From positions 12,388,275 to 12,452,274 of the forward strand of contig NC_134032.1 in NCBI RefSeq assembly GCF_964204645.1: a stretch of DNA of 64,000 nucleotides, read 5' to 3'. The translations under genes were made by a program, and so were the position numbers. Shown here piece after piece: positions 1 through 64,000 of this stretch (positions within the stretch are counted from its first letter, which is position 1; each line of letters opens with the position of its first letter). The notes beneath the pieces were generated by a model, which saw only the letters and a list, made by a program, of their open reading frames with translations, was not told the DNA's origin and did no database searches. The stretch comes from Tubulanus polymorphus. Lineage: Eukaryota; Animalia; Nemertea.

Positions 1-740
1 CACGCTCGCAACAATCGAAATGTCACGCCTTGCCTCTGGCGTAACCGTGGTAACCCGATATCTCGGTGTCTGGAGGTTGTTAATCACGATGACCTTCGAC
101 TGTGTTTATTTGTCGTCGACCGGAGTCTCTCATTAATATCACATAAAACCGACCCGGGTGAAATGTTACTGAGTGCGCGTAAACCATTGATTCGATAATA
201 TCACTTGATTACTGATTCAGTTATAAGGAAGCGGCAATGATAACATTGGTCTCGTTACTGGTAGCGTTTGAGATTAGTTTAACAGCCTCGGTATATGTAT
301 GTACACGATATATATGGAAAGAGTGACAGAGGGTCCAGATTAACCCCCTCCCCCTGGATTGCCGATAAATTTAAATTTTAAATTTTGTTCTGTTTTGATT
401 ACACAATAAGACTAGTATAATTATAGCCTAGTAAAAGGAAAATTTAGTCAGGGATCAGGGATTTTCATTCACGTTGGATAATCGCCTGGTATCTGGAGCG
501 ATGGTAATGCCTAAATCTAGGGACATTGGACTCAGCAAGCCGACAATCCAAATCGAATATAGATCCAGTTCCACAGTTGTGAGTTACAGTTGGGAATTAG
601 TTCATTTTCAATGTATGAACTCGAGTCAAAACTTCACTTCAAAGCTGTGGAACTCGACCCAGAGCGTTCTGAATTCTTGTAGAATTGAAGCGAAGATGAT
701 TTTAACTAACGTAAATTTTTTTATTTTATGAAATTTCTAG

Positions 741-3700
741 AACATGCCGTGTCTCAACCGATTAATATGGTACAGCGGCGGCCGGGTAGCTTCCCGAGCA
801 GCGAGGCGAACAACGTGCTGTCACCGCGCTCGTCTGAAGCTAGCGCGCTCGGCGTAAACATGGTCGAATACGTGCTGGGTTCGCCGTCGAGTAAAGAGAT
901 CGACCGCATGAGAATGAAGGGCTACGTAAGTATCTGTTAACCGATTAACCCTGTCAAACTCGAGGCTTAGAATTAAGGCCAGTTTTTATTCGATAGCCGA
1001 TCTAACAACTTTAAGACTAGTCTTTAAAATTTTCCATTGCTATTCGATTTTAAGACCTCGGCCAGTTCCGTTGGTCGCCTTTAAATTTGAATCAATGGTT
1101 ATTGAATCAGTCATATTGAATCAATACTTAAAATGAGTTAATACGTAGTCAGGCGTTATACCCGGAACCTGTGGAGCTGGCTTCAGTCTTCATTAAACCA
1201 CATGAGTTCCCTTGAATACGTTGTTATGTATATAAGCTGCAACTGGGTCAGTGCAGTCCGGTTATTCAGTCGAACTGTTCTACAAATCAGGCTTGTGGAG
1301 TGTAACTGCCGAGTTAGCTTAAACTATTGTTGAATTTGCTTGAACTACAGTTGAATTGACCTCAGTTTAAATGGAAAATTAATTCCACAGCGTGGTGTAG
1401 GGCCGAATTTGATTTTAAAACCTAAAGCTGTTTTCTTTGGTATGATGACAATTTGATCAGTTATACAGAGCCATCTATTGGCGATGAAAGTATAGTATTC
1501 GTACTGTCTGACCATAAGACCGATACATCAATGGTTATTGAATCAGTTAACTTTCAATTAATTCATGTAAAATCTTACTTGGAAGTGTAGAGCTGGCTTC
1601 AGTCTTCATAAAACCACCTGAGTCTTGAATACCTTGTTATGTATGTAAGCTACAACTGGGTCAGTTCAATCTAATTGGTCAGTCCAACAGTTCTGTGGAT
1701 TAGACCAGAGTAAACTTAAATTACTGTTGAATTGACCTGAGTTTAATAGGAAAATTAACTGGTTGCTCCCAGCGCGTAGGTCGGAATTTTAATTTTAAAA
1801 CCCAAAACTGTTATGTTTGGTATGATGACAATTTGATCAGTTATACAGAGCCATCTATTGGCGATGAAAGTATAGTATTCGTACTGTCTGACCATGTGAC
1901 CGATACATCAACATACAAAATAGATAAAATGTATCTTAAACATCTTGAGTCGAAAATCATGGACATCAGTTTAGATAGTTAACCTGAACGAACCAAACAA
2001 TTAGTAAAACTGTTTCGTTTTTTGCTCGTATAGGTACCGCAAGTGCAGGGCGATCCGAATCACCCGAAAGTCGACATCAAACAAGGCAAACCGCCTTCGC
2101 CGTTCGAGCCCGATAAAAACGTCGTGGACGTCAAAGAGACGAATGGTATGATACAGAACGGCGTCGACGATGATAAAGTTTACAGGTGAGAACACGAGAA
2201 ATTATTATTCATTAGGGTTCCTGCATATCTGGGAAAATCATGGAATTCTTTGGACTCTCCTCTTGTGTAAGTGGTACAAGGAACCTCTGGAATAGTCACC
2301 AGTGAGGATATCTTTGTTTAAACCAGGGAATTTTTGGTCAAGGGTCATTGAAAATCGGGAAAATATCATAGGATTTTGTATTCTCTGACCTGTTTGAGCG
2401 CTGATTCATGTGTAGGGTGTGCCAATCGAAATTCAGATTCAACTGACCCGAATTAAGAGAATTGACCTAGATAAATTTACCTATTTGATGAATTTCCGTT
2501 TTTAGGTCACAACCGCAGCAGGTTCAGCCCGGTAAATATATGGTCGCCCAGCCGGCGTTCTGTCTGGTAACTAGGCCGCATCCGGGAGCGCCAGGTGGCG
2601 CGGGCGGTAACAACGGCAGTCGTCAAACGTCGCCTCAGGATGACGAGGTCAAACAACAGCAGATGATCGAGAATCAACGATTGATGATGGGAGGCGCCGG
2701 TAAACCGGAGGATCTGCTGCAGGGTCAGCCGCAGCTGATGCAGCCCGGGTTACAGCTCGACGCGCCGCAGTTCGACCCACAGCTCGGCATCGACCCGGTA
2801 CAGTTCGATTATTCGAACCCGATCGTGCCGTCGATGGATAGCCCGAACTTCGGTGGAATGGACTATAATCAACAGGTTAGTTGATTTACTTATTCCTAGG
2901 TGGTGCTGTTTATCAAGAACGTGAGCCGCGTAAGGTTCTGAAGATGTCACGGAAAATCAGGCAGGGAAAACTGACAAATAATTCAAGGAATTAGAATTTT
3001 ATTGATGTCTTAAGTTTTCCGATGACACTTCTAATCTCTGGATCGGAACTAAGGCATTTTAGTTGGCGTTACTAGAATTGAGTGAATGATGACAAGTGAT
3101 TATGAGGAGAGCCATCTATTGGCAGTGATATGTACCTTGTATTCGTACTGTCTGACCTCTGTTAATCTTAACACGCAGGGGAGATAACTGTAGGAGGTGA
3201 CTCTAGGAGGTGGTTATCGTGGGGTATCAACCTCCTTAGTAAAACATTCGTACTTAAGTTGACGAATGCCTCGGGAATTGGGTATTGACCTCCCTGATAT
3301 TGTCTTCCTGATTTGAGATATTTCGTCATGAGCTATCCACCTCTACGCCTCCCTTAGGAGATATAAAAATCTCTGGTAGCTTGTAGGGTGCGTATTCTCA
3401 GGGGATCAAATAGTAATTGTACGTATGGTACCCGCGTTATATTGAATCTTATCTTTTTGCCTTACAGATGCAGATGCAGCGACAGCAACCGATCGCAGTT
3501 TTAACGCCGCAACAATATGCAGCTGCCCAGCAACAGCAACTCGGTAAGTAGAGCCACGACGCCTTCTATCTGTCGAAAACTTAACTAAAGATCTTCAAAA
3601 AAAAAAAAAAATAGAATTTGATGAAATCAAAGCATTAGATATTTTTCCTTAGAGGTGGGGGTTTATTTTCTAATAGTTTTTTCGTCGCTTGTATTTTTGG

Positions 3701-6700
3701 TTGTGCGGTGCGCATGCGTTTTACAACATTTCGAACTATCATCTACGCTATTTTTTTTTCGATCGAATGATTTTTTTTCGAAGATGCCATTCCGAATACT
3801 AGTACGTTCTCGTAGTTCTTCGCTGGAATTTGAAACGGAGAATAATTCATTTCGACGAATTGAATTCGGGTGCTACAGTATCTGCCATATGATGCAGTTC
3901 GGTGTCCATCTACTTAACCCACTGTTCTGCGTTTCGCGCACCTGCCCTATTAGACTGCCCAGGCTCTGTTCTGGCCTAGCTGCCTGCTTAAGTTGACTGC
4001 CCTGTTCAACCCTACTGCCCAGAGGTCCTAACCTTTACTGTTTCTGGGTCACTACCCACCCATGCTGGAGAGTTAAAGAAGGGACTTACAACTTAACCCC
4101 CCGTCCCCCACAATATTTCATCCCATCTGGCAGCGAAATATGAAGTACACATATTCCTTCTCACGTTGATAAGTTAATGTTAATTACTGATATAACTACC
4201 ATTGCGCTTCTAGAATAGTTACTGTACTCATTTGAGGGCTTTATTTCTTTATTTCTCCTAGAAATATGCCCAAAATCAATCGGATTCATTTCCAGTCCGT
4301 TCTCAATAAAACAACCATTTTCGATGCCAGTTTAATCTGAATTTGCGTTGAAAACTACTCCCTATAACTAATGACAGGTAGAAGTCAGTTATCGTGGTCT
4401 TCGAGTACAATTTACACGTTGCAGTAAATGCCGTAATTTCCGAGTGTCGGGAGTGTTCTCCGACTAGTTGATAGGTGGCGTGAGCGACCGTCATCATCTT
4501 GTGCAAATGCGCTGTCGATGATTTACAATTTTAAATGCATGGCTTCGTCGTTTGTTCTCCGTTCGTTCGTCGTTTTTCGTTTTTAAACGTTTTTCTTCTT
4601 TTTTTTTTTTTCTTTTTTGTTGAATGTGTTTTTTATTATATTCAATATTCACCGTGTTCTACTGTAGGAACGTCGTACGTTATCAATGCAGGTCAGGATC
4701 CGTACGCAGTCGGCATACCAGTCGCAGGTCAGATTATATTACATTTCACACCACTAGGTGGCGTTACTGTAGCCCGTACGTAGTGTAATAATCGGGTTCG
4801 CGCGCTTGCCTGCTCGGCATTTCCGTTAGAAGTCATCGGAAAGATTCGTTTTCCGATGCGATTTCTGGGCCCAGTTCCGCAGTCTTTGAATGATCGAAAA
4901 ATGAATTTATTTTTTGACTGACAAATATAGGCGGGTTTTGATTGAACGATTTAGGATTAGAAATTGGTAGAGCTTGTACTGGTTGCAATAAATGCTCCAG
5001 GGTCCAGTTCCACAGTTCTCAGTTAAGACTTGACCCTGGGTTAAAACATTGAAAATGAACTAACTTTAACTCAGAGTTAACTCTAACTCACAACTGTGGA
5101 ACTGGGTCCAGAAGAGTATTCCAGAATCAATGGAGGCAAATCAAAATCTGCCTTAGTCATCTAACTTGCAAGTCTTCCAAAATTGTGAATTATGGCCACG
5201 GCAGCATGGTCAGCGGGCCTCAGTTCGATAAATATAACTATAATTCTGACATGAAAATGTATTGAGAGTAACTAATTTGACTTGTAGAGTTAAAAGATTC
5301 TGACTTGATTTTGCGGAACTGGATTCAGGATTTAGGTCGTAAAAAATCGCGGCCAGGCGGCAACAAATTTACGAAGTCATTTTTCGAATAATAAAAGCCG
5401 AGCTTCGCCGTGCTGCTGAGCCGTAATCACAGTCAGCACTGTTTTCAATCGGGCCTCAGTAACGACACCTTGTCAGCAGTATTTTTATTTACATTCAATT
5501 GATCTTAGATTTTAAAAAAAGAATATTCACCTTAAACTTACATGAATTCAAACCGTAGATAAAAATTAAAATGATTTTTAAAATAATCGTAAATTTCTGA
5601 AACAATCCATACCTTAAATCAATAGTTATAACTGTTGTCATTTTTTTCTAGAATGAAATTAGTTCATTTTTCCGGGCGAGGGGTGGGGGGTGTCAGTAGT
5701 GACCGTTTAAAAGAATCCTCCTAGATCTCGATGTGTTGGTAGCGTTAGACTAGTCTCCTATATCTCACAACGTCCACCCGCGTCCTGTCATCGCGTCTCC
5801 TTATCATTGTCACGGTTACGATTGTTGTCATCCGAGTTATTGTTGTTGTGGTAAAACCAAAAATAAAAATTACTTAACAAATTCAAAATTTCAAAAAACA
5901 AAAAAAATTTTTTTTCTTTCCTCAAATATTCCCTCCTCTCTCGTTATGTTATGCTCTTTTTTATCTCTCTGCTTGAATCTTGGATTTTTGTCTGTAGGCT
6001 TCGTTTAATTTGTGTCGTATATATTTTGCGCTAGCTTCAATATCGGTGTGTGCTTTTGAACTGTCGCCCGCCTAATGCCGCTTCTAACGCCTATAGCTGA
6101 AAAAAATTATTTCCATTCTTTCGTTCAATTTTGAATTAGATTTTAAATTATTCGAGGGTCATGTTTTTTTTTTTAAAACTATTCTCGTTGTTCGTCGTAA
6201 CTTTTACGTAGTGTGCGTATCGTGCCAGTAGATGGCTCTGTTCTAGATTTTTCGCGTTTATTCGAGGTTTACTGACTGGTCGGGTTTTTTTCTTCGCGCA
6301 GGTCCCGCCGTCGTCGGTCCGCAGTATTACAGCGTACCGTGGGGTATCTACCCGGCGAACATCGTTCAACAGGGCCAGAACCCGCAAGGGGGCGTCCCGC
6401 AGCAACAGCAGTTGATACGCAATCAACAGGGACGACCGTTGACCCCGTCGCAACAGGATCAGATCGGCTCGCAGAATAACGGCAGCGTTCAACAGATTCA
6501 AACACCAGGTATGTGGTTAACGCCACTCAAGTGATGCGAACACCAGTAGCCATATTCATAAAAGCTTACTAACTTAGTTAGAGGCTAACTATAGGTTTTT
6601 TTTAACACCCTTTACCCGCCAAGCGCCACGCAGGGCATTATAAGCGGGTTCGATGTTTCTTTTTCCCAGTGGGGGAGAGACGAGAGAAGAACCTTCGACC

Positions 6701-9700
6701 AAGAAACTCCGTCGCCGCCAGGGTTTGAACCCATAAACCCTGGATCGACGAGACCAGTGATCGGCTGCTTTAACCACTCGGCCACTGCGTCTCTCAAACT
6801 ATAGGTAGTAAGGAACTTAGCAAGAAACTAGGCTTAGTAAAGTTTTATGAATAAGGTTACAGGTACTTCTTAGTCAACACACCCTCTTGTATGAGACACG
6901 ACACGTTCAATAAGAAGTGATTCTTAGTTTTACCATGGTAGCCTACAATGGACTTTGTTATGGATCCCCTAGCAATGGACTAAATCTTGGATCCGAAAAC
7001 ATTAGATCTCTGGATGTTGTTCGAATAATTTAACATGGTTTAACTGATGAAATGATTATATATTTGTTCTGTAGAGAATACGGTATATTTACCGGGAGCT
7101 GGTTATCAGATATTAGCGCCGGCGTACTACGACCAGAACGGACAGTTAGTGATGGGTAACGCTCGCGGTATCGGTACGCCCGTACGCCTCGTCTCCCCGG
7201 CTCCGGTTCTAGTAAGTGGCGCCGCCGGACAACAAGGTACGTAACTAAACTCGACCGGCACTAGAACATACGAAAAATTTGGCTCTTAGAGACTTCTTTG
7301 ATGGCTGCCCACTTCAAATCTCCGTATGTCATCGAATTATGAATTGAACATCCGACCTATACTGTCGTACCGATCGGATAGTGACCTCGTAGGGGGATTT
7401 ATGGATGCGGACATATTTACCGCAAAGGCATTGTCATACATAGGTGATTAAATGATATCATTGGGGGGGATCTCGGAGGCGGCCGTCATTTCGGAACAGT
7501 CTAAAGAGCCATCTTACGACGAACGCAATTCGTATTATATTCGCGCACAAATCATTTAGAATTCATGCATAATATTTTTAACGACGATCTTAACAAACGT
7601 AACGAAATATTCAATAGTGGAAAAAAATGTCACGAGCCGTATTTATTCGTCATTATATCATTATCATAATAAATGCACTTATTGCTTCGCACCGACTAAA
7701 TATATCGAACTCATTCATTTAAAGATGAGTATCCTCCCTCGGTTACTGTGGTTTAATAATTTTCATGAAAATTACTTTTTTTGTACGATACATTCAAAGA
7801 GCCTTGGGCTTAAGTTTTCATTTGAGATAATGACCCAGTTCCACAGTTACAGCTAATTTTAAGTCCCACTTGTATGTTAGCTTAAGTCAGCGGACAGTGG
7901 TTTCGCTGTAGTCCGGGGTCTGACAGTGGAACTGGGCAGGTGGGGTTCGGGGAGAATTGGACCGAGTTGGTTTTCTATTCGTCCGCCCGAGGATTTTCGG
8001 TGGTGTTTTAAATTCGCGGTATTGTTTTATTTATATGATTACAGCTTACACGGGAAACAGTAACCTTGGTTACACGTCTGCTAATAACAATTTATTAACG
8101 GCCGCCGGCAATAACCCGCAACAGACTGGTTATGGTAATAGCAATACACCACAAGGTGGCATAGGTTCAGGTATGCACCCCCTCGACCCCCTACCTAAGC
8201 TTTCTCTCTTTCACCAAAAAAAAAATTTTCAAGGTTTCGAAATATTTGGTCATCAGTCTAAGATAGTGAAGTTTAATTTCGAAAAATTATCGATTTCGTG
8301 AAAAAGCAGGGTGGCCACTTAACTGAAAATAAGGAAATTTTGTCAATGAAAAAAGCAAGAAGAAAGCTAAATGTCAATGAAATTCGTTAAGATTGCTGGA
8401 TCTCTCATAAAATCAAGTTTTCATCTTTGTCTTAGTATTTGACTGTGTTAATTGATAACATGCATGACAAGGGGGAGGGGGAAAGCAAGTCAAATAAAAG
8501 TGGCCACCCTGAAAAGCTTTTTGTGCTGACTGGGTTCGTGAATTAAAGCGATTCGAAAACTGAATCGAACTTTTTTTTTGTGAAATATAAGTCCATTTTA
8601 TGCGTGAAATATATATATTTTCACGTCGCACTTTATTCAGAAAATCGTCACGTTTTTAATATTCGATCATAACTTTTTACTAACACATACGACACCAGTA
8701 TAGTTATATTGAAATGCTTCATTTTAATCGTAACTGAACCTTTCACTTGAATCGCATCAGTTTTGTTAGTGTTTCGTATAAAACTGTTTCGGACGTTGAA
8801 AGGAAATAAAAGTTGCGCAAGTTCAGCTACTAGGACTGAGCTGTGTCAATTACTGCAATTCAGTCTTTATACACTTGCTACAAATAGATAACTGTTTTCA
8901 ATGCCAGTAGAATTTTATTTCTGACTTCAAATAGAGTGATTTCTTGTTCACTTTGAATGGAATGATTATTTTTCAAGCGAGAAGGGCTTGGTTTTATTGC
9001 GGGACCGTTAAATAATCAAACCACATGGCGTAGTTCACAGCCCAAAGGCCTAGTTTATCAAAAATGTTTAAGCATTATGGTTGAGTTATGCACTTGCGGC
9101 TTAGACTTAAGCGGCCATTCAAGTTCTATGGCCAATCCAAAAAAGTAAGGGTCGATTTAGGACCACATGGACATTTATTAGCTAGGCCCGAGGCCTGGTT
9201 TAACAGTCAGGCTCTTGAGTTTCTGAGTTGAACACAAAATATCTAAGGGAATGATTTCTCGAAAGTTTTTCTGCTTATAGGTTTCATCACTCTCGATATG
9301 AAGTCAGGAGATAAAATTTCTCGGGTATTTTTACCATAACTATGAAAATGACAATGTATTTTTCTCTGACCGGCGTGTACGTGCGTGTTCGTGTGGAAAG
9401 TCGGTCGGTCGTTAGGAATTCAAATTTAAAATCAACGTCTCCGTCGTTTTCTATCGGTAGAGTTTCTGTCTGGATTGTCGAATCGTCGCGACTCGCTGTC
9501 CGAATACAAACTGAACGAATTCAAACGAAGTCAGATGCCGATGAATCAGTACTACAATTCGATGGGAGGTGGTGCCAGCGGCTCGCCGGCCGCCGGTCCG
9601 ATGGGACTGGTCCAGTCGGCTCAGTCGTTGACGCCCCCGCCGTCGCTCAGCGGTTCAAATTCCAATTTGAGTCTCGGTGGAAAATGGTGGAGCAGCGAAG

Positions 9701-12700
9701 GTGCGTTTTTCGTCTTACTTAACAAAACAAAAAAAAAGATTTGTTCTTAACGTCATTTTTTGATTAACACAGTTTTTTTAACCGTAATTTGATTAAATTT
9801 TCGATCAAGTTTTAATTATTATATTCTATTCTATTCATTATGGACTAGCCAACATGGCTTTGTGGCTTCAGTTTCATTTAGAATTCGTCGATCTTTGGTG
9901 AAGATACGCTTTAATTTACGCGTAACACTGGAGAAGCCAATGCGATGATGTATACAATGAAGCTAATTCGATGATGCTAGAATTATAGTTTATACCAAAA
10001 TTGTTTTTCAGGATTAGGCGGTAGCGGATCGCGAGGTTACTCGGCAGCGCCCGGGGCCGAGGCTAAATACCGGGCCGGACTGACCAGCAGTAGCCCGTTC
10101 TTCGGTAACGGTATATTCAACACTCGCAACATGGCTCGCGGGTAAGTAATCTGAATCAGCAGCTCAATCTATTGAACCGAAACTGCAATCCAGCTCCTGA
10201 CAGCGACTCAAACGGCACGTTAGGCGTTTATATTGCGAATAGAAATAACGTCTATCTCTTACACCGGTGGCTCCATCTATTGAGTCTCGGGTGAACGTAT
10301 AGATACATAAATCCCCCTGGTGACGGAATTAACTTACAGTTAAACTCTCAGTGCTGATTGATTAATACCTGTTGCCATCTTTCGAAAGATATAAACTAAC
10401 ACCAATCCACAAAGATGCAGTGTACTTGCAGTCAATCTATACATCGCTCTGCGGTGTAGACTCACTGAAAGGGTTAATAGTAGTCCATATAAATGACCCT
10501 AATAGATCTCTGAAGATGGACCTGAATTGTCTTTGTTAAGTCTTCAATATTACGGGCCTTATTTACACCCCCTCTCACCTTATTAAAAACACTAGCAAAT
10601 CAGCAATCAGCAAAAAATATGTTAATTTGTTTTTTAGATCGAGTTTGTCGAAAGAGGTGACAGTCGGTCGCAGTCGATTGTTGGAAGATTTCCGCAACAA
10701 TCGAATTCCGAATCTGCAGCTGAAAGATTTGGTGAATCACGTCGTCGAGTTCTCGCAGGATCAACACGGCTCTAGGTAGGAGGACACGAGATTTTAAAAA
10801 AAATCGGGATGAGTTTCGTAGATAATCGGGGTTGAATAATCACTGGAAACATTTTGATATTTGCCATCATTGTGACTGTGGTAGTTGACGCTCGGGATGA
10901 GGATGACGGTTTACCTTGATACCCAGTCCGTGCAACGCAGCCCAGCAGTTCCATTCTCTGATATGTTCATGGTTCTTAAGAAACTGTCAACAAACAACCA
11001 AGGAATTAGGGATTTTTAGGTTTCACAAGTTTAGAACGGGTGAAGAATTTGGATTGTCGCAGGTGTTCTGAGAACCAGGGAAATTTCTGTCATCGGGTTT
11101 GGTGATGTTCATAGAGAATGAGATTTAATTAGCCAGATTTTGATTTGAGGTAGCAATGATTAATTCCGGCAAACTTCTAAGTGAAATTTTCTGAACTGCT
11201 TAAACAGACAACCAACTACATCCTCATGTGTCTAATGAGCTGACTTTATCGTACTCTGTCACCCTTGTCCAGTGCTTGATCCAATGTGCCCCTAATGACA
11301 GTATTAAAAATCTAGACAGTTGCAGGGAATTAAGTTTCGCGTATTTGATTCGTGTTTAGGTTCATCCAGCAGAAACTGGAACGAGCGACGCCCGCTGAGA
11401 AAGCGATGGTGTTCAACGAGATACTCACCGCCGCGTACAGCCTGATGACCGACGTCTTCGGTAACTACGTCATTCAGAAGTTTTTCGAATTCGGCACGCC
11501 CGACCAGAAACAGACGCTCGCTCAGCGAGTACGCGGGCACGTGCTGCCACTCGCGTTGCAGATGTACGGTTGTCGCGTGATCCAGAAAGCGTTGGAATCG
11601 ATTCCTCCCGACATGCAAGTTAACAAGGTACGAGAATTTGAATTTCGTAGATTTTCATCAAATGAATCCTAAATGTTGCTCAGCTTACATAGGTCAGTTT
11701 GCTTCGTGTCCGAGATCTGAACTTTAGGTACCAAGTTCTTATATATAAGTTAGTTATTGATAAATAGAAATTGGATGGATAAAATAGGAAATGTAAGGCA
11801 TTAAGTTTTTAGATACATTGGTTGTTGGGCCAAAATAGGTTCAGCTCGATCTTACCTTGAGTTCAGGCTGATGTAATACCTCCTAAATAAATCATTTCGG
11901 AATGAACTAGATAGAACCAGATAAGTGTATTGTATTTGTATGTTTTGCGTCGTTTAAAAAGGTTGAAATTGTTAAAGAATTGGACGGCCACGTTTTGAAA
12001 TGCGTCAAAGACCAGAACGGAAACCACGTCGTACAGAAATGTATCGAATGCGTCGACCCGAAACATCTACAGTTTATCATCGACGCTTTCAAAGGACAGG
12101 TACGTGCTGGTGAAATAGATGTATTGATATCTACAGTTATAATTGCATGAAATCTCAGACAGTTGGTTACAGCGTGCAAGGCAAACTTGTTCCAGTTTGT
12201 TGATATTTAGTTCATAGAAACCCTGATGATTATGATTAGAATTTCACACCTCGATTCGAACATGTGAGTTGTGATAGGAAGAGTATGAGGGGTGAGCAGT
12301 GAACTGGTGGATAAATGCCATGGTGACAGTTGAGATCCCATTCTTACCATGATGTTCATCTGCCAGTTAACTCAGCTCAGTCTGTCCAATATTATTTGTA
12401 ATAAGTCACTGGTCAGTTAGTCCCTGGTCAGCCTGTCACTGGAGTTGGTCAGACGTCACAGGTCTGTCAGTTTCTGTTGCCACTGACCAGCCTAATAGTG
12501 CGCTGGAGTCCAAAATTGACAGCGATCAGTCTTATACTGGTCACTCACTACTTAAGTGATGACTGGTTAACTGTATTTAGGTGCATGCGTTATAAAACCT
12601 GTTGCTCACTAGGTCAACTATCCACTGCTTAACTCATAAACAGTTTGAGCAAAAATGGCCCCAGAGTTTTTTCCATCTATTCAATTATTAACAGCCACTG

Positions 12701-14326
12701 ACTCTACGTAAACTACGTAATTACAGCATTTATCAGTGTTGTAATCCTGTTATAAAGTTCTGTGTGATTCGCTGCAATATTGATGATATTTATATAATCT
12801 CGCAGGTATTCACGCTGTCCACACACCCGTACGGTTGTCGCGTCATTCAGCGTATACTGGAGCACTGCACTCCGGAGCAGACGACTCCGATACTGGAGGA
12901 ACTACACGAACACACCGAACGTCTCGTACAGGATCAGTACGGCAACTACGTCATACAGCACGTGCTGGAGCACGGCCGCCCGGAGGATAAGAGTAAAATA
13001 GTGAACATGCTCCGTGGTCAGATTCTTGTACTGGCTCAACACAAATTCGCCAGGTTTGTAGTTAATCTTGTTTCTACAGCCGAATTCATTCAGTATTTAA
13101 TAAGTTTGACTCATTATGTGTCGTCTATTTTATAGTAATGTTGTTGAGAAGTGTGTTTCTCATTCGTCAAGAAGCGAACGTGCTTTACTGATCGATGAAG
13201 TCTGTTCCATGAATGATGGGTAAGTTGACTCTTTATTTCGGCATTCATGTTACTAGGGGCGGAGAAGACATGTGGGTAGGTTCTTCGATACCATGGGTTG
13301 GATGGAAATATGAGCTGTTGAGGATTGGTTCTGGTATTATCAGGGATGAGGAAGTCTTTACAATGCATTGATGGCTGGATAGGGGAGTTTCTATTGTCCT
13401 AGGGATGACAAGGAGAGTCGTTTGATACCTTGGTACCTCGGGTGGTTGGGAGGAGTGGCAGGTACAGGTGAAATGACTCATTTTGTCGCCATGCCTTCCG
13501 AAAGGGGGTCCCGATTGGAAATTCCGAGGACAAATTCCAGGTCAACTGTTCAGCAATGATCATCCTGGTGTTTCCATAAAATAGAATAGATTTATACACG
13601 TGTCAACCATTTCTATGAAGTATAGAAGAAAAAAATACTATAAAAACAGAATATGAAAGCATTTTAAAACATAAACGTTATTTGCAATACTCACCTACTA
13701 TTAACTATTTAGTGTCCTGTCCTGTGCAGTTAGCTTAGTTGATTGAGTGAGTGGAGGACTGGGAACCAAGAGGTCCCTAGTTCGAAGCCACCTCTGGCGT
13801 TGGCTGTCGAGACACATACATGGACTATGCTCTGCTAACGAGAGAAATCCCACAATAAATTCAGCCAACATTTGAATAGAAGAGCTGCTAACTTGGTCAG
13901 GAGGTTGTGAGCCATAACAACCTATAAAAAGGCTCTGGCCGTCTCTTTTAGACCCACTAGGGCCTACAGGTTGCACAGTTACTTGCAGTTGGGACGCAAA
14001 AATTCTGAACTGTATCAACACTGCATATTATACATTATATACATTAGTAAACGAGTATAAGATAAAGATGCGATGCTATTTGCAGGCCTCACAGCGCCCT
14101 CTACACGATGATGAAGGATCAGTTCGCGAACTACGTCGTGCAGAAGATGATCGACGTCGCCGAGCCGCCGCAGCGCAAAATACTGATGCACAAAATACGT
14201 CCGCACGTCGGCACGTTGCGTAAATACACGTACGGTAAACACATACTCGCGAAACTCGAGAAATTCTTCATGAAAAACACCGAGCTCGGCCCGATCGGAA
14301 TGCCGCCGAACGGCTCCATGCAGTAG
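741..14326 (+). CDS. PUM: Pumilio (PUF-domain RNA-binding protein), 5'-incomplete, multi-exon
   Basis: Phase-consistent GT-AG exons: 741-925, 2034-2185, 2506-2875, 3468-3543, 4668-4727, 6302-6508, 7075-7236, 8045-8170, 9461-9700, 10012-10141, 10638-10775, 11360-11618/11627, 11962-12099, 12806-13053, 13136-13219, 14086-14326 (TAG then TAA). Motifs [37 protein letters not shown], and [17 protein letters not shown]...[13 protein letters not shown]...YGCRVIQ...[13 protein letters not shown]...[13 protein letters not shown]. Confidence 0.97.
1438..1514 (+). ncRNA. Box C/D snoRNA, SNORD41-like (28S Um4306 equivalent), copy 1
   Basis: tggt-ATGATGA(1442)...GTATTCGTACTG-t-CTGA(1508)-cca with terminal stem. 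The guide is complementary to conserved 28S CAGUACGAAUAC and the D+5 rule gives U. Intronic, sense to Pumilio. Confidence 0.85.
1818..1894 (+). ncRNA. Box C/D snoRNA, SNORD41-like, copy 2
   Basis: Identical to 1438-1514; part of a local tandem duplication (~1092-1527 / 1528-1910). Confidence 0.85.
3080..3159 (+). ncRNA. Box C/D snoRNA, SNORD41-like, copy 3 (diverged)
   Basis: ATGATGA 3086, internal GCCA-tctat-TGGC hairpin, same guide GTATTCGTACTG, CTGA 3152. Boxes and guide are conserved while the spacer diverged. Confidence 0.8.
6597..6796 (-). mobile_element. tRNA-derived SINE with poly(A) tail and target-site duplication
   Basis: Minus strand has A box TGGCCGAGTGG, B box GGTTCAAACC and an A-tail; flanked by direct repeat aactataggt (6587-6596, 6797-6806). 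Confidence 0.85.
8737..8885 (+). ncRNA. Box H/ACA snoRNA, target unassigned, copy 1 (Pumilio intron)
   Basis: Hairpin cctttca...cagtttt/aaaactg...tgaaagg, H box AAATAA, hairpin gcaagt...aggactga/tcagtctt...acttgc, ACA at 8880. Near-identical copies at 39905 and 43869. Confidence 0.75.
10182..10310 (+). ncRNA. Box H/ACA snoRNA, SNORA10-like (28S Psi4521 equivalent), copy 1
   Basis: Hairpin gcaat...attgc with pocket CCAGCT / CGTTT pairing around 28S GAACG-U-G-AGCUGG; H box about 14 nt from the pocket; second hairpin tcta...taga; ACA at 10305. Confidence 0.7.
12221..12291 (+). ncRNA. Box C/D snoRNA with guide TGATAGGAAGAG (28S PTC region), diverged copy
   Basis: ccc-TGATGA...TGATAGGAAGAG-t-ATGA-ggg. 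Homologous to the RPN2-intron copies at 40284, 40470 and 43680; D box variant ATGA. Confidence 0.65.
13725..14010 (+). mobile_element. tRNA-derived SINE (degenerate)
   Basis: Head TAGCTTAGTTG...GTTCGAAGCC resembles A/B boxes; 3' end approximate. Confidence 0.5.
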
Positions 14327-15010
14327 TAACGCGCGAAATCGAAAATCGAGCGCAAAGTTTTTTTTAAGACGGGCGACGAAGGCGCCGCGATTAATTGATA
14401 GCATCTTAAAATCACGATTGGAACGAGGGGCACGAATGAGGGCCCGATTCGAAGCCCGCTGGTGTAAGGTACCGCCGTCGAGGCTGAAGATGAAAACGAA
14501 TTCGTGGGCGGAAATTTTTTTATTAATTGATTTATAAAACGCGCGACGCTAGGTGTGTGCGCGCGCGCTCGGCATTCACTAAAAGGTGAAAGGTTGATAT
14601 ATATTAGTTCTGTGTTCGGTATATAGGTGGCGCGATTATCTTTATAATACATGATAATGAATGTATATCGATATATATCACTAACACGACTGTATAAATA
14701 TTGTAACGATTAATATTTAGGATATTTAGATAATTATTTTTAACGCCTCGATTTAGGGTCGAGGGATAGTTTTTGAATAATCGGGGTTGTTTGTCTTCTT
14801 TTTTTTCGACGCTTATTCCTGTATTCGGTGTCCATTAGATATATCACTGCTCGCTTGCCGCAGCTGCCTAGTCGCTATTGCGCAATCACGTACGACCCTT
14901 TACACTTCCCTCGCAAACCCGCGATGATTTTACATCGTATCGATTGGGATAATATTAGATATTGATATTTATAAATATATTTACCTGCATGCACGGCTGT
15001 GTAGGGCGTG

Positions 15011-15139
<129 letters not shown>

Positions 15140-15148
15140 TTCGTACAT

Positions 15149-17616
15149 CGGCCGCTAGGTGGCAGGCTCTATTCGTAGATATAATGGAATCCTTGATTGC
15201 TGTGGTATTTGATGTGCTACTTGCACTAGCGCACCTGGTGGATCCTCACTTGCCACAGTTGGAATCCTCTGAATTACAAGTCAATGAAATGTCGCAAACT
15301 AATTTATGAACCATAGTTCGAGTAGATAAGACATAAGTGCAGTGCCACCTAGCAGCCATGATAAACATTAATCAGCGTACTATGATTCCACGTATATATA
15401 AACAGTAGCCCGCTGTCAATCCCCCTGCCCCACACGTCATTCTTAGTTGTGTCTCTTAGTACTTTCCGAAATTGTTCTATAAATGTGTAAAAATCTGTGT
15501 ACATTTGTATAAACTAAAAAAACGAATGCTTGTATAGAAAACAACACACACGCATAAATCGCAATAATGAGATTCATTTTATTTTCTCATTCTTCTCATC
15601 TTCACAACTCCCCCGCTATCATCGTCATCGTCATCATACGAGTGCTTAGTGCGCCCTCTAGTGTGTATAATAAAACGTACTACCACTATTTCGTGTATAA
15701 ATCATTCGCAATGTAAAAAAAAACGAATCGAACGAACCTTTCAGAAACTTATAAATATCCCGTTATTTGTCGACCTATCATGAAATGATTCGCGGAAAAA
15801 ACTTTTTATCGGGTTTTAGCTGTTGGCGTGTATGTTAAAAGGGGTTGAGGTCAGAGAATGTCGCCCTGATTGTAGTATATGTTCGAATGATGACGCGCGC
15901 CCGCTGCGTCGGAAAACACCAGGCCTGATTCTTAACGGATTGATTGATGTAGTAGGCCCGTGGTGGCTCCAGTGCGACTTGGTTTTGGTATCGGCTGAGA
16001 ATGTTGAGTCAAATGGTTGTAGAAGTCATTCGATGAAACCAAATACCCGGTGTCGTTTCTGATGCAGTGGCGTACGTTGTGTAAGCCTAGTGTGATGTGT
16101 CTTTCAGATCTCAGTAAAGGTTGAATTATTATTACCTTAAAAAAAAATCGTCTCCCGTTTGTAAAATTTTGTAAAGATTATTCAGTTCTCTTTTCTAAAA
16201 ATGACGCCCTGTAAAAAAGAAAAACGAAAATTATATATGTATAGAAAGACAACTACGCGAATACTGTAAATTCTAACTCGCCCTGCCCCCTAGTGGAGAA
16301 TGCCGACACTGCGTGCAAATTTTTTGTGAATATGAAAAGAAAAATTCTACGGTAAAACTAGAAAAGATGTAAATTAGTGTAATATGTAAACTTGTGTAAA
16401 TTTAATTTTCGAATTTTTTGACGCCGTTTGTAAATTTGTATAGTTCGAAACGCGGCCACAAGGGGGCGCCGGTGTCGATTCTCCTCGTATGTACGACCTC
16501 AGTCAGTATTCTGTAACATAAAAATGCATAACCTAGTACAAGAATTAAATAATGATAATAATAATAATAATGATTATAATTATGATTCTATAAATATCGA
16601 TATAAATATTGAAAAACCTTGTAAGAAATTTCCTGTATCCATTTTTCACGATTTCTGGTGCTAAAAACGATTATTGACTCTGTAATTAATTAATTAATAT
16701 TGATTAATTAGTCTTTATATTAACGAGAATGGCTCTTGAATAACCCTTTCCGGTTGACAAGCAGTTTACATATATGACTTGTGTATATTTTGGTGAACCA
16801 GGGGCTAGTAAGAATGAAGACAGGCCTTAGTAAGTAGCCGACGTTTTTTAACGTCTGCATGATGGCTTTGAATCGGCAAACCGGTCTGATAACTGGAAAA
16901 TTAAAATTCCGCAGCTGAATCCTGAATGCGGTTCGCCGAAAGTCTTGAATCAAGTGTGGCTAAAACTGTGTATATAAAAGTGTAATAAGAATACATAAAG
17001 TCTATCAAGACGATGGTCTTCTTTACTTACGGTCAGACCGTATAGGACCCGAACTGGAAAGGGTTAATCGCGAGTACGTTATAGATAACTGATATTTAGA
17101 ATAACGAGCCGACTTTTTTTTCTTTCGTTCTGAAATTTATCACACGGTGATCGCGCGGTTATCGATAGGTAGTGTTTCGAACGGTTTATAGGTGGCGTGA
17201 GTGCGTGTGTTTGTATGTTGGTACGTACGGTCTCGTATTTTTATCCACCGCCTGTCGGATTCTAAGGTAGAAAAAATGTTTGTAAAAATTGCCGGGTTTT
17301 GATACGTGTTTAAAAGGTGGAGTGGGTTCCTAACTAATCCCGTTCTTCGGTAGAGGGGGGAATTTGATGGAATATTCACCAGGCGTCGTTAAGAAACCTA
17401 CGAATGTGTAAATTTGAAAAAAAAACGAAAACGTGTACAGAAAATTCTCCGCGAAAGAGAAAAAAGATTTATTTTTTTTAAGAACCCGTTCGATTCTACT
17501 TACCGATGATAATAGCAAATCTGATGTTTTTCTCCCATGACAATAATGATTACTTAAAACGAAATGCGTACGTCATGAATCGATAAAATACGCAGCAGTG
17601 GTGCCCCCTAGTGGTG
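15149..17616. promoter_or_regulatory. Cluster of CTCF-type motifs
   Basis: CGGCCGCTAGGTGGCAG (15149,+), TGGCTGCTAGGTGGCACTGCA (~15341,-), ACACTAGAGGGCGCAC (~15650,-), TCCACTAGGGGGCAG (~16283,-), CGGCCACAAGGGGGCGCC (16453,+), ACCACTAGGGGGCACC (~17600,-). Confidence 0.55.
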
Positions 17617-20600
17617 GAAAATACGATCTACGCTTACCGCAGCTGAACGTGTATTTGATGGCATTTTCAATACTTAACGATTGATAGTAATAATCTCGTT
17701 GACAGGCCAGATATATCGTTAAAACGGGGTGTTATACCCCCCCGCTCCCCTGATCTGTATAGCTCCCCTCCCTCCCCCTAAACCTCTCTCTCAATGTACA
17801 GCGAATGAAAAAGTTTTTAATTCTGTAAATCAATCAATGATGATAATGGAGCAAAAGATCGTTTCTATTTTCCGAGAATTCTATTTTTCCAGTTATCGTG
17901 TTTTTTCTACGAGCCCTTCTCATACGTAAATCTCTTTGTAGTAGTCGTCGTAGTCGTCATTGTCGATAATTCCGTAGTTCTGCTTTTTCTCGCGCCCTAC
18001 CGCTTGTCCTCGTCGGTGGCGGCGGCGGCGGCGTTCGAATGCGATGATAATTATTGTTACGATTCGATAGATTTTGATTAATCGTTTCCTACGTATGTTA
18101 AACCAACGCTGCTTTATTCTACTGAATATAATGTCGTATCATTTCGAATCATATTAATTGATTACTAATTAACAGATATTAATATTAATGAACATAATTA
18201 TATGAATGAATTTCATAAATATATATATATAAGTGTATAATATGTAACATTGTGGTTTATATAATTGCATATAGGTGGCATCCGTGTAGAATAAATGTGT
18301 AAACTACATATTGATAATAATCCTAATAATGATACTTATATTAATATCTATAATCACTTATATATATATATATATATCAAGTCAGTATATAGTAAAATCT
18401 GTAGTATATAGAACTTAAAATAATATTCGATATTATTGATTAGTCGATGTTTAATTATCAGAATTTCGAGAATGGCTGTTACGAATTTTTGTCGTAAATT
18501 TCTATATAACAGAATTTTCTAGATGTCCGATTAGCTCGCGCGCACGTGGGTTGTGCGCGTGTGTTTTGATAGGTGTAGGTTGTCGGGTGTTGTTGGTTTG
18601 GGTGTAGTCAATATTAGCCGGGTTGGTTCGTTGATACTCGCGGCTCAATGTCACGTTTCATGAAATTCCGAGTAACGATGAAATCCGCTTCATACGGATC
18701 AGGTTTGATATCGTGGTTTTGTAAAATATCGAATTTCTATGATGATTTCTTTGCGCGCTTTTTAAAAAAAAAAACTTTTCACACCAGTTTCGTTCGTAGT
18801 TCAATCGTAATATGAATTTAGCGTTTCGCTTTACGTAGTTCGTTACCGCGCCGCCAGGTGTCGGGGCAGACAAATTTCTTTTCTCTTCACGTCTATCGCG
18901 ATATAACCGAGAAATATTTTCTGTTTAACATTTTTAAATGTATTTATCGGCTTAAAGCGTCTCTTTAGAAAAAAAAGGGTTTGCGCGTATTAGAAAATTA
19001 AAGATTTTTATACCGGAGTGATATGAAAGGGTACGGTAGCGCCATCTTTATTGGTTTGAGCGAAACGGTGTATTATATTCCACCTTTAGAGTAGATAGTT
19101 AGTAAGTATAGAACTAGGGAGTAAGTAATCAGGAATTTGGACCCGGTTTGGCGTTGGCGGTTTAGAAAAAAAAGTTTTGCCACTCTTTTCGACCGGATTC
19201 AATTTTTCGTGGTACTTTAACTGTTAGGTATTTCTTGTAAAATCTTTCCCCTACACCCCTCCGTTAAACTGGGTCCTTCCCGCAATAGCTTTATGATAAT
19301 AGGAGTTATGAAGAGTTTTTATACGCTTTTGATAAATATTCACTTTCTCGTTTTCTGTCTTTCTCTTTCTCTACTCAAACGTCATTGGTGATTTTTACTG
19401 GAAATTTTTTACGGAACTGAATTTAGAGAAAAGCCCTCTCGTCCCCCTCCTCGAAACCCCCGCGCCCCCGGCTAGCTCGAATCCTCTCTAGCCCTCGCTG
19501 AATAATCTGTAAAAAGAAACATTTTTAACGATCATTTTTTATCGATAAGTCGCAATAACTCAACGAGAGATAAACGTCAGTAGTTGTTTATGTACAGTTT
19601 AGGGATGAAATTGTAGAAAGAAATTTTCATTTGAAATTATAGATACTCGTGTAGCTACGTAGCAGTTTCGGCTCGAAACGGAAGAAAATCTCCGAATTTG
19701 GTCTAGATTTGATAACGAATGAAAGTATCAATCTGCAGCTGGAACCTTGCGTCGTTAAGACGTTTGATGTTTCCGATTTTTAATCGTTCAGGTTCGAGAT
19801 CTCCCTGGCGATATTCTTGATAGAAAATAAACTAGAAAACACAAGACATCAGAAATTTTATCCGCATGCTTTGAAAAAGTGATCTGACTTCACGCTACAA
19901 TCGTGATATCATGTCTCAAAGGGTCGTTGGTTGCAGGCTGTAGGTTGATCGAAAATGTTAGGGTTAGTGGTGTTAACTCTTGAGGAGAGTGAAGATCTAA
20001 TGATTGCATAGGTCGAGTTACGAAACGTCCCGGTTCTGGAGATTCCGAAGCCGAAACGCTAGCGAAAATTCAGACTAAGAAACGTCTAAAATACAACAAT
20101 GAATTCTGTGTACAGTGTTTAAAAATCTAATGTATAAAGTAGTAGTTCAGAAATATGAAACAACCACATCGGTCCATGTATGATAAAATGAATGTTATAG
20201 AAGCAATTTGTATAAATTATGAGAAACCTAGAAAAATATAACTAACAGATATGTGAAAAAATATCTCGCCGAAGAAAGGATGAAAAAAACAAATGAACTG
20301 ATGTATTGTATATTTTGTGGCGTATTATTTCCCCAGATGGTATTGCCGTTTATTCAAACACCTTATTCGTGATGATGAGGAAAAAATTTTAAAACGATGA
20401 GAAAGAAAATGATGATGAAAAGTTGTTGATTTTTGCGACGCTCACGAGAAAAATATCGATATCGCGAAAATGAAAGCCTCGATACGTGTTACGTTAGATT
20501 TGCATCCATTGAGATCACCCTCCCCCTACCCCTTTAAAAAAATCTGAGAAAATTCTTCGATCGTTCTTTTTACGAATGAAGATATAAATTGTAATAGTAG

Positions 20601-21332
20601 ACGATGAGCGCATTTAAACCCCCCCCTGAAATGGGTTCAACTGTCGATGTATACGGATGAAATGTTTGTGAATAGAATTGAAAACTGTTATTTTATATCG
20701 ATTGATAATAAATAAACGCGATCATGAATCGAGCGACGAATCCGCGTGAAATAATAATGTATAGAGATGAAAATGAAATCTATTTTTTAAAACCTGCGAA
20801 TCGGAAAAAAAGTGTACAAAATGAAATAACGATTAAGGCCGTATATCTAGTGTGAATATTTGCTAAAGTACCGTAAATAACTCTGTAAATTTTGTGTTTC
20901 TAAAAAAGCGAAGAAAGGAATCTTAGTATTAATATTGTGTATAAATATATCTGTACATATGTATTTAAAACGATAAAACAAAGATATTCGTTATGAAACT
21001 TTTCTACGGTCGGAATTTCTCTACTCCCCGCGGGTCATAAAATGGCGTCGGTTTTTTTTTTTTAAATTTGTTGTATTACGATAAGTCCGATATCTCAATG
21101 GATGCAAATTTAGTCGACTCACTTGCCCCCTTCTTTTTTCTGCTATTCGGAGGCTGGTTCCATAGTCGCGGCTAAGACGTAGGACCGGTCTAAGACCATC
21201 TAAGTTCTATAGTCAATCTAACGACTTAGGTCTCAACTATGGAACTGGCCGCGGGACAACTGCTGAACTTGGTCCGGAATATTTCTAATAAACGCGCAAA
21301 CTTCAAACCAGTTCTATCCGGAAAATATCTAT

Positions 21333-21603
21333 TTAACCCTTTCAGTGCTGACTAATTAATACCCTATAGTGCTGAAGATAATTTTAAAATTCTGAAAAAT
21401 TCCAGCCTAGTGTGTTGAATAACGGGAATAGTGCATCTACACCCTGGCGTGGTATATTTCACTATGTTTGTCAGGTGCTGCCATCTTTCAAGAGAGATAA
21501 TTAGTAATTACTAATTAAATCAATACACCGCAGTGCGGTGTACTAGCAAAATCCATCACTGATTCGTACACTGCACTGCGGTGTAGACGCACTGAAAGGG
21601 TAA
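21333..21603. mobile_element. piggyBac-type MITE
   Basis: ttaa-CCCTTTCAGTGC...GCACTGAAAGGG-taa terminal inverted repeats. Related copies at ~10340-10477 and ~38020-38196. Confidence 0.7.
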
Positions 21604-24600
21604 GATTCGCCGTGTTTAAGTAAGCAGCCTCCCTCCCTGCGTTAGAAACAGTTCACGCGTTCGTGATCGTTATTTTTCATTTAGATTCGAGTAGAATTTT
21701 TATTCAGTTTTCGTCGTTCATTAATAAATTAAGTACGTATTTTATTTCGGGTTAGAACTCGGCGCGTCGACAGCTCGTCGCGGGAGCCAGTTTTTAACAA
21801 TCGACCGACGCAACCTAGTTAAACGTTGCGTGGAAATTCGTTCAGTAAAAAATAAACAGAATAATTGCGGTTATTAGTTATTGTTATTATTACTTATTTT
21901 GCCCATTAATTCTGAGAAGTTCCGGAATTTTTATCTCTTAACTTAATTAGTTACTAAATTTTTCGATTTTGATCATCGTCGTCGTAGTCGTATTTGCTCA
22001 ACGCGATTTTCTCGTTTGTATTCTTCTTCTTGAATTACTATTATTCTTTTGAAAAATCTGAATATTTCAACTACCGTTTTATAAAACGAAGGAAAAAATC
22101 TACGTGTGACATTGCTTCGTCTTCTATATCTAATTTGCACGTTTCTGAAATGGTCTAGGCACTATTATTTATGGGTATGAAAAACCAATCGAGAAAGTTT
22201 TTGAACTGATTTGTTATGTAGTGGAAAATATAAACTTACAACAGCAGAAATGGATCTTGAAAATGAACTGATATCAACTCAAAGGGTCAACTCTCTTACT
22301 CGCAACTGCGGATCCGATTCCTGCGTTCGATTCTTCGACTAGATTCGTTTTTGTGTCGTTTCACCGCGTTAGATTCGCCTGATTTTTCGAAAAGTCGTCG
22401 GCTGCTCGCGGCGGTCATAGCAGCGCCCCCTATGAACTCATTTCTCTCATTAAAAAAGGTGGAGGTTTTTTCTGGCCTGGTATTTTTTTGGTTTAGATAA
22501 TTTTTTTTCCCCGCGAATATCGTCGTCAACTGTAACAATATTCGTAAATTACAGAATTATGATATTAACTTGAAGTAGAAAAAAAGGAAACCACATTCAC
22601 TTTAATCGATATTTCATGCTTGGTTGTATAGAAAACAAAAACGCTTTTCATATATATATATATATACATATATAAATATTATACAGTCGGACTGCATTTC
22701 GACGGTCCGCGGTTGAAACTCGCTTCAAGTTGGTTCGAAATGATGATGAACTTGCGGTGAGTTTGAATTGATGATCGCTTTGAACTGTTCAGTTCAGGAA
22801 TGATCCTCGCTTGGTTTTCGATAAGCAATTTGTTGTATATGTCATCTCGGCGATGACAGGGCTCCGATAGAGCGCAGCGCCCCCCACATGAAATGTAGGA
22901 TTATTTTGTAAATTCACGCGTGTATAATTAATTTGAAAATGAAGCTCCCGAAAATATGTCTTAATGTTTCCAGGTATGTCGTAATTGAATTACCGCTGTC
23001 GTGAAATGCGTATTAACTTAAAACTAGTAATCGCAAAGTTGAGCTTTAAGAAAATCCCAGTTTTACTTTGAGACTGTAGAAAGTACATCGGAACCTCGTT
23101 AATACGGATCTTGCGGTAAACATTGAAATGGTAGTAATATTATCCAAAGCTTGATTGATATAAAAATCTTAGCTGGGATATGCTAGCTGGGAATCATCGT
23201 AATAAACAGGTTTCTTCTTTAATTAACTGTGTCGTATTCATGAGGTTAAGCTGTACGAGCAACTGGAAACTAAGCCGAATTTTTAAGCCGGGTTAAAGTT
23301 AATGGTGTAGATAATTTTGAGGCGGGGGGCGGATTTTATTTCGGTCCTGTCGTCGTCGAAATGATATTCGATGTATTTGTGCATATATATATATTATATA
23401 TAATTATTATAGATATAAAATTGTGTGTATTTTTTTCATCTGTACAATAACTGTATAAAAAATATAAAAAATAAACAGAAATCTTGTAAAATGCCTGTAA
23501 ACAAAAGATCATTTTGCTAGTAAATAAATTCATTCATTGACACATTGTCACAGTAAAAAAATTATGGATCTCTTCTTTTCTTCTTTGCTTTTCTTCTACT
23601 GCGGTAATTTCTGTGGTCGTTTCAGACTAAGTGAAGACAACTTGCACATTAGGAGTTTGGACCGCCCACTTGCGGTAACAATTTACACAACTGGTAGTGA
23701 AAGTGATTTGTGTTGAAACAACTGTTTACTGGCACACAACAGGCCTTGGTTATTACATTCTCAAAATCAGTTCATGTTTTAGGAATTTAGAACCAGGGCT
23801 CTCACCGATGAGGAATCCAAGATTTCCTTATTTTCTCTGACCAAAACTTCCCTGAATTTATGTGATCGATAACTATATTGTCATTTAGGGCTGTTTCTCA
23901 TCAAGAAGTTCCTTATGCCACATATCACCAGCAAGAACAACAAGCTTCCAACATTTCAAATTCCCTGAGTTTTAAGTCAGAATTCCATCTCTGGCTCTTA
24001 ACTGAAAATTTCCTCATTATATTACTTAGTGAGGGCCCTTTCTTCTCGCAAGGTTCGCCACCAGCAAAGACAAAAATACACCAAAAAATTTGAATTCCCT
24101 CGACTCCATTTTGAGTCTGAATTCCATGATCTGTAGGTTAACCACTAGTGACACCTAGTGTAATTCTTGCTCACTACAGAAGCGGCCAAGCATACCAGTT
24201 GAAATCAACGATTTACGACTGTGTGCACCTCTCAAGGGGACGTGGCCTTGCTCCAATTCATTCTCAATACTCTTACGCAGAATTCGATCAAATGTTCGCC
24301 CCATGGGCAAGTGGCTTTCATTCCCAAGGTCGAACCTAGGTGTACGGCACCCTGGACAGTCCCAAGAAATCGGAGTCAATACAGTCAGTATGTTAACCAT
24401 TTTGCAAATGTCTCATAAGAATTCAGTTCCATCGCGCATGAACTATTGCATCTTTCTTCCAGTGACTCAACATCCACTAACTTATATACCGGCGCATCCC
24501 AAGTATGTTTCTTCAATCATTATAAACCCAATCACAACGAAAATTGATTCTATTTACAAAACTTTATTATTCGTTATTTTTGACGGATAAACATACACAA

Positions 24601-24937
24601 TTAAATTGAATACAAATAAATACCATACAGAAATTCATTCTTTCACCGCTTTTTCAAATCTTTATCTTAAAAATATCCATCTTAAGATCCGCTCTAGAAT
24701 CTGCGTAACCATAACATTCACATTTAATTGATCCACTTCCACAGTTCTTAAATCGTAACTAGAGTTTAAATTTTGTCATTTTCAAGTATATGTATTTCAA
24801 TCAAACTTGAACTCAGCATTTTGGTTCCTAGATCCTTACTGAGGTACCAGGATTTTAACTCATAACTCCGGAAATGGATCGCTTTGATAAAATCATGCCG
24901 TTTTTTTCTCGGTAGGAAAGTTTAATATCCCGCGAAT

Positions 24938-26027
24938 TTATTTCTTCTTTTTTCCGCGTTGACGTTTTTGCGCGTTTGACTGCTGCGATTGTTGACTAGA
25001 CTGCGACGCGTTCTGAGCCGAAACGCGAGCCTTCAATTTCGGAATCGTTTCCCCGAGATAAAATAAAACAGACCTTCCTGAAAATAGGAGGAAAAAGTTC
25101 CAGGCTGTCGGTTATCTGAAAGGGTGGTTCCTAGCTGCAGATTGTCTAGGGGGTGGTTCCAAGAGCAGATTGTCTGAAGGCATGGTTCTAAGCCGTAGAT
25201 TGTCTGAGGTTCAAGGCTGTTGGTTATCTGAAAGGGTGGTTCCATGAAGCAGATTGCCTGAGGGGGTGGAGTAATTCCGGGCTGGGGTAGGAGGGGTTGT
25301 TACACGGCTTACTTACTCGTTGGGAAGTTTTCGTGCAATATCGCACCATTTTCATCTTTGAGTTGAACGCGAATTCTACCGCGGAATTTCGGGTCTCGAG
25401 GATCCAATTCGCGAGGGTAAACTTTATTCTGAAAAAAATTGATTAAAAAATGTTTTATTATCTCCATCTTTATTTGACACGCTGGAGCGCCAAAAGAAGG
25501 CAGACCGAGATGGGACCCTACCTCTACTCCGACAGTCATGCCGGCATTAGCTAACACATCTCGGATCTCGACATACGTCGGATTGTCAACGCTCTAGAGA
25601 ATTGATGATAAGAAAAAAATATTAGAAAATTGAGTTATTAATTGTCAAACAAGGACAACAGGGCACATATCATCTTTTAACTTACTCTATTTTTCGGTAT
25701 CCTTCTGCCTTCAGCGACAGTCTTCTTACTGTTTATGTAGGCCGGATAAACACACACCCACCTAGAAATGATTTGAATAGACTGTATAGTCATAGACATT
25801 AAATTAATATAAATATAAATTTTACTTTAGTTCGAGTTGGCCCATATGGGGTCAATTTTCAGGCGAGCCAAGACTGATCTTAATTTCTAACCCGGTTCAA
25901 TCTATTTTACATTTATTCTGGTAAATTCATGCGATTCGAATTTAATTCAAAACTTCAAAGAACACGAAAAACCAACGAACCTCTCTCGATCCGAACAATT
26001 AAAATCGGGGTTCCACGATCTCGCCAT
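24938..26027 (-). CDS. SRP19: Signal recognition particle 19 kDa protein
   Basis: Exons 26027-25981, 25761-25686, 25593-25522, 25428-25317, 25077-24938, all phase-consistent. Motifs ERWVCVYPAYINSKKTVAEGRRIPK, VDNPT, NKVYPRE, RGRIRVQLK, IPKLK and basic tail GKKKK. Confidence 0.96.
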
Positions 26028-26400
26028 GTTGGCTAACTCAATTGCCAGAGTAAGATTCGGACGCGTATATGGCAAAAGTATTCAGGATTCGAACCTAACC
26101 GGCCACACAGGTGCGCAAAATTTGAAAAAATAGGATGTTTTCAAAAAGATTCGATTATCATGATAGAATGACACCCGGAAAGCATAAGACATTCATAGAT
26201 AGATGGCAAAAGTCAGAGTTCTTAAGTATTCTGTGGGGCCTTGAACCTACGGAGCAATGTTGTTCAAGTGAGTTCAAGTTCAAATTTATTCCACGGAAAG
26301 ACATGTACAGAGATTGAGAGAAAAACAAAGAATAAAATTTACGATTCTTAAACAAGCACAATTATAAAAAGAGAGAGGACAGTAGCTTTTTGTTCTACTC
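26028..26400. promoter_or_regulatory. Bidirectional promoter region SRP19/eIF5A with TCT/TOP-like start
   Basis: Head-to-head genes; pyrimidine tract CTTTTTGTTCT at ~26386 begins a putative non-coding exon ending at the GTAAGT donor at 26534. Confidence 0.55.
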
Positions 26401-27681
26401 GATTGCCAGTGCATGCATTGCAGTTGCTTGCAGATTATTCGGGACTCGAACCCTCGCGGCGTATTGCGCCACGCCGCTAACCGAGACGAACCGTAGCGCC
26501 CTCTACACACCGTGCCGCACCGAGGACGCAAGTGTAAGTAAATTTCAGTCTTTTAATTTGCTCGAATTAATTGTCTTAACCGACTAATCCGCCGACGGTA
26601 CCCCGTTCGGCGGGTAGATTAACGCGCTGGTTAGTTAATCATGTCGGATTAAAGCTTGACGGATGAGAAATTGAGTCTGTAATCACGCGCCAAAGGCGTT
26701 AGTTTTGTTGCCTCCTCAATCAAATTCAATTAATAAAAAAAGGATATTTACTCGTTGCTTTATTCGTTGATGCGTTTAACCACGAAATTTGTAATAAATA
26801 AGAAATCATATCGTATATACAGTGGTAAGACTACCTGATGAGTTCATTATAGGCCTTCTTCAGCTTTTTGTGGCGCTAGTCTAACATGTCTAAAAAAGCT
26901 GCTTTAAGTAAAGGCAGGGATTCCATATTTGGAACACCAACACCTGGAAACCACCATCCTCTTAGATGTTCACTTTGCTTTATGCTATTGCACCACTGCC
27001 TGAAATCATGTTTACATATAGGGTGTAATGATTTGTGTAAGTAAGACTCAAAATTCTGAGTTTGGCCTTTCGTGAGGCCTGGTGGTGCAAAATCAAGTCA
27101 CTAATTAGCTTCTACAAAAAAGAGCATTTTCTTTTATTTTAAAAGTGGTGCCCTAGAATACTGTATCGAATCTTTGATTGGAGACCTCAGCTCACGTAGG
27201 AACTAAGTTTAGTTTTGAGGAGCATGGAACTGTAAAAAATAAAATCTGAAATAAGCGTAAATGCTGTAAGAGGGAGATGAATTCCATCAGTTGGAAATTG
27301 GGTTTCAAGAGCTGCTATTGTTGCCCTGCGGCTGTATGGATTTTAGATAGGTTTATTTAATTTTCACGCTTAATGTAGCCACACACAGAAATTACTAGTG
27401 GCATTCATTACTAGTTGACCCTACCACCTGATGATTGAAGTTATCACAAAAAATTAATTACAGTAATTTGACGCAAAAAAAAACATAGTTGTAAATTTTT
27501 AAAACTTGAAATGATTTGGAAATTGAGAGTATTTTGATGTTTGGGAGAAGTTGATGTTTTAAAATGAGTAGAGACTGCTCTGAATTCGTAGTCAGGTCTG
27601 TTGTAGCTCGAATTAAGATAAGAAATTTCAACCGTTGCTTATTTTTTGCAGAGCACACAACGCAATACTCCCAATACAACG

Positions 27682-28149
27682 ATGGCCGATGATGATCATG
27701 ATTTCACCAACGCCGATGCCGGTGCATCCAAAACCTACCCGCAGCAGTGCTCGGCGCTGCGTAAGAACGGCTACGTCGTCATCAAGCAACGTCCGTGCAA
27801 AATCGTCGAGATGTCGACGTCGAAGACCGGCAAGCACGGCCACGCAAAGGTGCACCTCGTCGCGTTGGATATTTTCAACAATAAGAAGTACGAGGACATT
27901 TGTCCGTCGACGCACAACATGGACGTGCCGCACGTGAAACGTATCGACTACCAACTGATGAACATTGACGACAACTTCTTGACTTTGATGTCCGACGCCG
28001 GCGAGCAACGCGAAGACATAAAACTGCCGGATAACGAAATCGGCAAGGAAATCTCGTCGAAGTTCGACGCAGGCGAATCATTCTACGTGACGATCTTGTC
28101 GGCGATGGGCGAAGAGGCCGCGGTCGGCACGAAGGTGATGACGTCGTAA
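27682..28149 (+). CDS. EIF5A: Eukaryotic translation factor eIF5A (155 aa)
   Basis: MADDDHDF...[13 protein letters not shown]...[12 protein letters not shown] (hypusine lysine)...; CDS without introns; 5' UTR intron 26534-27651. Confidence 0.98.
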
Positions 28150-30028
28150 GGAGATAAGGCGGGCGCGCGTTACATTCTGATTCTGTCACCGTCGTCGATG
28201 ATTTCAGTATCTTCCAAATCGAAAAAGAAAATGATGATTAAAGAAAAAAAAATATAAACGAACACGTCGAAACAACACGCATGCGCGCGAGAAATATATA
28301 CGAAGTACGCGCGTCGTCCCCGCGACGACGTGGGTGGCGCCGTTAAATTTTATTATTGCCCCGCGCGCTCATGGAGTAAAAAGACTTGATGAGAAATTCG
28401 AATTTCAAGATAATTCTCGTCGGCGAAAATCTCGTCACTTTATCCGAACACTCTGTCTCTCTCCTCTCTCTCTTTCTCTCCGAAGAATAGATGAAAATTA
28501 ATTTAACAAAAAAAAAGAAACGATTGTTAATATGCAAATATTCAACTACTGTGCTTGTGGTCTATTATCAACGAAATATAATTAACGAACTGATTTATTT
28601 AACTTTACTGTATTTTTTCTTCTAACAAAAGAAAACGAAATTTCGTACGATTTTTCGTCGAGGTGAAATGAAATGAATTCGGTCTTTCTGTGCTGACTTG
28701 TATTTAGATATATTGATAACGCCAGTTATCGTTATAATTCAACGATAAATATTATTATTATTGTGATTATTTCGACTGAATTATTGTATATGCCAATTAA
28801 GGTTATGCGGAGCTCGTTAAATAAACATCTTGAGAAATAACGAACTACGGCAAACAATGTTTTGAGATTTATTGAGATGGTTAAAAGAATTTTTGAAAAG
28901 AAATGCATTATATTATTATTATTATGATTACTATTATTATGAATGTGTCGGTTTTGAAAGGTAATAATAAAATTTTCAAGCTACTTTAAATCGGATAATT
29001 TTAGTTTGTTCGTTTTCATGTGTTGATAGTCTTGTTTGGGTGGCTCCTAGCATATCAAAGTTGGAGCTTCCAGGTCCATCACTTCTATCAACTGCTTGTG
29101 TTGTTAAACCCTTTTCATTCTGTGAAGGTGTAGTTTGTCCGAATCTAGTTCTGAAAACTCGAAACGCTAAAAATTCTCCATTTATGGGATCATTCCTAGG
29201 ATCCAGTAGGAGGCCAGTGTCACCTGTCGCTATGTGATGCCTTGATTCCTAAACTAAATGGAAAATGCTGTCAAAGGTGCTTGTTACTTGAGCGTAATGT
29301 TGAAACTTAAAAAATGGGCAATTAGAAATGTTTGTCTAGTTAGCAGTTGTACAGAAGACTATATGTCTAGATCAGTTCAGTTGGGACAACGAATTTCCTG
29401 TAGTGTCAAGAATAAAGATTTGCTTACAAAACCAAAAGATATTGCTTTACGGAGATGACTGATCAGTACTAATTAGGAGTCAACTGTAATTGGGACATGA
29501 AAGTGATGCGAATGCTTCCTCGAAATTTGAAATGTTATCTTCTTAAAACTGCATATCCAAGAATGAGTGATCCGAAGGGGCCCTGCATAAGAGGTAAAGA
29601 TAGATATAGAACTATCGGGTTCTTCCAAATGATATCTGTCCTAAACTGCTGTAACGAGTGGTCATCACTTCTAATGAGGGTTGACGACAAACGCAATTCG
29701 CAAAATATTTTGAACATAGAAAGTAAATAATTAACTGTTACCACTTTCTAACTAAGATATAATTTTATTATTGACAAAAAAACAGCATGATCATCCAGAC
29801 ATCATCTGAGACATTTTTAATTGAAGAATGATCTATGAACACCAGACATTTTATGAGCACACATTCAAATTGATCGTCCACACTTCATATCTGTTCAGGA
29901 CTTCATCAGAGACATTTTTAATTGAAAACGAACAACAGACACACATTTTACCAACACACTTTCATAAAACTGTCTTCGAACGGTAGCTAGAGATTAGTTG
30001 CCAGCTGTAGTTTGACCACAGAATATAT

Positions 30029-32055
30029 TCATTTACCGGTATCTATTACTCTTTGTTTTTCGGTCAGTTTGCGATAACCGCGCCCGTCCATACCGAGCTT
30101 ACCGATCGTTATCGGATACAACTCCATTTCTACGAACTTATCGTAGCGCACCCGCAGCGTTTCGATGCTGTAATTCAGAACGCGCGGGTGCGCGACCAAA
30201 TCGTCGACCGGCTGACCGAGATCGGTCAACAAAAAGTCCAGCATCGCTTCGAGTTTAATCGGCGACATCCCTCGCAGACGGTCGTAACGAGCGAACATCG
30301 ACGCGACGCTGCGATCGTCTAAATCCAGACGCCGTCGCAGATATTCCTCGTTCGTGCGACAATCGGCCAGAATCTCACGTTCCCGCTTGTGTCGATGCAA
30401 CAAATCGTCGAAGATATCGTCGGCGCAGTACAACAAGTGAAAATAACCGTCGCAGTTCTGCGGCGTCAAACCGCAATTTCGTACGACCGGAACGCGGCGT
30501 TTCAACTGCTCGAGTCGCGCGTGAAGCACCCGCGGGTGATTCCGTACGGATTCGGCGTCGATTCCCGCGCCGCGGCGCAGAAAATCCAGTTTCTGTTTGA
30601 CCGTGAAAATGTGACAGTTTTTCACCGGCAGGTACTCGACTAACTTATCGGCGGTCGCTCCGTCGCATTTTAGATAGTTACGCAACAAACCGCGTTTTCC
30701 GCCGAATTTCGTCGTCAGTTTGTATTTCTTCAGTTTTCGTTCGAGACGATTCTCGTATCCGATCTCGGACGTTTTTAAATCTAACAGTTTGAACGGTAGT
30801 TGCAAACTGTGCAGCTCGTCGACGCGGTTTTTCAACGTGTCGTAGCCGAACGTGTAGACGTCCGGATACGTGAGGATCTCCGCGGCAGTGATTTCGTTTT
30901 CGATCAACAGTTCGGTGATGTTTCGAATTTTCGAGAAGTTTATCCTCATAAGTCGCCTCTGTTTTTGAATGAGCGAACGGATTTCGCCGTCGGTACAATT
31001 CAGTTTACCGCTTAGATACCTGAAAATATGGATAAAAAGTTTCAAAGCTGAGTCTCAAAGACGCAATGTCTTGAAATGGTAGATCTATAAGGCTTGAGCT
31101 GGTGGTAAGTTTTTTTCGACTATTCAGCCAAACAGGCTTAGTTTCTGATAGAATCCCGCGATAATAACGAAAAAATAATACCAAGTCCGAAAATGTTTCC
31201 TTGAGCCTATTAGTCTTTTCAACTCGACTTAATCCTTTTCCATGGAGTAAGTCCTTTCCTTCATCATATTGAAGATTCTCGGACTGTCTAACTTTTGTTG
31301 TTAGATCATCGAGTTGGGAAACACTGATCGGCCTATCCAAATAGCATTTGCTTCACTGGTATTCGAACCCACAACCGCTCAGGTGTGAGTCAAACAAACA
31401 CCCTATCCACTAAGCCACAAAGACAGGACGAACCTTATTCTTGTAGTCATCTTCAGGAATACTGATAGGTCTACGATCAAAATTAGCATTCCTGAAGATG
31501 ACAATAAGAATAAAGTCGAAATGTTGAATAAATTACTACTGTTTAAGGAAAAATAAACAGGATGATATCATCGCAACACGGATTCAGTGTTGGTACGTAG
31601 GCATGGAAACATATCGCTAAACTTTCAAATCATGGAGTCACTTCTCTTCATTTAACCCCTTTCAGTGAAGACTTTTTGGATATCCTTCAATACAGTTTCT
31701 AATGGATTAAAAAACGATGATTTAGGTCAACTGCCTGTCCTTTCTGGTCCCATTTAGACCTTTTTACAGGTATGTACCACCAAATATGAGCGAGCTAGGC
31801 CACCCAGAATGCTTTCAAGTCAGGTTGAAAAAGACATTAGTAGGCCTAGCTAGGCGTTGTTTCTCAAACAATGACTCGTAACAACGACTGTTATTGAGAC
31901 TACTATAGCACCTACTTAATTCTCAATTCCAGGTCTGATGACTCGCTGCTGTCTCTCGTACCGGTAGCTGATAAATATCGACTCAGAACGATATTCACTA
32001 TGAGTGCCGATTGCGGGGCAGACGGCACAACCAACCGCAGTTTAGATAAAAACAT
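30029..32055 (-). CDS. mTERF-family mitochondrial protein (~376 aa)
   Basis: Exon 32055-31916 (MFLSKLRLVVP..., resembles a mitochondrial presequence) joins in phase to 31019-30029. Repeated mTERF-like motifs KLDFL...HPRVL...LKRR and LDFLL...HPRVLNYSIETLRVR. Confidence 0.8.
31349..31424 (-). mobile_element. tRNA-derived SINE head fragment
   Basis: Minus strand GTGGCTTAGTGG (A box) ... GGTTCGAATACC (B box); no proper cloverleaf. Confidence 0.55.
31488..31529 (+). ncRNA. Minimal type I hammerhead ribozyme motif (Penelope-like element type)
   Basis: attc-CTGAAGA-t-GAC-loop-GTC-GAAA-tg-t-t-gaat: stem I attc/gaat, stem II GAC/GTC, conserved core. Inverted truncated copy at 31434-31460. Confidence 0.6.
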
Positions 32056-32089
32056 CTTTGTAGACCTCCGAAGTTGATGACAACAACCT

Positions 32090-32626
32090 GAAAATGAAAT
32101 TAAATAACAAAAATCTCTATTTATCTATGGCCCTGTGGGCCGTACGGGATGCATGATATGAATTTTTATCTGATTGATATGATTAGTTTCGGTTTCTATC
32201 GATCAACAATCATCATTCAATTCTCAATGTCAAATTATTTCAAAAATCTAATAAGACATTTCAGAAAATATGCAGGAATGAATTCTACAACAGAGAATGA
32301 CCTTGAAAATTATCTCAAAACATAGTCTGTAAGGATGCGGACTACTTTAAATGCGTTTTCGTTCGTTTTTCGAAATATTTATTTTCAAATTCATGGGGGC
32401 TGCCATTTTGTTTTGTAATCTCCTCTATATCTTATTTGATTCAGATAAATTTATAAATTACCAGAATAATCAGGTAGTAGAGCTAATTTTAATAATTCTA
32501 TTGACATCTCAATATCGGCTCTCATTAAGATTCTGGATCGCAGTTAGTCTTTACTTTTCTGAAATATATTTTGGAATCAAGAGAAGGCTAAGACCTCAAC
32601 GCCCTCTTCCCGTAGCGGCTTGAAAC
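32090..32626. promoter_or_regulatory. Bidirectional promoter region mTERF/RPN2
   Basis: Head-to-head genes; TCT-like CCTCTTCC at 32603; YY1-like GCCATTTT at 32402 (also 32841). Confidence 0.5.
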
Positions 32627-35600
32627 ATGTCGCAAGGTAGGTGTTTTATCTCGCTCTGTTTCGCTTAATATTTCTACTAAAATAACGGTGCAATCTTAGA
32701 ACTTTTACTTCGACAATGATCATAAACACCCGGTCTACGTTAGACGTTGAAATCGTCGTGAAATATCGTTCATAAAATCTCTAAATTCGATTTTGAAAAT
32801 GGTTAATTGTTTCGTGGTGCGGCGAGCGATGCCGGTCCGCGCCATTTTGCCACGTGTGACGTAGACATTATAAGCTCGGTGTTACACATTGATTGGTTGA
32901 AACGTGTTGTTTGAGTAATTAACTTTCTTTTAATTAATTTTGCTGCTAATTAGTAAAAATTGTAAGATTTAATTATACCTGTCTGTGGCTCATTTTAAGA
33001 TCTCCAATTCACCGCAAGAAGAAGGTCTTAAAATATGAAAATCCAGTAAATTACTGATAGTATCATTAATTATTAGTAATTAGGCAATTACTAAAGAGTT
33101 AGATTAGTCTTTTTGATGGGCAAATTATGAATGAAAATGGAACTAAAGTGTAAAGGTGTCTATGGCATTTAGCCTTAGCAAGATAGATTTGACTTGTTCG
33201 TTAGATTAGGCTTATATAGGCCTATTTGTTATTACTAGATACAATTTTTTCGGCTCAAAACTATGCAAAACTAAGAAATCCAAACTTCCTTCATTTTGAT
33301 GGTGAAGAAATATTGAATAAAGAGTGTGGCTCCAAAGGATTGTAATTAAAATTTCTGAGCTGAAAGTCTATAAGTCTTGGGAATTTATTGAGAGATTGTT
33401 AGATCGTATAAAATCAAATTTTTACTGTGTTAATTACTTGGACTTAGCAGATCTAGTCAGGGAAAATGACGTGCATCGTCCAGGGAAGGGCAAGTCAAAT
33501 ATAAGTGACTAACGAAGAATTCTATTTTGTTTATTTTCAGGAACGAGTGTTTTGGTGTTTTTTGCGTTGACGATCGTTGGTCAGGCGTTGACGCCGTCGT
33601 CGTATTTTACGACGGTCGATCAGCAGCGTCTGAAAGCGATATTCGAGGCCGCTCAGCCGTACGCCGACCTCGTACAGGCCCACTACTCGATCATGGGTCT
33701 CAAATTACTCGGCTCGTCCATACCTAAACCTCAGGTACATACATTTATAGTGTTATGCTTTTTGAAAACCTGGACTTGGTTCAGAAGTTTTGGATAGATA
33801 GTTCGATAAGTTAATTTTTTCAATGTTTTAAGGCTCGGAGCCAATTCCGTAACATCTTGATAAAATTCCTTAAGTTAGAAAATTGTTGAAAATATCTACT
33901 TGAAACGGGCTGTAGAACTGGGGTGGTATTTCTGGGTGTGGTTAATATGTTCCACCATCCAATTTAACCACAGCCATCTGAGTAAAATGCGTTGGTGAAA
34001 AACGGCTCTATGGCCAAATCTAAGCTTTGTGCAACTAGCAATTTGTTGCATGTCAGTCAAATGCATTACCCGGTCTCTAAGATATCTAAGTTGACAGTAA
34101 GTTGAACCTCTTTCTTGGCACAGTTTACTGGTTTCGAACGTTAACTGTGTTTATTTATTTACGAGAGGAACAAAAACTTGTGAAATCGTCTTCGGTTTCT
34201 AGCAGAAAAGTTGTTACGAAACCATCCTAAACTTTCACTACAATCGACAAAATATCATTGACGAAAGCGCAGAATTATTAACACCAACAAGTTTACCAAA
34301 TGAAGACATTTTCTGGTCTTGGGATTTCAGTTTTTTTTTCTCCAGTTAATTGATGGGTAGAAGTTCTGAAGTTTCTAGAAATGAATGGATTCTATTTGCG
34401 CGTTTATTGAAGTTTAATTACAGTATTTGTTGTAATGTTTTGTAGGACGCATGCAGCGTAATTAAAGCCAAGCTAGAGACGAACAGCGTGGAGTCTTTAT
34501 TTCATGGTTCCTCGGCCGCAAAACAGCTCGGAAACTGCCAGGTATTGCATCACCTTTCTTTGACAAAATTCTGGAAATTGAATCATTCGACACAACTGAA
34601 GATGATTTTTTTTTGTCTTGTGTTCCTTGTAGCTTTCTGCCGGAAATGTGAAGGATCTGTTAACGAGCCAAATCAAACCTGAATCATCAACGCTTGTCAT
34701 CTATCAGGCATTTTTCGCGCTGAAGAACTTAGGATTGTCCGGTAAGCTCCCAGAAAAATATGAAAATCCTCTTTAATCTAAGTTTTTCGTAGAAGATAAA
34801 ATCAGTTGTATTTATTAAACTTTCTTGTGAGAAATTAAATTAAACAAGAAAGTAATGCAGTATCAGTGGTTCAGTTGTCTTCAATAAGATCATAACGTTA
34901 AGTGATATTTTTCCTGGCAGGTCTACAGCGGAGTTGTGGTGGTTTAAACACCCTGTTCCCTAGACAACTTGCTAAATAAAAAGATGTTTTTAAGTTTGAC
35001 CATTTTTAACTGTTCAGTGTTAATAACGGATTAGGTAACATCAAACATAATATCATGAAATCCTTCTACATTTTTAGTACAAGATAAAAATGTTCGTGTT
35101 TGATTAGATAATGTGATACCTATGTTTCGATTGTCTTCAAAAGCAATCATAGCGTGAAGCCTTGTTTCTCAGGCAGGTCTACAGCGGAGTCGTGGTGGTT
35201 TAAACACCCTGTTCCCTAGACAACTTGCTAAATAAAGAGATGTTTTTAAGTTTGACCATATTTAACAGTTCGGTGTTAAATAATGGATTAGGTAACATCA
35301 AACATATATCTCAAATATCCAGGGCCCAATTGCGCAGTGTTGAGACTTAATGGTCAAAATGAGTTCTATAACTGGATGTCCTAAATATTTAATCTTAGAA
35401 ACATTTTATTTTGATGATTAATATCATTTCTATGTTGTTATTTCAGTTGATGCTGCCGCGGTGAGCAAGTCTCTTTTGGCTGCCCTTAAAAAGGACGACA
35501 GCGCATTGAGGTGGGTTTTAAATCCGAAAAGTCTGCCATTAATTGCTTAGTTTCACAGATATGGATCAAATCCTTATTCATATGCAGCATTTTCCAGAGT

Positions 35601-38600
35601 TGAAGTTGAAGCGATCTTTTGAAACATGAAATAATTGATGATTTATTTGATATTGTTGTTTTACAGTTACGCCTACGCGTTCCACGTCGCTGCAGAGTTA
35701 ACCGACGTCCAGAAATTCTACGATTTAATCGAAGATGTCATCGCTCAGGCTGATGAGGTCGATGAGGAATTCTTACAGGTAACGAGTAGTCCCTTCATGA
35801 CCCTTTCCCCGAGTCCGTAAACTTATCTGATTGCCCAACTAGCAAGTGATAGTATCAACTGAATGTTTTAATGTCCGTTGGTTTCACTAGCTCTTCTTAA
35901 CGGAGAGAATTCTTGCTGAGATAAATTTCGAGGAGAAACTGACTGGTGGATCTGTCTTTAAAACCAACCACACGGTTAAGTAACCCTCGTACAAATTCAG
36001 TCTTCGATCGCAAGGAAATTTCTTATGCAAATATCATAGACACCTATTTGACTATTGAGTTTAATCCTGCTTTTTCTCGTGCTCACATTAGTACCAATAT
36101 GCGTCAGTGCCAGTTTCATGCTGGCCATGTTTGGTCCAACCATAAATCTCGGACCATGCTGAATTTTCGTATGGGTCAAAATGTAACATGCTAACTTGTT
36201 CTGGAAGTGACATGCCCTGATTGCCAAAGCATTCGTTGTTTTGATAGAAAAAATGATTTAGGACATCTCTACATCTCTGGCCTCTCAATGGACCCAACTC
36301 GGCTTAGTGTGATTGCGGCTATTGTATTTGTCGATTTAAAAGTTTTAGAAGAATCTCTGAGGCAAGTGTGGAAAGTGGTGGCTGCTCGTTTCTGGCAGTC
36401 ATCTCTTTAATTTTTCACAATGAAAAATTCTTGCCAAATCAAATTTTCCGGGGTCGAAACGACCTGTGATTCTGACGCACACAGATCACGGGATAAGATT
36501 ACCCGAACAACGACTCATACGCCACCTATTAGTGATTATCGTTACTTTGGATGATTTGATGATTCAATTTTTCGATTCTTCCTTTACAGTTTGAAGGTGG
36601 TTTGTTCACGACTTCATTGGTTTTGGATGGTGCTTACAAACTGGCAGCCAAGGCGAATAAAGCCCCGACTATACCGCAAGTAAGTATCTGCACGCGGAAG
36701 TCCTCTCAACCCCTGCGTAACGAGTATATTTGGGTTGTTTTTGCAAGATGAAATAAATTTTTCAGCTCTTTCTAACTTAGATTTATAAATTTACAGAAAA
36801 ATTGAGAAAGTTTCATTTGAAATTTAGAGCAGTCTTGGGGGCCAGTCTCATCCATTATAAATCTGGCTCACTTGCAGTGTTTTCAATTAGATATTAAAAA
36901 GAAGCCTGGTCCCTTTGAGAAACAGGAGGGTCCCATAATATGTCACAGTCCCTGAAAGGAAACCTGGTTTGAAAAAACAGGCGGGTCCTCTACAACCGAC
37001 TGACGGGTCTGGGACCTGGCTCTTATTAAAAACACTGACTTGAAGCCTCGAGTCTCGATATAACTCCTATTTGGTCTTTAAATGAATGCCTCATCTCATG
37101 CCTCCCGTTGGAGAGAACTTTACAGCAGAAATGATGATCGTTCTAGGGCAGACTTTGATAAATCTGTGATGCGAAAAACGGAACATAATCCTACTGATCT
37201 GCTGTAACGAAATAAGAAAAAGTACAACTGTTCATCTCGGTTGTTAAACGATGCGTTCTATTTTCAGGATAAAGTGGTGAAATTTACGAACTATTTCCTC
37301 AGTCGTAAACACGTTCACCAGCTGCAGGCGGCATCGCACCTGCTCGCCGTTATCAAATCATTCACCGACAATAAATACCACATCCCAGTGGCGATCACGC
37401 TTGCCAGTCCGGTTTCCGTGTCCGAGAAACAACAATTAGTTCAGGTGAGTCGAGCGTATTGACTATGAATTTTGAATTCAAACTAGATCCTCAAGTTCTG
37501 CGGTTATCAATATTTGATTAGAAAAGAAATGAAGATTCAAATGACTGTCCAACTATGTACTTCGATTTTGAAATCGACCCTCCTGTCTTTTGACTGTCTA
37601 CCGCAATCCAGCTCCTGACAGCGACTCAAAAACAGCTCGTTAGGCGTTTATATTGCGAACAGAAATAACGTCTATCTCTTACACCGGTGGCTCCATCTAT
37701 TGAGTCTCGGGTGAACGTATAGATACAGTGATAATCGATAACGCTTCGTGAGGTCGGGCGATGTAGGTGTATTATGTCTATGATACCGTTTGTTGTTTGT
37801 AGGTTCGCGTGACCGATTTGTTGGGTAAAAGTATCGGTAAATTGACGACGACGGCCGACTCGGCGCGACACATCGCTGACAACGCGGTCGTGTTGAACAA
37901 AAAGCCGTTCAAACCTTCAACAAGCGATAGGTAATAAAGTTTTCAATTAGAATGCGTATTTGAGATTGTGTTGCCGGTGGCTTGTATCCCACCAGTCAGT
38001 TTTAACTAATTGGCATACCACTTTAGTGCGTCTGCACTGCGGCACGATATATTGTTAGTAACTGATATTTCACTTTGTTTGACAATAGAGATAAAATCAA
38101 ATGATTAATTATATCAATACACTGTGGTGCGGCGTACTAGCAATGTCCATCACTGATTAATACCCGTGCTGTGGTGTAGATGCACTGAAAGGGCTAAGTC
38201 AGGCAAAATGACAGTAGACTTGAATGAGATGGGTAAAGGGGGTGATTTATTTCACATTTGCACTTTTGCTATGATACTTGGATTTCGTTCAGTGATTATT
38301 TATCTCGAAAGCTTTCGAGGTGAAATTAGGCTATTGTTGTTCATACTTAATGGTAATTCAAACACGCTAGATTAGACATTCGAGAAATATTGAAAGATTA
38401 AATTGAAAAGTCTAAATAATTAAAGTAGACTTGAGTAACCACTTGCGTACTCCTGGTGGATCCTCATTTTCCGCTGATTAGAATTCCATGCGAAACGTAT
38501 TTCGAAGTTGTGTTGTAATTCTGCAAGATAAGAAAGTTACTCGAAAAGTTAATATTCCGGTTACTTTTTAGACACTTGCTAGATTATCAGTTGCGGGGGT

Positions 38601-41600
38601 ATCTTTTGAGCCATTCGGATTTGTTTGAAATACCCGTTTTGGTCAAGCAGATACCTTACATATGAAACTATTGATAATATATGCTCCTAAATCGTTCATT
38701 GGCTCCATCTATTGATCGAAAACTGCAATCCAGCTCCTGACAGCGACTCAAACGGCTCGTCAGGCGTTTATATTGCGAAAAGAAATAACGTCTATCTCTT
38801 ACACCGGTGGCTCCATCTATTGAGTCTCGGGTGAACGTATAGATACATCTGAATTATTGCGTTATAATACCGGGGTTCTTACACACTAGGGACTGTCACT
38901 GCTTGAAAATTCTAGGGGGGGGGGGCGAGGAATTTTGATTTTATCGCATCTTGTTCTTGGTCCAGTGACACAATAACCTCTTGATAAGAAACACTGAGGA
39001 TATCTTACTATTTCATAGAGGAATTACCAATTGCCTGATCTTTAAGAATGCTGTGAAATTATTTTCGGAAGAGTTTAATGAATTGATTTTTGAAATTTCA
39101 GCTCGCTTTACGAATTGAACTTCATGCAAGCGAAACCGGCGCGTGGATTCTATAAACTGACGGTTAGTGCGGCACCGACTAAACCCGACAAACGTCTCAT
39201 CGGAACGTCTGGCGCGAACATACAGGTTAAAGTCACCACGCAGGTGACCGTCGAGAATATCGAAGTCGGCGTCGCCGATAAAGATCAAACATCGGCCGCT
39301 AAAAGTATCAAGTGAGTATCGTAGCGTTTCGACTCTTGTCAATTCGGACCCAGTTCTACAGTTATGAGTTAAAGATTTGATTCGGTATTGATAATGAACT
39401 AAATTCTACCCAGAGTTGACATCGAATTCACAACTGTGGAACTGAGTTTCGTAACCTTGTATCAATACCTCCAATATCTTGTAGGCTGTAAACACTCCTA
39501 AGATATTTACCTAAGTTTGCTCTAATTTCTGGTGTTTGTCATTCATTTTCAAATAAAAAGACGTCTGCTTAAGTATTGGAACTCGCATGAATCGTGGACA
39601 ATTAAAAAACTGAAAGAAAGGCGATAAAGTGTCATATATCTCTGGGGTCCAGTCTACAGACTCGTATTATTCATTCCTAATTCAATACTCCTCTGAGCAA
39701 GATTATTCCCCTACGAACTTGGATATTCGTTCATAGGTTTATTCCTCTTGCAATATCAAGTATTTCTCAATGAATTGTTTCTCGATTCAATAAATCGATT
39801 ATTGCATCTTATATCAATTCATGAGTAACATCCACTTCTTTGCATCGATAACTGTTTTAAATACTTATGAATTATATAATATAGAAGGACTGAATTTCTC
39901 TGTAAACCTTTCACTTGAATCGCATCAGTTTTGTTAGTGTTCCGTATAAAACTGTTTCGGACGTTGAAAGGAAATAAAAGTTGTGCAAGTCCAGCTACTA
40001 GGACTGATCTGTTTTAATTACAGCAGTTCAGTCTTTATACACTTGCTACAGTATCTTCAATCTTCTATTTACTGTTAGAATTCTAGCTAGATTGGGTCTG
40101 GGGCACATGTAAAAGTCCATGATTAAAACTTTGCTGTTCACATCCTGAGAAACACACTTGTTTCCTGTGATGAGCGTTTATAGTTTATGAGACCAGATAT
40201 AATTCTTAGCGCTTGCGTTGTGCTGATTATTTCTTAACTCTAGATATATAGATGGCGGGGAGGTGAGGTGATGTAGATATGATTCCCGATGATTAGATTT
40301 GTCTTACACACTGATTCGTACATGCTGAATTGTGTTTGATAGGAAGAGTCTGAGGGATATTTGAAAAAAAAACATGTACTAATTGACTAATTACCCTCCC
40401 CTAATGCGTACGTAATAAATGAATGACCCCTAGAGGGATTGAGGGGGTTGGGTAGAAGTTTGAGATAGTTCCCGATGATTAGATTTGTCTTACACACTGA
40501 TTCGTACATGCTGAATTGTGTTTGATAGGAAGAGTCTGAGGGATAAGTGTCATCTATAAAACCAACCTGTTTCCACTGATTAAAGCATAAGTTTTTGAAA
40601 GTCGTCACTCTTCGGTCACAGTTTGTATCGATGCGAATATTCTTCAAACCGAGTTCATCGTAGATGATTAAAATCAGTTGTGCTTAATGAAAAAGTTATG
40701 CGTCATCAGTTCAATTGTCTCAGTATAGAGCGTGAAGCCATGTAACTAGTTTATAAGCATGGGTGGCTTCGCGGAAAGTCAAATAAAATTCTCAAGCCAG
40801 TTGGTGGTTGGCACCAATATGCTATTATGTTGGTTTAGCTAGTGAATGGCTACTGGTGGACTTGTTAAGGCATCTGCGTAAATTGTCGCAACTATTGTCT
40901 CGTTATAAACGAAATGAAACGATTTTCTCGTTGCAGATTACAACACCCGAATAAAGCGGCGAACGCCCTCGAGGCCGATCACCATCAGAAGATTCTCATG
41001 AAATTCCAGCTGAAAGACAAACTCAGCGGCAATTTGATGTTGGCTCATCAGACGTTCGTCCGTCTGACAAATGTCGACACGAAACAAGAAATCATCTTCA
41101 CGGCGAGCCCGGAAACATCGAAATCTTATAAATTTACGCTGGTTAGTTTTCTATTTGGTTATCGTGTCTATTTTCTCGAGCAAACTCGTTTCATCCGGAT
41201 TGTGCAGATCCAAAATGATCCATATTAATACTACTGGAACTGGAATTTCTGCTTAACTGGATGAAATGATTCGGTCGATGAATCGATGTTGTTCGAGTTA
41301 GAAGGAAATGTTGAGAAATGATGAATGAAAAAGGGACGTAATTCCGAATACAAAATGTCGATGAACACTTTAACTAAAATCTGATCTCTCATTTCTCCAA
41401 CTCGGTATAATTTGGCCCACATTTTCGTAGATTCTATTTTAATTCACAATTTTTGACGCCAGTTACATTGTCATGGCATGTATTGAAATACCACTTTTGG
41501 ACTTGACTATGCCTCTGCATGAGACCCGTAAAGACCATCTTAGCCAATCATGTGCAACGTAAAGACCACAGTGTTACATTTGAGTCTCTTTCAGATCTTG

Positions 41601-44266
41601 TTCTATCCATAATGTAAAATGTTGTTAACATATTTTGTAGGATGTCGGAGCTAGTGGTAAACTATTCAGTTGGATGTCCGGAACCTATAGTTTAGAACTG
41701 ATAGTCGGAGATGCCGTCATTGAGAATCCATTCTCCTGGCATATGGTAAATAACTTCTACCTACATATACCTCCGATGCGACTCTTACTCTGTCATTCTT
41801 GTGATTCAAATCTGACCAATTTGTTGTTGTATTTTTGTTAAGGCTGATTTGAAACTGTCGTTCCCGAGCGGTTCATCTTCGTCTAAACAACCCGAAGATA
41901 TCCACTCGAAAAAACCGGAAATCAAGGTCAGTATCTAAACAGCTAGTCTAGGGAATCAGAAAAACGTAGAAAAAAATCGTGGATTGTGGCAAATTTGCCC
42001 AAAAAAAAATCAGAAACCGGAAAACTCAGAGAACTTGAATATGCTATTGACACATGTTTACTTATCAATATGTGATTCAATGAAAAATGAATGAATTGTA
42101 ACATGTGTTTGTTTATGTGTTTTTGTAGCACATGTTCCGTCCAGCTGAGAAGAGACCCCCGATTCTCGTATCGAACGCGTTCACGATACTCGTACTGTCG
42201 CCGTTCCTCGTTCTGATTATTCTCGTAAGTACCTTAACCCCCCACACCTAACCCTCTATCCCACGGGAGGCGTGGTTTAAAATCTACTCGCCGTTTACTG
42301 AATCATAAGATGCGCAGTAATGTCATCGGTTTAATTGTCTTTAAAGAGAATCATAGCGTGAAGCCATGTTTTCAGTGAAACTAAGTGTTTGAAAGTTTGT
42401 ATTGACATGGATTTCTGTCACATGGTGCAGCTGTGTTTAGTAGCCAATGATTAACAAATCTAGTCAAGCTTACACTAATTTTCGACCTCCAATAGGTTTG
42501 AAATGAGGATAACCCCGCTAATATGAGGCTACACTGAACATTCAAAACTATTGAGTGCTGATCGGTTTGGGAATATTTGTAAATGGCTCAAAGCAGTTGT
42601 GTTTAACCTGAAAGTTACTTGGTATCATCGGTGCAATTGGATTCATAATGATTCAAAGCCATAAGCTATATTTTTGTTTTCACTCATGAATCCATAAGCG
42701 AATATCCAAATCGCGACATTCAAAATCATCCCTTTGCAAAGAGTTCAGACTTGGTTTTGGTGTCTGCTGCTGTTGTCCGTTGCAGAGACTGAGTCTGGTT
42801 AGAAATATCTTTTTCTTAAATGAATATATATATATATATATATATTGTTGATTTCAGTGGATGAGAATAGGAGTGAATGTATCGAACTTCCCTCTGTCAA
42901 TCAGCGCTGTCGGGTTCCACGTGTGTCTGGCAGGTGAGTCTCTTATCCGTTCTAGTCTCGATTCCGCGATTATTGGCGTGATGATTTGAAGGGACGTAAT
43001 TCCGATTTAACGATGAAGATACGTTTTTCATTTTAAATCTGACCGATATTTGCGACGACATCGAACAATTTTTCGATTCTTGTATAAATTCGTCGAGGAC
43101 CCAGGGTCAGTTTCATGAAAAAGCTTGGGCTTAAAACGGTTAAGGTTAAATTGTTTTCGTCTTTGAAAAAGTTGTGTTTATCTTTTTTTGTGAAACTGAA
43201 TCCTGATCTTGATGAAATAGTGAATCAGTATTTAAATTGCGATAATCTATTTTTATCTTGCAGCTATCTTTGGTTTGTATTATTGCTATTGGGCTCATTT
43301 GAACATGTTCCAAACTCTGCGCTATCTCGGATTTCTGCTCATTCCGACTTTCATATTCGGCAACCGTCTATTGAACAGTATCGCAGCCGGCAAAAAGTAA
43401 GTATAACGATATTCATTTAAAACTGTTGGGATGTGGTGAGTGGGAGGTCGGAGAGTATTGAGGGAATTTCGCAATACAGTATTGCCAATCTATAGACACT
43501 ACTGAATACGTGCTAGCACAATCTCTTAACTGTAATTTACTGGAAAGCGATTGTTTCAGTTATATAGGGGATCATTCATTTATAACGTACGCATAAAATT
43601 TGAATTTCCCCTAATGCGTACGTAATAAATGAATGACCCCTAGAGGGATTGAGGGGGTTGGGTAGAAGTTAGAGATAGTTCCCGATGATTAGATTTGTCT
43701 TACACACTGATTCGTACATGCTGAATTGTGTTTGATAGGAAGAGTCTGAGGGATATTTGGAAAAAGCATTTACTAATTGGAGTTCTTAATTCTTAGATAG
43801 AATTTTGCTATACAGTTGAGAATTCATAATGTACCAATTCTTTAACTTAAAGCTTTTGAACAGGGTCGAACCTTTCACTTGAATCGCATCAGTTTTGTTA
43901 GTGTTCCATATAAAACTGTTTCGGACGTTGAAAGGAAATAAAAGTTGTGCAAGTCCAGCTACTAGGACTGAGCTGTGTCAATAACTGCAGTTCGGTCTTT
44001 ATACACTTGCTACAATATCTTATAATATTTATTTACACAGTAATTATATCTAGCTAGATCAGGTCTGGGTCGCGTATGGAAGTCCATGATTAAAACTTTG
44101 CTGTTCACATCCTGAGAATAAAAATTTCTTCTGATGAGCATTTATTGTTATGAGACTTAAGAAGTTTAAAGAGTTGCTTAGAATTGTGATTTTTCATTAA
44201 AACTCAGCGTTGACATGAAAATTAAGATGAATTTTTCAATTATTTCATTGTAGGAAGACAAATTAA
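32627..44266 (+). CDS. RPN2: Ribophorin II (oligosaccharyltransferase subunit), 17 exons
   Basis: Exons 32627-32636, 33541-33734, 34446-34541, 34633-34741, 35447-35510, 35667-35778, 36590-36679, 37268-37444, 37803-37930, 39102-39311, 40937-41141, 41641-41745, 41843-41926, 42129-42224, 42858-42933, 43264-43396, 44254-44266. Signal peptide then LTPSSY, LQFEGGL, HQTFVRL, LIVGDAVIENPFSW, KPEIKHMFRPAEKRPP, three TM segments, LNMFQTL. Confidence 0.96.
34915..35050 (+). ncRNA. Box H/ACA snoRNA, SNORA9-like, copy 1
   Basis: gcaggt...acttgc hairpin with pocket CAGC / CTAGA fitting 28S UCUAG-U-A-GCUG, 14 nt from H box AAATAA; gatgtt...aacatc hairpin with pocket AAGTTTGA / TAGGT fitting 28S ACCUAU-U-C-UCAAACUU; ACA at 35045. 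Confidence 0.75.
35171..35307 (+). ncRNA. Box H/ACA snoRNA, SNORA9-like, copy 2
   Basis: Tandem near-identical copy in the same intron; ACA at 35302. Confidence 0.75.
35840..35996 (+). ncRNA. Candidate box H/ACA RNA, target unassigned
   Basis: agcaag...cttgct hairpin, H box AGATAA at 35919, cgagg...cctcg hairpin, ACA at 35991. Confidence 0.55.
37601..37730 (+). ncRNA. Box H/ACA snoRNA, SNORA10-like, copy 2
   Basis: Near-identical to 10182-10310; ends 72 nt before the 3' splice site. Confidence 0.7.
38722..38850 (+). ncRNA. Box H/ACA snoRNA, SNORA10-like, copy 3
   Basis: Near-identical to 10182-10310; ACA at 38845. Confidence 0.7.
39905..40053 (+). ncRNA. Box H/ACA snoRNA, target unassigned, copy 2
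   Basis: Homologue of 8737-8885; ACA at 40048. Confidence 0.75.
40115..40193 (+). ncRNA. Box C/D snoRNA guiding 28S Um2415 equivalent (SNORD143/144-like), copy 1
   Basis: gtc-c-ATGATTA, guide TTGCTGTTCACAT before D' CTGA (40145) pairing 28S AUGUGAACAGCAG, C' GTGATGA, D ATGA, gac. Confidence 0.75.
40284..40357 (+). ncRNA. Box C/D snoRNA with guide TGATAGGAAGAG (28S CUCUUCCUAUCA)
   Basis: tccc-g-ATGATTA...CTGA(D')...ATGCTGA(C')...TGATAGGAAGAG-t-CTGA-ggga with terminal stem. Confidence 0.8.
40470..40543 (+). ncRNA. Box C/D snoRNA with guide TGATAGGAAGAG, tandem copy
   Basis: Identical to 40284-40357. Confidence 0.8.
43680..43753 (+). ncRNA. Box C/D snoRNA with guide TGATAGGAAGAG, copy in last RPN2 intron
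   Basis: Identical to 40284-40357. Confidence 0.8.
43869..44017 (+). ncRNA. Box H/ACA snoRNA, target unassigned, copy 3
   Basis: Homologue of 8737-8885; ACA at 44012. Confidence 0.75.
44080..44158 (+). ncRNA. Box C/D snoRNA guiding 28S Um2415 equivalent, copy 2
   Basis: aagtc-c-ATGATTA...TTGCTGTTCACAT-c-CTGA...TGATGA...ATGA-gactt; ends 95 nt before the 3' splice site. Confidence 0.75.
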
Positions 44267-45390
44267 TCACATTAGCGGCAGACGTCTCACTCCGCAGAGA
44301 CACCTGGAGCATTTTTGAGACACTACTTAGAAGCAGTCGTCTTGCTATCGACGTGAGGCACCTGGAGGATCTTTGACACACTACTTACAAAATATAGACT
44401 GAATTTTCCGACTAGCGCATTCTAAAAGCAGTGTTCAGATCTGAAATGATGGTTTATTTAGAAATTGATAATATATATGAATATTCGTGCTTTATTTAAA
44501 TGTTATGTTTTGTGGTATTTGTTGTTATATGTAAAATTGTTTGCTTAAAGTCGCAGTCATCGAAATGATAATTATTTTTCTCAATTTTCTTGTCATCGAC
44601 CTATTGGGCTGTTCAAAAAAGTGGGCCGTCGCACCAAAATGTGAGGGAACTGAATTTTCAGGTTGCTCTGATAGCATCATTCACAGTTGCTAAAAAATGG
44701 GATCAGTCAATAGTTGAGATGATATCTCGTCTATGTTCTAACTAGGTTCCACTGTATTATGCCATCTTATGAAGTCTTGAATTCTAAATGTTGACGTTGC
44801 GATTTCATCTTGGTTTACTGTGTTTCCGAGGGTGGGGCTGTATCGTTATTATAAAGATCCTCTAGGTTGCAAAAACTCGAGGCAATGATGGGGATCCCCT
44901 AATTATTGAATTATCTAGGGACTGCGTCCTCATGGAATGTTAGTCTTGAGAACCTGAATTGGTCCACGCAGCCTTTCTTAAGGTGGACAATAGAATCATT
45001 GTATGAAAATAGATGTATGAAATTTTTAATTTATCTGCATTCCTTTTTACAATGAAATTGTATTAAGAAATAAAAAAATTATATAATTTAACATATGGTG
45101 TGCTGTTCAGTTTTTTTTTTTTCATTGGAGCAAATGTCGTCACTGATTCAACGTAGTTCGCTGTTGAGGATTCTGAAGGCCGAGGTGAGGATACGTCTGG
45201 TTCGAACCCAGTACACAGTCGGTGACCATAAATTTAGACTTATCAAATGAAGTTGGTGACAGCACGTGATGGTACCCATGCGGAGTTTCTTCTAACTAAA
45301 TACAATGGGCAACGAAGTCTTCATGCCAATGGGGATCAATCTTTTGCGAAACTAGGATGAACCTGCTCATTAACGGTTTCGAATTACCAA

Positions 45391-48300
45391 TTGCGTGATT
45401 TCTGCGAACTAATGATACACAATTGATTAGTTCTTGGAACCAACACCGACATATTGGTGGCAGCACCATACGGTAACCTAGCGTGATTTCTGCGAACTAA
45501 TGATACCACACCATACCCAATTGATTAGTTCAGGGAACCAACACCGACATATTGGTGGCAGCACCATACGGTACGCTAGCGTGATTTCTGCGAACTAATG
45601 ATACCACACCATACCCAATTGATCAGTTTTGGGAACCAACACCGACATATTAGTGGCAGCACCATACGGTACCCTAGCGTGATTTCTGCGAACTAATGAT
45701 AACACACCATACCCAATTGATCAGTTTTGGGAACCAACACCGACATATTGGTGGCAGCACCATACGGTACCCTAGCGTGATTTCTGCGAACTAATGATAC
45801 CATACCATACACAATTGATTAGTTCTGGGAACCAACACCGACATATTGGTGGCAGCACCATACGGTACCCTAGCGTGATTTCTGCGAACTAATGATACCA
45901 TACCATACACAATTGATTAGTACTGGGAACCAACACCGACATATAAGTGGCAGCACCATACGGTAACCTAGCGTGATTTCTGCGAACTAATGATACCACA
46001 CCATACCCAATTGATTAGTTCTGGGAACCAACACCGACATATTGGTGGCAGCACCATACGGTAACCTAGCGTGATTTCTGCGAACTAATGATACCACACC
46101 ATACACAATTGATTAGTTCTGGGAACCAACACCGAAATATAAGTGGCAGCACCATACGGTACCCTAGCGTCAGTTCTGCGAACTAATGATACCACACCAT
46201 ACCCAATTGATTAGTTCTGGGAACCAACACCGACATATTGGTGGCAGCACCATACGGTACCCTAGCGTGATTTCTGCGAACTAATGATACCACACCATAC
46301 ACAATTGATTAGTTCTGGGAACCAACACCGACATATTGGTGGCAGCACCATACGGTACCCTAGCGTGATTTCTGCGAACTACTGATACCACACCATACCC
46401 AATTGATTAGTTTTGGGAACCAACACCGACATATTGGTGGCAGCACCATACGGTAACCTAGCGTGATTTCTGCGAACTAATGATACCACACCATACCCAA
46501 TTGATTAGTTTTGGGAACCAACACCGACATATTAGTGGCAGCACCATACGGTACCCTAGCGTGATTTCTGCGAACTAATGATACCACACCATACCCAATT
46601 GATTAGTTCTGGGAACCAACACCGAAATATAAGTGGCAGCACCATACGGTACCCTAGCGTCAGTTCTGCGAACTAATGATACCACACCATACCCAATTGA
46701 TTAGTTCTGGGAACCAACACCGACATATTGGTGGCAGCACCATACGGTACCCTAGCGTGTTTTCTGCGAACTAATGATACCACACCATACCCAATTGATT
46801 AGTACTGGGAACCAACACCGAAATATAAGTGGCAGCACCATACGGTACCCTAGCGTGATTTCTGCGAACTAATGATACCACACCATACCCAATTGATTAG
46901 TTCTGGGAACCAACACCGAAATATAAGTGGCAGCACCATACGGTACCCTAACGTCAGTTCTTCGAACTAATGATACCACACCATACCCAATTGATTAGTT
47001 CTGGGAACCAACACCGACATATTGGTGGCAGCACCATACGGTAACCTAGCGTGATTTCTGCGAACTAATGATACCACACCATACACAATTGATTAGTTCT
47101 GGGAACCAACACCGAAATATAAGTGGCAGCACCATACGGTACTCTAGCGTGATTTCTGCGAACTAATGATACCACACCATACACAATTGATTAGTTTTGG
47201 GAACCAACACCGACATATTGGTGGCAGCACCATACGGTACGCTAGCGTGATTTCTGCGAACTAATGATACCACACCATACCCAATTGATTAGTACTGGGA
47301 ACCAACACCGACATATTGGTGGCAGCACCATACGGTACCCTAGCGTGATTTCTGCGAACTAATGATACCACACCATACCCAATTGATTAGTTCTGGGAAC
47401 CAACACCGACATATTAGTGGCAGCACCATACGGTACTCTAGCGTGAGTTCTGCGAACTAATGATACCACACCATACCCAATTGATTAGTTCTGGGAACCA
47501 ACACCGACATATTGGTGGCAGCACCATACGGTACCCTAGCGTGATTTCTGCGAACTAACGATACCACACCATACCCAATTGATTAGTTCAGGGAACCAAC
47601 ACCGACATATTGGTGGCAGCACCATACAGTACGCTAGCGTGATTTCTGCGAACTAACGATACCACACCATACCCAATTGATTAGTTTTGGGAACCAACAC
47701 CGACATATTGGTGGCAGCACCATACGGTACGCTAGCGTGATTTCTGCGAACTAATGATACCACACCATACCCAATTGATTAGTACTGGGAACCAACACCG
47801 ACATATTAGTGGCAGCACCATACGGTACTCTAGCGTGAGTTCTGCGAACTAATGATACCACACCATACCCAATTGATTAGTTCTGGGAACCAACACCGAC
47901 ATATTGGTGGCAGCACCATACGGTACCCTAGCGTGATTTCTGCGAACTAACGATACCACACCATACCCAATTGATTAGTTCAGGGAACCAACACCGACAT
48001 ATTGGTGGCAGCACCATACGGTAACCTAGCGTGATTTCTGCGAACTAATGATACCACACCATACCCAATTGATTAGTACTGGGAACCAACACCGACATAT
48101 TGGTGGCAGCACCATACGGTACCCTAGCGTGATTTCTGCGAACTAATGATACCACACCATACACAATTGATTAGTACTGGGAACCAACACCGACATATTG
48201 GTGGCAGCACCATACGGTAACCTAGCGTGATTTCTGCGAACTAATGATACCACACCATACACAATTGATTAGTTCTGGGAACCAACACCGAAATATAAGT

Positions 48301-51300
48301 GGCAGCACCATACGGTACTCTAGCGTGATTTCTGCGAACTAATGATACCACACCATACACAATTGATTAGTTTTGGGAACCAACACCGACATATTGGTGG
48401 CAGCACCATACGGTACGCTAGCGTGATTTCTGCGAACTAATGATACCACACCATACCCAATTGATTAGTACTGGGAACCAACACCGACATATTGGTGGCA
48501 GCACCATACGGTACCCTAGCGTGATTTCTGCGAACTAATGATACCACACCATACCCAATTGATTAGTTCTGGGAACCAACACCGACATATTAGTGGCAGC
48601 ACCATACGGTACTCTAGCGTGAGTTCTGCGAACTAATGATACCACACCATACCCAATTGATTAGTTCTGGGAACCAACACCGACATATTGGTGGCAGCAC
48701 CATACGGTACCCTAGCGTGATTTCTGCGAACTAACGATACCACACCATACCCAATTGATTAGTTCAGGGAACCAACACCGACATATTGGTGGCAGCACCA
48801 TACGGTACGCTAGCGTGATTTCTGCGAACTAACGATACCACACCATACCCAATTGATTAGTTTTGGGAACCAACACCGACATATTGGTGGCAGCACCATA
48901 CGGTACCCTATTGTAATTTCTGCGAACTAATGATACCACACCATACACAATTGATTAGTTCTGGGAACCAACACCGACATATTGGTGGCAGCACCATACG
49001 GTACCCTAGCGTGATTTCTGCGAACTAACGATACCACACCATACCCAATTGATTAGTTCAGGGAACCAACACCGACATATTGGTGGCAGCACCATACGGT
49101 ACGCTAGCGTGATTTCTGCGAACTAATGATACCACACCATACACAATTGATTAGTTCTGGGAACCAACACCGACATATTGGTGGCAGCACCATACGGTAC
49201 CCTAGCGTGATTTCTGCGAACTAACGATACCACACCATACCCAATTGATTAGTTCAGGGAACCAACACCGACATATTGGTGGCAGCACCATACGGTAACC
49301 TAGCGTGATTTCTGCGAACTAATGATACCACACCATACCCAATTGATTAGTACTGGGAACCAACACCGACATATTGGTGGCAGCACCATACGGTACCCTA
49401 GCGTGATTTCTGCGAACTAATGATACCACACCATACACAATTGATTAGGTCTGGGAACCAACACCGACATATTCGTGGCAGCACCATACGGTACGCTAGC
49501 GTGATTTCTGCGAACTAACGATACCACACCATATCCAATTGATTAGTTTTGGGAACCAACACCGACATATTGGTGGCAGCACCATACGGTACCCTAACGT
49601 GATTTCTGCGAACTAACGATACCACACCATACACAATTGATTAGTTCTGGGAACCAACACCGACATATTGGTGGCAGCACCATACGGTATCCTATTGTAA
49701 TTTCTGCGAACTAATGATACCACACCATACACAATTGATTAGTTCTGGGAACCAACACCGACATATTGGTGGCAGCACCATACGGTACCCTAGCGTGATT
49801 TCTGCGAACTAATGATACCACACCATACCCAATTGATTAGTTTTGGGAACCAACACCGACATATTGGTGGCAGCACCATACGGTACCCTAGCGTGATTTC
49901 TGCGAACTAATGATACCACACCATACCCAATTGATTAGTACTGGGAACCAACACCGACATATTGGTGGCAGCACCATACGGTAACCTAGCGTGATTTCTG
50001 CGAACTAATGATACCACACCATACCCAATTGATTAGTACTGGGAACCAACACCGACATATTGGTGGCAGCACCATACGGTACCCTAGCGTGATTTCTGCG
50101 AACTATTGATACCACACCATACACAATTGATTAGGTCTGGGAACCAACACCGACATATTGGTGGCAGCACCATACGGTACCCTAGTGTGATTTCTGCGAA
50201 CTAATGATACCACACCATACCCAATTGATTAGTTTTGGGAACCAACACCGTCATATTAGTGGCAGCACCATACGGTACCCTAGCGTGATTTCTGCGAACT
50301 AATGATACCACACCATACCCAATTGATTAGTTCTGGGAACCAACACCGAAATATAAGTGGCAGCACCATACGGTACCCTAGCGTCAGTTCTGCGAACTAA
50401 TGATACCACACCATACCCAATTGATTAGTTCTGGGAACCAACACCGACATATTGGTGGCAGCACCATACGGTACCCTAGCGTGTTTTCTGCGAACTAATG
50501 ATACCACACCATACCCAATTGATTAGTACTGGGAACTAACACCGACATATTGGTGGCAGCACCATACGGTAACCTAGCGTGATTTCTGCGAACTAATGAT
50601 ACCACACCATACCCAATTGATTAGTTTTGGGAACCAACACCGACATATTAGTGGCAGCACCATACGGTACTCTAGCGTGAATTCTGCGAACTAACGATAC
50701 CACACCATACCCAATTGATTAGTTCTGGGAACCAACACCGACATATTGGTGGCAGCACCATACGGTACCCTATTGTAATTTCTGCGAACTAATGATACCA
50801 CACCATACACAATTGATTAGTTCTGGGAACCAACACCGACATATTGGTGGCAGCACCATACGGTACCCTAGCGTGTTTTCTGCGAACTAATGATACCACA
50901 CCATACCCAATTGATTAGTTCAGGGAACCAACACCGACATATTGGTGGCAGCACCATACGGTACCCTAGCGTGATTTCTGCGAACTAATGATACCACACC
51001 ATACACAATTGATTAGTTCTGGGAACCAACACCGACATATTGGTGGCAGCACCATACGGTACCCTAGCGTGATTTCTGCGAACTAACGATACCACACCAT
51101 ACCCAATTGATTAGTTCAGGGAACCAACACCGACATATTGGTGGCAGCACCATACGGTAACCTAGCGTGATTTCTGCGAACTAATGATACCACACCATAC
51201 CCAATTGATTAGTACTGGGAACCAACACCGACATATTGGTGGCAGCACCATACGGTACCCTAGCGTGATTTCTGCGAACTAATGATACCACACCATACAC

Positions 51301-52250
51301 AATTGATTAGGTCTGGGAACCAACACCGACATATTCGTGGCAGCACCATACGGTACGCTAGCGTGATTTCTGCGAACTAACGATACCACACCATACACAA
51401 TTGATTAGTTCTGGGAACCAACACCGACATATTGGTGGCAGCACCATACGGTATCCTATTGTAATTTCTGCGAACTAATGATACCACACCATACACAATT
51501 GATTAGTTCTGGGAACCAACACCGACATATTGGTGGCAGCACCATACGGTACCCTAGCGTGATTTCTGCGAACTAATGATACCACACCATACCCAATTGA
51601 TTAGTTTTGGGAACCAACACCGACATATTAGTGGCAGCACCATACGGTACCCTAGCGTGATTTCTGCGAACTAATGATACCACACCATACCCAATTGATA
51701 AGTTCTGGGAACCAACACCGAAATATAAGTGGCAGCACCATACGGTACCCTAGCGTCAGTTCTGCGAACTAATGATACCACACCATACCCAATTGATTAG
51801 TTCTGGGAACCAACACCGACATATTGGTGGCAGCACCATACGGTACCCTAGCGTGATTTCTGCGAACTAATGATACCATACCATACACAATTGATTAGTT
51901 CTGGGAACCAACACCGACATATTGGTGGCAGCACCATACGGTACCCTAGCGTGATTTCTGCGAACTAATGATACCACACCATACACAATTGATTAGTTCT
52001 GGGAACCAACACCGAAATATAAGTGGCAGCACCATACGGTACCCTAGCGTCAGTTCTGCGAACTAATGATACCACACCATACCCAATTGATTAGTTCTGG
52101 GAACCAACACCGACATATTGGTGGCAGCACCATACGGTACCCTAGCGTGATTTCTGCGAACTAATGATACCATACCATACACAATTGATTAGTTCTGGGA
52201 ACCAATACGGTACCCTAGCGTGATTTCTTAGAACTGATGATACCACACCC
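45391..52250. repeat. Tandem satellite array, 98-bp unit, ~70 copies
   Basis: Unit ctagcgtgatttctgcgaactaatgataccacaccatacccaattgattagttctgggaaccaacaccgacatattggtggcagcaccatacggtacc recurs every 98 nt (e.g. 45478, 45576) with degenerate ends. Confidence 0.99.
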
Positions 52251-52892
52251 TAGTTCTGTGAACCTAGTTCTTAGTTCTGGGAATCTTCATCTATCAGTGA
52301 CTTACAATCTTATTGCTTAATGTTGACTCAATATTTGCATCCCGGTTGCAAATAGAGTGATATCCTGACGACTCGGATAAGTAAAGAAAGTATCTTTTGT
52401 AGTAGTTTTCCTGTAGAATTTTTATTTCATGTTAATTGTTATTCTTTTCAAATCTTGTATTGAAATTCATTTTCTTTCAAAGTCAATGTCTTACAATTGA
52501 TTTTTCTTTTTGAAGTTGTTAGAAATGGTATGAAATATCTTTTGGAAATAAGTGAATATTGACGTAAAGTAGAAAAATAAAAAATTCATCCACCCGCATA
52601 GAAATTAAACCTTGTGAAAAGTTTTTATATCCTGTTTTTTTTTTCTTAAAAGACTAGATTAGAAATAAAATCCTGCCCTCGTCTTATATCATGTTGCTGT
52701 GATGATAAACAAGGCATCTTTTTATTTTGCTCGACGGGATATTGACTGATTTTGATAGAAGTGAAAATATACAGTGTTTCAAATAAATCTGTGAATTAAA
52801 ATGCTGTTCTAATTACTCGTAAACTAGCTGATAAGGTTATTAATACTGTACGGGATATGAATGGAAATTTCTATGAATTCTTAACAATGGAT

Positions 52893-53382
52893 CTATTGTG
52901 ATTTTAGTTCAGTGAAATTCCACCAGAGGGGGTAAAGCGTCGAAATACCCTTTAGACCCTAGAAAAAATTACAAAAACCTCCCGAAATGAAAATATGCAG
53001 TGTTTCAAATACATTGATGAATTCAAAACATATTCAAATTAGTCGTAAATTGATTAATTCGGCAACGTAATTATTTGTCTAACGTATTTGAACTTATTTT
53101 AGAAACGACTGATTTATTATCTGATACCAGTTTGCCGAATTTCTGGTGTGGAATTTCTGTGATACAGTCGTTTCTGATTAAGTTCAATAACGTTAGACAA
53201 ATAATTACGTTGCCTTATTAACTAATTTACAAGTAATTTGAATATATTTTGAATACGTAGATGAATTAAGAGCATTGTTTATTGCGTTTTCGGGAGGTTT
53301 TTGTGATACTGTTTGGGGTCTAAAGCATATATCGTTGATGTACGCCCTCTATTGGATTTTCACTGAACTAAAATCACAATAG
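52893..53382. mobile_element. ~490-bp palindromic element (MITE/foldback)
   Basis: ctattgtgattttagttcagtgaaa...tttcactgaactaaaatcacaatag; inner arms ggcaacgtaattatttgtctaacgt / acgttagacaaataattacgttgcc. Confidence 0.8.
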
Positions 53383-55259
53383 GTGCTTTGTGTAGATTTG
53401 GTATTCATTTTCGTATGGAAAATGCAGGTAGAAAATGATAAGAAATAATTCATACCACGTCTGACTCGCAATCAGTATCACTGGGCCGAACACACCTGTT
53501 CATTCATGTACAGTCGTGACTTCGGTCCAAAATTGGTCTTAAATCTTTAGACTGGTCTTAAGTTGTTAGATTGGCTATAGAACTAAGTAGGTCTTAGACT
53601 GGTCTTAAGCCGACACCATGACGAACCCTATGCAACCGACCTCTGGACAACTCTAAATTTGTTTCTAAAGGCCGATTAAAATTGGAGACATTCCTGGTTA
53701 TCATTTACAGTATCAGGACACCTGCCACCTACCTCTTTATCAATATAAATGATCAACAAATAAAAGACTATTCGTTATAAAAGATTCTTTCTCTCATTCG
53801 GCGAATGTTGGATTAGCGATGATTATATGATTGTGTTCTCCAGTGTTGATTAAATCATGTCTTCGGAGGTGAATTAAAAATGAAAAACAGCACACAGTGC
53901 GAAAACAATAAAATGGAAGTGGATTAAAACAACTTTAGAGCGATCATTACCAAACCCGGGACCCCTTCGGATGTGCCGGGCAGGATTCAAACCCGGGCCC
54001 CTCGGATGTGACCGCGTACGACTGAGTTCTATGAAATATGCTTTGAAATCCGCTTTAAAAGCGCCGGTTAAATTTTGTCTTTCGAATGAAGTGGGGTTTT
54101 TTATTGTGATTTTTTCATAGAAGTGTAAACTGAATTTTTCCAATCAAAAAACTATATTACATCGCATGCCACAGTAAGAATATAGCTCCTGTGAAATTTA
54201 AACTGTCAAGTGCTGCCCCTATGCATATCGTCGACGGCGAATGTGTGAACTAACTTATTGTTCGCATGCCACAGTAGAAATTTCGTGCAGTCGAGTTAGT
54301 TCCCATGTGTACCGCTATCGTTGTATATAGGGGCAGCACCACACGGTTATGTGGAAAACTCGAATGATTAAAAAATTTCATTTTTAAATTTTTTCCTGTT
54401 CCCTTTCATTTTAAAATGCCTATTATAGCAACTGATTTTCTTTCCTGTAACCTCCCGCTTTTTTCTTGAAAAAAATCCGTACTCTAAGTAATTAAAAAAG
54501 GCCTAAGTCTTGCAGTGTGGTAAAACGGGGCTAAGACTGGTCCCCTCTCCTCGGCATCAAGAGTTAAACCTTGTAGTAGTCAATCAACAAATTAACAAAT
54601 TTCTATAACGTACCATAAAGCTGTGTATTTAATACAATCTATTTACATAGAATAATTTATTAAACAATATTGTTAGTTTCTATTTGGTGACAGGTGAATT
54701 CAATTGAAGGCCAGAAAAACAACATCTTAGTTCACAAAACATACTCTCTGACAACCTCCCACAACATTAAACTGTGAAGAATATACACGAGGTGTCCATC
54801 ATCCATCAATAATACATTGAGGGCTAGCGTCCAGCTAGGGTTAGCTGGCTAGTCTTTATACCAGAAGTTGTTACGGTAGAAGGAACAACAGCCACCGGTA
54901 CTAGATACTAGACTAGGGTTAGCGGCAGTCGTGCTTTAGTTTAGGGCGAGCCCATTTTAGTGCCATGAATGTAACAACATAAAACCCGTCTTAAGGAATT
55001 ATCCTCTTTGACTTAGGTAACGGCCTAACAGCTGGGGCTGATTGTATAGAACAGTTTCAACCTGTGATAGGCCGTTTCACATAGGGTTTACATCAAATAT
55101 CAAATTAATTCAATTTCTTCATTTATCCTTTTTTATCTTTGAAAGTGATTTAGGGTTGAAACTGTACAATAATGAAATAACTACACCAATAAAAAACAAA
55201 AAAACAATCATCAAACAACCGAGATTTAAATCCGAAATCACGCATCGATATTTCATTCG

Positions 55260-58200
55260 TCATTGTTGCCGCTGATTTGCATTGTTATTGTTGATGTTGG
55301 CCTCCACGACGACGCTGTTGGCGAGTATATCGTAAACGGCGCGGCCGTGTTGAAAAGCGATCGCCGTCAAACACAACGGAAATAAAAACGCCAACGAAAA
55401 GTTTTTGATCACCGACCGCACGAGAGCGCTGAAAGATTTAAGAGCATATCGTAAATTAGGAGTCATTCTACTGGAAAATTGACCCACTAGAGAAATGACC
55501 CTGAAGGCAATGATTTTGGCACCCTTAAGCCGACAATATATATACAACAGAACTTGCTTAATTCAGGTTTTTCAATCGCAGATTTTTACTTAATTCGGAT
55601 GAAATATTTGGTTTATCTAACCTGGAACCGTTTAAACTATAATTCTGATTTTTTCAGAAGATCTGAACAGTCCCTAGTCATCTGAATTAGGTCAGTTCTA
55701 CTGCAATACCAAGTCAAGCAGCTATAGAGAAAAGGGTGGCTCCTAATGCAATGGTTTGTATATGCATTATTCACAGCCACCCACTTAAGATATGGATGCC
55801 CTGATCTGGATATTCTTGTCCAACGGCAAATGACCCACTAGAGATGAGGATCAATTCAAATGCCCTGATTCATGTTTTCTTGAGTAGCCTTTATATTACT
55901 GATCATGCATTGAATGTTTAAACTGATCATCACATATTTCAAGAAAATGAGCATGTTTCTCTACTTACTTCCAGAAGCCGATATTTTCAGCGGGAATCAC
56001 ACGAATCGTCGATTCACCGAGTTCCTGTACGTCGATACACGATACAACGCACAATCCCATCAGTCGCTTACCAGGGGTAGAACCACCAACCATGTTAACC
56101 CCGTGACGTAGACACATTGCCTGGAAACAAATCGATAAAATCTATAAAAAAACTTCCTTATCGGTTTCGGGTTCATAACTCTTCAATACTATTTTTAAAC
56201 ACTTTTTCTACGTATTTCCTAAGATGTTTCTTTTTTTCTCAAAGATAAGATATAATCTAATTATCGGCAGTAAATGCCATTGTATGCCCTGCATCTGATG
56301 GGCTTATTTCAAAAGATTTCAACTGAACAGCTATGAACCCTGGGTTTCTTATTGAACGTTATTTACAAAGAACAAGTAACTAATCGACTATAATTAAAAA
56401 TCTTTGATTAATCATGAGCAATTATTATGAACAAGGCAAGTTTATGGGGAACCTGCAACAGTACGGAGGCAATATAGGATTCCACTTGTGGCAAGTGAGG
56501 ATCCACTGGGTTCACAAGTATTTATTCAGTCCACGTTCTTCTTCATTTCAGATAAAATCAAATAAACTTTTCTCTAAAATCAATCAATTACTAAAGAAAA
56601 ATGATTTTAATGTACGTTCGGTGGGTCCATTGATAATCATATGGATTTAAGAGAGGAAGCAGATTCATAAATGAATTAATTTCGACTACGAAAGACGGAG
56701 TGCTCATCGCGCCATCTGGCGATAAAAGGTGGCGTTGCGGTTCCCCATTGAAAGTGTGACTATACTATAAGGTGAATGTACGAACTGTGCTGTGAGTGTG
56801 AAGGGGTAACTGCCGGTGAAGAGGTTACACAGAAAGAGATGATCACAATAACGTTTAAATTTTACTGCTAGGCAGAAAACATAAAGCGAATATTTCCGAA
56901 ATGCATCCTCTAAAACACTGAAGCCAAACCCCGAGCAGTCGGTAAACGGTGAGATTTTTCACAAATGAAGGAAAACATGAGATGACAGGAGAAGATACCA
57001 AATTTTGATTCGGATGGAAAATGCCGCATTACTTACTAAAGATAAAGATAGGTACACGTAGTGGGGGATTTGTTGAAGAAACAAAAAATAAAATGAAATA
57101 CTTTTCTTTTACCTCAAATATACTGATGAACACGCGGTTAACCGTTTCCATGACAACGACTTCGGTTGTCAAGGCGATCATTTGCTCGTAATCGATCTCG
57201 CCCGTTGCTAGGATACGATCCAAGTCAATGTTTAAAGGATGCAATTCGCTGTAACGAAATTTACAACAACACACGTAAAGCGGTGAGAAATTACAGATTA
57301 TCGCGATCAGCTGCGAGCGGATGTTGCGTGAGTTTTAGCAAGACTGTCGTCAGGGCGGCGGGTCGAGATCGGAGTGACCCTCCTTGTTTTTACAAAATTT
57401 AGTGCAACCAACTTATCATTATAATTTTATTTTCTTTGTGACAGAAGTGAAATAAAAGTTATACCATTTTAAGGCCTTTTCTCAATAATGGCTTGGAGTA
57501 CAGATCTGTCTGCCCAGACAAATATCATGAGATTTCGGAACATTTTTTTTTTCATTACCCGTCTCGATTTTTTAACTTGCAAAATCTTGTGATTTGCAAA
57601 AATGTTTTTTTCATTTCTCCCATCATCTGAATCAAATTCATAGCAATTTTCATTGCTCTTTTATTGCTTCCAAGCCCTTACGAGGATTTATGTGGAAAAT
57701 CATAGAAAATTCATTCCTGTTCCCTTCCATTTCGAAAGCCTATCTAATAACAAATTTTTTTCAACTTTAATTTTTCTACGCCCCTTCCATTTTTTTGTTC
57801 TTTATAAAATCTGTCCTCCAAGTAATTTTTAAAAAGGCCTAAAATTGCTTCAGATGCTCTAAAAATTCAAAATTTTGGTTATTGCTGATTTCGACATCTT
57901 GTGAAAATTCCTGACGACATCCATGATTAGATACAAGTAACACACGATGCAGCTGCAATATTCATGGTTAAATTGTAACTACCATTGTAGCTACAATGTA
58001 CTGTATGCTGATGCAGCTGCGATGCAATGTATACTGATGCATTCCCACAGTAGTATACTAGGGGCGGATCTCCGGGGTATGAACCTGTGCCTTCCCAATG
58101 AAGTTGCCCTTTTCGTCAAGACAAAAATCGCTAAAACCTGCAAATTTGACACTCATCGTTTCAGAAATTGTATATTTTCCGATGTATCTTGTAGAAAATA

Positions 58201-60448
58201 TCTAATACCTGTTAGCACAACATACCTGCCTTATCTGAAAAATGCCTTTTATTCTCTTTTAGACCCCAGCCTCCCAGGTTTCCTAGATCTGCCCCTGTAT
58301 ACACAAAAACTGTGATATCTGCATACAGCGCATATACGGCAGGGTCCGATCTAAGCACTTGTCCGATTGTCAGGATAAGTATATTCTCATCAGGGTAAAT
58401 AGGTTATCATTATCACTTGTTCGCAGGGCTAGTGCAATTTTATTTCACAAAGCTTCTTTCCCACTCGATACAACGGATGATAGTGCCACCTATCGGACTT
58501 CCCGTGTAGGGCAAGTATTTTTTGGAGGACACAAGCAAAATTTCAGATATGCTTGCCCCCCGGGCAAGTGGCTTTCATTCCTTAGATGGGACCCTGCACA
58601 CGGATACGTGGTAGCTGCAACACAGTGGATGCAGGTGCGATACAGAGCATATTGCAGCTGCGATACTGACCTCGAACAATACGACAATATTCCGATAGAG
58701 AAACACCCACGATAACATCAACGAAATATCGTCGATTTTAACGGGCGCTTGAGATTCCGCGAAAAACGGCAACGAATATCGCGGCACTTTGCTGAATGGA
58801 AAATGAGATATCAAAAACTATCGTCTAAAGATGGATTTTAACCTGCCAATCGAAATAAAAAATACCCGCCCACCTATAAGAAGAAAGCTAACACCATCCC
58901 TTGTGCCAATTACTTCAACCACAAATTATGAATTAAATTTTGCATTGACTTTTTCATTTTAATAAAAGTTAATTATTACTTACAGTTTTGCAATCATTTC
59001 ATCGAATGTTAAACCGCTGTAAAAATTGGAATTTCGAGTAATAAATTAAGATCTCTCATTGTCAGATAAATCTTCGCTCCCTCCCAATACTATCAATGAT
59101 TGGTAATGTTAAGTCATACAAAGGAAATATTGTCATTGGACTCCATTTAAAGGGCAAATGCCACCAGCCAATTACAAACTGTGGGCCTGGATCCAGAGTC
59201 AAATTACCCCGGTAAACCAATAGCACTGTAGAACTGGGATCCAAATTGAATTAAACCCATGAATTAGGCCTAAACAGGATCCAGAGTCAAATCAAACCCA
59301 CACAACTGTTGAACTGGGTTCTGAAACAAATTAATCCCACAAAACTGTGGATCTGGGGTCAGAATCAAATTAGTTTTGTGGAACTGGATCCAGCGATAAA
59401 TCTAAAGTATGGATCCAGTGTTAAAATCCTCACCTAATCTGGGTTATCTGAGATATAAAGAAGAGTATTCTACCTGATGCTGCCTGTAATGTCTACTAAG
59501 ACACATGTGACTCCAACTTTAATCAGCAACAACAAAATAAAATCAATGAATTCAGCTACAACGCGCTTCCAGATGGGAGGTATTCGATATACCGTACCAG
59601 CAGCAGCTGCAGCACCTGAAAGAAAGAACACAATAAATTCAGCTACGCCTTCGAAACCTGCTAGAATTTGGTTGTGGTTAGAGGATTCCACTTTTGCAAG
59701 TTGGATCCACCAAATGGGCTTGTGAGCAGTAGGACCTACTGTGACAATAGAGGGTCAACCAGTTGTGATAGTGTGCAGTAGGACATCAACTACTACGGCA
59801 ATAGAGGATTCCACCAGTGGCAAGTGAGGATCCACCAGCAGCGCTAGTGTGTAGTAGGATATCAACTAACTGTGGCAAGTGAGGATCTATATAAAACAGA
59901 TATTATTTACCTGCAGCTGGTTGCTGATTGGCTGCCACGTTATTGTTTGCGTTAAATACCGACGGCTGCTGTCCAGCTATACTACTACCGAATGAACCAC
60001 CGTTGCTAGGATATGGCGATTGTTGCTGCGCAGTTGGCGCAGACATCGACGCCATTAAACTCATAGTATAAAAAGGCACCATTGAATTTTGAAATGCATT
60101 CGCTTGATTACAATATTGTAAATACTGATTCTGCCATAACCAAGTCCGACACGAATTCGTATATTCTGAAATGTTTTTGTAATGATGACGTGTACACAGA
60201 AAACTCTGATTTTGTTTCCGTTGTCGGTGGGTGAGCTGTGGATTTTGTCGTCCCATTTCGGGCGCTTTTTCTCCGTTTTCTGTCGACGAATTCGGCCCCG
60301 AATCGAGTCTGTTCGAAGGACAGTGATCCTTGGGAGGATTTACGTTCGGTAAGGGTGTCCCTGCTTGCGCAGACGACTCGGAATCGACCGTTTTTAAATC
60401 GTTTTGACGCCCTTCTGGTTTGTCGTGATCGTCCGCCATTTTGACCAT
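55260..60448 (-). CDS. FAM8A1: FAM8A1 (RDD-domain ERAD membrane protein)
   Basis: Exons 60448-59911, 59615-59474, either 58791-58671 or 57248-57113, 56120-55969, 55428-55260. Motifs YRIPPIWKRVVAEFIDF, GGSTPGKRLMGLCVVSC, ALVRSVIKNFSLAFLFP, GRAVYDILANSVVVE. Confidence 0.93.
57113..57248 (-). CDS. FAM8A1: FAM8A1 alternative exon 3b
   Basis: ag|C GAA TTG...TTT GAG|gtaaa; phase 2 to 0; ELHPLNIDL...TTEVVVMETVNRVFISIFE. Confidence 0.8.
58671..58791 (-). CDS. FAM8A1: FAM8A1 alternative exon 3a
   Basis: ag|C AAA GTG...TTC GAG|gtcag; phase 2 to 0; KVPRYSLPFF...ISLMLSWVFLYRNIVVLFE. Confidence 0.7.
59170..59420. repeat. Cluster of short palindromic MITE-like repeats (ccagttccacag / ctgtggaactgg family)
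   Basis: Same family at ~565-660, 5004-5110, 7835-7937, 21153-21250 and 39349-39446. Confidence 0.6.
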
Positions 60449-61569
60449 TGGCAGTCACATGACACCAGCTTGAGACTAGTGACTAGATGGATGCCCGTAT
60501 AGCCAGGTTTTTCGATTTTCAACTAAAATTTACTTTATTGCTCAGTTGTTTGGTACAAAACATTTATTCGAAACGTTGTGGCTAATAAAAATTCAAAGTA
60601 AGAAGATTTCGGACTTTTTGTTTTGCTGTGTTGGTTTTATCGTCATCAAACAAAAACGTACAAAATATAAAATGATATCAATAGGTAACAAGACATTTTT
60701 GAATGTAGGCCGACCAAGACTTGGAACATCGGACTGAATTAATGATTATGATTAGATCATTATTGGGGGCTCTTAATGATGGAAGACCAAATTCATCTCT
60801 CGTCCAGTTTATTTCAAAAAATCACGTTCTGGGAGCCGTTTATTGACTTTCAAAAAGTGATTGTCAAGGTAGACTTCACACACCGTAGTTGTACCAATGA
60901 CCACCGACACGGTGAAACTACAACAAACAACCAACACTTACGACACTTCTCTTGCAAGTTACTTTTTATTCTCACAGAATAGAAAATTGACCACAAAAAA
61001 GAGACATTAATACCATTTGTAGGAGGAAGAATTCTTGTGAATACTAGAAATTTTTCAGACACATTTTACAAACTTCCTGAATATACAACATTTATAAAAG
61101 TGCAGATACATGCACTGCAGGTTTCGCATCGGTGCTTCTTAAAATATAACTTAATTTTATGGCACTCCCGTTTGGTTTTTTAACAGGGTTCTTACAGGTT
61201 TCGGAAAGTTTTGGAAATTGATATTTATTTTCCCGGCCCCGGGAAAGCTATGGAAATTTAGTTTTTTCCTCAATGACTATGGAAAAGGTATGGAATGGTA
61301 TCAAAATTAAAATATCCTTTTATTTTGAATTTTGCTATATATGCCAAATTGTCTTTACTTCACATTTGATAACAGACCTTATGAAAACACTTTGTCAAGG
61401 GTATTGATGATTGGCACTAATTTAATTCGAATGGGCCTACATTGCCTGTTCTAGGTTGGCAATGTGTTACTTAGAGGTATGGAAAATCTATAATCTGGGT
61501 ATGGAAACATTACAGAAAATGAAATTGGGAAGCCCATAAGAACCCTGTCTGATCAGTTCAGTTTCAAAA

Positions 61570-63628
61570 CTATTCCGATTTTTGCCGGCCTTTGAATTCG
61601 TCCATGCTGCGGTTGGCGCCCATCCAGTCGATCAATAAGGAACTGGCTTTCAGCGGCAGAAGCCTGAAATTGAATTCGTAACAAATTTCTGATGAAAAAT
61701 TTCGTAATTTATTTTTCTAGAATTTCATATGGAATCTTGATGAAAATCCTGTAACTTAGATCAAAATTTCATTACAAGGGGATTCAAATGGCAGACATAT
61801 TTTCTGGATAAATCTGAATTTAAGCAACAGGCAAATTCGATGATGTCACAAGGGGAAATACGTACGATTTTAAAGGATGCAGAATGTACATCGTTTTCGG
61901 AACGACTACGAATTTCTGTTCAGTTAAAACGGCTTCCATTATTTTCTCGACAACATAATCTGGTTCCAACAACGGGCACAACCACGCCTGTCTGAAATAC
62001 GAACGTACGATAAAAGTTTATTTCTATCCCACCAGATGGCATTTCAGCTTGTTTTCATTTCCATTGAACTGGATTTTTAGGTTAACAGGGATATTATCAA
62101 ACAACTAATGCATGAATCAATCTGTCCATCCCGTCCGACATACTGCAGTCCGGAACCACCCCTTCATCTACCTTAATATGATCAACATTAGTACCGGGTA
62201 GCAAAGTGTGCCGATAAAATGTCAAAGGTCTGAATTTTTTCAGTTCATTTTCAATCAAAAAATGTCTCAAGCGATGTCCTGTGAAGTGAAGATGATCATA
62301 AATTGTACGAGTATTGATAAAATATAAAATTTCTGAAGGGAACAAAGTTGCAGGCTGTAGATTGATTGAGTCAACTCTCGATTATCGGCCCTACTAAGGA
62401 ATTATGTATTATGCCGAAAATCGATGAAGGACTCAGCGTTTTCAATAAGAGCCAGGTCCCAGCACCGTCTGTCGTTTGTAAAGGACCCGCCTGTTTTTTC
62501 AAACCAGCTTTCGTTTCAGGGACTGTGACATATTATGGGACCCTCCTGTTTTTCAAAGGTACCTGGCTTGTTAATTTGTTATTGAAAACACTGTGGACTG
62601 TAGCTACTTTACTTCAACTGTGAACTTACTTCATAGTGACTCCGTCGAACATTCCTGTATTGATGAAAACCGGGCAGATGACCGTCGTTTTGACGCCCAG
62701 TTTACCCATATCACGCAGTTCCTCGCGCAACGCTTCGTCGAAACCGACGCACGCGAATTTACTCGCGCAATAATCAGTTAACATGTTCACGCCGACGAGT
62801 CCGGCGCTGCTAGCGATGTTGACGATGTGTCCCGAGTCCGCTTCGATCATCTTCGGCAAAAATGCTTTACACGTCTGGCAAGAAAGAATAAGATTCATTC
62901 ATTAAGTGAATCTGATTCATATGATATGCTATATGAGGATATATATATATATATATATCAAAATTATATATATATATGAGGATTCCGTCTGCTGAAAAGA
63001 ATCTGTCTGCTGAAAGGAATCCATCTGCTGTGAGAGGAATCAGATGCATCTACTGCGAGGAATCCATCTGCTGTGAGAGAATCAGACGCATCTACTGGGA
63101 GGAATCCATCTGCTGTGAGAGGAATCAGATGCATCTCCTGGGAGGAATCCATCTGCTGTGAGAGGAATCAGACGCATCTACTGCGAGGAATCCATCTGCT
63201 GTGAGAGAATCAGACGCATCTACTGCGAGGAATCCATCTGCTGTGAGAGAATCAGACGCATCTACTGGGAGGAATCCATCTGCTGTGAGAGGAATCAGAT
63301 GCATCTCCTGGGAGGAATCCATCTGCTGTGAGAGGAATCAGACGCATCTACTGCGAGGAATCCATCTGCTGAGATTAGAAGTTTGAAATGGATACTAAAG
63401 GGTTTCTCTTCTTGACTTACTATCACTCACGAGAATTATTGAAACTTTTCATCAGGTAGCTAGAACGTTCGATCAATTTTCAGAAAGGATATTTACCCAG
63501 AAATGTGCGAAAACGTTCACTTCGAATGTCTTGACGTTCATGTGATCGGGCGATTCGAGGAGTTTTTTACCAGTTACGATTCCCGCGTTGTTCACGAGAA
63601 TCTGAACGTGTCCGACTTCCTGTTTTAC
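61570..63628 (-). CDS. Short-chain dehydrogenase, SDR16C family (epidermal retinol dehydrogenase 2/RDH10-like), 5'-incomplete
   Basis: Exons 63628-63497, 62874-62630, 61991-61866, 61663-61570. Motifs [34 protein letters not shown], catalytic [22 protein letters not shown]. Confidence 0.93.
62978..63372. repeat. Intronic minisatellite, 43-44 bp unit, ~9 copies
   Basis: gaggaatccatctgctgtgagaggaatcagatgcatctactgc repeated. Confidence 0.95.
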
Positions 63629-64000
63629 CTGAAAGTTGAAAAATTTAGAAACATTTTGTGAAATTAATTTCATTGAATTCTTTCAAAAAGCTTTGGAAAT
63701 TAACATAAAAATTGTCAAATGTCTTTTAAAGTCCAATTCTTCGCTTTTCTTATATCGATTTTTGAAAACATATCATCTCAACTGAAAAGCTTTAATCTAT
63801 AGAAGCCTTTTCACTTTTAATCAGTGAATTCTTAAAATATCTAAACAGTAGTTTAAAAGTTCTTAATTCATTCATAATTCAATATAATAATCCTTCAACC
63901 ATTTTCTCTCATTTCTTTGAAGTATGGTAGGCCTAACTGATGAGTGAAGTTTTAAACCACTAGGGGGCGTCTTCTACCTTTTCTGCAGCCTCATAGACCG

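Follow-up and report, generated by a model that had tools for sequence, protein, structure and literature searches.

Two unrelated neighboring genes of the nemertean Tubulanus polymorphus, Pumilio and ribophorin II (RPN2), are both multi-snoRNA hosts as judged from their sequence, and three families of snoRNA-type genes, two of the box H/ACA class (A and B) and one of the box C/D class (C), are common to both. In the window, the 64,000-nucleotide stretch of contig NC_134032.1 that was analyzed, the two hosts share a strand and are separated by about 30 kb, with eIF5A and an mTERF gene in between, and jointly they contain no fewer than 20 genes of snoRNA type from 8 or more families. All copies of A, B and C are on the + strand, which is the sense strand of both hosts. 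A sequence-only reading of this DNA had located the three families in both genes and had described them as one repertoire; self-BLAST and alignments recovered all three where they had been placed. The idea of a common repertoire holds for A, B and C but not for the other families, because D occurs only in Pumilio, and E, F, a SNORA9-like pair and a Z107-like gene occur only in RPN2.

The Pumilio homology-domain exons (10540..14323, + strand; ORF segments 10540-10776, 11349-11669, 11911-12147, 12692-13132 and 14066-14323) were identified with the Pfam PUF model, with E-values down to 3e-29, and the PUF repeats span 11349-14323. The Pumilio exons upstream of A1, B1 and D1-D3 are putative, with no tool naming those of A1 and B1. 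A protein-atlas search with a putative N-terminal Pumilio exon returned no match. For the putative exon at 6247-6531, a word-based homolog search found six unnamed homologous fragments (53-64% identity), which suggests that the exon is conserved coding sequence but does not name its gene; PUF context was absent from the one looked-up contig that carried such a homolog. The RPN2 coding exons (33513..43400, + strand) matched PF05817, PF23861, PF23860 and PF25147 when each exon was searched singly against Pfam, rather than as a joined spliced protein model. They cover the protein from its N-terminal through its C-terminal domain, ending in the TAA stop codon at 43398-43400, and the final coding exon aligns with Ribophorin_II_C to position 97 of 99. 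Exons with Pfam support lie on both sides of C1, B2, B3, A2, E1, C2, C3 and F1. The name RPN2 in the sequence-only reading denotes ribophorin II.

Family A is a unit of ~150 nt with a SNORA7-like pocket. Copy A1 (8736..8885, +), recovered by self-BLAST, folding and a covariance model (R1, 175 bits), lies in a Pumilio intron with putative upstream exons, and A2 (39904..40053, +) lies in RPN2, in the intron flanked by exons near 39102-39240 and 40937-41142. Copy-specific variants of A1 include T39, C81 and T88. A3 (43868..44017, +), a covariance-model match, begins 470 nt past the RPN2 stop codon. The Pumilio and RPN2 cores are 93-94% identical, with AAAUAA as the H box and a tail of GCUACA plus three nucleotides. 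Family B, a unit of ~130 nt, has one copy in the Pumilio intron upstream of the GRSRLLED exon (B1, 10181..10310, +) and two in successive RPN2 introns: B2 (37599..37730, +) ends ~70 nt ahead of the exon at 37803-37931, and B3 (38721..38850, +) occupies the next intron, 37931-39101. Its cores are 94-97% identical between hosts; the H box is AnAGAA, with the copies differing only at the free N (U, C and A in B1, B2 and B3), and the tail is GAUACA plus three nucleotides. In minimum-free-energy and consensus folds both families form a hairpin, a hinge carrying the H box (ANANNA), a second hairpin and an ACA box 3 nt from the 3' end, with z-scores of -2.0 to -5.0. The substitutions between copies keep this structure, with one compensatory change in A2 (G-U to U-A) and three one-sided changes that retain pairing (U-A to U-G, G-U to G-C and U-G to C-G), and a single upper-stem pair is broken in each of A1 and B1.

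Family C is a shorter unit of ~75 nt. Its Pumilio copy C1 (12221..12293, +; 73 nt) lies between the PUF-repeat exons 11911-12147 and 12692-13132, and the RPN2 copies, recovered by alignments and by a pattern search with guide and D box, are C2 (40284..40360, +), C3 (40470..40546, +) and C4 (43680..43756, +), the last beginning 280 nt past the stop codon. The cores of C2, C3 and C4 are 100% identical and have the boxes cGAUGA and CUGA with a 4-bp terminal stem. C1 is diverged, with only 78% identity to the RPN2 copies; it retains the D guide, has AUGA as its D box and no longer has a D' box. C1 and family E have AUGAUUA paired with AUGA, and in both the inter-box G-C pair is replaced by U-A. 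Across the three families the cores of the two hosts are thus 78-97% identical, whereas their 100-nt flanks are 43-57% identical, compared with 48.9 ± 2.9% for random window pairs. High core identity next to flanks at the random level means that the similarity is centered on the RNA, as the sequence-only reading had it.

Further families fill the same two hosts. In Pumilio, D1 (1440..1515, +), a box C/D gene in a 5' intron with putative upstream exons, carries the guide GUAUUCGUACUG directed to 28S U3385; D2 (1820..1895, +) has the same sequence and arose with it in a tandem duplication (1091-1531 and 1527-1911), and D3 (3084..3159, +) has the same guide, 77% identity to D1 and a weak SNORD41 match. 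All three have the boxes AUGAUGA and CUGA, and the guide pairs over 12-14 bp with 28S U3385. In RPN2, E1 (40113..40193, +), absent from the sequence-only reading, is what looked like the 3' flank of A2; it is a box C/D gene whose D' guide UUGCUGUUCACAU pairs over 13 bp with 28S U1881. A second copy, E2 (44080..44158, +), lies downstream of A3, so that A2 with E1 and A3 with E2 form a two-gene block present twice. A2, E1, C2 and C3 all lie within one RPN2 intron. Families C, D and E have a terminal stem, with the C box close to the 5' end and the D box close to the 3' end, and in each of them a guide of 10 nt or more adjoins the D or D' box and sets an rRNA nucleotide opposite the fifth position. 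RPN2 also contains F1 (41311..41389, +), a SNORD82-like box C/D gene (30.4 bits) with the guide AGGGACGUAAUU to 18S rRNA; F2 (42973..43047, +), a diverged copy that keeps this 18S guide; a Z107/R87-like box C/D gene (42440..42532, +) whose terminal stem is 6 bp long and whose two guides match 28S rRNA near 2925 and 2949; and, in an early intron, a SNORA9-like tandem pair of H/ACA shape (34915..35270, +).

The sequence-only reading had also held the copies to be always in sense orientation and always intronic. The strand is as claimed for every copy, but C4, A3 and E2 sit past the RPN2 TAA. As C4 and A3 lie beyond the stop codon (280-470 nt), they would be intronic only if a terminal intron exists there. 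A putative intron enclosing C4, A3 and E2 (43397..44253, +) can be drawn from splice signals in the sequence: its donor, AA|GTAAGT, overlaps the stop codon, the sole strong acceptor is at 44253, and the frame beyond the acceptor reads K-K-T-N-stop. An AATAAA sequence lies at 43625, ahead of C4. We infer from the splice signals that the three copies may be intronic, and for them the intron-to-intron copying proposed in the sequence-only reading is likewise putative.

To what extent the RNAs can be matched to targets differs between families. The guide of family C, UGAUAGGAAGAG (12-14 nt), is complementary to the organism's own 28S rRNA; in the predicted duplex of 13-14 bp, U3540 faces the guide nucleotide that lies fifth counting upstream from the D box, and family C should therefore 2'-O-methylate 28S U3540 if the duplex forms as predicted. 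The D' region of C2-C4 was considered as a guide to 18S AGGGCAAGUCUGGU and rejected, as the duplex has five G-U pairs and stops 6 nt from the box. For the H/ACA families, a target search with strict anchors scored the A and B guides no better than shuffled guides, and a scan with free anchors gave many matches of inconsistent geometry, all of which were rejected save that of the first hairpin of B. This pocket pairs with 5 + 9 bp flanking 28S U3602 (GGGAACG[U]GAGCUGGGU), 14 nt from the H box (14-16 nt is expected of such pockets), a fit matched by only 2 of 300 anchored shuffles. U3602 is equivalent to yeast 25S U2944 and human 28S U4521, the snR37/SNORA10 site near the peptidyl-transferase center, where modification by snR37 is known in yeast and modification by SNORA10 is predicted in humans. 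From its pocket geometry, family B is predicted to guide pseudouridylation at this position. Neither search, with strict or free anchors, gave an rRNA target for the second hairpin of B or a convincing one for either hairpin of A; a 10-11-nt complementarity of the second A hairpin to 28S CUAGUAGCUGG was rejected, as the 3' pocket strand is unpaired and the geometry fails.

Comparison with Rfam leaves A, B and C unassigned, as nothing in the window matches at the gathering score, and scans by E-value, run on the full window and on parts of it, returned sub-threshold matches only. The description of B as SNORA10-like is accordingly borne out at the level of the target site but not in Rfam, where a 171-nt search gave no SNORA10 (RF00264) match at E ≤ 10 and the best match was the nematode ceN36-1 (22 bits). 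An apparent family B ortholog in a metagenome, from an exact 21-mer scan that hit one contig, proved to be a chance match that neither covariance model fits. Nowhere in the window was there a SNORD103 or SNORD85 match at E ≤ 5, in keeping with the statement that these families differ from the snoRNAs of vertebrate PUM1.

The lack of an Rfam assignment, together with the lack of a convincing rRNA target for A, could be read as a sign that the elements are short mobile repeats (SINEs or MITEs), or intronic repeats that mimic the snoRNA shape. A genome-wide copy count had been named beforehand as the test of such a reading, with hundreds of randomly oriented or intergenic copies as its signature. 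In the 268-Mb genome A and B have 3 copies each (BLAST, and covariance models at E ≤ 1). BLAST-type searches are insensitive at 78% identity or less with 75-nt queries, and missed C1 and D1/D2, so pattern and covariance-model searches were added: the C guide with D box occurs 4 times genome-wide, always in the window, compared with 0 for a reversed-pattern control. The only further trace is a decayed fifth C copy 0.5 Mb away, outside both hosts. Every inter-copy match in the self-BLAST of the window is in direct orientation. With 3-5 copies genome-wide, on one strand and none intergenic except the decayed relic, a SINE or MITE is ruled out, and the canonical boxes, the guides matching rRNA and the structure-preserving substitutions speak against mimicry, leaving the repeat reading as a whole with almost no credibility. 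The counts instead uphold the proposal that these are snoRNA-type genes copied locally between unrelated hosts on the same strand.

We consider it probable that the copies arose by local DNA-level "trans-duplication" followed by purifying selection, with gene conversion possibly contributing. On this account A, B and C would have spread by short local duplications, in cis within RPN2 and in trans into the neighboring host, at different times, with C the oldest across hosts; the flanks would then have decayed as purifying selection retained the RNAs, and the long H/ACA cores would probably have been kept alike partly by gene conversion. The mature RNAs would presumably be excised from introns of the host pre-mRNA; expression and processing, like the mode and direction of duplication, are deduced here rather than observed. 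Copying at the DNA level is indicated by three features: a ~25-nt 5' leader outside the hairpins that is common to B1 and B3, the A+E two-gene block, and the 5' flank of C3 and C4, which are 99% identical over 149 nt, 73 nt of them 5' flank. Across hosts, co-duplicated flank can be demonstrated only to about 25-60 nt. The sequence-only reading had called the copying recent. Given that C1 is only 78% identical to its relatives and that cross-host flanks are at the random level, this is uncertain, and the data would be explained just as well by a more ancient duplication under strong selection or by gene conversion.

A related but less favored possibility, which we regard as doubtful, is that the copies are old paralogs kept alike by ectopic, non-allelic conversion across 30 kb, confined to the 130-150-nt cores. 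It overlaps with trans-duplication and differs in taking the duplications as ancient and conversion as the main cause of the crisp boundaries. Cores of 93-97% identity between random-level flanks would be expected from it, as would the behavior of family A, in which A1, A2 and A3 are about equidistant with star-like differences even though A2 and A3 have flanks of 70-87% identity and A1 has none in common with them. Equidistant cores with such uneven flanks are harder to derive from a single simple history of duplication than from gene conversion or from copying without flanks. The short C unit is only 78% identical across hosts, as it should be if short homology escapes conversion, and the identical cores of C2, C3 and C4 accompany mixed flank relationships. 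Family B cuts both ways: the Pumilio copy B1 resembles B3 more closely than B2, from the same gene as B3, does, which speaks for conversion, and the lower likeness of B2 and B3 within one gene speaks against it. The 3-4 substitutions per branch are too few for statistical power, mosaic tracts cannot be shown, and purifying selection alone, if strong, could yield the same picture.

The sharp ends of the similarity raise the further alternative that mature snoRNA or intron RNA was reverse-transcribed into nearby introns, as in the mammalian snoRTs, whose retroposition is documented in the literature and which likewise are snoRNA-sized units at new intronic sites. Identity between A1 and A3 indeed begins 2 nt ahead of the first stem and stops at the ACA box. 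Unlike snoRTs, however, the copies have no adjoining poly-A tail, and the longest word common to upstream and downstream flanks is 6 nt at most, which leaves no longer target-site duplication. The B1/B3 leader and the flanks common to the A+E and C copies reach beyond the RNA ends, and random reinsertion would not confine copies to one strand of two genes 30 kb apart. RNA-mediated copying is therefore very unlikely. Somewhat less so, but still improbable, is a route by which snoRNA-sized units without flanks are copied preferentially between introns of neighboring, co-oriented, active genes by neither L1-type retroposition nor ordinary segmental duplication. Such a proximity-biased route could be RNA-templated repair or template switching, either one drawing on the excised snoRNA or on intron RNA, or it could be conversion that such RNA seeds; if it exists, its footprint would be the presence of three independent families in this host pair alone within 268 Mb.

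Under trans-duplication, the kind of event is already known: local copying of snoRNAs between hosts is tidy but ordinary, and no new RNA type or system is revealed. Evolution of snoRNAs by cis- and by trans-duplication is well established, and the hosts resemble the multi-copy intronic arrays of flies and plants in carrying dense sets of duplicated snoRNA genes, more than one of them in a single intron; those arrays, as summarized, each belong to one host, and the present case spans two. The locus adds a clean case of short-distance host switching from outside vertebrates and insects, and three families in parallel hint that physical proximity biases where new copies land. It indicates that a genome can keep all its genes for several predicted rRNA-modification guides in just two housekeeping genes; among these guides is one for a pseudouridine site near the peptidyl-transferase center that is modified in yeast and predicted to be so in humans. 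Decoupling of guide supply from a single promoter, as earlier suggested, would be a reasonable consequence of having two hosts, and the locus is a natural setting in which to ask if paralogs are expressed independently from their two hosts.

SNORD35A lies in RPL13A, which adjoins RPS11. An intron of RPS11 contains SNORD35B, described as a trans-duplicated paralog of SNORD35A. As in that pair, paralogous guides occur here in two unrelated hosts in sense orientation with the guide kept; unlike it, one host pair has three families in common, which are the genome's entire complement. The resemblance of B to SNORA10/snR37 lies in the first pocket, which pairs around the equivalent uridine; B differs from SNORA10 in its Rfam result and in its second hairpin. 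Family A aligns end to end with SNORA7 (RF00409) and has both first-pocket strands in common with it (AUCGCAUC and UUCGGA), but the match of A3 is weak (22.6 bits, where the gathering score is 100), the second A hairpin is unrelated, and no matching rRNA site was found here. Family C has a 14-nt guide, UUGAUAGGAAGAGU, identical to that of Drosophila snoRNA:Me28S-U3344 (RF00526), and AUGA follows this guide in both the fly consensus and C1. The guide precedes the D' box in the fly and the D box in C, however, and with 21.7 bits, short of the gathering score of 50, the model does not count C as a member of RF00526. The fly gene is hosted by an intron of Stt3A, and Stt3A and RPN2 are both subunits of the oligosaccharyltransferase.

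The sequence-only reading had proposed three snoRNA families on the sense strand of both Pumilio and RPN2, and self-BLAST of the window (with a 98-bp satellite masked) together with alignments recovered all of them: H/ACA family A of ~150 nt (8736-8885, 39904-40053 and 43868-44017), H/ACA family B of ~130 nt (10181-10310, 37599-37730 and 38721-38850) and C/D family C of ~75 nt (12221-12293, 40284-40360, 40470-40546 and 43680-43756). Every copy is in direct orientation (+); A1, B1 and C1, numbered by position, lie in Pumilio and the others at the RPN2 locus, ~30 kb away. Between hosts, core identity is 93-94% in A, 94-97% in B and 78% in C. The corresponding 100-nt flanks are 43-57% identical, compared with 48.9 ± 2.9% for random window pairs, in agreement with the claim that similarity is centred on the snoRNA with little flank.

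To these local copies the 268-Mb, 77-contig assembly added almost nothing. By BLAST-type search A and B each have three copies, and covariance models R1 and R2 returned these same copies at E <= 1. The family C pattern TGATAGGAAGAGTNTGA gave four genome matches, all inside the window, and none in the control. One more C-like copy, the fifth, sits 0.5 Mb downstream in the same orientation (G000:C8:12933131-12933199, same contig) but is decayed, with its D' box lost, guide mismatches and no terminal stem, and no clear coding gene was seen in its surroundings. Many scattered copies would have pointed away from snoRNAs; with so few, a SINE or MITE origin is ruled out.

Both A and B fold into two hairpins with an H box between them and ACA after the second. 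Copy-to-copy differences include one compensatory pair and three one-sided changes that keep pairing, and A1, A2 and B1 each carry one broken upper-stem pair. Guides were tested against the rRNA genes of the same genome (18S, ~2012 nt; 28S, ~4229 nt). The invariant guide of family C pairs with 28S GCUC[U]UCCUAUCA over 13-14 bp, which sets U3540 against the fifth nucleotide upstream of the D box. Drosophila snoMe28S-U3344 (Rfam consensus) has an identical 14-nt guide, although there it precedes the D' box rather than the D box, and the Rfam score for family C is only 21.7 bits. Drosophila Me28S-U3344a, with this same guide, resides in an intron of Stt3A, and here the family C copies at 40284-40546 and 43680-43756 belong to RPN2; both genes encode oligosaccharyltransferase complex subunits, a parallel that could reflect chance or an ancient link of host class to guide.

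The first pocket of family B adjoins a CCUGAC/GUCAGG stem, 14 nt from the H box, and pairs 5+9 bp around U3602 in 28S GGGAACG[U]GAGCUGGGU; only 2 of 300 anchored shuffles matched this pairing. Pseudouridine 2944 at this site is made by yeast snR37, and the site has been equated with human U4521, a predicted SNORA10 target (2026 preprint). The label 'SNORA10-like' given to this family therefore holds for its predicted target, whereas Rfam membership was not borne out. Family A aligns weakly end to end with SNORA7, with pocket strands in common, and searches of its guides against the genome's own rRNA yielded no convincing site.

We also scanned both strands for rRNA-antisense stretches abutting a NUGA box, with follow-up. 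C/D family D is present three times in Pumilio 5' introns, its guide directed at 28S CAG[U]ACGAAUAC, the SNORD41/snR51 site. C/D family E (E1, 40113-40193; E2, 44080-44158) has a guide to 28S AUG[U]GAACAGCA and accounts for the apparent 3' flank common to A2 and A3. The SNORD82-like family F (41311-41389 and 42973-43047) has one 18S guide in common, and a Z107-like C/D gene lies at 42440-42532. A SNORA9-like tandem pair (34915-35014 and ~35171-35270, +) includes a 16-nt stretch, rich in G-U pairs, that is complementary to 28S 3610-3625, immediately next to the predicted family B target, U3602. RPN2 holds ~14 snoRNA-type genes and Pumilio ~6; the proposed single shared repertoire stands for A, B and C, but no other family is common to both hosts.

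In C1, E1, E2 and the Z107-like gene both boxes are unusual, AUGAUUA for C and AUGA for D, which would turn the usual G-C box pair into U-A and looks like kink-turn covariation. The 10-mer CCATCTATTG occurs seven times, versus 0.2 expected (1471, 1851, 3112, 10273, 37693, 38705 and 38813, +), in the family D internal hairpin, the apical loop of B hairpin 2 and the 5' leader of B3; it is weakly complementary to rRNA, with many G-U pairs.

Hosts were named by searching every open stretch on its own. Domain searches placed PUF repeats of Pumilio at 11349-11669, 11911-12147, 12692-13132 and 14066-14323, with a weak match at the end of segment 10540-10776. For A1 and B1 the upstream Pumilio exons are putative: ORF segments 710-937, 6247-6531 and 7056-7241 resemble the conserved N-terminal motifs of human PUM1, and conserved but unnamed relatives of 6247-6531 occur elsewhere. 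Ribophorin II domains follow one another in order, the first at 33513 (N-terminal domain positions 2-44) and the last at 43236-43397 (C-terminal domain positions 50-97 of 99), so that, judged by its encoded domains, RPN2 is ribophorin II, the oligosaccharyltransferase subunit. Between the hosts are an mTERF ORF (30032-31054, -) and a complete 175-codon reading frame for eIF5A (27622-28146, +), intronless among intron-rich neighbours, which could be a retrogene or simply the native gene.

Introns are ~0.3-1.7 kb. The claim that copies are always intronic is upheld for C1, B2, B3, A2, C2 and C3, which are flanked by Pfam-supported exons (exon 37803-37931 separates B2 from B3), but C4 and A3 lie beyond the RPN2 stop codon (TAA, 43398-43400). 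A donor-like AA|GTAAGT overlaps this stop, and the acceptor at 44253 is the only pyrimidine-rich one within 44018-44700. Splicing between them would swap the ending ...GKK-stop for ...GKKKTN-stop, a terminal K-K-T-N that has the form of a di-lysine (KKXX-type) ER-retrieval signal. Together these features make a putative terminal RPN2 intron enclosing C4, A3 and E2 plausible. There are AATAAA signals at positions 43625 and 44117.

Within RPN2, the sequences point plainly to copying at the DNA level, because A2+E1 and A3+E2 form a block and C3 and C4 have 73 nt of flank in common at 99%. Between hosts, B1 and B3 have a ~25 nt leader in common. Neither poly-A tails nor target-site duplications were found in the flanks. 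Cis- and trans-duplication are modes named in the snoRNA literature, where SNORD35B in RPS11 is given as a trans-duplicated paralog. Copying from RPN2 to Pumilio is weakly favoured, since B1 is nearest to B3 and RPN2 holds two B copies. Cores of 93-97% identity beside near-random cross-host flanks fit an older duplication whose cores were kept alike by strong selection; they also fit gene conversion confined to cores, and the A/B divergence, at 3-4 substitutions per branch, is too small to separate the two. C1 is either much older than the RPN2 C copies or escaped homogenisation. That three families occur in one host pair and nowhere else in the genome speaks for an influence of proximity on where snoRNA copies land. 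The Pumilio/RPN2 locus is real and well defined, yet of a known kind.

About 1.1 kb past the final snoRNA at RPN2 begins the 98-bp satellite (45317-~52100), at which GC content and GC skew shift; it has at least 69 tandem copies with mutual identities of ~94-97%. A ~198-nt repeat in an RPN2 intron (36875-37072, +) has an inverted copy with 83% identity near a short-chain dehydrogenase gene (62400-62593, -); this repeat and a 546-nt palindrome-like inverted repeat (52865-53410) are probably transposon remnants.
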